A stretch of DNA of 64,000 nucleotides from Ophelia neglecta (taxonomy: Eukaryota): the NCBI GenBank assembly GCA_965285935.1, contig OZ260661.1, positions 125,550,001 through 125,614,000 of the forward strand. Direction: 5' to 3'. Made by a program: the position numbers and the translations under genes. Shown piece after piece: positions 1 to 64,000 of this stretch. Below the pieces are notes generated by a model. The model made no database searches, was not told the DNA's origin, and saw only the letters and a program-made list of their open reading frames with translations. The first letter of the stretch is position 1. Each line of letters begins with the position of its first letter.

Positions 1-1549
1 AATAAGTGCACTTAGATGGCAACCCAAATAACATGATCGACAATGTGTTCTCTACTCTCAATCAAATCCGCCCTTTTTCGATTCATTCCAAGTAGCGTAT
101 TTGCGCTATTGCAGACCAAGGTCAATATGCTAAATTGGCTATTCGCATCTGTTAACGGAACCCTAGAAGGTTGAAATACGCCAATGATAGCAGTCAATTT
201 CATCTACGCATCAATTTAAACAACCTGTCATACTTTTACTCTCGGCGAGCTTTGGGCTTTCCGTGCTTTCGCCCCAACATTAGTAAGAAACCAGTTCAAG
301 TCGTCACCGAGTCAAGATGCCATTCCTTTCGGACCATATTTACACATAGCAATACTAATTACTCAAAAACTATATCGTTTATATTACTTCTTACCTTCAC
401 ATTATGCTTTGGATTGTGACCATATATAAATGGATAAACTTATGAAATTGCATGATGCAATTGCATGATAAGTGCATTGCCTTATATTCTTATATGAAAT
501 GCTGCTTTATAACAGATATAAGAATATATTATAATATGGAACACATTGTTTTGTATAACATTCTTCCGCATTCCGTGTTAATACAAATTTAGCCACGAGA
601 AGGAGAAGGTACGATTCTTGTTTTGGTTTCATCCAAAACCACGAGATTATTTATTTTGTGGTTCGGACGTGACAATTAGTGGAGTGCACATAAGATCTGA
701 ACAAAACTGTTAGTCACTACCACAATTTTAACACAAAAATAAATAATGTGCGCGTTATGATTTAATGTTAGTTTAATAAAATAAGGCGCAATGGTTTTCC
801 TGCAGTCAGCTAGAAAACGGCCCCTATTATAAGAGATCGCCGAAAGGTTTACTTAATCCTTTATTTAAGTAAACTGTGTCAAATTTAGCGGGCGAATTCA
901 GGAGAGTAGAACGATACATTTATCCTTACTAGTCAGAGAGCCAGCTTTCAAAAACATACGAGAGATATACAAAAGAATTGGTGAATTAAAAAATGAATGC
1001 TAGACATAAGGTTAGAAAACCATTGCCAAAAAACGGAGCTTTAAACCACATATACTCCATTTGTCGCAAATAAACCCTGCTATACCCAGGTTTGGGGGCG
1101 AAGAGGCGCTGTAAATGGGATTACTTTTGTTCCTGGACTTGTCCCCGCGAGCCAGTTTAGATCACATATTAAACAGTCATCAGTGTAACCGATGGATCTG
1201 ATAAGAAAAAAGGGTAAATGTAGCTTCCTGTTAACATCATAGACCCAGATAAACACAATCAATATACTGTACTGTTCCCCAAAGAGAAGCAAGTGGTCAA
1301 CGTAAGGGCTAATATTAAACAAAGCCTAAGACAAGTTTTAGACGTAGTAAGCATCTACGGTAAACTTTTGCGTAATATTTTTTGCCTCCTATATACCGAT
1401 GTTAGACACCAAATGTCTTAACTACGGCGTATATTTCGTCGTAGGGTATATTTCGCGCAAATGATCAAAGGTCACCACATCCCATGCCTGGTCAAAATTT
1501 CTTGTACATCAGGGCCAATAACGATCATGCCAAAAATTGTTTCACTCAC

Positions 1550-2081
1550 CTGGGGCCACATACTCAACGCCTACACTGTGAAAATGTACTGAACGTACTG
1601 GGTTGTGCATTGACTTCACTAAATCTTGTATGAGTGAATATGTAAAAATGCCGGCAAACACAGACAGCATAATATACACCAAATTAAGGCTCGCTCGTAA
1701 GCATCGTTTTCGGAAGGGGTCTTCCTGGAGGTATATGTCGTCCGGGTCATCCCCTTTCAACGCCTTTCTGTGTGTGTTGAACCAATAACATTCTGTACAA
1801 CGTTGGCCATTTTTCTTTGAGTTCTGGTCTTCTACACACTTTTGTTTACTGAGCTTAGGGTTAAGGTAGAAGGTTCTGGTTTTATCGTTCCCTGAACTGT
1901 GACATGGATTTTTCTTTTTCTCCGTCGGAAGTCCATACTCACAGGACTGTTGATGATAATTCCTTTCTTCTAGGGCTAGCTCGTTTTCACAATTTGACAA
2001 AACAGAGTCGGTATCAAACGAGCACGTTTTATCCATGGCAGATGAGCGAGGACTTTTGTCCTCTGTGACAGACGTAGACAT
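1550..2081 (-). CDS. PACC1: PAC/TMEM206-like proton-activated chloride channel, variable N-terminal+TM1 exon A (partial CDS, continues after splicing)
   Basis: ORF 1542..2081 contains RKRCLRASLNLVYIMLSVFAGIFTYSLIQDLVKSMHNPVRSVHFHSVGVEYVAPG, matching human PAC TM1/post-TM1 as I recall it (VYRTITDFREKLKHPVMSVSYKEVDRYDAPG). It ends at CCAG|GTGAGT (GT at 1549-1548); 532 nt = phase 1. Start could alternatively be the GCCATGG Met at 2036. Confidence 0.85.
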
Positions 2082-2257
2082 AGAAAGTCAATACGGAACA
2101 AAAACCATAGAGCTAGCTTGCAGCCTCCCTTCTCCAAGTGTGACTATTTTGACAGTACCTTGTCCTAAAGCGTAAGTCCTGGCAGTGTCAAAGGAAAACG
2201 TCTTTTGGTGACTGTCCCGATCGTGGATAACGCTTCAAACCACCCCCTGCGCACCTT

Positions 2258-2366
2258 GCTCAATTGCGCGGCACACAATTCTGATAACACCGCTATCAAC
2301 AACACCAGCCTCTAAATTACTTACGTACCACCAGCCCAGCAATCAAGATGTGTGTTATCAAGTCCA
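2258..2366 (-). other. Upstream homology block of exon A (shared with B, C, D and the 29.9 kb orphan)
   Basis: Plus strand GCTCAATTGCGC..ACAA..CCGCTATCAACAACACCA..TAAATTACTTACG aligns with 13098-13164; GTGTGTTATCAAGTCCA resembles ATGTGTTAGTAAAGTCCA near 62577-62594; TAACACCGCT recurs at 22929-22938. Confidence 0.6.
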
Positions 2367-5300
2367 ACGCGTTCCTTGTGTCAATTTGATCCCTGGTAAC
2401 TAGTCTGACGAGGCCGTGCGACTGCAATGACATTATTCTCGGTTCCTTTTTAGCGCAAATTAGCCAAGGCCAATTTTCATTCATGAACGATAATCCTTCG
2501 TTATATTATTGTGTTTCGTGGCTTTTTTAGTAATGCCCAGGCATCAGGGTTTGTGTAATTCATGTTTTTGTTACAATAATAATAGTGCCAGTATTATTTA
2601 ATGTGCCTTTCATTAATAACATGACAGCTAGTATAGTTTGGCTGACCTAAGCACTTACAGCTCATGGCTTGCTGTGTAATGCATCGCATAATGTAGTTGT
2701 TTTCTCATACGAGACACATATTGGCGTAATCGCAGTTGTCAGTTTAGTACATTCCTATATATAATGTTCTGATGATAAGTTGCATAAGTGGAATATGGTG
2801 CAAGGCCATGTCATTTAAATTGAGAATGGGCGAAGAGAAGTGTCCATGTGTATCGAAAGGCCATGTGAACTCCGCTATTCCTGCAATTCAGTACGACATT
2901 CAGTTCAGTGCCGTATCAATCCAAAAACGGGAGTAAATACCCGTCGAGCAATCAATAAACCGCAAGGGATTATCAAGTAAATCGAATTCTTTAGAACCCG
3001 AAACTTAAACTCCCGGCTGCTAATGATGAATACGATTGTGGCGAAGAAAAATGACAAAAATAAATAAATATATGCTGTGCATATGTTCATGATACCATCA
3101 ATACTTATACTCAAATCATATGTACCTTTGATCAAATGTGGTAGATTATTCACATAATGTATATCAAATATGCAAAGTATTGTTTTTCAGCAGATTGCAG
3201 AATTCAAAATCATATTGTAATACCATATTAGATCAGAGCAATTCTCTGCAGCCAAACGGCCATGCATACAGCAGACAGAGATATATCGATAATATCATTG
3301 AGTAGGAAAGTGAAAAATCGGTCGCTGAATACTCCTATATCGTATATCGTTATGTCAGACCAATACTGTAAAGGAGAATGAGTGTATATCTTGTACGCTA
3401 TAGAAAATCGCAGGGCTAAATGCAGCATCCTGGCTTGCCCTGCCTTCAAGCATAGGCCGATTCAGTGTCAATGATGAAAATGCCAAAATATAGCCTCACC
3501 ATTGACACAAATTGCATAAACAGTTCTCTAAATAATGGTGTGTGCATTATAAAATTAGTTTCATTATTCAGACTACCTTAGGGTTATACTAAACATATTA
3601 ATATTAATAAGGTTATGTCGTTCCCTACCAGCTTCCAAATTGCAATTGTTTATTAAATTAACAAACGTTTCTTTGCTGAGCAGCAGGCAACAGTGTTTTC
3701 ATCACTTTATCGTCGTTTTCAATCGCATTATGGTCCCGCTTGGTATGAGGTAATTCCGGCTAATGGAAGTAGATGACACGAAATTGCGAACAAATTGGCA
3801 ACATATTGCATTCTGTCCAGTACTTAATAGTGATGCGGCTTTTCCAAAAGAGGTTTAACTTGGAAGCTAGCGTGCATATCAATCATTTAAATTTTGTCAG
3901 CAAATTAGAAAATCATCAGCTCAAAGCGACGGGTTGCTGTTCAGAGCATTTCGTCGTGGTCGCCACAACCTCGCATAGTGGACCCATCTAGAATGTAAAT
4001 ACGCTTATCGAATTCGTCCATTATCATGCCACCATGTTTTTAATATACGTCCTGTGGAGAACTGATTATATACTACATTTAGAGATTGAGCTTATTTGTT
4101 TCTGTAAGGCATCCTGAAAACTATTCTAATATCAATTACAAGGCTACACTTAGTAAATAAATGACTGGAAAACGAATCGATTAAATAACCATTACCCAAA
4201 CAAACGCTAGTAAATCCCTCCGCGAAATGCGATAAGATATGTGTGTTTCGGTTTACTGGAATTGCCAAGTCTCCTATTTAGGCGGTAATAAGAGAAATAT
4301 ATTAAGAGGACTATCATGCTGCAAACAGTCTATATGAAGCATATTTTTATACAAGTTCCGATTTACAGACCGTGATTTGATATTATGCAACAAATTTAAT
4401 TTCAGTCGTGACAAGCCAAACATTTCCTGCAAGTATTCCATTCGAACAAAAACGTTCTGAACTCGGCACATGTACCTCTTAATGAAGGAAAACTCATTAA
4501 TTTATACTGTTTCGCAATATAAACCTCACTGTCCCTCACTCCAAACCACCGCACTTGTGCAAACGTGAATAATGGCTTCAATTCTCCTGTGTCGCTTGTA
4601 TATTCACACATGAAGTGGCGATATGAATTTCCACCCTCGTCAAGTACCAGTATGAGACCGGTCGCCCAGCAACAGTGATGACTAATACCAAGCTGAAGCC
4701 TGTTTATCGTAGACAAAAGCTAAAACGACTCAACGACACATATATGAATGAGCTACAAATCGAGATAGAATTGACGATATAAGTCGCAGTATGCAGCTGA
4801 AATAAGAGTGGTCCAATTCGTGTATTTTATAATTAACGTCTTATTAATCTTTCCTCGAATTTCACACCTCGATATAAACAGATACAAATTTATGATGCAA
4901 TTTCTGATACAATTTAAAAGTGGACTGAGCTGCGATTTATTCGTCAGTGGAAATCAGATATCATTTACCTGCCACCAGATGCTACATATCCTAGTCCTGT
5001 TTCATACTGGTACAAACACAGATTGACATAATTTACAACATCAGACGTTGTGCATTAAATCAGCAAGGAAAAAAAACTAGTCAAGGTACTGCTGTATATT
5101 ACTATGGGTAAGTTATTCTGATCATTATAGAGCCATCAAGACTGATGTCTAATGATTTGTATAATTTAAGACAGCATACACGCCCTTTGCCATTTAAGCA
5201 TCAGAAGAACCCCGCAAAAATAAACAGCGATCGACAAGACGCCCAAGAACCAATTCTATTTTCATTAGAACTTTCCAGCCAGCAATACGAGTTAGAATTA

Positions 5301-8300
5301 TCTTTCCGCTTGGCAAATTAACTTCATTTATTATTGTGCCCAGATTAAAAAAACTTAATTATAATGCATATTCATAGAGGTTGAATGGCACTTATGAATA
5401 CGCCATATCGAGGAAGAACCAATCAGGAGATATCTGATTAGAGACAGAGAAGAACGATACCATGACAATTTACGTCGAATAAGTTACCAAAGCCTATGAT
5501 AAAGAATGAAACATGACAACACCAAGCAAACCGTAATGAATGTACTTCCTCGGACAGTCTAGAAGATGTGAATGACAACGCACTACCTACCAAACCAGTC
5601 ATACGGCTAAAATTCCGGATACCATTCCATTGCAAATATATCAAGCTTTAACGAGGACAAATTAAGTCCTCTGGAAGCACCCCATACCCCCCCCCCCCCC
5701 ACCTCGGACGATGGTTCTGTGAGTATTTGTTCTACGATATACAATCCTCGCAATACATGGTCATGAAGGCAAATAAATATGCATGTGGTTCTGATGTAAC
5801 GAAGCAGGAATTACGTTTAGAGGCAGCATTGCCATCTACCATATACAATCGTCGAGGGATTGTCACTCTGTCTGCCTAGCCCTCGGACTCTTAGCGGGAG
5901 ATTACATTTTGCCTAGACATGTCTGGGAAATATTCGGTGGGAGTAATAAATAAAGCATGGGCTTGTTTTCTTATGCAATTGTTGCCACTCAAACTCTATC
6001 CACAATAATTGCGGGAAGAAACATGGTCACCGGAGTTACTTCCTAAGCACGTGGTGACTAACAAACCGCTTTCTTTAATGGGTCAGGTATATTACATTTC
6101 TTATATCCGACAGGCCACCAATAGCCTTTTGCATCATAATGTACCATCACATGGGACGAAAGTAAAGCTCCCCGACGACGAGGCCATGTTTAATTAAACA
6201 TGCGACAGTGGCAAGGTCGGGTCTCCATGCAGGACCTAGTATTACCCGAAACTAAAATAATGCATACTGAACCCTGCGGATAAGGCATTAATAAGTAATT
6301 ATTCCGGATTCACACGACCAACTGTCCCCTTCTGAGTGGCTTATGGGTATTCAGTCATAAATTGGTGTCCGTTAACGTTAAGTTTTAGGATCCAGTTTCC
6401 ATGATAAACAAAAAGGATCGATTTGGATACATCGCCCATTTCCTACTGAATGAGCTCAAGTGCGCTTTTTAATACAAAAGCAAGGAAAAGAACATGTCAT
6501 ATAAAGAAAAACTCAATTCGAATTGAATGGAAAAGACAAGGTGGTTAAGGTAAGCAAAAACAATGGCACACACTAATATTCAGCCAATCAGCGATTAAAA
6601 GCATGTTTGAACAAACGTGCCTTAAGCCTTGATGTATAGTCACCGGACATCTCATACCGTTTGGCAATATCTGCCATAGCTTAGATCCATATACATGAAT
6701 AGAAGATGCTGTGTCACCAGCCGTGACCAGTCTGGAAATTTGGCGGATGATAAGATATAAATAAATATGAAGGTGAGCAACTTTCAAAATGTTCCGAAAG
6801 GAGACAGGCCATGCAGTGCAGGGCAACATTGAGCGAATGCAGCGCTCGGCGAAAGGGGGATTACATGTGCCCTCCTACTGACAACTAATTCCCATAAGAC
6901 ACAACTTAAAGGAATTGCAGCAGTCCAGTCGTGTAATAAACAGAGCAATATATGTTTTTTGGTTATATCGTTTAATGATTTAACTGAAATGTGGTTGTTT
7001 TAATCACGGGGGGGGGGGGGGGGCATGGCGATGGACCATAAGTCCCGGATTACATACTGGTCTTTCTTGAGTAATGACGTGGTTTCGCCAACTGCAATGG
7101 AGAGTGTATTGCGCGCAGTCAGTTGGCACTATCCCCTAGGCATTGTCAGAATTATGATTTAGAAAGTTGTGGACATTTACCAATAACGCTCAATGGAAGA
7201 GAATTATTAGCCTATAGATTCAGGAGACCAGGGCTTTAAAGCCAGATAAATCCGAGGACCTTGAGAGCCCCCTCCCCCCTACGTTTAGGCCAAGGAGCTG
7301 CATCGGAGCTTAGTAAGCCGGGTTGGTTAGCCGAATGGAGAGCCTTGTGCAGCCCGTGAGTACTCATGTAATCATGGAGCCGAGGAGCATGAACTACCTT
7401 AAGGAATAGAAAGGAGGACAGTAGGCCACATATTCGTAGTTTTTCGGTTTGTCGGGGTCTACGCCAGTTTTCTCACAAGATGCGCACAAGTTATGTTAAA
7501 AGATATCCCAATGGGTAAATGAAGAGTTTGTTATTGGGGACAAAGTTGCCTATACAGCACCCACTGCAAAAGAAGCCAAGCGGTACTGCATCAATGGAAC
7601 ATGTGGATGATGGTAATTTTCCAATAGTTTTGCATACTTTAGCCTCGGATACCATGCACAAGCGTAAAAACAGAGCAACATGTATCAGAAGTTGCATTCA
7701 TTGTTGACTGATTTTGGTCTGGGACCACATTTTATACACATTTAAATGCTATTTCTTTTTCACCTAAAACGAAACTTTTTCAACAGAGCCACTGACATGT
7801 TACGTTCATAGAGAGCAGTCTTACCGTCATACCTGCACTTATGCAGGATCCCACGTGGACCAGGTGCAAACCAAGAGATCAGCATAGGTGGTTTACAAGC
7901 CAATTTCAACTGACCACGGATTCGGGGTAGGGTTGGGGTTATGGAAAACTATCTCGATGGTATACTTACGCTCTGGGTGGGATCACAGCGATCTTTGAAG
8001 TTCGTACGTCTAGTCAATGTGTAATAGAACTGTGCGACACGTTTTCTATTGCGTGTAGAGCTGGTGCTATGATTATTATGATATATTACGTAGTTTTAAA
8101 GTAATACCAATTGTAATATACCATTAAATCATAAGCCCACATCAGCGAAGCACACGCTACTGGATACTTTAGTGGCCCCTCGATCAAAATCAATGTTTAC
8201 TAAGGTTAGTAGGGCCGTCAGGTATCACTTTTATATTTATTTGCTAATTTGGGAATATGGCTCGAAAACCATGGACAATGTCGCATACACACCATTGCAA

Positions 8301-11300
8301 TTTATACTATGTGTACTAGTAGTTCAACCAATGTACAAGCGCTGATTAACACAGGGCACTAGAGTCTAGGATATCGCCATAATGCAATTCTTGGCAAGCA
8401 TTTTGGTCGTGTTGTGCCTACACGTTATTAGACACAACATAATCCCTTCCTAAGCATAAGAGGTTGTTATGTCTAAAATTAAACAATCGAGATGTAAATA
8501 AATGTTTCATCTACATTACAACAAACGTATTTACCATTAGAGTACACACCTCTAGATTCTGAATAAACTTAACAAACAGTAAATGAACTATTTTGTTCTA
8601 ATTTAGTATAGTTATCAATAAGGTGTTATTATCAAGGGAAACTTCGTTCAATTTTTAATGTATATACATGTATTTGGTTGATCAACATTCTGTCTGGTCA
8701 ACGTTTGGTGTGAATTTAGTTTTTTTTGGGAATTGACAGTATGGGCAGGATAAAATGGGAAGACACATAAATACAATTAAGCTTTGTTTAGTAGTATATG
8801 TTTAGGATTATGATATATATCTCATAAATCCAAAATACATAAAATCAACTAAGATATATTTCCAACTAAACGGTGTCACAGGTTCAGCGAGACGAGCGGC
8901 GCGAGTGCTTATATTATCGCCCCCTTTTGAGATAGCGCAGATTGACCATTTGGCAGTAAGAGCTTGCAGCATTTGAAAGCCATTATGTTTATTGGTATTG
9001 TAGGTTCAATATGAATCGTTATATCATACGACAGAAGCTGTCTTGGAATAAGATCAGACTGAGTTACTGAGTTGTCACGACCAAGGGCCATTCTTTAAAC
9101 TACGATAAATAAACAATGGAAACAACCCACGCAAAGCAACTGTTATCATATAGTTGTGTGGTAGGTCGTTTGTAGTTTTATGCAAGGTAAAATAAAACCA
9201 ACGATATATAGCGATAGAAAATCATTCCTGGACGCATTCTTGTCTCTTTAGATCGGTAACATGAGAATATTTCGTTAGGTAAATACTTGTTATCTAAAGC
9301 CATGGCGAGGCATGTCAGCATTCTTCAGTATCTGTGAGGAATAAACATTTAAATATATGCATTAATCATTGATAATTGGTAATTCGTTTTTAGTTCCTGT
9401 GCTGGCCAAACCATATCTGTCCACTGATGAAATGGACAAACCATGCATGGCAATGTTAGGTGAACACAACCGAAACTACGTTAAGTCACCATGTCCTTGT
9501 TTTCTAAACCTTAACCCTCAGAACAATGCTGTTAGTAGTATATTATGCACTTTTATTCAATTTGTCGGCAACTAATATTTACCATGGAGCAATCATTTTA
9601 CTAAAATAAAATACACTTGATCGTTAATATGAACAACAAATATGGAAAGGGGAATGAAGCTTCTCATATGATCAACTCTTTAATTAATCAATTTATTCTA
9701 TTTCGTAGCTGGCCATACACGTTTGCATTGGTAACATGAAGAGGATGGTGAGGATTGTCCTTGAGTTTCATTTACTAATACCAGTACCAGTCATTTGTTG
9801 TCTTGGTAAATGATAATAAATGCCCCGACTCAATATAGTTCGGAAATTAACATACAATCACATAATAGACCAGCAAACCAATTACATCAGATCCGAGTTT
9901 ATTCCATCTAAATTGTGTTACAGACTTATTCACTGTTATGGAATGGCAAATTATGATGTTCTCGGGTGTACAATTATTGGTTCAGGGTGAACTCCAACTG
10001 AACTATGACATATTACATATCACAGTCATTATTCTGTCTTCCATACATGAACTCGAGCATTTTCCTTGTATCCATTGAGTATACATATCTATGTTCATTA
10101 TTGTATCTTATTTACGCCAAGCAATATACAGGTAAATCCAATGTTATATTTAAGGAATTTAACTAAGTTTGTGGGAGTATTGACCAGGATTCCTTTAAAT
10201 ATTAGAAGGTCCGTGGACAAGGAATAAACAACATTTTGTCATAGGAAAATCAAACGAAATGTCACGTTTCTACTAACGATAGGTTATAGGGCTCTGAATA
10301 ACAGAGAATAGCTAGTATGTCTGCGTGACCTGCATCTAATTCATGACCTTTACAGGATAGTCCGGGATACAGATACCGATTTACCTATTATATCGGATAT
10401 TTTAAACTCGAAATAGTAGATCAAATTAGTTTTTCCTGTGGTAGGCAAGAAACATCTCTGCCTACATAGATGAACAAAATACTGATTATCATAAAATCTG
10501 ACAAGATTTTAATTGCGGAGTCCAATAAGTGCATTGCGACATTACTTGTTAAATGATGATGTTAATAAATATATATATTTATGTGTTATCATAGAGAGAC
10601 GATCTGATTATAATAATTGATTGTTATGCAGATGCTGGTGAAAGTCCATTCGAATAAGACCAGATTTAATGGTCCATGTTAGGTAATATGGCAAATACAA
10701 TTTGCCGCCACCATAACCGATAATAAAGATTAAAAAAAATTAAGGTTTTAGAAACCTGTACAAATGATTTCTTCTTCATCAGTTAAAAAACTATCGAACA
10801 TGTTTTGATAATAACATACTTTACTTAGGCCTTAGATTTTCAGATTAAGGTAGGTAGGTAAGGATATAATTCTATTTTATTGGAAAATACTATCACAGAG
10901 CGTACGGAGTGGTTATTGCTGTTTAAAATTATGGGTGTTATATTGACAAAAAGCAAAGCCCACAAATTGCAGAAAGGGGCACTTCCACTAAGATCAAAGA
11001 AGAAAATAAAGCAAGGTGTATGACCCTCAAAATTTCAATAAATAATAACTTCAAATTCATAATCTTCTAGATAAACTTAAGAAGATTTTAAAAAGTATGT
11101 CCCTGAAATCATTGATATGCTAATGCACGATTATTGTTGGTGAAGAGATTGGTAAGCAACCCTACTTTAACATTTTGGGCGAGATATGCACATTATAGAG
11201 ATGTATTTACAGACTTGTTTCTTTATGGCAGGTAAGCAATCACAAATTTCCCACATCGCCTGCAGACAGACACATTGTTTGCCAGACAATGCAGCTTAAA

Positions 11301-11550
11301 ATAATAAAGGCAGAGCCGTTTGTCTTGGGTCGGACGGGTAACCGGAACCTCACATATTATTTTGTTTGGCCTAATTTTTGTTAATGCAAATCTTTTATGA
11401 AACAAGATATTTACCTTAATGGTGCTAATGCTAAGAAACTAGAGTAGATTCCAATCAGGAAATTCATGACCATTAAACTGGAATTATCCATTACATCGAC
11501 CCTAATTATATCAGCATGAGTCGGCTGCTAGCCCACAAATATGAATTCTC

Positions 11551-11707
11551 AGCTTAGTTTCCAATTCCACCAATTAAATTAAGCTAGGTCCCAGCTGCAC
11601 CAATTAAAATATGCAAGTTTCCAGCTCCGTCAATTAAAATAAGCAAGTTTTCAGCTCCATCAATTAGTATAAGCTAGTTCTCAGCTCCATGAATTTAAAA
11701 TGAGCTA
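11551..11707. repeat. 30-bp minisatellite, about 5 diverged copies
   Basis: Units such as AAGCTAGGTCCCAGCTGCACCAATTAAAAT, ATGCAAGTTTCCAGCTCCGTCAATTAAAAT and AAGCAAGTTTTCAGCTCCATCAATTAGTAT with period 30. Confidence 0.9.
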
Positions 11708-12402
11708 TGAAACTACTTGGAGACTAACATTTTGCAATCTTGCAAAAGAAGTTTCTGCAACTGCCGTACATTGTGCATATAGAAAATAAATGTTTAGCTA
11801 TTGTCACAACAATGTTACTAACAGAAAAGACGCAATTGGCTGCCCATAGACAAATCAAAATCAAAATTACCAGGTACTTTTTGGTCCCCATTGTACATGT
11901 GGGAAGATACCTGAGGAGCAATCTCGTTAGGACCATTGAGAGCGATTCAACTTGTTACCATAACACAAGGTGACAAATTAGCGTTGACATCACCGCTACA
12001 TGGTGTCGTCATATAAAGTATGTTGTAGAGATATTATTTTGTAAACGATATCATGTCAGTAAATGAACTAAACATTTAAACAGTTCAGGTATGGCTGAGG
12101 CGAGAAGGGAATTTTGCTTAGTTTTTCAATACACGCTAACAATAACTGCATTTGAAACAAGGAACTACGGCTCAACATAAGATATCAGAACTGAACGAGT
12201 CAGCTGCATTGGTCAGATAAAGTAAATGTTAACTGTAGCATATTGAACAATGATCTGTCCAATTTGAAGAGTCATAGTTTTTGCTTCTCTAGTTGTAACT
12301 AAAAGATAAATAAATGTTCTCAGAACTGTTTAAATATATAGCTTTGTCCATAAGGGTGAAACATTGTAATGTAGGAGGTCCCGATAAAGCCCTGTCACTC
12401 AC

Positions 12403-12883
12403 CTGGTGCCACGTATTCCTCGTCTATTCTGTGATAATGTATTGAACGCACCGGATTGTCCATCGACCTTACTAAATCCTGTATTAGCGAATATGTAAAG
12501 ACACATGCAAACACAGCCAGAAGAATGTACACTAAGTTAAGGCTGGCCCGTGAACATCGTTTCCCTAAGGGATCATCCTCGAAATAAATGTCGTCCGTAT
12601 CTAATTCTTGCGGTGTGTTCCGGCGCCTTTTAAACAAAACACATTCTGAGAAATAACCTCCACTCTTATTGGTTGTAGTTTGTTCCGTGGCCTTATGTTT
12701 ATTGAGTTTTGAGGTAAGATAGTATGAACGGATTTTATCCTTAGCAGGACGCGTACTGGCAGTTGGCATTTCTTCTCTTGGAAACCTTTCAACGCTGGAT
12801 TGATGGCAAATTCCTCTTTGTTCTACCGAATGCCCAATATGGTCGGATGACAAAATATCATCCAACGAACGTGCTCCGTTCAT
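12403..12883 (-). CDS. PACC1: PAC/TMEM206-like channel, variable exon B (partial CDS)
   Basis: ORF 12395..12883 has KRCSRASLNLVYILLAVFACVFTYSLIQDLVRSMDNPVRSIHYHRIDEEYVAPG; donor CCAG|GTGAGT (GT at 12402-12401); 481 nt = phase 1. Confidence 0.85.
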
Positions 12884-13097
12884 GATGGAAATGCGTTTGA
12901 ATATGTCATTTGTGGAAGCCTACAGGCATGGAGAGCCCGAGTGTGTTATCACAAGTCCATCAGCAGAAATGGCCAGATGCGGTGGGAGAGACAGTAGCAT
13001 CCCAGGTCGCTTTCACCTCCGACCTGGGCCGGTTACGTGAGTGGCCTGTTGATGACTGATCCTGTATCTGGATCTATACCAGCCTTTTCCGGCTGTC

Positions 13098-13164
13098 GCT
13101 CAAGTGCGCATTAAACAACGCTCACAAGCCGCTAGTCAATAACACCATCTATAAAATTATTTCG
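13098..13164 (-). other. Upstream homology block of exon B
   Basis: GCTCAAGTGCGC..ACAA..CCGCTAGTCAATAACACCA..AAAATTATTTCG is collinear with 2258-2325. Confidence 0.6.
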
Positions 13165-16100
13165 AGTTATTGCAGTCAGCTGCACGCTTAGCAACTATCA
13201 GAGAACCTGCTAGGATTCAATGAATACTCTTGGGTAGCCATAACACCTGTTAATACGTCTAGCAGCGCCGTCCTGGCTGAATTTGGGTAGTTTTTTGTCT
13301 GCTTGGGAATTAATAGTAAACCCTTTGTCATGAGACTCAGTCAAGTGTCATTATCCCCCTTTCGGATATAATTGGGTCCCAAGATGGGCGAATAACAATC
13401 GCAATATATCATGGAAAGGCAGTCATAATTTAAAAACAACAACGGTCACTTCTTTGCTGACAATTATCAAAGAGACTTTCTGCTGGCAATCAGCTGTTAT
13501 TTAGATGAAGGAAAGGAAATCAGGATTGCATAGAAGGATAAATGTTGGCATAAGACAACAGTAATAGAAATTTAATTAATTAACTGAGTATTGAAATTGA
13601 CCTGAGATTGATTGAATTCGCGCCTTCTCGATTATTTGTTTTAGCGTTTGCATTTCGTAGTGGTTTACCACAGCCTAAGTCAATGGTTGGGTTATTGTTT
13701 AACCAGTCACTTGAATGGTTCATATATCTATATCTTGGTCTCCGATGTTTTAACAAACTTTCATGTATTTCCCGCATTAATTCAAATAGACGACGTTCTA
13801 ATTTCGTTTTTTATACAAGTAAGCAGTGTATTAAGTGTTCGACTTTGTACATTAATGCATGTGAATGTGTTCAAAGCGCATGGGACAAACCTAGGGATTG
13901 TCAATAGTTCTTGAATGTAATAGTGTTATTTCACCCATGTGCATACTTTTACAATAATAACGGACATTGCTCTTAATTACTATTCGCACATTATACTGTC
14001 ACCTTAAGCGTTATTCTATACAGCCCACTACTTATCCACTCCTTTCAGTTATTGTATAAATAATCTCGAGCCACTGTTTGTTCCATTTTACATTGACAGA
14101 AACAAACAATGAAAAATCAAGCTTATTGTAGATTTAAGCAATAGCGAATTTACAGAATCCAACATTCATCCGTTTCGCGATTCCGTTCATTGTAAAGACT
14201 TGTGCATAAATCAATTGAGACCATGCACTCATTGCCAACATTCGATCGAATTGTCTGTACAACTGTGGGTTACATGGCTTCATTGATAAAGTCACTGCAG
14301 CAGTGAATCGACAAAGATATGTAATCAATTTATTGAATAAGAATAAGGACTAGTGTTTTATTTCAATAGATGGGACGTAATATAAATAAGGCAACAAAAA
14401 AACGGGATATACGTCAGACAGGGGTTGATTAAGACACTCAATTCACACATATCTTACTATTCTGCGTATGCTTGTGAAAACGTGTACCATAGAAACTCTC
14501 TTTGACTTCCAAATAATGAATACATACTCTAACGGTTTTGTGATAACTATTCAGCTAACTTGTCACAAAAGGGTTGTTTAGCCATTAATCCATTAAAATG
14601 TTTATGATCGCATAGGCTATGTATCGTTATTCAAAAACCTTCTACGGTACCACACTGTTTCTACAAGTTTGTCTTAGTCACTCGTAAACCAAGCTTTGAC
14701 AAATTTACCGAGTCGTTTATAGTATACACGAGTAAAATTAATAATTTAATACAGTTAAAAATTGAAAAATATGACATTTCACTACTTGCAAATGGATGAG
14801 AGATAAAATACTGGACCAAATGAAAGACATAAACCTGACTCTCTTATCTGTACTAAATGTTTCTTGCTTTCAGCGGTCGTACTGTAATTATATCGAATAC
14901 GTTTTCCAACTAGCAAACACTATAAGTAATTAGTTTAGGGGGCAACAGGGGAACTCCTGATTGCTCAAGGACAATAATAATCATGATATCTGGTGAAAAT
15001 GGCAATTGCAAACCAAATTCATCTGAACAATTTAATAATTGATGATGAGCCGCGCCGCCCTACTTTCGAACGTTTATGTTTGGGCGCTGGCATTAGCATT
15101 TCTTGTCTCGCGTTATGTGAATTATTGTAGTTATAAAACAGGGGATGTGTAAATCATTTAATCTCTAATGCGGCTTGCGATAATGGGCAAGACAGAGGCT
15201 TCTTAATCATATTTGCCTGCACCAAGTTTAACACAAAACACTATAATTATCTAGCCTCCTTCCTCAAAATAAAAGGCACATAAACCGACAACCAATCTTC
15301 CTTTAAACATTACATGCCATCTGACAACCAAGAGTCATCATCGTTGTGTTAATCAAACACCACTTTAGGCTACAAATCAAATTTAACATGAATCATAGTA
15401 GGTGTTATATATGATATAAACTTGGTATACTATGCCACTTTTAGCTATCAAGCCTAGCCATGATACCAACAAGTCCCTGTGTATTAATGCAATAAACCAA
15501 AGTTTAGGACAGTCTTTTGTATGCGTATTGCCCGAGTATGCGCTGGTGCCTATATTCAGTATACGATATAAACAACTTTTCTTATAATAAAATAGGCCCA
15601 CGAACATCAGAGGATTGTAAAATCTCTACACCAAAATAGTTCCAAGTATGTTTGGAACGTTGATTAACTTATGGATGAAAGGTTCCAGAATCAACATTAA
15701 GATATACGTTGTGTATATTACATAACACACTTAACATTATACATAGCCAGTTATGCTTAAAAATCACAGATAAGCACTTCTATTGTATAAACATACAACG
15801 CTCTTTGAGCACCTTCGCAAATGCAAATCAACCAGCCTAACTCCAAACTGCTATGAACCATCTGAGGTTAAGTCAAATTGGAAAGTTGTAGTAGTTGTTT
15901 ATTGCGCATAAACTTTCAGTTAACGTGGCAATGCGATACAACGCCTGTGGCAGCCGACAGAGCCATCAGGTCGTTCTGAGTGCCAATATAGGGTCTGGAA
16001 ATGATACCCTTAAAAATCAAGCAATAGGAAGAGGACGAACCTAACGTTCCTCGGGTTTAATAGTGGCAATAAAAGGAAAGACCTTCGAGTACCCGTGTCT

Positions 16101-19100
16101 AATACTTGGCAGTAAATCAGATAACACTTTGAAAGAGATTAGCGATAGCAGCATAGGCTATAGACATAAATAGTATAAGGTCATAGTTGAGTCCTACTTC
16201 AACATTAACATTTAACGAATGCCAGGAACGGCTTGCATATTAAACTTGCTTTCTTTCTCTTGGAGCTCACATGTATATAAAGCATAGCCTGAAATTAACA
16301 AATAATTACGATATGAATTCCCTGCAGCACATCTCAGAGAAAATAGAACAGTTTTGACGTTTCTAAGCTAGCCTAAGTACAATCAACTCCGGGAAAACAA
16401 CGCCATATGATATCATCAGCACTTTTTAGCGGCGATGCTGTTCTAATTGATATGATCTATCTCAACAACGAATAGATGTTGTGATTTAGATTCTCTATGA
16501 CCGGTCACATTCAATATATTAGCCGAACACTCCTAGTATGTTTACTGAGTCCTTATATTAAATATCTTAATATATCTAATTGGGAGAAACCATATACAAT
16601 TTGACCGTTGCTCATTTAACACCAATAATATGAAGTATATTTCTATACAATATCTGTAATTGAGATTTAGATGAAGTCAAATCAGAAAAATATCATATTC
16701 TGAAAAGGGGATACTGTTGGTACTGAAGACATCGTAGTGTATTTATACTAAAACTAGTTGATAACTGATTCCATTGTGCATGATGGCAATGTTTGGCAAT
16801 TGATGGCGTGCAGTTAAACACATTCGTTATTACACGGAAATACCCCGGTGATTAAACGTCCCATGAGAGGCTGATTTAAATCCAATGGTCAATGAGATTC
16901 TTTCGAAAATAGTGTAGGTTTAACTCTTTCGATGCAGGCCCTTCTTAGCTGTTGCAGAAGAAAAACACCTTAAACACTTGTCCGTAGTCGGCTCGGGATG
17001 TATTCGCGAAATAATCTTTCTGTAATGGACTGACCTCATATACGGCTACTCATTTTACCAAAGTGGTTTCCTTTATAAACGAATGTATCTAGCAGTCATA
17101 TTTGCCTTGCAGTTGGATATCCTGATATTCTGATGATAGGAACAATTCTGGATACATAAAGAACCTCCGGTATTTATATATTTGTAAATGTAATGAGATA
17201 AATAAGACATATAGGATCAGACAACACCCCGGGTTAGACGCAACATTGAATCCAGATTGGTAATTGAATCTACCATTGAGGCAAATGTTAGAACTTCGTA
17301 AGTTTTCTGCAGAGAATTACTCTAAAAATACCGTCTAGACATAGAACAGCAGACGGTAAAATAGACGTATTTTATGATGGAGGAAGCAACTTTTTGTGGG
17401 GAATAAAATCAAGAAAATATTACTGAGCTTCGAAAAAGGAAACATTTAATAGAATTACTAAAAAGAAAAGGAGGGGGAGGGGATATCTTACACCAACAAT
17501 GTAACATTATTTAAACATCATTCCTTTAAACGCTTTAGGAACAGACTGACATAATATATATGGTGCTGAATGACGTTGCTACCAAAGATAAGCCTCAGGA
17601 TCTACCTATAACTGCAAATCTAGAAAGCTGCCTTGTTATATAGTTTGAAAGTATACTTATTTCTGATTTACTGGGACTGACTTAATGGATAAATTCTGAA
17701 TACTTATTTTCGATTGTCGGCCTGGTTCTTACTGTCTTGTTCCATTAAATAGATCGAAAGTTTGTTGATTATACTTTGAACGGAAAGTCGAAGATTTGAA
17801 ATAAGTGGTCAAACATACGAGTATCTAGTAGATTGCCCCATTGGTGGTTGGATGAATATCATTTAGTTTGTTCCCTAACACTAACCTTTGTTGGTCACTC
17901 CATGGAATTTCAACTGCGCATTAGCAAACATGCATTCTTGACATTAAACTGATAAGTACATGGGACACCCACTACATCCTTAGGACATGTATTAGATGCC
18001 AATCGCTCAACCTTTGCAGCGATTCAAGGGAAGGTGTGGAATGTACTTAACCACCGTGACCTATAGTAACTGGGAATGTGCCCTTGCCGTTCCGAAAATT
18101 TCGTGGGCAAGTTAACCAGTTTGGGTTTCAAAAACTATGTAGAGTTTCTTAAGGTATCATCAGTGACTTTGGGGTCCATTTACCACAACATATCCAGTAG
18201 GTGAGGTTCATTTTCCTCCAGCGAGTGGTCGACAGGTGGCCTCTCTGTTCACCAGGCATCGTATCGTGATGCCAAGCGTTTAAAGGTTAAAACAACTTGT
18301 TTTCAGAACGTTGCATATGCAATGTAAACTTTTCAGATGCCCCATGCAGTACCGCCTTTAGTTCTTGAAAATAAATACGCCACAGCAGATAAATCGATTT
18401 CCCTGGGATCCACAGAGAGTGACCCGTCAGACCAAACAATATCACTGAGTAAGAATACATAATTTAATCGTTCCGAACTCACCTGGAACGTTCTACGATA
18501 GGCCCAAGGATAATAAAAACTTTATCACAAAACCACTAACAAGTTTGTAACTAAATTCGAACACAATTAAGCACTTGCAATGACAACTTGTACACAACAT
18601 TTTCCCAATGGTAATCGAGCCACAAAAACCTGAGTAGACGGTGAAAATAAAAAGACGGTGCAATGACCTAAGCAACAATGTGCTTCATACCGTACACAAA
18701 AGCCTTAAGTCACAGGTGACTATTTCTTGCATGTAAAATTGTTTTAGAACGGTCAATGAGACACATTTCCAGTGTTAATTGCACCGAACCAAAATAAATA
18801 TTTTCAAATCACGATAATCAAGAGTTTTTCGTTAATCAAGAGCTTTCCTAAAATATCGACTTATCTTAAATGACAGTGATGATGAGGATGAAAAGCTTGA
18901 CAAGGCGGGAAAGTAAATAGTACGCAAAATGTGACTGTAAGTTCCCTCCTAAAGCATGTCTTCCGGATGTAGAATGCAGAATAACAACGCCCGGAGACGC
19001 AATACACATTTTAATCAAGACTTGAGGTATGTTAGATTAGTCATATTTGAACAGGGCTTCCAATATTAGATACCGCAGGCGCTTTGACACATTTTGCAGT

Positions 19101-22092
19101 GGTCTAGCCCGTTTTGCCATAACAGTGTTTCGTAGGACTTACAACTGAGACTCAAGAGAACAATTCGCCCAAAATCAATGGGACCAGGACAGTGCTTTGG
19201 ATCATATGCCTAGACATCAAGTCGTCAAAATTCCACTTTGATGAGATAAAATTAGTACCCACTGGTCAAATGCTTTAACCTGAGCTTTCCGACCACACTC
19301 AATTTTCATTGAGAATGTAGCCTTTAGACATAAGTTATCTCCGATGATTACAGGAAACAGTCAATTTTTCACACGCTGCATACAATTTTCATTTTATTCC
19401 ATTTTCCAATCGTGTTTTCTTTGAATAAAACTACAAATTAAACGTCGGAATAAAAGTGGTATGTTTATTAAAGGGAATGTTTTATAGGTCCGCAGTGCAA
19501 GTAATGTATCTTGACCGCATTTTAAAATTGCGTAGATCTACCGAAGGTTTTGCTTTAGCTCGCAATTGCGGGTTTGGAATCTTAAATGGAAGGCACCATA
19601 TTTGTTTGCACAATATAAAAATACACCCTTTTTAATTTTTGTTGGCCTTTTCATAAAGTACAATGTGTTCGGGGCATCGAAGGCGAATAGATACCTTTGA
19701 TATGATATACAACAGTCCAAGCTTTCGACCGATACATCATAATATGAACTAGGTATTAAACCAAGGAACTGAATAAGGTGTTGCACACATGCGTAATTCG
19801 TCGAAATGAAAGTTTAACCCTCCATAAATGAAGTTTGGATTTTGGTTTATGTTACGTTTCCATTTCTTTTTTCAAATCAGACTAAAGTTCAAGTCCCACA
19901 TATATATATATTGATTGATTGATAATATACAGAAATGATGTGATGGCAACATACTATAGTTGGTATTCCATTCTGACATGAACTATGGCCTCCATGTATT
20001 GTGGACAACTAGTTCTATTACCATAACAATATTGTCCAGATAGTGAGCTCCGATTCAAAGCTGTACATTATTATTGATCTCCATTTGTTCTTGACAAGTA
20101 AATGTCAATCTGAATTAATGCAGCTTACTTAAATTTTATCAACAGTGCAATCACAGTTTAGGTATATTAACTACAGGGTTGTCATACCAAAACTTTAAGA
20201 GCCTATTATAAACTTTTTACCTTAATTGTCAATAATCTTTGAAAATAAATTCTTAAGATAAAGTTGAGCTGCTTTTCCCTCTAATCCACCTCAATTATAT
20301 CCTATAAATTGAAGTATAACTTCAAATTTGACCTCTTCATCCCCTCCGTTCCCCTATTTCGCTGGTAATATTTTGACAGTAAACGACATCGAGATCTGGA
20401 GATCGGAGGAAATTTTGAATCACACTTTCCGAACTGTGCATTATCACCTCTAAGAATCCTCGGAAATCACGTTATTATTAATATTTTGAAAATGCTAAGA
20501 ACTATTACGGTGAAGATTAACGCATAGATCGGCGATGGTTTTCATATTCTGAACAATGAAGTTTAGAACCTTATTTTAGTCAGAGGCAAACAATCTTTCG
20601 GTTCCATCTCAATTTCTACCTACCCTGAGTAGCTTTAAATACCATGTTTTGACCCGCGCTTAGACTATTATCAAAAAAGAGAGCAAATAAGCTTGAACAA
20701 AGGTTACTGAGTGCAATGACACCAATCATTAAGTATGCCATGACAGCCTCGAATGGCCTATGTTTAGCCTGTGTAATTTGCAATTTTCAACAAATACCAC
20801 ATAAATCATCTACTCCTTCATTTCTACATCAACCCGAAAAAAAGCGAAATATAAGCCTTCTTCTCTACTTATGAAGGATAGCCACCTGCCTTCTGACCAA
20901 TCATTCAGAGGGATGCTGGAGAACTTAAATTGACACACCTAATTTCGGCGACAGGTGGTGATCTAGATTAGATTCAGACTGTAATGCCCAGGTGAACTTG
21001 GTGCGTTCGTTGCCATGTGTACACAAAGCCATGAGGTCTGTGCACGCATTTACAGTGAATAACAAACAACTAATTGATTTTAATTGGCAGAATCAAATAT
21101 GTTTGCACATTCTAAAATGGTACAAGCCCTGGGAAATAAATTATACATGTCCAGAGCTCCTACTTTTCGTTACAGTGCGATGCTTTTTAATATCGTTTCA
21201 TTTAACGATACACGTTTAGCTGTAAACATGACTTCATTTGGTCACTTTTATTTCTTTACTTATTTTGAACCGATTACGATAAGACATTATCATTATATCA
21301 GGGAATTGATGTAGACGGTCGAGAGTCGAATTGTACAAGAGTCTGTTTTCCATACGCGATGTTTTGGCATTCTTGTTTGACAGGTGCTGTCGAGGTTAAG
21401 TTGAGCCGATTCACATTAAAGACGGAGAGCGCTAAGCTTGAAAAACGAATGAAAATAGCTTATGAATGTGGATAAAATAGCCACTATGAACCGAATTTTC
21501 CACATTCTTTCCATTGGACAAAACTGCATAATGCGTGGTCTATTAATTGACCCCAGTTATAAATTTATATTTAAAGGGGCCCAATAACTACAGCTATATA
21601 AACTATATGTTAATTACTCCAATAAGATAATGAGAGGAAATAATCCAGATTCACGCAAAGTTAGTGGTATACTGTTTTCTATAGTGCATACCCGACTCAT
21701 CACACATCAGCATGAATTATATGCTAATTTTTGTGAGTAATTCGGGACGATTATATGTGACTTTGTCATTGGTCCCTACGCTCAATATTAATCGTACGGC
21801 GTGAATATTGCTCTGCTTCGACCAAACCATCTGTTCCATAAAAATATCGGCAACTTTCTAATGCAATAAAATTAATCTCTTCGGCGTTAGAAACCAAATT
21901 AGTTTTATGAGCAACAGTCTATGTCTCTCATTCAAAATGCATTTTATAGGTAATTGTATGTGGTGGTTTCTCAATTACCCCTATTTGAAATGTGCGACTC
22001 AATCAAAGTCGTTTTGCAAGCACAAACAAAGTTTAAACAACTTGGCGGACAGTGATATAAAGCATTCCCCAATGAGACAGTATGTGACCTAC

Positions 22093-22588
22093 CTGGTGCC
22101 TCGTATTCGTCCTCTACGATGTGATAATGAATGGAACGTACCGGATTGTGAAGTGACGTCACAAGATCTTGTATGAGGGAATATGTAAATACAGCAGCAA
22201 ACAGAGCCATCAAAATGTACACTACATTAAGACATATGTGTGAAAAACGCTTCTGCAGAGGAATATATTCTACGTTGAATTCATCAGGGTTATCGTCTGA
22301 TTCTGCATTCCGGAGAACGTCTACACAAGGAAATCCCAAACAAAATTTCTTTTTTCTCTTTGAAGCATTGCAGTTGGCTGACACATTACGATCGGATATT
22401 GGGTTAGAAAACATAGTTTTGATTTTGTCTTTCTTTTTGTCAAGCACTGGTTGGACATCGTCAGACAGTATTTTCTCCCCAAACGTCTCTTGCATGTGTT
22501 TCCTCTGGCTTCTCACACCTTCTGTGTATTGTTGATCACCGCATTTTTGTGAAATACTTGTATTCTCCACCGAAGACATCTGTTTCAT
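22093..22588 (-). CDS. PACC1: PAC/TMEM206-like channel, variable exon C (partial CDS)
   Basis: ORF 21971..22588 has KRFSHICLNVVYILMALFAAVFTYSLIQDLVTSLHNPVRSIHYHIVEDEYEAPG; donor CCAG|GTAGGT (GT at 22092-22091); 496 nt = phase 1. The ORF tail beyond APG is intron read-through. Confidence 0.82.
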
Positions 22589-24814
22589 TCAGGTGTGCCC
22601 GAAGTCTTGTTTCCTTTTTCTGTTAGATCGCAAAATGCTCGTTGCCAATTTCTGCAGGGACCTGGTGGTTTTGCAACCTGCCCCGCACTGGTGCCTACCA
22701 AGCGCGACTCTGTGTTTCGTCCTCAGGGCCGTTGCCACGATATGGATCAAACTATCACACTAACCTAGATACTAAATACTAATTTACGTGTAATAACCTA
22801 CAGACGGTGCTCACCTCGAGAGTACGAAGTGTACACCAAGTTAGAGCATATGCGAGGCACGCGCTGTAATAAACGTATTACTCATGACACAACAAACTTC
22901 AGTGGCTAACTGGGCTAGCATTTCGATTTAACACCGCTTCGAAGTCTAGCTGCAAATTACTGTTCCTCGCTTCACATCGATCTGATCAACAATGTTGAGA
23001 GAACGGCACCACTGGCCTCCGAAAAGATAGAAATAAGTCGGGTATTCTTGTGTATACAAATATAATGTTACTGTGTGCCTTAAAAAGTCCACTCTGCTTT
23101 TAAATGTGGAGCAGGGGTTTATTGCCCCACATAACACAAGGACCACTTCTGCTATAAAACTACATTATATTGCTGTAAACATCATTCCAAAATGCACGTT
23201 TTATCAGCACTGCTAACCTATTCTATCTCGATAGGATACCCAATGGTATTTGGGTCACACAATGTTGAATTGGGGGTTATTTCCATGAGCTTGCGGTGTG
23301 GTCATGTGTGATGTTCATATGGTTGATGAAAAGATGACAAATGAAGTAAGTATAGTATAAGCAACAGGTGGTTCGTTGAACAGCATTGTGACAACACAAG
23401 GACATGAACAACCTATCATTTCACTTGATGTAATTTAATAGATTTTGGCCTTAAAGATGTGCTCATAAGCAAACGACACAATACTTTCGTTTAATTGAAC
23501 ATACTTATCAACGACAATGTATTTTCTCCTTAGTTTAGTTCTACGATGCGAGCCAAATGTGTTGTAAATCTTTCCCTAAAAATAAGCCTAAGTGAAAATA
23601 AATAATGGTAAGATTACCCTTATAATAATACCGCGTGTGCATGTATTAAACGTGTCTTGTACCTGTTCTCGCTTGTGATGAGTACCAATGCCATGTTTTT
23701 TTTTATTCTTATACTGTACTATAAGTAATATTATGTGCTAACAGTGGTCCCTTCTATATAAAAGTAGTACAGCAACAGATTCAGCAAATAATATGAAAAG
23801 GTATTAATCACATGGCTGCTATAATATGTATCTCAGGTATAATGGCTTACGCAGGGAATTTTTTTCTGTGAATATCGCCGGCTGTTTTTTTGTGGTAATT
23901 TGCACACCAAATGAATTGTACATGAACATTGATGCCACATGCAGAAAGTTACATAAGTATCTGTTTAAAGTTCAAACCCCGTGACGCGGGAGATTCATAG
24001 CGATATGTATTTTATTAAGAATCCGAATGATTCATATGTTAGTTCTTATATCTTCTACTCATACAAAGAGGTTTATCAAGCGACACAAACCTATATCTGT
24101 GATTAATCCTCAGCAAAACCCCACGTCATACAAGCGCCATGGTTCTGAAGGTGAATTTTCCCCGGAATGGAGCATGTCGGGTTTGTTATAAACGCGGCGT
24201 GAAAGGTCCAATTATTATATTTTAATGGGCGTTTGTTAGTATCATGTAAATCTTTTCTCCCATAGTCTGAAGGCAAAGACGTTAGTGAGGGCATTAACAC
24301 ATGGTTATAGCCAACGCTATCTGCTCTCGCCAGAGATTCGAAATATTCGTGACCTCAGTGCAGCTACATTTGTGAAGACCATTACAGCCGAAACCCAACT
24401 CATAAAGATAACAAGAATAAATGGAAAATCTCTTATCAGGTTGTCATATCCTGGGGTCACATCCGGCCACGGGTCGTGCATTAGTATAGCAACATGTGGT
24501 TCAAACGTTGACAGTTTATTAAATTTTCACACCAAAATTATTTTATTTTCCGGGACATTTGTCTGAGTGAACAAAGGGAGTATATAATCGGACATCAGGG
24601 ATAGACTTGAGGGGTATCAATGATCTTTCGTACTACAGTAATCTTTGGTCCACGAAAACGGCAAGTGATATACCGACTAGGCATGTATAGGACATCTCCG
24701 TCGGGACTTCTTTGGATAAGGAAATAATTGGTTGCTTCAAAAACGTACAAAAACTATATATTGTGAAACTATGCTTTAAAAATATGTTAAAGATAGCATT
24801 CGAATGTAATTTAA

Positions 24815-24890
24815 ACCTATGCGACTTGAACAAGCCTTATCAAAGGTTTAGCAGAAGGCAGCGACCTTATCAACTGAGCTACTGAGGTAG
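24815..24890 (-). repeat. Degenerate tRNA-like / SINE head
   Basis: Minus strand has an A-box-like TAGCTCAGTTGATAAG and a B-box-like GTTCAAGTC at tRNA-like spacing; no intact cloverleaf. Confidence 0.35.
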
Positions 24891-26765
24891 CAGCAACTTA
24901 TGATCCTTCTATGTACAGGGCCGTTCACCGGAAAAAATTACTGTTTTCTGTTTCCGACGATTTTTCGCAGTATTTCGATTCTTTGTGCTTTATGTTTTAA
25001 ATATTGTGCATAATGTGAACAAGGCAAAAGAAAAGGAAATCTTACATACTGTACCAATGATATTAGTTCCTCTTAATTTCGTCAGTGATATTGTGTTTAA
25101 CAGCATTGGAAAATTAGAAAGAAGGTGAGATGATAGAAATTATAACCAGAGAAATGTTATGAAATATATGGTATTTCCGTTGTTTCTGTCCTATTTCATC
25201 ATATTCATTATATTCTCCATTTATATTTCTGCCAGTAAGTAATAAGTAATACAATATTAATGGCTTTTAAGATCTCGAATTCAGGGATTTAAAGTTCACT
25301 TTCATTCAGTTAGCGATATTGACATTTACGCTTCAACGCGTATCAACTGGTGCTATAACATTTATATTGTGTTCATGCATCAAACGCTTGACCAACTTTG
25401 TGTGAGCGATTTGATAAATGCCACTAGCAACTAGCATATTGTTGCATTTCTTTTAACTGTATGTCTTAAGGAACCAGCTACCATACTCACCAGATCCCAG
25501 CTCCCACACAGTAAATAAGCATGGAATGCAAGTAAGCACTTTGAAAACATAAAATTGATATTTCTTGCACAGATTGCTTAAGTAACTCCAGATTAGCATG
25601 CCGTCTGCTTTAAACGACACCTCTGGTTCTGCTGATTCTTTATCTTTTAACGTCAGTTGGATGGAAAATCCGTCACAGAAGACTGACATTGTCGATATTC
25701 TGTGAACTTAATGACTCTACCTAATATGGTGCCCGGTACCACTATATCCATGTCCCTAACTATACTCGGAGAACTTAAATCTGCTACTAAATTCATTCCT
25801 AAGTCTGAAATTTTAATGATTTTCAAATATCCACAATGGCAACTAAAAACTGCGCTTTGTATAAAATCACATCCGATGAGATAAAACGTTGCTCACGGTT
25901 ATCACCTTTCTAAATAGTTACAGCCTACCGGTTTTTTTCTGATTTTGAAGGAATTTGAAGCCGTTTCAAAGAAGCGTTATTAATATCAGGAATCTAACAT
26001 AAAACAGCCTCATAACTCAGGCCATCCTATGCATAACATAATCAAAATACCCAGAACACTCCTAATTTGAAGATCAGTAAACGCGCTAAGGATATCGTAC
26101 CAAATTTACGGAAGATGAATAGCGTCGACGCATTTGGTTTACTGCATTGCGAGATAAAACGAGTAGCAAATTGGGATGACAACTAGTACATTGCATAAAA
26201 AGGAGTAGATGCCCGGCAGGGAAACCCAAATTATTAATCGAGGACAGTCCATCAATCAGCCCATCACATCATTACATCATTCGCCAGCTCCCAACAGGTA
26301 AGGCCAATAATACAATAGAAGACATAAATGTAGCTTGGGACGTCGTTATTGACTTTCGTGCTGAACACATAATATACAAAGCTAAGTCGAGAAAAACCTT
26401 TTCCCACATTGTCAGTGTAGAAAGGTGTTAGAAGCTTTGTTGTTTAATAATTACTGGAAGCGGATGAACTTCATTAGTACGGTATTATATGGGTATTATT
26501 CATGGCCCAATTATATTATCTAGTGTCCGAACAAAAGGTGTTTCAAGGTTTTTCAAGCATTTTTAATTACATAGCATGCTACTTACTTAAGTGGAAAACA
26601 TGATTATTATTTTGACAGAACCCAGCGATCATTGTACGCTGTGAATGTATCAATCTAGACCTGGCTAACATATGGCCAGCTCGGATTCTACGCCACAATG
26701 CAAATACACTAACCAGAAGGTACATATTGTGTCTCCTCTGCCCTCGTTATTCAAAACAGCATAAG

Positions 26766-27333
26766 CCAAGATTGCGATTCCAGGCAGCTTATCATTACTG
26801 GCTGACTTTCAAGACAGAACCCATACCATGCAGTTTGGTGGCATAACTATGGATACATGCGTTGCCCACATGTTTCCACAAACTAGGTGGCTGAACAGAA
26901 TAAAACTTTATGGCTTAATTTTTTTAAATATCACACACACGGGTTCTATCCAGTGAGTTAACATAAAAAGCTCATCAGTAAAATTCGGTTACATTCTTTT
27001 TGTAATGTTTTGTAAAGCATTTAGAACAAGACTTCCCTAATTTGCTATTTTACGTTTCTAGCACCGACCAATGTAAATAAAACATCTAGCAGGCTTAAGA
27101 TATTTTTGAATGGCCCAATGTTATTCATTTTGTGATTATTTACTTTATTGCCTTTTGAAATGTTTAATCGTCCACTAATTAGTGACATTTGTTACACTCA
27201 CCGCTGTTAACCTGCGTCAGTGCCTGGATTTTATGATTCGAACACATAATAGGTACGGGAAGCCTCAGTAACTTACAGCGGAACACATGAGAAAACACTA
27301 TGGATTAATCTTGCATCCCTCTACCGGGCGAGG
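26766..27333 (+). repeat. Local direct duplication, copy 1
   Basis: Aligns with 28102-28813 (shared GCCCACATGT, AGAATAAAACTTTATGG, GAACACATGAGAAAA, TGGATTAATCTTGCATCCC). Confidence 0.9.
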
Positions 27334-28101
27334 AATCAAAAAATGGGCCATAAATTAAGTGTGAGCTAGCTATCTGGGTGTATCTGTATTGCTCCGAAGA
27401 ATTAATTACAGATGGAACGTTATCCAAGCGAAAGGAGACTTTGTGTATAGAAGGATGAGGTAAAAACAAAACCTTAAATACGGAAGTGGACAAAGCTAAA
27501 TCATTATTCTAGTTTATTCCATTAAATGAAAGGAATCCTTAGCATGTGATGTGATATGTACTGCAAGGGAATCATCATACTGGACAGCTATGGCTTGCAT
27601 AAGTAAATGAGTTGAGAGTAGCAACGGAAGTTATCTTAATAACATTCCCGATCCAACACAATGTGTTTGCATTTTTCAGCACTGTTTTGAACTTTCCCGG
27701 GACAGGCACCTGCGCAGCTATCGTTTAAGCGTGTTTCATTCTTCATGTTCAGGAAAATGTAGACATACCTACTTTTTTTTACTAATCCGTTGATAGCAAT
27801 CCATAATATCACTATTTCTACAGCGGGTGATGTTGTCGCTGTTCAGATTATACGACACAAATGGACATATACTTACACCTATCAAACTGTCCAAGAATAG
27901 ACATTGAAGGTACATAAGTATGCCTCCTTTGAACTTAGACGTATTTAAAATATGTCTTTCGAGATTATCTGTCGTCCAATTTGCACAATGGGCGGCAACC
28001 ACACAAACCGGAAGCCTGACAAGTAATCCCCAATTTTTTCTGTATCAACAAATGGCTGAAAGAAGCTGGAAAAGCAAAACATGTTTTCTAGGCAACATAT
28101 C

Positions 28102-28813
28102 CCAAGATGCAGGTTCAGGGCAGCATGTCATTATTGGCTGACTATCAAGCCAGAACACATACGATGAAATTTGCTGGCATGACTATAGATACATCCGTCG
28201 CCCACATGTCTCCACAAAGTATGTGGTTGAAAAGAATAAAACTTTATGGTTTGATTTGTTTAAAAATATCAGACACATAGCGGTTCTATGCAGTCAGGAA
28301 ACATAAGAAGTCATCAGTAAAATTGAGTAATATTCTTTCCGAAATGCTTTTAACATTTAGAACAAAACTTCACTATTTTCCTAATCAACACGTTTCTAAC
28401 ATCGACTTAGAAAAATAAGAAATCGGGCACACTTAGATTATTTTGAATGCCCCAAATATTACTTGAGAGCTAGTGTTGTAGTCGCTTTCTGATCAGGCAT
28501 TTCCACTGGACGACCAGTGCATCTACCATTTACCCTTTTGCTTTTTACCATACTTCTGACTTACCTATCCTGGTGGCGGAGTTCTGAAAGGAATACACTG
28601 CACACCATATAACTCGACTTTGGCCGTTTGCAATTAATACCCCTTGACAATGTTTATTTTCTATTTATGTTGACATATGATGAACTCACTGCTGGTAATG
28701 TGGGCCAGTGACTGGCTTTGAGAACTCAATTGGTACGGAAAGTCTCAGCAATTCCCCATTGAACACATGAGAAAATACTTTGGATTAATCTTGCATCCCA
28801 CGACCGGATGAGG
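28102..28813 (+). repeat. Local direct duplication, copy 2 (about 145 bp longer, extra sequence near 28460-28640)
   Basis: Same collinear blocks as 26766-27333, interrupted by unrelated sequence. Confidence 0.9.
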
Positions 28814-29881
28814 TTTTACTTCACTCGTTTATTGGTTTTTTTATCCGCAAAACGCATGTTTCAAAGATTTACTTGATTTGTTCGATTCACGATAAGCTGT
28901 CAGTTGTTGATCGTCTTATTTGCACAAATAATAACTACTGAAGCCAATTTCTTTGGATTCCTTGAATAATATTACAGCTGCTGGAACAGTATTTATTAGC
29001 TGGTTATTATTATATAAGCCACTGTCAGAATCACAAAAGTTTAACCTTAAGAACAAAGCCAATTCAAAGACAAAGAATGGAACCATTTATTGTTCCATAT
29101 GCAACTTGATATGGCAGACGTTTATAAGAACACTTTTTTCAACCAGACTATTGCTCTGAATAGCGACGGTGTCCACCAATTCTGATTATAACCATTTAGG
29201 TATCAAGCCTTTCTCCGTTCTCTAGAAAGCTTGTGTAATAGATGACTCACATTATGATCATCATTTTCGATTTCAATGAGAAAGGTCAAGACTGGGATAA
29301 GGATTCATATCCTTACTAACGTTACGAGTTGCGCACAGGGCTCCGGGAACACAGTGAGGTCACCACTAAAAGTGATCATTATCACACTGAAAAGTTTCGA
29401 AGATACATTTGTGCCATGAATTCTAGCTTGAAGTAACGTGCCATAACAATGTATTTGGTTTAAATATTGTTTACGATTGAGTATTTCACTCTCAGAGCTG
29501 GCTTTCTAGGATATATCTCGGACACTAAGCAAACAGGTCTACTTGTCCTCTTGATTTTCAATCAAATGTAATTCAATTCAAATTTATAACTATAGAACAT
29601 AAGGGAAATATAGAAAACAATATAATTTACACACTAAAAGACAATATATCATACACCAGTGACGATTGTACTTGGATTCAACTATGTGTCCCTTCAAAAC
29701 ATGACACATGGAAGCACGTATGGAAATTCAAAAGCATACTAAGTACTAAGCATGATTATTTTATCCAACAGAAGCCCATCAAATATTATAATCCATATTT
29801 AAAAGTGGTGTTTTTATCTGAAAAATAAACATTTTGGTGTTGTTTACTTGATTTGCAGGTTCAATGGTTCCATGGAACGTT

Positions 29882-29977
29882 TTGCGCGGACTTAAGCGTC
29901 CTGATGACATACACTGCTGGCAAACACCTAACCACCTTGTCTAGACATTTATCTGGCGTGTCAGCAGTGAAGCCCAC
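29882..29977 (-). other. Orphan copy of the cassette upstream block with no intact exon behind it
   Basis: Blocks TTGCGCGG, CTGATGACA, CACTGCT, AACACC, ACCACC, GTGT, AAGCCCA occur in the same order as TTGCGCGG, CTGATAACA, CACCGCT, AACACC, ACCACC, GTGT, AAGTCCA at 2264-2366. Confidence 0.4.
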
Positions 29978-32900
29978 TCAATTATCCATCATCCTGCTTC
30001 GGGTACCGTCTACTAGCAAACCACCGTCCAATCTTCACATAATCACGCGCACGCCGTGTTTGACATCTAGATGAATCCAGATCTAAATAGGTAAAGGAGA
30101 TTACCCTCTTTCCACCTTGAATGTCACGCTCTCGTACATGAGATTATCAGGCTCACACCTGCTGTCCCATATACCACATTGAAGATTAAATTGGGGCGAT
30201 CATATTCCACAATATTCCAAATTGAGGTGAGATACGATATTAATCAGGCGCTGGGGCAGGGTTCAGCTTACATAAATGAAACGTTGGAAATATACATCAG
30301 GATGAACAAAGTATTGGTGATTACGAGAAAGTCATATTATATATTTTTATCATTTAAACAAACTTTTTCAATTGTTTCACGATACTTTCGATATTAGCAT
30401 GAACCAACTTCCATCTGCATTATATAAAAGGTTTACAGGCCTTAAATATCTCATTTCGTCTTGTTTTACTCTGAAATGGGCAGTTCAGACGGTGTTGTTG
30501 GCGGTGGTTGTTATGGGAGTAAACCCAAAATATCCGGCTACTCTGGGCTATCAAAGCCCGTATGGGGGTAAATAAAAATAAAATTTGATGTCACATGTCA
30601 ATTGTACTTAGAATTAGTCAACAGTTGTTGCATTATGCTAGTCACAGCACAAAATGAACAAGCCAGTTGTCAACATAGGACAGGTATGATACGTGTCGTG
30701 GGACGCAAACCGGGAATATATACCCAGCAGACAAGACAAATCGTTAATACAGTACGTCACATCCGTCCGAGCGTATATTATGGACTAAGATATCTCATAA
30801 TTGCGAGACCAAAAACAAATTTCCTGAATAAACAAAATACCAGAGAAGGAGATAAAAAGGAAAGTGATTTTATATCTCCGCCTCAGGACAATCAAAGGTT
30901 CACTATTGAAAGTCATCAAGTGACCCTTTTATTGTGACTGTACACGTGCGTAAGCAACATACGATGTATATCAGAATGACGCAGATGCACAAGATCCCTA
31001 GGTTTACATGAGTAAAATAGATCACTCTAAGCTATTACGGGCGCGGTTACTGCTAATGAGATAAACTTTTCAAAGAGTTTGATCCAATAATTAAATGTCA
31101 ACCGGACCCTAACGCTATCCATTTGGTATCTCGTACTTTAGTCGTGTAACTTGAAATAGTTTCAGCGTTGCTCGAAGAAACGTTCAGTGCGCAACTTGGT
31201 CAAATGCACGGTCGATAACTATGCCGATAAGACAATCATATATCCTCTATACTCACGAATGCAAATATCACTGTGTCGGCCAAACCTAGTTATTCCAGTT
31301 ACACACTGATTTTATTTGATCTACATTGAGTACCTTTAACGTATAGTCATATTCTTCAGCGAAAACATGTCAAAGACAGGGAGTTCTGTTTTTTTGAACA
31401 GTTAACAATCCATGTGCTATTATCCAGCTGTCGAGTAGATACACAGAGAAAACAGAAAGATCAATGATGGGTGATTAGGCCAACCGAGAAGTACTGTTAT
31501 GTTATAAATATGATTGCTTTCCTAGATATTATATTGGTGGATATTCAACAACACCATGACCACAGAGAAATTGGCTCATTAGGTAGAAACGCCTTGTTGG
31601 AGTAATTGATCGGTCAGACACCAAAGAGTGCTGGCGATTTGTTATGCTAAGTTTTTAGAGCGCGGATAAAACTATTTACTTTTGTATATTATTTTTGATT
31701 CTCTGACTATTATTCGTAGTTGGTTTAACGAAAATAATATGACAAACATGCGGGAAAATGTCGACCCCATTTGATGTTATATTGTCCTTATAAAGTATTT
31801 AAATTATTACGCTAATGCAAAGCAGTTGGTTCACAGCCTTTGCGTAAACAGCGAAAGAGAAACATGTGGAGAAAGTAGCGATGGCCAAGCTAAGTAACGG
31901 TTAAGATGAACACAATGTTCCCCCTTCCAATACTAATTGATATCCAGTACAAATTTGGAATGAATTGGTTAGATTTTTGTTGTGTCATGGCTCTTATTTT
32001 AGCCGATTTAAATACCCTTTCAGATTTCGCTTACACAAAGCCTCTACATTCACAACGTGTCACATATGTCCCAGATTGGGACACACAATAGATCCTCTAA
32101 TGGATGGTTGATTTTTATTAGAACCACTATGACATTTGCTTTACAACGTCACTGGACATCAGCGAAGATCTGGAATGGCTCGTGGCATTAACGATAAAAT
32201 TATAGCTCTCCATTTCCATGGTGATATTTGCCGCTACAGAAAAGACGTTGTTAAATGCCTTCCTAATGTGTAGGCTCTTGTTTTAATCTGTATTACTTTG
32301 CTTTTATTTTCAATAAATATTTAAAATGCATTTCAGGGTTAGACCTTCGTTGCACGTAAGGAAGTACCAGGGAATTTAAATAAGATCCTTAAGTGCTCTG
32401 AAATTTGTTTTGCTCTTTCTAGAATATGACTAAAAGTGATGTATAATAACCCATCATATCCAGTGTCTATAATGGCCAGGAATAAAACTACAATAAGCTA
32501 GCATTGTTTGCGCTAGGGTCATATTTCCATTAAGCAAGCATCGAATGGACACTACAATAGGAAGTTCAGATTATATTGGCTAGACATGTCCACAGTGTGA
32601 TTGTGTAAATAATATCCGATGTATTATATAAATGGGAATTAGAAAAAGCTTAAGACCGCAGCAATAAAATAAGGGTTATGTGAATTGACCCACAGGGATT
32701 CATTCCCCAAGAACTAATCTTTCTGGTATTTAACGATGATAATTCTTGCGGCTATTGATGCACCAATAACGTTTTCAAAATGTCTGCCTATGCCTTGTGG
32801 TCACGTAAGTTTTATTTGTGTTTAAAATAGGCTGGAACACAATTACATAGTGCCAGAGGCTCTCTGTCCTAAAGCTATATTTCCCTTTTCCCATACTATT

Positions 32901-35900
32901 GAATTATGGTATGTTATATATTGGCTTACAGTTAAGTCATTTTACTACACAGTCTTGCTTGCTATAATACAGTTTTTAAAACCACATGGCTCGTAGTCCT
33001 ATTTCATCCTTTAAATCAACTTCCAGTCGAGTGATTTCTCAATAACATCACGATATTCCGGACAGAACATTTGAGCTGGGCAAAATGAATTCACTATGTA
33101 TGGCTAAATTTTTCCCTTTTATATCTATATGTTCGTCATATCTAACAATGCATAACAAAACAGAGCTACTACTTATATTATTGTACAGTGAGTATTCAGC
33201 CTTTTAAGATATAACGGTTGGACAAATGCTACTTCCGCCCATACCAAAAACGAATTATGTCCTAGTAGTCATTCCCAGAACAGGACTGTTCCTTAATGGT
33301 TTACACACCAATTCCTTTCTCATTGGTGACCATTATGACATAATATATGATATCTATATATATTTATATATACGAGAAGCACTATATTAATTGGACTAAA
33401 TTCATCTAAACACGCCATCGTTGCACCAGATTAAATAGTGCTATATAGCATAAAAACCAAACCACGGCGAGGCACTCATATATATATATATGTATATGTT
33501 GTTGAATTTATTTGCAAATAAATAAGGTTAAATTTTTATATTCATTTGGACGACAAATGCGTATTTTATGCAATAGATTGCTTGGAAAGGCTACGGGTGG
33601 CAGCAGTTTTGGTATGTTCAGCCTGTCCTGACTAGATGACTATGCGTGGTTGGCTAAGAAAACACTTATCTCCACGCACCTCCTTCGTTGTGGGTTGGGA
33701 GAAGGCGATATGTTATACTATATAACCTACTAAAGAAACTACGTGAAGTAGCCGGCAAATAGCTGCACTAAATAATCACCTTCTGCGAAATATTTAAGTA
33801 ACGCACATTTCGTGGTAACTCTTTTATCTGACATTAATTATTTAGAACATGTTCTAATAGTTTGGGAAAAAAAAAACACAGATGAACTTAAATACGTGAG
33901 TCAGTTAGTCGAGCTGGGAAAAAAAGATGTAAAACTATACTAGCTACGTACGGCAATCGTTAACCAAGCATTAGTGGTGACATACAAGATCTCATTTCCA
34001 ACCCAACACAGAGAAAATCGGCCATCATTTTTCCAATTTACCGCCGGATAGCAAGGGCTTATCTGAAACACACGAATACCATGATTCGTTTATGCCGGCG
34101 ATTTTCTAAATGCCCACCTAGTTCAAACTATCGATTGCAAGACTGACCACTAGGCAGGGAAAATCGCAAGGTTGCTATGGAGGGTTGGCCAGTTACTATG
34201 GAAGAAACGAAATCATCGGTAATGTCGCAAAGGGGTGAACATATAATGTTTCGGGAATGGATATTTCAGAATATAATTTGTATCATTTCGTGGCTAGGTT
34301 TAAGTTGATGGTATTTTCCTTAATTATAATTCCACTTAAGTCATATTTGGAACGTCGATAGCATTAAATATGTTAAATATAGTTTATTTCTGTCAGTGTA
34401 AATGTTGGTATTGCGTCAACACTTTCTAGCGTGTACTCGGGTTCAAGCATATGATGGCTTCATTTCGAATGGCTCCTAATGATTTCGGCCCTATAAATGG
34501 ACAAGTCTAGATTAATGATTCGGCTTATCTTTCGTGTATCCGCTTTCTTCTCCAAAAGAACAGGACCAATCGGATGTTTGGCCCTTATGATGTTTAGTAT
34601 GTTCGTTCTTACTATGAACAGGCAACCTCGATAGGTTAGTGAGACAACCAACATACCGTTTAAAGCTCCTAGGTCATTTAAAAACATGTAAATGTGGGAC
34701 CGGACTGACGGGTATGTGTATGCTACGTCAAAACAACACGCGGTCATTACAAGACAGAATATGTTAAACGACTGAAGGTTGTATGATGGCTTACTCCCTT
34801 GTGAAATCAAAGAGTATTACTTTTTTTTTTACATTTTCCTTTCCTGTTGATACACTTTGCCATATTAAAAGAGAAGTGAACAGAGATATATCCTTATGCA
34901 TAAAAATATCGTTTTCAGGCGTTTGGTATTGATCACAAAAGATGCACTGATTTGGAACGAAAGCTTAAGGTGGGTTATACGTATGCATGGATCACCTATT
35001 GATATGGTATGCTCAAAAGAATTCGATTATATGCGATTGTATGTTGCGTTAAGCAATAAAAGGTCCTTCATTTATCGGTTAAATGATAGTAGTTTTCCGC
35101 CTGATTCAAATTGCCCAGTGATGGCTTTACACAGCCAGGCTTCTTCAGAAGCTAGATAAAAATTCTTCAACTTTCATCAAACTATAAAACACCAACATTT
35201 CTCAAGACACTGTAATAATTTGTTTTCGTCGACGCATACCCACCCACTGCTGATCCCGTACTGATAGCTCGACGTCTTGATGCAGTAATCACCTGTGAGA
35301 AACCTGCCGGGTCGCTATCAGTATGGTTCAAATGAATGCAAAACAGAGGCGATGTGAGGGCGCGTGTATGATAAAAATGAATGTATCAAACTCACAGCTA
35401 CTTAGTCATTTAGTTATTAGAGGGAATTTGTTTCAGGACGGGAACCTCCTCCCATCCCTTCAGTCACCCAGAAATCCACATACCATGGGCAATAGAAGAC
35501 GGTATTCTTGTGGGATGCTATCAGAGGCAGTTTGATTAGCTAAAAGGGGGAATTTGGTTCCAGCCGCCACCGCATACTTCCAAACCTCGTCCACCCAGGC
35601 AATAAAATCAACAGCGCCAGCCAGCGGCTGGTTGAAATTGAGCCAATGGATCCGCGGAGTAAGCAGTAGTGAGTCACATTATCTCAGAATTCCGATGTCA
35701 TTTTCCTAATGGGCATTACTTTAACGTCAATCTCCTAGCTGTAGAGAAAAAAACTAACAATTCGAATTTGATTGATACTTCTGGTTAGTGCTATGAGGTT
35801 GCTATGCGGTAGTTATTTCATGTTAGACCAACATGAATGTTGCCGGTTTCCTGGGATAATATGACACTAGCAAGTGAACAGAATTGCGAAGTTGTCTGGT

Positions 35901-37883
35901 GTTAGAACGAATAACGACCACATAAATTAATAATGCCTTCCCTTTCTACACTTAGACTGTTAAGTTATTATTTCTGACCTCGAAATGGGCGAATTTTGAT
36001 TGTTTACGACGGAGTATTCTCCAAATTGCCTTCGTCTTGTCTCTCAATTGATATTCTTTTACGTTGGCATAGTGCCAAAGGCCTAAATTTAATGATATAA
36101 TTCACGATGCACTATTTTCCAGTAATTAGTATCATGCAAAAGCGTATTTGATTATCTTTTAATCTAATAGCTAGAAAAATCTTCTTAACAGATTTCAGAA
36201 ACCTTGTCCTTACGGCAAGTCAGCCAACTGTGTGTTAACAGGAAAATCTACTCGACATTTGTAGCACCCTATCCCCATGATGAATAATATCACATATTTT
36301 GTTGTAACAAGAGCACTCACAATTCCTCACACGTTCATTTCCGGGTCCACATAAAGTTGTCGTCGTTGGCTACGGACGCCACGTCCAGATTATGTATTGC
36401 GGCTTGATTGAGACAGATAACAAGGTAATTAGTGGCAAGGTAATGTCATCATTTCCTTGACATATTCATTAATACCAAGATTTTGTGATGGATAACTATA
36501 CATATGTAAACAGTGCATGTCTACACTATTTGCTCGAGTCCATGCATGAAGTTGCCATTTTTCTATGTAGACCAGTATCATATCAAGAAAACCCTGTGTC
36601 AGAACTACACTGCCATTTTAGAATTGGTAATCCAACTCAATCGAAGTTATATGAATACATCACATCCGAATACATGTTTTGGTTTCAATTAACATTTGAT
36701 ATTCAACTTACAATTTTTCTCTAAACATACAATGGACCTTCCCTTTGCGAATTAAGCATATACGACAAAAAGGTTGCATGTAGGCATGGCACAGGACCCA
36801 TCCCTTACTTTTCTACTATTATTCCCCTAGCTCAATCAAGGTATTTCCCATTCCTTATTTTATAACTGGCAACCTAAACCTACTGGCACAACAATGCCTA
36901 CTTATTCAGATGAAATGATTCTTCAACAACGCGTATTTTGTATGCAAATGGAGACGGCAAGAAAACAAATTTCCGAGAAGTCTGCATTTGAAAGGAATCC
37001 AAGGGATACAAGACAACTCTCTCTATGAATATCCAGTGCCATTGATACATCTGGAAAAGGAGAGTTTGATGAAGATTGACAACTCATTTGATACCTATCT
37101 TGAATTTCGAAATCATGGTGAAGATGGTCATAGTAGCGACTTGCTACTGGCTAGGATGACCATACGGAGGAACAATACAAACAAGAACATTTTACAATAA
37201 TGATTGGATAGCGTTCATTTTCAATGGTGAACGTTCCTTTGAATGTTTGTTCAACGTCTGAGAATTATACCTTTATGTGCCTACAGTTACAGAATCCAGA
37301 AGAATTATAACTGATTTGTCTGGTATGTTCTTGTTTCTTGAAATGTGTGTGCATGAAAAAAAAATGCTCAAAATCAAAGACTCAGCCTAGAAATTGGCAA
37401 ATGATTATTTTATTTTATTACTCTTCAGATGCCATTCGCAATGCTGTAATACTGTGATTGCAATGTGTAACAGCAGGTGGCATCATTATATTTGGGCAAA
37501 AAAATGCACAGGGCGATGAACTCTACGAAATAGAATATTGGTCTAAATAGGCGAGACGTCCTGTATAAACCTCAAGAGTTGGTGTCTTAGTTCACATAAA
37601 AATAATCAGGCTTATCAGCCAAAACCTTTAGATTGAAATACTCCGTTTCGCACTTCCGTATACGCTGTCACTACTTCGGACGTCCACCAACGTTTATTTT
37701 AGACAAGGTTCATAGTTCTAGACAAATCGTACCGATTGGGTTTCAACTGTTAACAAGTAAAAACAACGAAAGTGGATATCCGACAGACAAAGCAAGAATC
37801 AGGCATCAGGAAAAGTCCGTTAAAGTGGTCCAAATTCACCACCAGAAACTACCAGCCACAAGGCCAGATACACCAATCAGCAG

Positions 37884-38066
37884 GGCCGCTTTCTAGAAGC
37901 TGTATTAAGATTGGGCAATAGATAAACTTTTATGCCGATTAGCTGAGAACAAAGTGGCAAGATCTAATACCAAATCCAGCTACCAGAAACCCTGATTAGC
38001 AAGTTAACACTTTAATCACGTGTTTAATCCAACTTACTATTTAATACCGCTTCCAGAAACCGGGGC
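37884..38066. mobile_element. MITE, PIF/Harbinger-like
   Basis: Imperfect ~25-bp TIRs GGCCGCTTTCTAGAAGCTGTATTAA ... TTAATACCGCTTCCAGAAACCGGGGC, flanked by CAG on both sides (3-bp TSD); no ORF. Confidence 0.65.
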
Positions 38067-39279
38067 CAGCAGCCCAAGTCTTGGCTCACACTATATGACT
38101 GATATAGTCCTATGTAAAAGGGGTTCGTAACTCTTCAGTTGTCTGCCGGATATTATTAATTCATACTACTATAATCTGCATGGTGCGCCAAAAATGGTCC
38201 CAAGCGTTTGTCGTTCTAACACTTGCTATGTGTAATTGAATTACACGTTCCTCCTAAGTATACAGGGCCATTTAGCATCGCTCTATGGACAATTTCATCC
38301 TTAAATCCTTAATATCACGAGAGAGCTTAGACCAATATACTCTCCCCGGGGCATATTTCATCGCTTTTTCTACATTGACCACTCTCTTGATGAGTACTCA
38401 GACATTCTGGAAAACGATCGTCTGGCGCTTTCAAACAGGATGCCACGCTTTTTATTGAAAGGGATATAATTCTAGCAAGTAATCTTTGCAGGAGGACAGG
38501 GGATAAATTGTGTTCCTCTTCGCTATTCACTCGTCTCGAAACCACCCAGAATGCGTTCGGGAGATGTTCGCAGACAAATACGATCTACGTGTTTCTAAAT
38601 TTGACGTGGTTATACCGCTATGTACTATTAGGATTGGATAGCAAATGCTAACAGGCTAGTTCTTTCTCGACATTTCCCGCGGGAGCTCCTAGACCTGTGG
38701 CGCAATGTTCAGGGTGTGAACTCACCGAAAAGAAGAGCCGCCCTTCTCCCCCAAAGTGAACAGTATTTCTTTTGTGTATGCCTACCTTACACCATAACAC
38801 ATACGTATGGTTCACACACGAACGGAGTGGGGATTTGGTGTGGGAGAGGGAAATTCGAAATACATGTTATTAAGTGAACGAAGAAAGGCATCAGTACTAT
38901 TTCTAAAGGAAAGAACATTTAAACACATTTCAAGTGGATGTTATTAATTGTCGTTGATATGGGATGCTTTTGTGAATGTTAGTACTATAGGCGAATGATG
39001 TTTAATTTTTATTTTACTTACAATTACATACATCTTTACAACATTTGTGTTCACGTAGCATTAGATTTGGTGTTAAGACCAATAAGGTATCGTGCAAAAA
39101 TGACATGGCTGATCAAATGAGAACTATAAGTTAATTGGTTTCATGTGGCCGATACCTTTGGTTGTACGCTATTAAAGCCAAAGCAACTGACATAGAATCA
39201 AAGGAAACAGTTTAATAATCGTCTAAGATTATTATGCAAGTCGGATTCCGAGATTATGGGCTGCTGTCGCGAGTCTCAC

Positions 39280-39788
39280 CGAATAAATGGGGAATTGTAT
39301 ATACAATACGGGATAATTTCTACCACAGAGAGCAAAAAAGCGGCCACATTGCAGGAATTAGGCACAACTGGATAATTCCTGGTGAATCTTGCTATTATTA
39401 TGTATCTTAAGATACAGCATCGATTAAAAAAAAGAGTAATTTAAAGTATCTTCGACAACGATATTCGAACCAACAATGTTCGGACATAGTCTTGTGCAAC
39501 ACATCCCCTCCGCGCGGTATTTTTAGATACTGATGTACCGCCGTAGGGTCTTGTAAAACTGCCTCTGGCCAAGTGCCCTCCAGACACAGAATCCGTGTCC
39601 TGCCTATCAGCGGCCAGTCCACTAAACCGGGTCACCCAGCGCGGTGTGATTGGACACGCGGCCACGCTATCTGTGTCAAGCAACATTGCTGTCGGTACGC
39701 TCGCACTTGAATCGGGCTCGGCAATCTTCGGAAATTTGAAATTTGATATGTGCAGTCTGTCAGAGCTGTCATTATTGACGAGGCACAT
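39280..39788 (-). pseudogene. Possible decayed fifth variable cassette
   Basis: GC-richer ORF 39441..39788 has TPRWVTRFSGLAA (exon D: TPLRVTRPPPLLA) and DTDSV twice (exon A: FDTDSV). Past the TAA the frame stays open through a hydrophobic stretch to a CG|GTGAGA donor near 39280. Similarity is weak. Confidence 0.2.
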
Positions 39789-42700
39789 TGTATATCACAA
39801 TGGTATGTTTCATACTTTAATAATTATTTACATTTTACATTTTACACGTTGCATCCACACTGTACACATGATACTCCGATAAAAGGTTGCAGAGCGTCTT
39901 CCATTTTGAATGTGAGATGAAATTTACCAGGTATAACAAGCGAATGAAACACCTGATTCTACCACGATAAACACGGAGAAGTGAGCTGCCATGTTGGATC
40001 GAACAGCTGATCTGGGAAATCCCGAAGGTTGCCGAACGCAATGCTCAATCTAGGTCACAGCAGGTCAGAGTTCACAGCCTCGCTTTGACCGTAAATGCTA
40101 GGCTTTGCTGCGCCATCTCCCGGCCATTTCAGTGGGGCACTTGGCTGCAGGCAGTGTTATCAGGCTAAATGATAGGTAGCTCGCGGATTATACATTTAGG
40201 CTGGTGGAGTTAGACTAGTTCGGACATATTGTTGGAATCAAGACGTCTAAGTCAGAAGAGCTGTCTGGGTTTTGACAAGTAGCATTAAGCATAGAATGGA
40301 TTTGAAAAGCAGTAAGTTTTAGAAGAATTTAATTAATGGCAATCAGCTCTGGCCATTCACGGAGAGTAGGTTTTTTTCCTCGGTTAACATTGGTCAATTA
40401 CCTAAAAAAATGTATACTAAACAAATTATGGAAATGAAATTGAAAGTCCTACACGAAAAGATAGCACATAAGAGACAGAATTAAACGCATACAATTATTC
40501 ACGAGCAAGGACTATCAGGAACCCAGTGTAATTAAGGCTAGTCGGTATCAATTTAAATGTAATAAGCCACATTATGACAGGTGCTCTTATTATCATTCAT
40601 ATTTCATTTGACTTTAACATATACAATTAGGAATTCAACAATTTGGAAAGACAAAACGCTGTCGAATATATTAAAGGAAACAATGCTTCTCTAAATGGTA
40701 CCGACTTCTTCTTTCTTTACACTGCACATGGCCGCACAGTTTTTTCGTACAATCTTATCAAATACATGACGCGAAGATTTCAACTATTCACAATATTGCT
40801 CGGGATCAGCTGCTGCGTTTCACTTAAAGATGCGAGTTAAGGAAACAACATTTCAAGAAAGGAGCATAGCATTTTTCTATGATCGTGTTTTCACCATTTT
40901 CGTTCATATGAGTGACAACCCCCTAAGATGGCTCAGGCAGAAAGTGTATGCGGCAACAATACCAGTATGTATCTATAAAATATCCCTAAATAATAAGACC
41001 TTGTGTCTATTTTATAAAAAAAAAACTTATTGCGGCATACTATACAGCTATGCCTTTCTGGTCAATCATATGTCTAATAGATATTTGTGTGAGGCCTGCA
41101 AGAACAGTACGTCACTGCAACCTAAAGTAAATATCAAAATAAAAACGTCCCGATTTTATGATATCAATGGATTATTTTGGTAATTTTAACTTAAAATAAC
41201 CTGATTTTAGTCCATGCAGGCGAAATACCCTACCCCCCCCCCCCCTACACTCTTGCCATTCCAAAATGGCATGTCTACTCGGCATATTTGAACATGTCGG
41301 TCAACCATACTGCAGGAAAATTTACACAATGTTAGTTGCAAGAAGACTGTAGTCATGGTTACCACACTTCCCTTCAAATCGGTCAGTGATTTCTGTATCA
41401 ACCGGCATAAACTACCTCAGTGAACACTCAAATACACCAGCTAGTTGAAAAGAGACAAATAAAAATGATAAGCCCATTGTTGCCATAATTGTTATGTGCT
41501 GTCAGCATAGTTGCCATCAGTGAGATAAAAAATGAACAATTTACATATCGTTGCATGTATTTCAATAGTTCATGAAGAAAAGATAAGTGTTTTCTACATC
41601 CTGCTGGACCCCCATTCAGGTATTATAATTATATTGTAACCCAGAGGGTTTAGTTATTGCTTACTATCGCAGTGTGCACTCCCACTGAAACTTACTTAGC
41701 TTCATTTTCATTGACGGCAAGAGAAAAGTGTCTAATGCATCATTTATATTTGCCTTCCCATGAGCTAAAGAACAATATAATAGTCGAGGCGACACCTGGT
41801 TCTTTCACGTTAATGAATTTCGCCATTGTAATTTGCGTTGTATGAACAACGCCGCACTTACCGCTGGTAAAATCGACCGAGTCATTGCCTATACGGAATG
41901 ACTTACTCTATTCGCATGCCGCGGTGTCCGGCAAATGAATTTCGTCCTCTTCCCCGCATGCGCGCCGAACTACGTATCTAGGAATCACTAATTAATTGGA
42001 TGCGTCTGTAAACATATCAGGAAGAAAGGTTGAATGCCAGGTGTAAACATCACCAAGAGACCGAAAACTGTCATGTTTTCGATGAAGGTCCAATTGCCGC
42101 AAGCCGTTCGTTCCAAAGTATTGTTAAACATGTTCCCTGTTGATATTCAACCATTTCCTGTCTTAAACATGCGAGGAGGATTGTGACGATCTCAATGGTG
42201 GGACGTTTGAAGGACTAAAGTGATATGAAGGACTTTGTAAGTGTGCATCAATGAGAACATATCGCACAAATACGACATTTCGCATCACTCAACAGGTGCA
42301 CAAGTGTCTTTTTTGAAGGTCTGAGTTATTCATTCCACACGGGCCGTACTAGTGTATTCAGTACGGCCGTGTTACCTTTGAATGTTTATATCTTGAATAG
42401 CTCCGACTGGCCATGAGGCTGATAGTAGCCGGCGAATCTTTATTCTTTCCACTTGGAGAAGCACAGATAAAAAAATCATTGCTACCAATAAACTCTATGT
42501 GGTTGTTTATCACGTATCATCTTCTTTCGGTTTACCTGTGTTTTCTTAAATATGTTTACATCTTATATGCTGTTGACTGATATTGTTATTTTGTAATGTA
42601 CATTGGTGTTGGCATTATCTGATCTGATTTCAATGTCCAAATTTATTTTACTTCTTCCTTTTTTTAATAAACCACCACCCCCACCACTTAACACTCACTT

Positions 42701-44127
42701 ACTCACAACACCACCACCCCCCCCCCCCCCCCGTTGCCGAAAAAACTGGACTTGATACGCGACAGATAAAACAAAACCACAAGCCTAGCATAGTCCATGA
42801 AATATCGGTCTGAAATCATCAGGAACCAGCAGCCACCTCCCCAAACACATCACGGAAAAGTAAAACATAGGTTAAGGAATAGATCATCTATCATAGCAAT
42901 CAACAATTCCTTTGTGCTATCCAAAAACATCAACATAAAGCAAGAGATAATTTTTATGAGTATCTTTGTTTTTCCAGTTGCATTATGGTAATTTGTTTAA
43001 GTGCCTATCATGGTTCTTATCTCAAAGGTCAGGCTACACGAACTTTCATATTTTATGTCTGCGGTGTAATTGTAAAGTGAACGATGCATTTAGCTTAGAT
43101 ATAAGAAAACGGTTGAAAATTGTGATTCTTTAAGCTAGGATTTCATGCAAGTGTACCTTCTTCCTAAATTAATATGAGCAAAAAGAAAATGAATAATAAC
43201 ATCTCAGTGAGATTGGAAGATTGTTCTCTCATAAACGCAAAATACATATTACTGACAAAAACCGGAGTAGATACCCGGCAGACCATGCCAACTCATAGTT
43301 AAGAATAGTCAATAAAAATAGTGTCTCAAACTAACTACGGGTCCATGCACCCGGCGCTACCGGGAGCGGCTTGAGAACGGGGCCAGGTTAGTGGTATTTT
43401 CTCCCACAGGGCCGACAGCGCAGCATGACATACCGGGACTCCAAAAAACACATGATAACGAAATGATGTAAATGGTCCTTCATTAAAGAGAAAAAGGGTA
43501 TTAAATCTCTTCGATAGTGCAGTAAGAAATTTAAAGTGAACCAGACACGATTATATTCAGACTGGACATGTGCATATACAATATACTACGTAATATCAGT
43601 ATGAAGCAAAATCACATGACCCCTATCCCTAGGATGAGCTGAATAGATCACTCAGAGCCATCGCTGTCCTTCAAGGCGTAGGTGTTAAAACAATGGCAGC
43701 ATCGATAGTATTTGACCCTCCTCGAGCCTATTAGATTCCACAAGTCTTCGAGGCGAGTGTTATAATTGGATATTTGGTGGAATATTTATCCGAGAATATG
43801 AAAGATGCCCGTTTTAGCCTGCCGAGTTCGTATCACTAGATACGTATTTAAACACCAGTGGTACGTGTCCCCTGTCAACATCAGGCAGAAAAGTGCAAGG
43901 TCTTACAAGGCTACACGACTCGAAGAATACACCACAAGTGCTGGGGAAACAGGAATAATGTCATTAAGGAATAGACGTTAACTACTAGTATTAAAAGTGT
44001 ACTACGTGAAGCATTTAGAATTTATAAAAAAAAAAACATGTATTGTGTATCGCTACTTGGTAGCAACACACTTGCCAACGTCACTTATATACAGCTTTTT
44101 ATGTATCAGGAAATGATATAATGCAAT

Positions 44128-44185
44128 GGTCATGCCAAGGCATTTTATTTGTCATGCCAAGGCATTGTATTGGTCATGCCAAGGC
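44128..44185. repeat. 22-bp tandem repeat, about 2.6 copies
   Basis: GTCATGCCAAGGC occurs three times at 22-bp spacing. Confidence 0.9.
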
Positions 44186-46813
44186 TGCGGTTAAAGATTA
44201 ATCTGAGACGCAGCATATTCCCTGTTAATGCCAATAACAGAATATCTGCTGTAACTAAAGCGGTCAGATTTCAGTAGTGAAGTGAATATTTACCGGGTAT
44301 TGTCAAAATAGACGCAGAGTGCCAGCCACCTGCATTAAATTGCATTGTCCGTTTCAGAGCGCCTTATAGGAAATGTACTCAGGTAGCTTATTTGTGTACC
44401 TAACGACAACACCCAACCAACAGAACTGCAATGTAAAGTTAGATCCCAGTCGATGCTTCGTTTAAAAATATGCTTCGTATATTTGTTTTTCTAGACCACC
44501 CAACATGTCATTATACGGTTCAAATAATATCGACGAAATGGCATTTACCACAAAACATTCCATGGCCGGCAGGTTATAAAAGGGGGGGGGGAGAAATGAA
44601 ACGACATATTAAAAGAACGCGTTTAAAAGCAAATAGTCCCTTTTCTAAGCGATAATCCGTGATACTTGTTACTTTGTTTCATTGGTCCACCGATCTGCTA
44701 AACGAATAAAGACAAAAGAACACGTAATTTTAAGACCGGTTTTGATTCTAATGTTCAGTAACAAGGATTATGCTTGCAGTGGTCCGGTCCATGATGAATC
44801 CGGAACGATTTTTGTTCTCATAAATGAGACACGTTTTGCCCTTTACTCTGATATTAGCTTACCAGGATGACATGCCAATTACTATTCAGTTTACTTATGA
44901 GAGATGGACGCCGTGCCTGGGAAATTAAATACCTGTATGAACGGGTTTGATATAACAGTGAACTATTAAGCCGATAAGCTACTTATGTAGTTTTTCAGCT
45001 GCAGCCGCTGACATTGATATCAAGGCCACTGTTTTTTTTCCTGTGATGAGTTTTCTTTATAGACATCCACCGTATTAAGAGCTGCACACTCTACCATATG
45101 AGTCCCATTGTATATGTATGATGTATTGTCTTTCCTCTTTATTGCAAATGATAGCTACTCCCACATAGATAATACTTGGCCGTCGAGTAATACACACCTG
45201 TTTTATCGAACTTTGTTAAGCGCCCTTTATGCAACAGGTTTCTCGTCAATTCATTTAACTCACGAAAAGGCATGTAAGCCATCTCACTGGAGTATCTGTA
45301 TTTGTTATAAGCGTGGATCATCCTAGCGACCTACTGTTCCGAGAATGGAACATTCAAGTCTCGGAACCGTACCTGGTATCTACGTAATTCGGATCTAGTT
45401 TTCTTTGAAATGTATTTGAAACGTAATGTATAGGTAGTTTTTAGCCAGGCTAGCTTGGCTTATTCATTAGCTGTTTATAACGACCATTTCACAGTGGCAA
45501 ACTGGATGCTCTACATATGCCTACTGTGTCATAGGCGTTGTAGGGGTGTGTGTGTGTGGGGGGGGGAGGCTGCATGCTGCCTGTGTATATGTATTAAATA
45601 CGCGAATAAGTAAAATATGTTTCCCTGTGCATATACGTGTATGTTGATATAATAGGATTGTGCCATAGAACTCCTTATATGCAATATTTGATATATTAGA
45701 CTTGTGGATTTATTCCAGGGATGCCATTTAACCGATATTTAAGATGCTTGCTCATAAATTTCTGCCTGCGGTGCCTACAACACTCCGACTATATTACAAT
45801 TTGATTTTCGAACCAACACCAGACCTAAAACACTTACTCCTGAAATGCCAACTCTGATTCTTTGCAGATCTCAGTTGAAGGGAGACGATATGTACCTGAA
45901 TTTGTCAAAATAAACAAGATCAGTCCACCACCTGTTTTACATTTTTTGTCAAGCCACGACCTCTTGGCGCTAAGAAGATGTAATATTTACTCGAGTGTAC
46001 CTGTCGAGTATCCAATAACGGCTCTGGTCGGATTATTACACTATGGCTCGATCCTTAGTGCACGAAATGTAAGTACCTTCACTCGGGGGCCTACTGGATA
46101 CCTAGGATTCATGCAAGGCCTTTCCTTCTACATGTACTTACTTTATAAAGATGTAATTTGACACATGGCCTACCTAGATACCTATGCTAAATTTTGTAGA
46201 TATCCCATTCTTACAAAATGTAATATATTTCTTATACGTTTTGTCTACTGAGTGATAACCAAAAAAAACAATTCTAATTATTCTAGTCTGAAACTAATGC
46301 ACACAAATTTTTGATCTTCCGTCCCGCAGTTATTGGCTATATTTTCAGTAGCACATTTTTCTTACTACTTATATTACATATTTTTTGTACCTATTCGTCT
46401 TCTACCTATGATAATAATTATTATTGTCGTGTGATACTTTGAAATGTCATAGCGCCCAGCTCCTCTACGAATCACGCATGGACATTTTCCTCGTCGATGC
46501 GAATGTCCAACTGGGAGAAGGATCAAGCTCATCAACGGAAATTACTCAACGTGCTGGTGAGGCCTCCTGACAACCTAAGCCACTAGATCGTTAGAAGTGG
46601 CTGCGTGATAAAGTGGCTGCGCCGTGAAATGCTTAATTCCACATAAAACATTCCATCATACACTCGAGACGTTTTTTCCTGATGGTTGAAGTTGTTGGAA
46701 AATATATTTTAGCCGGAGGTCATTGCCTAATGCTAGTCGTAATATGGCTGTCAGATAATAACGGTATTGTATGTTTAATCGTATGAAAGGTATCCTATAT
46801 AACTGTGTACCTA

Positions 46814-46978
46814 CAGTAAACCTGGCCTAAATGACACCTGACAATTAAGGACACATTGACTTTTAAGGACATTGTTTTTAGTACGGTTGTAATATTTTAC
46901 ATGTAGATTACCCTGTGAAATAAGGACAACTGAGAAAAGAGGACTGATTTCCCAGGTCCTAATTATCAGTTTTCACTG
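46814..46978. mobile_element. MITE, Tc1/mariner-pogo-like
   Basis: TA-CAGTAAACCTG ... CAGTTTTCACTG-TA termini, internal repeated TAAGGACA motif, same architecture as 59627-59804. Confidence 0.65.
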
Positions 46979-49900
46979 TATTACAAATCCAAGTTTATTT
47001 AACCGAAGTTCCGAGATGTATATTGGCCCGTTCCAAGATACGTCAATATTACTCATGCATAGACTATAAATAATAAAACGACGAAACACTGTTGATGTAT
47101 TGGTAGTGATCGGTGTGTGATGCAACAAACAAAGGCCGACGTTTATCTTGAAACATCGATGCATTTTCTACATTATTTTACACGGAATTTGTATGCACCT
47201 GATTAAGTTTGGACCCAAACCCTGCCTCTAATGAAGAGAATGTTGTTTATAACTTCAATTTGCGACATATTCATTAACAGAATATAAACTATCAGCTAAA
47301 CGATAACTCACGCTGCGTCTTGGCTAAATTCAAACGCCAAACAAGTTTTCAACAAAGGTTTTTTGTTTTGATATGTAGGACTGAAGAGCAACTTCAACCG
47401 TCATTATAATTAATATTTGAGGCATATTACAAGGAACAGGTTGTTTTCGTTTATCATACTTGAAAAAAGGCCAAACGCAGTCTTGTATCTTGAACAACTC
47501 TCAAAATCCTAGCTAAACATCATTTCGTTTTTTTGTCAAATAAAACGATGGCTTTCATATAAGGGTTACCTGATGCCTTTTTCGTTGACAGTCTCTTATT
47601 TACTCTTCGAACATCGGTATTGCCAAACACAATGGCTGGTCAATTTTTCCTACTGGCTAAAGGGAATTATATTTATGAAGAATATGACAAGACCAACATT
47701 TCGCAAGTTGCTCGGGTTTCCACATTAGTGTTTATTTCCAAAGCCAAGTCCAATGCTACTGTTTTTGTACATGCGAACACTGAAAACCTGGATACCCAGT
47801 ATAGAGAATAGAATACTATATCATCGATCTATCGAAATCTGATCCTTAGACTAACAGGGGTATATCAATATGCACATGTATAGATTACATATTTGGTTAG
47901 TATATATAAGCCACCCCGGTGGGTATTTTGCCGCAGTTTGCCCTCACATTAAAACTGGCAAAGGTTTCCATTTCTGATAACTCACATTTCTATGTTTAAT
48001 CGAATCAAATCTCATCTTCCTCCAAATATGTAATATATGTATTACCATGGGAGTGGGGAGGAATGCAGTATCGTAGCTATTAACGTTTGTAACTTTTGCT
48101 TTCATGCTCTCTACTTTACATGTGTGTGTCGATCATTGCAGTTATAAATAAGGATTATTAAAAACAATAAATTGGACTTAAGTTTTTGTGTGTAAATAAG
48201 GTATAATGAAAAAAAAGATATAAACTCATATAAAATGAAAATAATTTATTCATATTCTATTATGTTCAGGAAAGTATGGGATTGGTACGTAACTGGAGTT
48301 TCTATTGTGTATGCCTTCATGATTAATTCGACTTTCGCTGCAATACGAACACGTGTGTGAGAAATGCCACCAGGAAAGTCCCAATGTGTTGCGGGAATAG
48401 ACCACCCTAGTTCAAAGCTGGATATATATTTACCTTGGTCACTCGCTGGTGATTAAGAACATTGACACATGTCAGCCTCAGGGACACACTGCTAGCACTG
48501 AACTCCCCATCGGCCACGGCTTAATATGAACACGTGTCACTTTTGCGCTGCCTCTCAAGTTACAAAATTTCAATATGAAAGTTATTATGTGCACATCACA
48601 TTGCTTTTATTTTCGCTTATTTCATCTTTTCAAAACTTAAAAATACCTATTTCCTATCGCCCCTCTAAAAAATTATCTTTAACCTGTCTCGTATCCACTC
48701 CCGTTTTTTACTTTATGTTATAAAACCATGTTATCTAGTATTTCCGGATCTATTGTTATAACTGAACTGGTCAGAAGACATTCATGGAGGTACTATTTTC
48801 CAAAGTCTCCATTTCATTCCTTGCTCTTCCTTTGACGTTATCAATAAAAATGATGTGCGTGTGCGTTTGAAACTTCTTTGTCGGCCGAATTCTTGTTCGT
48901 CATCTTTTTTGCATTAAACATTTGTCATGTACATATACTATCGAAATTCTGGATTTGCAAGAAAGGCTATTGTGTGGTGAATACTTAATATTTTCAGCAA
49001 GCGTTTGCAACTGGAAGCAAAGAAATCAAAAACAGTTAATACCATTAAAAAGGCAATGGTAAAAATCACTAATGGGTTAAATGAAAGGCATCCAAACTTC
49101 AAAGCGGTTAAGTATAACAGAAATATTGCTGACATGTTTGCAGAGTCATATTTCGTGTTTTTGTCTTCCCATATTTTCCTTATGTCCGTTAAAACGATAT
49201 ATATTTAAGATATCTTCCTTTATTCAGAAAAGACTTCGTTTTATCCGTATCCTAAACATACATTACATATTCTTTAAAAAGTTCATATTGCTAAATGTCA
49301 GTTCAAATAATGACTACGCGAATCAGCCTGTTGCTTAAACCAGTCCTAAAACTATTGCTGTGTAATAAAATGCCACAGGCTTGGTTTCACAAGTGTAGCT
49401 AATATCAAATGACTTTAAGCAATGGACGCCGGTTGCACATAATCAGTGCGAAATTGTTCATGTTACGCCACATGCAATCGGAGAGATTTTCTTTCTGATT
49501 TTCTTATGTCTGCACGACTAGCGTTACAATTAATTGGAAAGAACAGCACGCATGTTATATTAACAATACCTTATCGTGTTTGTCTGCATCTTGTACAAGC
49601 CGGCTGGTATTACCTTGCTGATAAATTCACAAAGGTTCTGTGTACAATTATCATGTAATAATATGTGTACTTTACCATGTTTTAAATATGGTGGGGACGT
49701 GTCTCCACCATTGAAGTAGTCCTTGCAATCGACAACTTAAAAGGTAAATTTGAACGTAGGTAAAGGACAATTCAATGCATGATGTTTTCGAGAAGAAGCT
49801 GAATGGCTCTTTTTCTTCATCTTAGACTGAAAAGGAACACAGAATCCGATGCATTGAAACCGAAGCGTGTTGGAATATTGGATAAGCAGAAATGGTTTAA

Positions 49901-52900
49901 TATCAAGATATATCAAATAAGCCTGATGCAAACAACAGGCACTTCCAGCCGGAGTACTAAAAGCAACCAATATTGGCACCAAGAATGGTCATATCATAGC
50001 AATGCAGAAAAGGCTATGTTTTTAAGGTCTACAAAAAAATTGGTATCCACAATGTTTCAGGGGCGTTCTGTTCCCTTTACAGTTTGGGCGCTAGATATTT
50101 ATTTGCTGATGTGAGTAGGGGTGTGGCTCCTGGTTCGCATTGAATTCGGAACGATATAATGTACTCCGCTTGATTAAAGATTTGGGCTTGTCGAATGCCT
50201 TGTATGCGGAACAAACAGCATACTCTTTTATGTTAGATTACATTTTATTTTGACACTCCTTGTTTATCATCTGGGCTAGTGAGAGTTAAACTCAGAACAT
50301 GGATTGTCCAGGGGCCTTTAGTGGAATCAGCTTTAGATCAGTTTCGATGTAATTCCTACTTATCAAATACAACGGGAGGGTTTTGTGTTTGTTCCACTGA
50401 CAACAATTTCCCACCAATATAATAATGGCTTTTTCGCCTACAACATCAATCAAATTTCAGCAATCTTGCATTTGGACGAAATATCAAACACCACCATAAG
50501 AATTTTATCCTTTTATCTCATCGAAGGCATATGCTGTTACTTGTTACCAAAGTTCATGCCTGCAAGTTAACCATGCCTCTCATAAGCACTCTTGAGCTAT
50601 CACAGCTTTTGAAGAAGCTGAGAATGAACAAAGCCATGGATTGTTTGTTACCATTATATCTTTAGTATTTCAGGTGTTACGGCTTTAATAGTTGTCGATA
50701 TTTTACTTGCCGGCCTGAGAATATTGCAGATAATAGCATTCAGTTTCCATTCTTCTTTCATCAAGTCACGATACATATATTTTGTACGTATATGTATCTT
50801 AAACCCATATAAATAAGCATAAATCGACATGCTAAAGATGAACAAAGAGGATAGAATCCTCCAGCTAAATGACCACTCAAACAAAGGAAATAATTCCATA
50901 AAATTATATCGAAATGATATAACGTAAAAATAATGAACTTGTACAGGTCCAATATGATAAAACAGACAAGGTGTAAGATGATATGAGTACAAGTAGCCGA
51001 ATAAAGACAAAAATCCCGATTTTGATGAAGAACACTCTGTGTAAACAAGTTGTATTCTTACAACAAGAGGATGATTATTTATAATACGTATGATGAATAA
51101 AATAGGATATCGAATCTCATCCTACTTTTGCAGTCGGCGTTTTATGTTGCATCCCCTGCCGCTCTGTGAAAATGAGCATTCTTGTTCCAAAATGTATTTA
51201 TACTGATTTTTTCACGTCAAAACAATATTTCTCTTTGCTTTTGAATAGGTACTATTTTGAACGGATGTACCCTTTGTACTTGTATTTAACTTCAGAACGT
51301 GTCTCCACTTATGTCTCAAATGGCAGAAGAAGCTTGGACTGGACATATAGATCAATGTAACCACTTGTTCTGGTGTTTTTATGGAAGAATAACAATCTAG
51401 AGAAACGTTACCAATATGTATAGACCTACAAGAATGAAAAGGCCGAACATAAAAAACAACATCATTTCATGTCTGTGTAGCTTTGAAAAATCCTCTTCTT
51501 TCTTACTGATCGATGTATAACTTAACTCATGCACTAAAATAACATATGTTTATGTTGCATATCTAAATCAGAGATAATATTTTCTTATGTTAGAAAGCCT
51601 ATTTCCAGAAAATATGAGACGTTCATAAACCAAATATTGATGCAAATACGAGAATTGTACCGAAGAAACAAATGGCAACTACTTTACTCCAGGACATGTC
51701 TGATTACATTGAATTACATTGTGTAGCTTTGACTATTATGTTATTTGACGAGTAAATTGTGATTTTCTAATACAAAATTATCATGCTACTATGGGTAGCC
51801 TATCACCTAGTTATGCCACAGCCTTTGTCTTAATGCTAGCATTCACCAGTTCATCCAACAGAATGTACCTTATACGTTCCCACTCGTCTTTCGTCAAACA
51901 AAATATATTTGACAGATATTCAGATAAGTCAGGCTGGTGATAAAATCACGTTGTGCTAATAATGTATTTGCAAGGATTTGCTTTTTCTCCGAAGGCCTTT
52001 TTTACGAATTTTTGAAACTAAGTAAAAAAAACAGGAGAAATTGTTTAGCAGAACAATTCATAGCAGGCAATACTGTTAGAAATGATATTCGTTATCGACG
52101 AAGCTTGTTGGAGCATGTGAGAAATATTTATAAATGATAAATATATCTGAGAAAATACATAACATTTATTCACGGTGCATATCTTGCATATAAATAGAAA
52201 ACAGAATTTCGCTGAGAGCCACCGGTGGATCTGAGGTGCTAAGATAAATTATCAAGTTATCCTTGTTATGACAATATGGCATCTTTAGGCTATGACCTAA
52301 GTGCCTGGAAAATAACTTAAGTGCATTTTGCCCACATCATGGTAATGTTATGATACTCCTAAACTTGTGTATCCGCAAGAAACAGTCAGCTACTGAAGCA
52401 CTATTAATAGTGATCTTGTTGTGGATTATCAAAGTATGTTTGTCGTCCGTGATAAAAAGCAGAACAGATGTCAAAATAGTTAATAAATATTCAAAACCTT
52501 ACAAATCGGTCCGAAATCGCAAACAACTGTCAGCTGCAGGCCGCAAATATCCATCCCCCTTTACCACACTGTAAGTTAGCTTGTAAAGATTTTTGTTTAA
52601 ATGAACAAATTGCAATCAGTATTAGTCGGCAGTTTGTTATGATGTGTCTGAGAGCACAAAACAAACGAATTAGTGGTCAACGTAAACTGACAAAATATGT
52701 GCCCCGAGGGATTTTGATCTAGGCTATAGTCGGAGGAGTATATAAGCAATGTTATAATAGTTTCTTAATTCATTTCCGCCATTTTTTCCAATTTTGGCTT
52801 TTCTTTACTTTACTATGATTATTTTCCATAGTGTTATTATGTGTCCGATATTTCGATGCATTTAGCTTGTTTATAAAGGTGTGTGTTGTACAGTTTACAG

Positions 52901-55900
52901 TTCATTGCTGACTTGTTTATACATCATCGTAAAAATATGTACATAACAAACATCGGTAAAATATGTACATAAATAAAATATAAATAAATACAATAAGCAC
53001 ATCTTCATTAAAACAAAAATGAGTACGTACACAAATAAATCATCTACGATGATTTATAATTGGTGCCTTAAGTGAGTGGATTTAAAATACGCTCCCTCGC
53101 CTCAAACATCGCATATAGCATTTAAGAAAGAGTTTTTGTCACATATTTATCCTAAGATGACAGAATGGCAACCAGACGATGCTCATCCTCCATGTTACAT
53201 AAGTTTGGCATTACATTACGTATTAATGATACAAAAGTCTGCCTCACGTTATTAAGTTTTACACATTTTAAAAGAAAATGCTTTTCATCCTCAATACCCA
53301 AGCAGCATAGATGACATATTCGAAGTTCTAAGGCGACCCTTTTAAAATTCCAAGTCGCGGCTACTGAGTCTTAACCTTGGCATTATATGGCCTAACTTAC
53401 AATCAGTGATACAACTGGTGTACAATCCAGTTCGAAAGAAGACTTATATAAACTATACTTTCTAAGCTTAGTTTGGTCGACCAGGGAGATAAATGAAGAG
53501 AGCCATACATTGACATAATGAGATTGTAAGTGCCGTTTAAAACCATCAACTATAGTATTCTCATTGACACAATGACTACACTGGAGTCAGATGGTGTGAG
53601 TGACACACTAGTCGGTCCCTGATGGTTTCGGACTATCATTGATGGATGATTTTGCTGTCTGCCGGGTATCCCCCTTCCTTTATTCAGCACACATTAATGC
53701 ATATTAATTATTATTGTTACAAACAGTGGTAGCCAGTACTCTATCAGTAGTTCTCTCCAGATATGACAACATAACATACACTCTTGTGTTTTCTGTAGTC
53801 TAAACGACGACGATGCCGGGCAGTACATGCTTGTGGGCTGCATATGTATACCAACACGAATCAATATGATACGCTGACTGTGAGCATCAATTAAATCCTC
53901 GCCAATACGAGACTATTTTTTTAAATCTCGATATCATGAAATGTTTACATACAATAAACGATTTTGATATCAATTTTCTCGTATTTAATTCATAGTAAAT
54001 CTTCAAAGACAATAAAGCGAGTGCAAAGCTGATCCCTGTAATTCCAGATAAACTTCAATTAAACTTTTGACTACATTATTATTATAATCAGTTAAATCTA
54101 AATACACTACATTATCATGTGAATTCCCTTCGGAAATCATGTGGTTTAATTAGGAGCATGCAAATTCTAGTGCACTTGTACAGACATTACCATCGTAGGT
54201 GATTACAGGTGAATACTTTGCGATACTAAGTTTCGTCGTGATCACTATAAGAATAGGGGCGTATTGGAAAACAACTTTCATTCCTTCAAGAGAATGTATT
54301 CAAGAAAAAACTGTATTGTCTTCAGCGCAAAATCACAAAGCAAAATCGTTAATCAAGAATATTCCATTACACCTGTCCGAACTCGTTAGGAACCATCAGT
54401 AGTAGACACAGAAACAGTAATTCCCAGTTCCCTAACGCCAGTTCCCTAACGTTAAATAAGCATAAAACGAATTGTTAAAAAAAATTGAATTGATCAAAGT
54501 TGCACCTGTTAGGACATCATGAAACATATGGCATACACTATGACATATATGTGTTATAGGTGAAAAGAGTTGGAAACTGTTGGGCGACACCTGTAAGACT
54601 AATAGCTCACAATACCATCTCCCATCGCTGTACACATATGCAATGTTATTTTATATACGTCCCTACTTCATCAATCACCTTTATTAATGGACCGTGCCGA
54701 CACTAACCTAACTGAAATCATAGGCAGGAGCTCTAAATATTTGGATTCAATGTAATTACTTGGATCCAATATAGATATCTTGAATCCAACATAAGAGAAA
54801 TTCCCAAAAGAAATATACGCCATACAGGGCGTCACTGGAAAATACCTCATACTCTCGTACACAACCAACTAAAAAAATTCACAACAGCTTAAGAGCAACC
54901 AACCAATACGCAAAAAAAGAAGTTATAAATCCCTAGGTAACTCTAAGGTTTCATCACAATGGGTTCAATAGATTCATTACTGTACAACTGAAATACTTTA
55001 TATATTTATATTGAATTCATATAAATATAAAAACGTGAATGAGTACCCAACCACACAAACCAAAATCGACGGTTTATTTTTACTTGGCTGTAGCAACAAA
55101 TATTACCTAGCATCCAGAAACCCTCACCACCTCCTTTATCACACAAAATCATAGGGCATTCTAGGCATGAGTTGCCAAAATCCCACGAGGCCTTTTGTAA
55201 GAAAATACCGAACACAAAGATATTCACGCAGTCTAAAGTAGATCACATTAGAATCCCATGTACATATATATATATTACCTTACCTACTGATAAGTTTGCC
55301 GATACTAAAATACCACTCACCGTTTACTGATAACTAGATAACCGTCATGTTAAAACTATCACCTTGTGTCACCTGATACAGGTTCCAAATTGATACGCTG
55401 TTCACAAACCGCGAGAGTGTACGTTCTCCCATTAAATGTTAGCATTTTCCACATTACCACACTATGCATTAGATGCAGACCAATTTAGGAACGTATCTCA
55501 TTGTAAGGAAATGTCAAGTTACCGAATGTTATCCAATGTGGTTTTGTATCACACACCCCCCCCCCCCCGCCCCCGACCCCCCGCCCATCCCGGCCAAAAC
55601 AGCCGTATCTTCGGACGCGCAAGAAAACTTGACAACAATAGACTATAAACAAAAGGTTAAAATGATAACTGTGAACTTTCATACGTTGGCGCAAAAATCC
55701 CATATTATTCATTAGGTTTTGTTAAATCCAAATTAAAGGGATACAAAAATCGGCATAGGTAGCTTAAGCAAAATCATTTCCATCTATGTTTGTAGCATGT
55801 TGAGTAATTAAGGCATCTTCGCTTCACAAAACAAAAATCATAAATGGCAATTGTTTTCCCATAAGGAAAGCCGAATGTGTAAACATCTAATGTAAGAATA

Positions 55901-58900
55901 CAACGAAAATATTGACAGAGCTAATGCTTCGAAAATAGCAAGTTATTTCGCCTTCATTACAGATGCAGGGACAAAAGAGAAAGAGAACAGTAAGAAGAGT
56001 GGACATTAATAGGTCACTGCCATTAAAAGCTTTTAATGGGGTGTGTGTATTGTGTTTATATTATCATGGAACTCTTAATAAAAGAATATCATTTATCAAA
56101 CTGGTGGCAGAACTAAGGTCCTCTATTCATGGGTAGTACTTAACATAGCACAGAGGGATTGTGTAATATATGGTGCCTGTATATATTATCACGGCTCAAA
56201 CTGCACTTGAAAAAAGAAATATTGTAAGATTTTATAATCTTGATTTGTAAAATGTATTCTTCTAACATTTATGTTACGCAACGACAAAGGTGTACAGCAA
56301 ACGACATTATTAATCGATCTCTCGTACAAAGATAAAAACTCGCCATTGTGTTAAAACGGAAGACTCTACGTTGTGGAGAAATTAAGCTTTGTTTTCTGCA
56401 GCTCTTTTATGCTCAGTCTATGCATTTTTTTCTAGAATATATTTATTTCTTTATTTTTTACCCAACGCAATAATATAAAAAGTATAAGATAAGATTATTT
56501 ACGTTCGATGGGTCATTCTCCTTAGCTGTGTTACAATAGATTTTAAATTGTGTGACTTGTGTTAGCACTAATAACTAATTCCTATTTCATGTCTTCACAT
56601 AGCGTACGCCCAAAATAAACAGTGGTACTTTGCCAACGGCAGCAGGTGCTGCAACTGCTTCTAAAATTCGTGGTCTACAGTTTATTTAAAATATCTATGA
56701 ATATAAGCAATTTTTTTCTTGCCAACGTGCACTTTTTAACTAACAGAGTAATATAACGTTTTGAAATTGAAAAAAAAGAATCTCAATTAATTCTTCATTG
56801 CATTTTTCAGAATATTTTTGTCTTTGTGCATACCATCAGACATGCTTCGTATTGTCACTACGGCAAGGGATCGGTAGAATGGCTTTGTGCACAGTAATAC
56901 ATAAGAGAAATTTGTCCTGCTTTTATGCTATGGAATTGAACTAATCAAGTAGCACACGAATAAAAGTTAGCACTGTCATGTACATAATATTCTAAAAATG
57001 TATTGTCTGTTCGGACCTATCTGTCAGTAGACCAGTGTGACCGTAAAATAATAAATAACGGAAAGTCGTGATTGTGTTACTGGTGATAATGCATGGGAAA
57101 ATAATCTTTTTCTAGAAAAGATATTCCATTGTAATTCGGAATGAACTGTTATGTAATATTGAAACTCTATTAATTTCGATTGTCGATCTGACTTATTTCG
57201 CTACAAAACCAGGCAGGCCCGTGATTCAAAATGACTGCTTTGAAAAGCATTCAACAAAAACCGAGCTTACCGATAGAGATGTTGATCAGGCTGCCTTTGG
57301 GGTATTAAGTTCAATTTCAAGAAGATAGACATTTGATAGAAAGTAATTTCCTTTCCGTTCATTTTTTATTGTTCTTGGTCGTCTACATTTAAATGGCTAT
57401 CACGAAGACAGATGATAACATAAACAAGACTAGGCTTAAGGCTCTATGATTGGACTTTTTTAGCTTATAAGTCGTAAAACCAAGAAGTTTTACTACAATG
57501 TTCATTAGACATGGTATCAATTAAAATATTCACTTTATTATATGATCTAGTTCCTTCCTTGCATGAAATTTGTAAGCGTTATATATCCCTTGCGCAAAGA
57601 TAAATTTGTATTCATATATGGCCATTCTTTAAGAAAAACTACCACCGAAAGAGACTTAAGTATTCAGTGAGCATCTAAGTGAGATTCGGTTATGCATGTA
57701 ACATTCACTCGGGAGTTCAGTCGACACTGTAGCCTCCCAGACGCTGAAAAACGATCACCATATAGAGTTTCTGAGGCAAATTATGCATAGGTAAATTCAT
57801 ATACTCCGACTCTCATAGCAGTTTAATATTTATGAACGACAAGGAAAAGTATCTCAGGAGTAGGTTCTTTGGCGATTTAGTATACACAAGGTAGATATAT
57901 ATTGGTATATGTTACAGGATATACATTCTATTATTTTATTGCTATAATGAAATTTGTACTTACAGGCTTTGTAAATGATATCACGTTTACATGATATGTG
58001 CATGTCGATAATAATAAATAAACTGCTAATAAAAAAAGAAAAAAAATAGAGTTTCCGAGCTAACATTGACTATTTAGTAGATGAAGGGTGAATGATGGCT
58101 GACTTGTTCTTAATAAGAAGATTCTTGAGAAAAGGGGCAAATGGGAGCCTGTTGTTCTAATAGCCAACTTCCACAGAGATGTTCATGATGAAAGGCCTCG
58201 CAAAGAAATACTTGTTTATGTATTTTATTGAAATGCAATGAATTTATTTGCATCCGCACATTTAACACTTTGGTATACATTTGAAATATTCAATATATAA
58301 ACAATTAAGGCTTCAAAATAGTTGAAATGTTTAGGTGAATTTGTAGCGAAGTGTTTCAAGCACGCATAGGTGCCGCACAGTACAGCTAACAGGAATGGTT
58401 GCTGTTCATTTGCTATTTTAATACCCTAATTCCCCATAAAAGGCATAAAAACCGGCAACTGGGGATGAATGTATATGAGCCCTTGGCTGCAGACTCCGGA
58501 TGGCCTCGGACCGATGAAATAGACTATTCTTGTTAGGGCTTTTGCTCTGTCTGTTTGGTATCAACTTCACGGCACCAATCAAAAAACTCCTACCAATTAA
58601 ACAAACAATTTAAAGGTTAATGGTCATTCATAAGTCATAAATTAATGGAATGGCCAACTTTCGGACTACACAATTTCATGTTTTGATATTAATATCATAA
58701 AGATGCATGGACTAAACAATAACAATGTATGTACACAGTTTTTCCTGTACTAAACGAATTGAGAAAAATGGTGGAATGATGGTTCTTGGGGGAGGGGTAT
58801 AGTTTACTATGATAGTAAATGTTTGCCAACTGTCTTCTTTTATTTGAATGTTTTATTTTTGTTGTCGGATTAATGACAAAAGGGATATAACAAGGTATTT

Positions 58901-59626
58901 GCCAGGAACGACGTTAATATAAGGCGGTATCAAATAAAGATAGGTGTCCATAGACATCAAAACAGCCTCGAGCACACACGGCAAATGCAAATTTATCTAC
59001 TACCCCATGAATAATGTATTAACATGCTATGGTAAGCGCGGCCTCTATATGTTGATAAATGAAGTTAAATATGGTAACAGATTCACAAGAAAGCTGACAT
59101 GTAAATGTATTGCCACCTAGAAGATGTATGTTCGCCATAACCATTGCTGACATGGGCAGTGGTAGCTCTGTTGCCACCTGATGATTTATGGGATGTTCCT
59201 ATTGTAATGACAATGAGCGATAGCTTAGAGAGTATAAAAGTACAATAGAACGCATAGAGTGTATAAATATACAATAGGTCTTCGCTGCTTATTTATTTAA
59301 CCATATCCACCTTGGGGGTTTCTTTGGTGAAAAATAAAGTTCTTACTATATATTTATCATAGTGGTCTAGATAAGGGTCTGTTGTGTTCGCCACAGCTGA
59401 TTAATGATCTGTCCATGATAGCCGTATTCATTAAGGAAGTGACGTTCGAGCACCTAACAAAATGCAGCTGCCTCCACTGCCTTCTGGCCCTTTTTATGAA
59501 GGCAATATTTGAACGTTTGGAAATTCATACATAGACGGAATTGGTTGCTATCCGACGGTGGAAACCTGTTGTATCAATTGATATAGCACAAATTCTCTGC
59601 GAATCTCAAACAAGCATAGGATACTA

Positions 59627-59804
59627 CAGTGAAACCTGTGTTTGTGGTCACCTGTGTAATAAGGCCACCTGCCCACTAAGGTCACTTATTGATGACCCAA
59701 TCCCCATTATGCCTGTGTTAACTGACCTGTCTATTAAGGTCAACTACATAATGTGGTCAGTTTCCCCTAGTCCCTTGCATGACCTGAATAGACAGGTTTC
59801 ACTG
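59627..59804. mobile_element. MITE, Tc1/mariner-pogo-like
   Basis: Perfect 13-bp TIR CAGTGAAACCTGT / ACAGGTTTCACTG, TA target-site duplication on both sides, internal repeated TAAGG(C/T)CAC motifs. Confidence 0.85.
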
Positions 59805-60276
59805 TATATCCATAAAACATTTCCAAGTTAAAAACCACGCAATCACGGGGCAGGCATGTTTCACGTGCCCTACTTAAAATGTCGGTGGCTAAATGTATGT
59901 TGCTATTTCTATAAAATGGGGGCAAGGTAGACATCATTAAAATGGAATCTAGGACAGTTTGAAATGTTCTGCCTGAGAAAATAGCCTGATCTTATATGTG
60001 TTATTGATATGCCAGATTAATAATTTGCAGCAACACATAATGGTATTGTACGATCAACTGCAGGCTGCTACTATATACACATTCAAAAGAGATAACACGT
60101 CAATCACTACATAGCCCTCGCATAGCAATTAATAATCACAAATATACTATATATTTTTTCTTTGAGACTCGTATCAGGCATTTGGTTAATCCGATTACCT
60201 TTGATTAGAAACGGCGGTTGTCACCATAGTTTCATCCGCTTTTCATCTGCCTAATACAAATCACAATGGAAAACCT

Positions 60277-60846
60277 TTAAATGCCAAACAAAAACGCCCG
60301 AGAAACCAGCATGTTAGATAGGCAAGAAGGCTGCAGTAACAAGGTCAACGTTCGGAAATAGAATTGACAAATGGGTACGGTTTTTTATTAAATGAAGATA
60401 AAAACTATGATATTAGGGTGAAAACAAATAACAAAATATTCTCGGGGAAACGAAATTAAATAACAAAATAATGTCGGGAAAAAAGAATTAAACAGTTTCA
60501 CGGGCAGCCAAACTAAAAACAGAATTACCCTTACACATTGCATGTCACTTTGCAGCGTCTTATTGTGGGTACACCGGTATAGTGTTTAAATGCAAAATAA
60601 CGCGCCAGAAATCAGCATGTATTGTAGTACAGAATTTAGCAGTAACAAGGGTTAACGGTTCTAAAAGAAATGGCTAGGTAGTTATATTTTTTCTGTAAGG
60701 CAAGGGAAAAACTGTATGTTTGGTTGAAAACAATTGGCAAAGTTTTCTTGGGGAAAAACGCATTTTACAAATCCTCGGCTGCCAATATGAAAAAAAAAAT
60801 TGTCATATATATAACATGTCACCTGCAGCGTCCAAATGAGGGTACA
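60277..60846 (+). repeat. Diverged ~300-bp tandem duplication
   Basis: AGAAA(C/T)CAGCATGT, GCAGTAACAAGG, TGAAAACAA, GGGGAAA and CATGTCAC..TGCAGCGTC..GGGTACA each occur twice in the same order (about 60277-60575 and 60586-60846). Confidence 0.75.
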
Positions 60847-61794
60847 TTAACAGAACAATTAATTAGTTTTGAGTTCCAAACAAAGTACAGAAACTCATTC
60901 TCAGCATTAGTCAATGGCAATTCAAGCAGACTAATATTGGATATGAACATTCAACGACCATTATGTACAGACCCTGGCCAGAAAAATAGAGAATTCAATA
61001 GGCTAGGCGGACTGTATTGCTATTAAAGGGAAAAGGGAAATTCATACTACCCTGGTAATCCGGATATATTTATTATTAGGAAATCTAGGTGTATTTCTAG
61101 ATTGCATGTTGTTTCATTACAACTTTAAAGTAGCAAATTATCGTGAATCTGTGCGATACGGCGTGTACTTGTACTGGTAGGGGCAAGGAAGTACCATACG
61201 CGTGAACGTCACGACTTGGTGCACTTATATATTCGTACCCGTGAATATATTCTTGCCGTGGAATCGACAATTGTTTCACTGATAAAAAGATCTTCTTCAA
61301 TTGTAGTATGCGGCCATTTTAGCTTTCCTTCTGTTAGCGTGCCCCAGTATCTCGAATCAACTTCAAAGCCTGGATGACTGATAAGTTCGTGACAAGCATA
61401 ATTTTCCGGAAAAGATTCAATACATAACTTAGTGTGCCTAATTAGATTCATTTCTTTATATACACGACATACATTCATGTTTGCGGTCAAATAACATTTC
61501 TCATCACTGTAGCTACACAGCCTCGTACGTCTATGTGAAACTATGGGTGAAGGTACGAGTAAAAGTAAAGGTTGCTCCCCACAAGCTCTCTTATCATTTG
61601 AATGTTTGGTGTTATCCACGTGGAAACATCTTTACAATATTGTTCGGGGAAGGGAATTATCGACAATGGACACAGTATTGAGGAAACACATTCCAAGAAA
61701 ATAATACGGAATAGCCAAACATAGGCTTTTGCATATAAGACTACAGACATTACCATTTAAAGTAGTTCCCTATATTCGTACAAAAGTACCTTAC

Positions 61795-62542
61795 CTGGAG
61801 CGTCGTAGTCATCGACCCTATGGTAGTGTATGGAGCGCACTGGATTATTCATTGACCTCACCAAATCCTGTATGAGTGAATAGGTGAATACTGCAGCAAA
61901 TAGTGCAAGCAGGATGTAGACAATGTTAAGACATGCGCGCGTGCAACGCTTCCGGAAGGGATCCTCCTGCATGTATATATCATCCGGGTCCTCTTCTTGG
62001 GGTTTCTTTCGGCGCCTTTTTAAACAGGGACATTCATTGCTGAATCCACCACTTTTTTTTGAAGGCTTTTCTTCAGCAACGCTTCGACGATTCAGTCTAG
62101 GCTTGATATAAAAAGTTTTGAATTTGTCTGACGTTGCAGGAATTTGACTAGTACCTTGTCCGGTATCTGTTGGAATGCCGTTTGGTGGTGTTATTGGTTC
62201 AGATATATCTTGTGGATGCTCACTGAGATTTTCTAACCCCTCTGTTCTTTCCATGCCTCCTGGTCGAGGAGCGTTAGCCGTGTCCAGGGAGTGTGTCTTG
62301 TCCATACTGGGCGTCCTTGGGCCTCTGGTCTCCGTGTCCCAATAGGGAACAGAACACTGTTTCCTCAGGGCTAACTTCCGGCGTCCTTTGAGAGTGGTAG
62401 CTAATAATGGGGGCGGCCGGGTCACTCGCAGCGGAGTACTCTCCTCGTGCGGAGTACTCTCCTCGTCCGAATCAGAAGCAGGGTCCTTGGCTAACTGGCC
62501 TGGGTCCGGACTCTCCTCACACAGCCACCGGTTCTCCGCCAT
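61795..62542 (-). CDS. PACC1: PAC/TMEM206-like channel, variable exon D (longest N-terminus, most similar to vertebrate PAC; partial CDS)
   Basis: ORF 61757..62557; first ATG at 62542 (AAAATGG context); RKRCTRACLNIVYILLALFAAVFTYSLIQDLVRSMNNPVRSIHYHRVDDYDAPG; donor CCAG|GTAAGG (GT at 61794-61793); 748 nt = phase 1. Confidence 0.88.
62431..62466. repeat. Perfect 18-bp in-frame tandem duplication inside exon D
   Basis: GCGGAGTACTCTCCTCGT x2, encoding EESTPH-EESTPL. Confidence 0.9.
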
Positions 62543-62557
62543 TTTCCTTTTAGACAC

Positions 62558-62587
62558 CTATCAGACAAATGTCAGGATGTGTTAGTA
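62558..62587 (-). other. Branch point and 3' splice acceptor in front of exon D
   Basis: Minus strand reads TACTAAC-ACATCCTGACATTTGTCTGATAG|GTG: a perfect branch consensus whose A lies 24 nt before the end of the AG (62559-62558). Confidence 0.55.
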
Positions 62588-63451
62588 AAGTCCACACCAG
62601 CTAACGTAGCCAGGCTCTATAATAATCAGAGTAGTAATGACATTAGGGTTTACCCCAGAGACAACCTACTTCGACGACAACTTGTGAATGATTGCAAATA
62701 GGTATAGATAGGACGTACGAAAATCCCTGACCGGTTATAAGTACTCATGAAGAGGGGTAAATTTATCATAAATATGCAGCAAATTACCATAGGCAACAAT
62801 GCAAATCTTGGATTCGTCCTCTGATATTTTGATATGACTATCTTTAAGTCCATAACAGCCGATAGTGGAATATATTAGCGTATTGAGAGAGGCTGAGCGA
62901 CAGGGCTGGCACATCAAATAAAACTCTGTACTCTATATTTGACATGTATCAAAACTGATATTAAGATATTTGGAAGGAAATGGTAGTTCTTTGCATATGT
63001 TCTGATATAGTACATTAAGTGTTCTACTGGTATGAACGGAAAGTGATCCAAATTCTAATTAAAACGATTAATTTTTATTTGTCAAATGTAGCATGTTTGG
63101 TTGCAAAATACAGAAGACTGAGAAAAAAATGGTGAAATGATCTCCGAAAATTAACCAGCCGTTATGTCTTATCATCATAAAAATGCTGAATATATCACCG
63201 TTTTTTGTAGACTACAGGATTTACACAATGCGGCTTACAATATTGAGCATTGTACGAAGACTCAAAGGTTCCCTGGGTTATAGCGTTTCATCGAATTACA
63301 CAAGCCTGCAAATGGTCACGACGTACTGTGAACAGATCAACAGAGAAAAAGGGTCGCACCTGAGCTGTAGATACCACTGTGATAACAAAACAGCTGCACT
63401 AAGTTGCGAAATAACCATATATTTGATACGTTGCATCAATCAATAACTTAC

Positions 63452-63511
63452 CTTTAGTTTAGCATGAGATGCAGTCGGTGACCTAGAAACGTCCCAGGTG
63501 GTTATATATAA
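63452..63511 (-). promoter_or_regulatory. Candidate TATA box + initiator + ~28-nt non-coding leader exon
   Basis: Minus strand TATATATAA at 63510-63502, TCA (A at 63479, 29-31 nt downstream), then a perfect donor AAAG|GTAAGT (GT at 63451-63450). This would give an 894-nt intron to the exon D acceptor. Confidence 0.4.
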
Positions 63512-64000
63512 CACCAGGAAGCAACCCCAGGTAGCGTCAAGGCGAACGTTCACCCTATGACCGTAGAGCAAGTTACGTCCACTGCTAGGGTGAACTGACA
63601 CGGCCTACTCGAGTATTGGTTTAAGACTACCTCGTAAGTTGTCCTCCCCAAGAAATAGTTTTCCTACAATAAATACAAGCAGGCTTCTCGTGCGTAGCTC
63701 CTCACATGTTGAGGAGTGCCCTTGGCCTAAGCTGAATTATATTGCGGGTCAGAAATAATTGCCTAGTACCTCGCGTGCACGGTATCCATGACAAGCCTGT
63801 CAAAGCTTCTGCCACATTTCAAACACTGCGCTAAGATAATCCTGCCATGTTCTCGCAGTGAGCGACATCCAATTGATAACGCATAAACGTGCGGTGGCCT
63901 GATTTGAATGTAGAACGCAGGGAACACACGTGCAGTTTGCAGGCGTGCAGCTAGCGGGATAACCGGGGAGCTAGACAAAGAAACATCAAATAGCGCGATG

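What the first reader, a model, noticed from the sequence alone, without database searches (positions are those of the whole stretch)
1550..1720. The variable part of the cassettes covers the pH-sensing/gating neighbourhood, suggesting tunable, combinatorial trimers
Seen: TM1 and YSLIQDLV..NPVRS(I/V)H(Y/F)H are nearly invariant despite many synonymous changes, but titratable residues differ. Before NPV: H (A), D (B), H (C), N (D). Before APG: SVGVEYV (A), RIDEEYV (B), IVEDEYE (C), RVDDYD (D). Established: in human PAC, H98 (KH98PV) and acidic residues E107/D109 of this segment are implicated in proton sensing. Inference: isoforms could have different activation pH, and 4 subunit types allow 20 trimer compositions.
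Basis: partly seen in the sequence, partly recalled or inferred. Interest (0 to 1): 0.7.

Follow-up and report, generated by a model that had tools for sequence, protein, structure and literature searches.

The report
Four-headed invertebrate acid-gated chloride channel
A marine invertebrate's gene for an acid-gated chloride channel (PAC family) has four alternative front-end exons ahead of one shared back half, so it likely makes four channel versions that share the pore and main acid sensors and probably differ more in where they are made and sent than in the acidity that opens them.

Summary
The structure is real. Four PAC/TMEM206 exons (cytosolic tail, TM1, first extracellular strand) lie in tandem, each ending in a phase-1 donor. 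A single intact constant region lies 8.5 kb beyond exon A, outside the window. Their core is under purifying selection (pN/pS 0.16), and they arose within this lineage. E107 is acidic in no cassette, and its human partner E249 is absent. Reported primary sensors (E181, E257, E261; also H130, D269) and the pore helix lie in the shared part. The loop varies between cassettes no more than between comparable homologues (3-4 of 7 versus 3.55), although A and B carry unusual residues. The tails differ most (14-32% identity). Best reading: alternative 5' exons, like ASIC1a/1b or sDscam, for separate expression and trafficking, with minor gating tuning. No RNA run was listed, so expression, promoters and heterotrimers are untested.

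The parts
1550..2036 (-). Cassette A: ATG to phase-1 donor; 162 codons (tail about 116 aa, TM1, beta1, loop). A second in-frame ATG lies 15 codons upstream.
1557..1607 (-).
2201..2322 (-). Non-coding block shared with B, 165-286 nt upstream of A's ATG; candidate promoter or 5'UTR element (inferred)
   Evidence: score 58 against a null maximum of 43 in 1500 draws
12403..12883 (-). Cassette B: 160 codons, phase-1 donor
13045..13162 (-). Non-coding block shared with A
22093..22588 (-). Cassette C: 165 codons, phase-1 donor; longest branch; the only tail with a YxxL motif
61795..62542 (-). Cassette D: 249 codons, phase-1 donor; most conserved, ancestral-like copy with 79 extra N-terminal codons
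62558..62587 (-). Consensus branch point and AG acceptor ending 15 nt upstream of D's ATG, suggesting a non-coding exon further upstream (inferred)

Best explanation
This is one PAC/TMEM206 chloride-channel gene in which the first coding exon (cytosolic tail, TM1, strand beta1) is present four times ahead of a single constant region, and each copy is likely spliced to that region as an alternative, giving four isoforms predicted to share the pore helix and the main proton sensors and to differ chiefly in expression and trafficking, with at most secondary tuning of gating. Shown: four open exons with in-phase donors, one intact constant region, purifying selection, origin within this lineage, and the sensor and pore positions in the constant part. 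Inferred: D is the ancestral copy. A, B and C are partial duplicates that lost about 79 N-terminal codons, start at the equivalent of D's second Met and probably gained their own transcription starts. The very different tails, as for the two human N-terminal variants, would set surface versus endosome location. Changes at positions 94, 107, 109 and 112 (mainly A and B) may shift desensitisation or pH50 modestly. Co-expressed isoforms could form mixed trimers because the extracellular domain and TM2 are identical.
For: Four copies and one constant set in this locus; no further copy in 224 kb. All joins open: 415/413/418/502 aa. The exon model matches the annotated Lineus protein P0013 across the junctions (185 of 307 identical). 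Core pN/pS 0.16. A neutral 170-codon exon stays open in 28 of 4000 simulations at 0.3 substitutions per site, 0 of 4000 with indels, 125 of 4000 at 0.2 without indels. The upstream remnants of D's N-terminus in A and C did acquire stops. Cassettes plus one relative form a clade, 100/99; D end branch 0.07, A 0.46, B 0.22, C 0.89. Tails are 14-32% identical, TM1 to AP 67-84%. Human N-terminal variants differ in trafficking (PMC12901492; PMC7869721). E181, D257, E261, H130, D269, K288 and R319 lie in the constant region. Fish PACs with Asn or Gln at 98 and without E249/D297 still give proton-activated currents (PMC10529583).
Against: There is no transcript evidence, so exon use, promoters and tissue patterns are untested. 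Tail divergence may be mere low constraint (pooled pN/pS 0.71), and only C has a YxxL motif, so the trafficking role is by analogy. The loops of A and B are atypical: only 1 of 35 homologues scores lower, which fits selected gating differences. D has an acceptor just upstream of its ATG, and A and B have candidate acceptors, which also fits internal, mutually exclusive exons. No invertebrate PAC recording was found in the searches, so proton gating itself is assumed.
Confidence: 0.55

Rival explanations
1. One reading: the cassettes were kept because their TM1-hinge and loop residues give each isoform a different activation pH or desensitisation, and heterotrimers multiply the range.
For: The cassette includes human positions 91, 94, 98, 107 and 109, where mutations shift pH50 modestly or change desensitisation. 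Position 94 is K/R/T/R, and E94K/E94R speed human desensitisation. S107 (A), I107 (C), V112 (A, B) and H97 (A, C) occur in none of 35 homologues. The A and B loops rank below all but 1 of 35. [quoted passage not shown]
Against: H98 = invariant Asn and E107 is never acidic. The partner residues E249, E250, D289 and D297 are not acidic here. Loop differences of 3-4 of 7 match 62 homologue pairs of similar core divergence (mean 3.55). Cassette variability tracks homologue entropy (Spearman 0.47, p=0.0006). A is equally atypical in TM1 (1 of 35), so its divergence is general. C and D loops lie within the normal range. Only 17-18 extracellular residues vary, against a far larger part in ASIC1.
Confidence: 0.22
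2. One upstream promoter and non-coding exon; the four exons are mutually exclusive internal exons chosen by splicing, not by separate promoters.
For: D has a consensus branch point and AG 15 nt before its ATG. A (-26) and B (-36) have pyrimidine-rich AGs just before theirs.
Against: C has no candidate acceptor near its ATG by the same filter, and D's own acceptor also fell below that crude filter. No shared or complementary selector sequence was found between the introns downstream of the donors. A and B share a conserved upstream block that could be a promoter.
Confidence: 0.13
3. Only D is used; A, B and C are decaying duplicate exons.
For: A, B and C have long branches and lost D's first 79 or so codons. 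No A/B/C counterpart was found in other species (5 hits, none closer to A, B or C than the D-like P0001).
Against: All three keep open frames and in-phase GT donors despite near-saturated synonymous sites. A-B, A-C and B-C core pN/pS is 0.17-0.33. Neutral survival is 3% or less per exon in simulation. The one listed allelic difference in A's coding part is synonymous.
Confidence: 0.08
4. Assembly artefact: four complete tandem genes whose constant halves were collapsed.
For: None found.
Against: Contig depth over the constant exons equals that over cassette A in three DNA runs of one sample (about 18-29, 31-47, 8-11 versus 31, 34, 11). No constant exon lies between the cassettes.
Confidence: 0.02

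Closest known systems
Vertebrate PAC / TMEM206 / ASOR (PF15122; PDB 7JNA, 7JI3)
   Same: Two-TM layout and exon-ending APG motif. H130, E181, E261, D269, K288 and W304 are kept, with a basic residue at 319. Human PAC also has N-terminal splice variants that differ in trafficking.
   Different: The human variants insert an exon into one tail and keep one TM1. Here the whole tail + TM1 + beta1 exon is quadruplicated. H98, E107, E249, E250, D289 and D297 are not conserved.
ASIC1a/ASIC1b (Deg/ENaC trimers, structurally similar to PAC)
   Same: One gene gives variants that differ in the N-terminal part and share the C-terminal part; pH50 differs slightly, 6.20 versus 6.02 (PMC11335189 passages).
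   Different: Cation channel with two variants, and residues 1-186 differ. Here there are four variants, and only 17-18 extracellular residues vary. That the ASIC1 difference comes from alternative first exons is recalled, not checked.
Chelicerate sDscam and vertebrate clustered protocadherins (tandem 5' cassettes + constant exons)
   Same: Tandem variable 5' cassettes upstream of one constant region (PMC4835542 abstract).
   Different: Those are adhesion receptors with tens of cassettes and shown promoters. Here there are four cassettes of an ion channel, promoters are unproven, and nothing points to a recognition code.
Other lophotrochozoan PAC-like proteins (Lineus longissimus XP_064632728, Capitella, Ridgeia, Lamellibrachia)
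   Same: 60-67% identity to the D isoform core; same Asn98 and basic 107 pattern.
   Different: The two Lineus isoforms differ only by an N-terminal extension. Three short metagenome loci (1.3-14 kb) show one front exon each. No cassette array was seen elsewhere, but the spans are too short to exclude one.

Membership tests
PAC/TMEM206 channels | Sequence match to PF15122 and solved PAC structures | tested here: met
   Cassette D 32.6 bits (cut-off 27); A-C 18.8-24.5, below cut-off as fragments; two constant exons 44 and 58 bits; PDB hits 1e-6 and 1e-13
PAC/TMEM206 channels | Two TM helices flanking a large extracellular domain, intact reading frame | tested here: met
   Predicted isoforms of 413-502 aa without stops, colinear with P0013 and human PAC
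PAC/TMEM206 channels | Basic selectivity residue at 319; sensors E181/E257/E261 | tested here: met
   R319, E181, D257 and E261 in the constant region. Position 257 is Asp, and a human Asp substitution there was reported dead, so the equivalence is imperfect.
PAC/TMEM206 channels | H98 and the acidic cluster E107/E249/E250/D289/D297 of human PAC | tested here: not met
   N98; S/R/I/R at 107; L249, M250, N289, L297. This is not family-defining, since several fish PACs lack part of it and still gate.
PAC/TMEM206 channels | Proton-activated, outwardly rectifying Cl- current from a trimer | not testable with these tools
   Needs electrophysiology
Tandem 5' cassette genes (protocadherin/sDscam type) | Several homologous 5' coding cassettes in tandem, one constant region, same splice phase | tested here: met
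Tandem 5' cassette genes (protocadherin/sDscam type) | Each cassette has its own promoter | tested here: inconclusive
   Shared upstream block in A and B only; acceptor-like sites also present
Tandem 5' cassette genes (protocadherin/sDscam type) | Each cassette is spliced to the constant exons in transcripts | not testable with these tools
   No RNA holder listed; the runs laid cover introns like DNA
ASIC1a/1b-type tuned channel variants | The variable part changes pH dependence; subunits form heterotrimers | not testable with these tools
   Sequence tests give no excess loop divergence and mildly atypical A and B loops

The most novel reading that the evidence does not exclude
A protocadherin-like cassette array in an ion channel: four promoter-linked front ends give cell-type-specific PAC subunits that co-assemble into up to 20 trimer compositions, with graded acid threshold, desensitisation and surface/endosome targeting. 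It would also be a natural experiment on how PAC gates without H98 and the vertebrate acidic cluster.
Probability: 0.2. Interest if true: 0.75.

Novelty: new variant of a known kind. Interest (0 to 1): 0.5.

Why it matters
PAC has been studied almost only in vertebrates, and its proton sensor is disputed among at least three models. This locus supplies four naturally selected TM1/hinge variants on one identical extracellular domain and pore. It keeps E181, D257, E261, H130 and D269 and lacks H98 and most of the acidic cluster, so recording the four isoforms tests those models and the role of the TM1 hinge directly. A four-cassette 5' array was not found described for this family in the searches made.

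Tried and rejected
RNA support: no RNA holder listed. The three runs laid are contigs of one sample that cover introns and show no splice joint; this is no evidence for or against expression. A/B/C orthologues in other species: none among 543 candidates; word-based search and gene-calling limits make this weak. Cassette arrays in metagenome contigs: 3 loci, too short. Selector or docking elements in the introns: no shared block between donors' downstream regions. Canonical sorting motifs: YxxL only in C, no acidic dileucine in any tail. JC-corrected dS was undefined for many pairs (saturation), so pN/pS is quoted; positive selection was not testable with four sequences. The first null for the upstream block included self-overlaps (4 of 300) and was redone without them (0 of 1500). 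One search mislocated the last constant exon and was redone. No structure or complex was predicted, because full-length isoforms exist only as joined sequences. Earlier findings of the scan: three look-ups, nothing returned. H98 as the variable residue was rejected. Collapsed assembly was rejected. Supplementary files were not opened: the pH50 table and S10 alignment of PMC10529583 were seen only as legends and may bear on the residue-level claims.

Full report
OBSERVATION. A six-frame scan finds the motif four times, all on the minus strand: A (Tyr of YSLIQ at 1640), B (12493), C (22183) and D (61882). Each lies at the end of a 160-249 codon open frame that stops at APG followed by a GT donor in phase 1. 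The segments match PF15122 (D above the cut-off, A-C below it as fragments) and solved PAC structures.

GENE ANATOMY. The window is G000:C1:125,550,001-125,614,000 of a 762 Mb genome; a search with cassette A's core returns only these four places. The family search finds one set of downstream exons 7-13 kb beyond the window start and one separate, compact paralogue on C8. The constant region has four exons (75, 229, 145 and 312 nt; the first ends in a GC donor) and encodes 253 residues without a stop. Joined to A, B, C or D it gives 415, 413, 418 or 502 aa. tblastn over 224 kb finds no further cassette and no constant exon between cassettes. The model is colinear with the annotated Lineus longissimus protein P0013 (185 of 307 identical) and unnamed P0039 across the junctions. 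The closest named homologues are annelid and nemertean (72-81% on the last exon), so the host is probably a lophotrochozoan, likely an annelid (inference). Contig depth in three runs of one sample is similar over the constant exons and cassette A, which argues against a collapsed assembly. Of 10 listed allelic differences checked in constant exons 3 and 4, 9 are synonymous and one changes the last codon; the tables showed only the best-supported rows.

ARE THE CASSETTES FUNCTIONAL? Pooled over six pairs, pS is 0.68 and pN 0.11 for TM1 to the end of beta1 (pN/pS 0.16); for the loop it is 0.40 and for the tails 0.71. A neutral exon of this size stays open in 125, 28 or 3 of 4000 runs at 0.2, 0.3 or 0.5 substitutions per site without indels, and in 4, 0 and 0 with indels. 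The parts of A and C homologous to D's codons 32-79 lie upstream of their ATGs and contain stops, an internal control for decay. In a tree of 40 rows and 84 columns, the four cassettes and one unnamed relative (P0001, 67% identical to D over its length) form a clade (100/99), and A+B group (95/85). End branches are D 0.07, B 0.22, A 0.46 and C 0.89. So D is ancestral-like, and A, B and C are shortened, faster-evolving duplicates of this lineage.

RESIDUE MAPPING (human numbering from ungapped alignments to 7JNA). H98 aligns with the Asn of NPV, invariant in all four cassettes and Asn in 28 of 35 homologues. The variable H/D/H/N is K97, which in human PAC belongs to an outer-leaflet PIP2 site (PMC9876566 passages). 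Position 107 is S/R/I/R (K or R in 28 of 35 homologues); 109 is G/D/E/D; 112 is V/V/E/D; 94 is K/R/T/R; D91 is invariant. A, B, C and P0001 have one extra loop residue that 35 of 36 homologues lack. In the constant region H130, E181, E261, D269, R271, K288 and W304 are kept, 257 is Asp and 319 is Arg; 131 is Tyr, and 249, 250, 289 and 297 are not acidic. Position 297 is non-acidic in all 9 invertebrate homologues that cover it, and 289 is Asn in 8 of 9.

WHAT THE LITERATURE SAYS ABOUT THESE SITES. PMC9351481 (parts 1-3 of 8 of the text): H98, H130, H131 and D269 act together; D91A, E94A and E107A give modest shifts. PMC8809534 (passages and the proton-sensing section): the pairs E249-E107, E257-D289 and E250-D297 are the sensor, and H98 is not primary. 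PMC10529583 (passages and a supplement legend): E181, E257 and E261 are primary, and fish PACs with Asn/Gln98 or lacking E249/D297 still give proton currents. PMC9779784 (passages): H98R, E107R and D109R reduce, and E94R/K and D91R increase, desensitisation. PMC8605177 (passages) lists H98, E107, H131, E224, D289 and D297. Under two of these models, most or all surviving sensor residues are shared by the four isoforms. The pair model has lost a partner in each of its three pairs.

IS THE VARIATION TARGETED? From 55 stored proteins I dropped 14 without the anchoring motif and 5 duplicates or artefacts, leaving 36 homologues. They are mostly unnamed and may include paralogues; 35 with the standard loop length were used for column statistics. 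Cassette pairs differ at 3-4 of 7 loop positions with 5-12 core differences; 62 homologue pairs with 4-9 core differences differ at 3.55 on average. Cassette variability correlates with homologue entropy (rho 0.47, p=0.0006). But A is just as atypical in TM1, and the C and D loops are ordinary. Most divergence is in the 114-204 residue cytosolic tails (14-32% identity, against 67-84% for TM1 to AP).

MECHANISM. Most likely each exon is used as an alternative first coding exon. A and B share a 125-nt non-coding block 165-286 nt upstream of the ATG (score 58; null maximum 43 in 1500), a candidate promoter or UTR element. D has a branch point and acceptor just before its ATG, so it probably follows a non-coding exon. 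A single-promoter, mutually exclusive scheme is not excluded. In human PAC an N-terminal YxxL motif sends the channel to endosomes (PMC7869721 passages), and an N-terminal splice variant that breaks it stays at the surface (PMC12901492 abstract and Discussion; PMC11324729 passages). By analogy, the divergent tails and separate starts would set where and when each isoform works, while pore and main sensors stay common. Only C has a YxxL, so this step is inference. Mixed trimers are plausible because the extracellular domain and TM2 are identical, giving 20 compositions (24 counting arrangement), but they need co-expression, which is untested.

COMPARISON AND NOVELTY. By sequence it is a PAC family member; by layout it works like ASIC1a/1b (PMC11335189 passages) and like tandem 5' cassette genes such as sDscam (PMC4835542 abstract and outline). 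Four literature searches (listings only, plus passages of the review PMC11059273) showed no paper on invertebrate PAC isoforms or such an array; the library lacks most subscription journals. Verdict: a real, apparently undescribed variant of a known gene design. Interest 0.5.

Noticed in passing
G000:C8:61,048,600-61,051,000 (L008), + strand: A second, compact PAC paralogue about 40-48% identical per exon, with a divergent TM1/hinge (no NPV motif) and the same GC donor after constant exon 1; no extra front exon was seen by tblastn in 70 kb
   Followed up: partly
G000:C1:125,542,995 (L014): GC-AG intron after constant exon 1, supported by colinearity with P0013; a metagenome homologue (L041) has no intron there
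   Followed up: yes
window 2201-2322 and 13045-13162, - strand: Conserved non-coding block upstream of cassettes A and B, absent before C and D
   Followed up: partly
window about 2090-2210 and 22590-22740, - strand: Decayed remnants of D's N-terminal codons upstream of A and C, with in-frame stops
   Followed up: partly
invertebrate homologues P0001-P0049: Invertebrate PACs mostly carry Asn98 and Lys/Arg107, lack an acid at 297 and have His318 next to the selectivity residue; their proton sensor must differ from two of the human models
   Followed up: partly
cassette tails, e.g. window about 1900-1925 (A): A short conserved tail motif (DK-x-K/R-T/S-F/Y/M) and juxtamembrane cysteines are kept in all four cassettes and P0001; role unknown
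   Followed up: no
L024 (about 8.9-10.1 kb beyond the window end), + strand: A 400-aa ORF, resembling a secreted polysaccharide deacetylase-like protein (recalled likeness, not searched), lies head-to-head with the PAC gene and bounds its promoter region; retroelement-like ORFs lie further on
   Followed up: no
L017-L023 (25-100 kb before the window start), + strand: Thr/Pro-rich mucin-like repeats with fibrinogen-like and EGF-like pieces, and three short similar single-TM ORFs (recalled likeness, not searched)
   Followed up: no
P0028: An unnamed database protein holds five tandem copies of the NPVRS...APG segment, probably a repeat translated by a gene caller
   Followed up: no

Follow-up and report, generated by a model that had tools for sequence, protein, structure and literature searches.

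A PAC/TMEM206-like gene with four predicted alternative first coding exons in Ophelia neglecta

PAC/TMEM206 channels are trimers that carry an acid-activated, outwardly rectifying chloride current. The family has been described as a lone gene with no paralogs and no homologs below hemichordates, and the hemichordate ortholog, the only invertebrate one tested in the literature, was retained in the ER (PMC6663466). In the human gene, PACC1, the variants V1 and V2 arise by inclusion of exon 2, which shifts the channel between endosomes and plasma membrane (PMC12901492). Variable first exons are found in the clustered protocadherins (Pcdh alpha/gamma) and UGT1A, where paralogous exons, each of them a first coding exon with an ATG of its own and all sharing one donor phase, lie in tandem on one strand ahead of a single downstream constant set, and where the variable exon holds a TM segment and the adjoining domain. 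The locus described here shares all of these features. However, it has four variable exons, each encoding a tail, TM1 and one strand rather than a whole ectodomain or catalytic domain, and no conserved upstream promoter element was found.

The window, the 64 kb stretch of Ophelia neglecta DNA that was analysed, contains exactly four paralogous exons, all on the minus strand. The segment specified by each resembles PAC/TMEM206 and comprises a cytoplasmic tail, TM1 and the strand with which the ectodomain begins. Ectodomain and TM2 are encoded by a single set of four exons lying downstream, 7-12.5 kb to the left of the window (G000:C1:125537532-125543069). Judged from its exon structure and its evolution, the locus is probably one PAC/TMEM206-like gene in which four alternative first coding exons, here called cassettes, would give four two-TM channel subunits. 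The features are listed below, with a slash marking the exon border.

1..1549, minus strand: start of the intron common to all four predicted isoforms; continues to the exon A acceptor
1550..2081, minus strand: cassette 1 (proximal); ATG at 2081; donor CCAG/GTGAGT; 177 codons plus 1 base; predicted product 430 aa
12403..12883, minus strand: cassette 2; ATG at 12883; donor CCAG/GTGAGT; predicted product 413 aa
22093..22588, minus strand: cassette 3; ATG at 22588; donor CCAG/GTAGGT; predicted product 418 aa
61795..62542, minus strand: cassette 4 (distal); ATG at 62542; donor CCAG/GTAAGG; longest tail, 249 codons; predicted product 502 aa
62543..62662, minus strand: candidate 5' UTR or core promoter of cassette 4; about 120 nt alignable to the 5' flank of the ortholog in a second species
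G000:C1:125542995-125543069, minus strand: constant exon A, outside the window
G000:C1:125540070-125540298, minus strand: constant exon B, outside the window
G000:C1:125538039-125538183, minus strand: constant exon C, outside the window
G000:C1:125537532-125537843, minus strand: constant exon D (CDS), outside the window

All four cassettes have their own ATG, and an in-frame stop lies 0-12 codons upstream of each; the stop adjoins the ATG in cassette 3, and in cassette 1 it is two codons away. As the preliminary description had proposed, the exons all end at a phase-1 GT donor in the Gly codon of the motif APG, the last exon base of cassettes 1-4 being window position 1550, 12403, 22093 and 61795, respectively. 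The frames are open over 160-249 codons. Five ORFs in the 64 kb window are 130 aa or longer, and four of them are the cassettes. Reading past the donors, a stop is met after 1-39 codons. The N-terminal tails are 15-35% identical among cassettes and most diverged in cassette 3, and cassettes 1 and 2 cluster together in the tree.

The constant exons were found where the preliminary description had placed them, to the left of position 1. The acceptor of exon A (G000:C1:125543069) lies 6,931 bases left of window position 1, with cassette 1 located 8.5 kb and cassette 4 located 68.7 kb upstream of it. This acceptor, ttccag/GT, is in phase 1, completes the Gly codon and fits all four donors. The predicted reading frames close in all four combinations, at 1290, 1239, 1254 and 1506 nt; these lengths and the closure were obtained by arithmetic on the exon coordinates, with the exons handled singly.

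The possibility was considered that the cassettes belong to ordinary tandem gene duplicates, each followed by a full exon set. No ectodomain or TM2 exon was found between the cassettes by tblastn with the constant exons or by hmmsearch --max over 144 kb, and the only set is the one left of the window. The hmmsearch --max scan with the PAC-family HMM covered all 7,994 stop-to-stop frames of the 144 kb and gave eight matches, the four cassettes and the four constant exons, which together cover family HMM positions 46-331; the best match outside these exons had E=0.35. A cassette profile searched against the 762 Mb genome had no matches other than the four cassettes, with E-values of 1e-38 to 1e-42. 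A Pfam scan of the whole genome gave a single occurrence of the constant exons on this chromosome and identified a second PAC-like locus on C8, for which no TM1 exon was found within 19 kb upstream. The 39 kb that separate cassettes 3 and 4 were searched for other genes or RNAs, with no Rfam match and no ORF reaching 130 aa. Six ORFs of 111-136 aa were without a Pfam match.

Membership of the family was evaluated by profile and structure searches. All four cassettes match positions 7-61 of Pfam PF15122; scored as single exons against its cut-off of 27 bits, exon D (60.9 bits), exon B (46.7) and cassette 4 (30.4) are above it, and cassettes 1-3 alone (18.9-24.2) are below it. The cassette profile matched residues 62-115 of human PAC (7jna) with E=9.8e-9, and a full-length nemertean ortholog matched the PAC structures 9hqn (E=9e-56) and 7jna (E=2e-53).

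Paralog pairs have dS of at least 1 or undefined, indicating saturation, while in the TM1 core dN is 0.14-0.28 and omega 0.04-0.19. Differences show a strong third-position excess; between cassettes 2 and 4, for example, they number 7/1/32 by codon position. At the DNA level the cassettes resemble one another only over the final 140-250 nt of the exon, and the similarity breaks off within 8 nt of the donor. The cassette 3 tail is nearly neutral against the others (omega 0.64-0.73), a value obtained from a poor alignment. Cassette 4 was also compared with its ortholog in a second species (P0001/L026), where omega is 0.10 over 242 codons, the ATG is shared and the donor is conserved; the blastn alignment pairs window 62662-61790 with L026 127-991. 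The contigs of the second and third species are 1.3 and 2.3 kb long, L029 contains exons C and D only, and conservation of the array was checked for cassette 4 in one species. The copies are old, and purifying selection maintains all four cassettes. As their ATGs and donors are also intact, they must splice to something, and the sole available exon set is A-D.

The preliminary description had taken as its baseline that PAC is normally a single gene in vertebrates. The host is an invertebrate, probably an annelid, and the appropriate comparison is with three other spiralians that have one cassette each: the annelid Owenia fusiformis (CAH1783881) and the nemerteans Lineus longissimus (XP_064632722 and XP_064632728) and Tubulanus polymorphus (XP_074645017). 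These genes have the same plan of five coding exons, likewise a long first intron (7.5-15.5 kb), and constant exons 58-92% identical to those described here. The junctions APG/I and TSK/V are present in all of them, and the exon borders are at identical positions in their DNA. However, the array, which the preliminary description had proposed to look for in related genomes, was not recovered there: the gene plus 10 kb upstream contains one TM1 exon in each, as opposed to four here. The presence of one cassette each in two nemerteans and in Owenia indicates that the array is a lineage-specific expansion rather than a general feature. At the Ridgeia locus no cassette was found in the available sequence, which stops 7.6 kb upstream of exon A. 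Protein searches with the cassette-4 core, and with exon D against 1.84 billion representatives, returned exon-sized ORFs of genomic contigs and gene models from more distant species; no spliced protein from Ophelia neglecta or a close relative was present in the protein collections searched. A search with cassette 2 gave no match, not even P0001, which ought to have been among them. The three public runs found, all from one sample and none recorded as RNA, were aligned over the 6 kb constant region. Introns and exons were covered evenly and no joints were seen, indicating that the three runs are genomic DNA.

The cassettes could instead be mutually exclusive internal exons served by one promoter and a non-coding leader to the right of cassette 4, in the manner of Dscam and similar exon clusters. 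An internal position has a precedent in Lineus, where an upstream exon in isoform X1 adds 56 residues to the TM1 exon, and it would agree with the failure to find a promoter motif before the cassettes here. However, the in-frame stop 0-12 codons before each ATG means that no shared coding exon can feed the cassettes, the conservation of the cassette-4 ortholog reaches only about 120 nt upstream, and no conserved intronic pairing elements were found between the units. We regard this arrangement as unlikely. The parallel with Dscam that had been drawn at the outset fails on the same stops, because the cassettes are first coding exons, not internal ones.

If, on the other hand, the proximal cassette alone were functional, cassettes 2-4 would be unused relics of partial tandem duplications. 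The relatives do make do with one cassette, and the available runs, being genomic DNA, lend no RNA support to any cassette. Nevertheless, all four frames have stayed open over their whole length although synonymous sites are saturated, in a window with just one further ORF of at least 130 aa; the third-position excess is strong and the donors are intact, and the cassette conserved under strong constraint in a second species is the most distal one. That three of the four cassettes are unused is thus quite improbable. The stops shortly past the donors also make it formally possible that cassettes 2-4 are stand-alone small genes, translated unspliced into single-pass proteins of tail and TM1 that act, for example, as channel regulators. 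This is the least probable of the explanations, with very little chance of being correct, since a consensus donor is retained at the ancestral exon border in all four cassettes despite saturated neutral sites, and no conserved extension of the C terminus follows the donor, where similarity stops.

In the gene with alternative first exons, which is the preferred interpretation, each cassette would be transcribed from its own start region, presumably by a separate promoter, although neither alignment nor blastn of the four upstream regions gave a convincing common motif. The 5' splice site of the transcribed cassette would then be joined to constant exon A, whose acceptor would serve all four, and cassettes lying downstream, if any, would be spliced out as intron, as in the clustered protocadherins and UGT1A, because they appear to have no usable acceptor. 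Splicing of this kind is predicted to give four subunits of 430, 413, 418 and 502 aa that have their ectodomain and pore helix, TM2, in common. They would differ in the N-terminal tail, at a few positions of TM1, and in the TM1-ectodomain linker and first strand, which correspond to human residues 62-115. The products presumably function as channels. Such an array would likely allow expression to differ by promoter, and trafficking or gating to differ by isoform; since PAC is a trimer, mixed channels may also form.

As in the human V1/V2 isoforms, most of the variation lies in the N-terminal, cytoplasmic portion of the subunit (PMC12901492). By analogy, a role in trafficking is plausible for the divergent tails. 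The human variants differ, however, by one internal exon of 61 residues that is skipped or included while TM1 stays constant, whereas here whole first exons would be exchanged, together with TM1 and the TM1-ectodomain linker. The cassettes vary exactly where human work locates trafficking signals, in the tail (PMC12901492), and in part of the pH-sensing interface (PMC9351481). They constitute natural chimeras on one ectodomain and pore, and therefore a ready-made experiment on the contribution of tail, TM1 and linker to gating and sorting. The variable-first-exon design itself is well known; what is new is its occurrence in a family described as single-gene, at one locus that would have the built-in means to make four subunits if the predicted splicing takes place. 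The clearly homologous gene in a protostome genome, together with the second PAC-like locus, departs from the published description of the family (PMC6663466).

The pH-sensing interface includes residues D91, E94, H98, E107 and D109, which all fall within human residues 62-115, and roles in human PAC have been assigned to H98 as proton sensor and to E107 as its acidic pocket partner (PMC9351481). Every one of the four cassettes has Asn at the position of H98, so that acid activation, although presumed, is not assured; the residue before this Asn is H, D, H and N, respectively. At the position of E107 the residues are S, R, I and R, and the glutamate is not conserved in any of them. A more speculative extension, which we consider rather doubtful, is that promoter choice among the four cassettes combined with co-assembly yields up to 20 trimer compositions differing in trafficking and in the pH or gating set-point. 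Trafficking would be set by the tails, and the set-point by the residue beside the sensor (H/D/H/N) and the first strand. If true, combination of subunits would create a repertoire of PAC channels in a group of animals said to have no such family (PMC6663466). Relative to vertebrate PAC/TMEM206 (7JNA, 7JNC), homology extends over TM1, ectodomain and TM2, but identity is about 38-40%, H98 and E107 are both replaced, and the vertebrate gene is described as single and lacking paralogs (PMC6663466), in contrast to the present genome with its C8 locus. Among the differences between species, exon A ends in a GC donor here and in a GT donor in Owenia, Lineus and Tubulanus. The basic residue of the human LFKAAEF segment in TM2 is kept, as Arg.

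A closely similar block of 60-75 residues, with the motifs FTYSLIQDLV and NPVRS and the ending APG, closes each of four minus-strand open reading frames, the coding parts of which are located as follows.

Cassette 1: window 1550-2081, minus strand, coding part
Cassette 2: window 12403-12883, minus strand, coding part
Cassette 3: window 22093-22588, minus strand, coding part
Cassette 4: window 61795-62542, minus strand, coding part

An in-frame stop lies 0-12 codons ahead of the ATG in every cassette, and all four 3' ends read CCAG|GT(G/A)(A/G)G, the last exon base being base 1 of a Gly codon (phase 1). Positions 7-61 of the Pfam TMEM206 profile (PF15122) were matched by all four, and the cassette profile matched residues 62-115 of human PAC (7jna), which comprise TM1 and the first ectodomain strand. 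When the same profile was used in a six-frame search of the whole genome (762 Mb), the four cassettes were recovered at E 1e-38 to 1e-42; the next match had an E of 0.9. The cassettes are four of the five window ORFs of at least 130 aa. The fifth (136 aa, GTG start, window 61209-61619, minus strand), which sits in the intron immediately past cassette 4, had no Pfam match and is probably a chance frame. Window 11556-11707, in the intron about 700 nt beyond the donor of cassette 2, is a 30/60-nt tandem repeat of about 4.6 copies with 80% matches.

A PF15122 scan of the whole genome placed the remaining profile positions once on the contig of the window (C1), just left of the window. The four exons were read from the DNA.

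Exon A: C1 125542995-125543069, minus strand, acceptor ttccag|GT completing the Gly codon, ends AAAG|GCAAGT with a GC donor
Exon B: C1 125540070-125540298, minus strand
Exon C: C1 125538039-125538183, minus strand
Exon D: C1 125537532-125537843, minus strand, extending to the stop codon

The preliminary description had reported four same-strand paralogous exons sharing a phase-1 donor in the Gly codon of APG and had placed shared constant exons left of position 1; the donor was seen at the end of all four coding parts, and one exon set does lie where it was expected. Exons B and D each exceeded the Pfam cut-off alone. By coordinate arithmetic rather than joined sequence, the frame closes with exons A-D for cassettes 1 to 4 at 430, 413, 418 and 502 codons, respectively. 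Junctions of APG with I(A/V)(I/V)(Y/F)PGG and of TSK with VRL are present in the gene models of Tubulanus polymorphus (XP_074645017), Lineus longissimus (XP_064632722 and XP_064632728) and Owenia fusiformis (CAH1783881), and the exon borders in the DNA of these species fall at the same nucleotides. The GC donor of exon A (C1:125542989-125542995, AAAG|GCAAGT) lies 7 kb to the left of the window; Tubulanus, Owenia, Lineus and Ridgeia all carry GT at this border. The only runs that cover the locus are three genomic ones from a single sample. Compared with the constant region (L024, C1:125537201-125543200), they revealed numerous single-base differences along with small indels, one of them a 14-nt insertion (e.g. 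positions 247, 1784, 2804). The listed indels and most single-base differences are intronic, with a few in exon D and its 3' flank (e.g. 337-446), a pattern that resembles heterozygosity or differences between haplotypes in the material sequenced.

The possibility was considered that each cassette is followed by its own exon set, as in ordinary tandem duplicates. A tblastn search of the four constant exons against 144 kb (125510001-125654000) gave self matches only. Furthermore, a PAC HMM built from six nemertean, annelid, hemichordate and vertebrate proteins was run with all filters off on all 7,994 stop-to-stop frames of this interval. Its eight matches were the four cassettes and exons A-D (E 2e-36 to 2e-9); no further exon was found, the next match having an E of 0.35. 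Since exons of a paralog on another contig (C8), only 43-50% identical to the C1 gene, were still detected at E 1e-9 to 1e-14, diverged copies near the cassettes would have shown up. There is no concealed exon set behind each cassette, which removes the tandem-duplicate case, the chief refutation foreseen in the preliminary description, and agrees with the original observation that ectodomain and TM2 exons are absent between cassettes.

The C8 locus (G000:C8:61049083-61050513, plus strand, L016/L020) holds exons A-D within 1.5 kb, and its exon D match ends inside TM2. The cassette profile found no TM1 exon for it within 19 kb upstream or elsewhere in the genome. Possible explanations are a diverged paralog whose first exon is no longer recognisable and an incomplete or decaying copy. 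Weak PF15122 matches (E ~2) with internal stop codons at G000:C8:60952464-60952724 (plus) and G000:C1:15792502-15792603 (minus) represent noise or else decayed remnants of more PAC-like copies.

Pairwise dS among the cassettes is saturated (1.0-3.3 or undefined), while the 65-codon core gave dN of 0.14-0.28 and omega of 0.06-0.19. Over a block of 46 codons without gaps, the pairwise counts of differences at codon positions 1/2/3 were 7/3/20, 11/9/20, 9/4/31, 11/7/20, 7/1/32 and 8/6/25. The units resemble one another in nucleotide sequence only over the final 140-250 nt of the exon, and the likeness stops no more than 8 nt from the donor. The cassette 4 ortholog of a second species (P0001, Logan contig L026) shares the ATG and the long tail and has the donor CCAG|GTGAGT, with an omega of 0.10 over 242 codons, a dS of about 2 and some 120 nt of 5' flank still alignable. 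These data indicate old duplications that preceded the split from the second species, and that all four frames and donors are kept by selection. This pattern and the maintained donors make it unlikely that the cassettes are dead relics or stand-alone mini-genes; an exon that encodes no more than a tail, TM1 and one strand and has a maintained donor is sensible only if spliced.

The sole compatible splice partner of the cassettes is exon A, located 8.5, 19.3, 29.0 and 68.7 kb downstream of cassettes 1 to 4, respectively. The most economical reading is probably a protocadherin/UGT1A design with alternative first exons. Transcription would begin ahead of one cassette, its donor would pair with the first available acceptor, that of exon A, and any cassettes in between would leave as intron. 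Alternatively, a non-coding leader may be shared, the cassettes being chosen in a mutually exclusive way; in Lineus the TM1 exon can indeed be internal. A shared coding exon was ruled out by the in-frame stops ahead of each ATG.

With alternative first exons, the ectodomain and TM2 would be common to all predicted products. The main differences lie in the cytoplasmic tail (15-35% identity), in a few residues of TM1 and in the TM1-ectodomain linker. Human PAC has an endosomal sorting signal, YQEL, in its N-terminal tail, and use of an alternative exon there redistributes the channel between endosomes and the surface (PMC12901492). At the human TM1-ectodomain junction, D91, E94, H98, E107 and D109 tune pH sensitivity (PMC9351481). 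The D91 position is unchanged in all four cassettes; at that of H98 every cassette has Asn, as do most spiralian homologs, and the residue just before it is H, D, H and N across the four. The likely pay-off would be different sorting and regulation and perhaps different gating set-points. Acid gating of the encoded proteins is putative; the single invertebrate ortholog tried in the literature stayed in the ER (PMC6663466).

According to published work, TMEM206 is a single gene that lacks paralogs and has no homologs below hemichordates (PMC6663466), and the sole known PAC splice variation is that of human exon 2 (PMC12901492). A literature search returned no paper linking the PAC channel to alternative first exons. 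A gene design with variable first exons is of a known kind, and the family's presence in spiralians is not new to databases, since automatic annotation already labels spiralian proteins 'proton-activated chloride channel-like'. Proof of transcripts and of functional differences would add greatly to the interest of the locus.

The gene finds its nearest homologs among annelid and nemertean proteins, and its constant exons are closer to those of two annelids, Ridgeia and Owenia, than to nemertean ones. The gene's host is accordingly an invertebrate, in all likelihood an annelid, and no vertebrate as the framing of the preliminary description suggested. The protein collections searched contained no spliced product from Ophelia neglecta or close species. 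Tubulanus, Lineus and Owenia each have one cassette per locus (gene plus 10 kb upstream), with a first intron of 7.5-15.5 kb. A weakly resolved 62-column tree grouped cassettes 1-4 with the second-species exon (84/98), separate from Owenia, Capitella, Lamellibrachia, the nemerteans and a third species, and made cassettes 1 and 2 sisters. Together, the single cassettes and the tree indicate that one cassette is the older state and the array a lineage-specific expansion. In the exon D ORFs of some relatives (P0015, P0016, P0019) the last exon is seemingly split by an extra intron right after LHR of TM2, whereas it is unsplit in Ophelia neglecta and the nemerteans.
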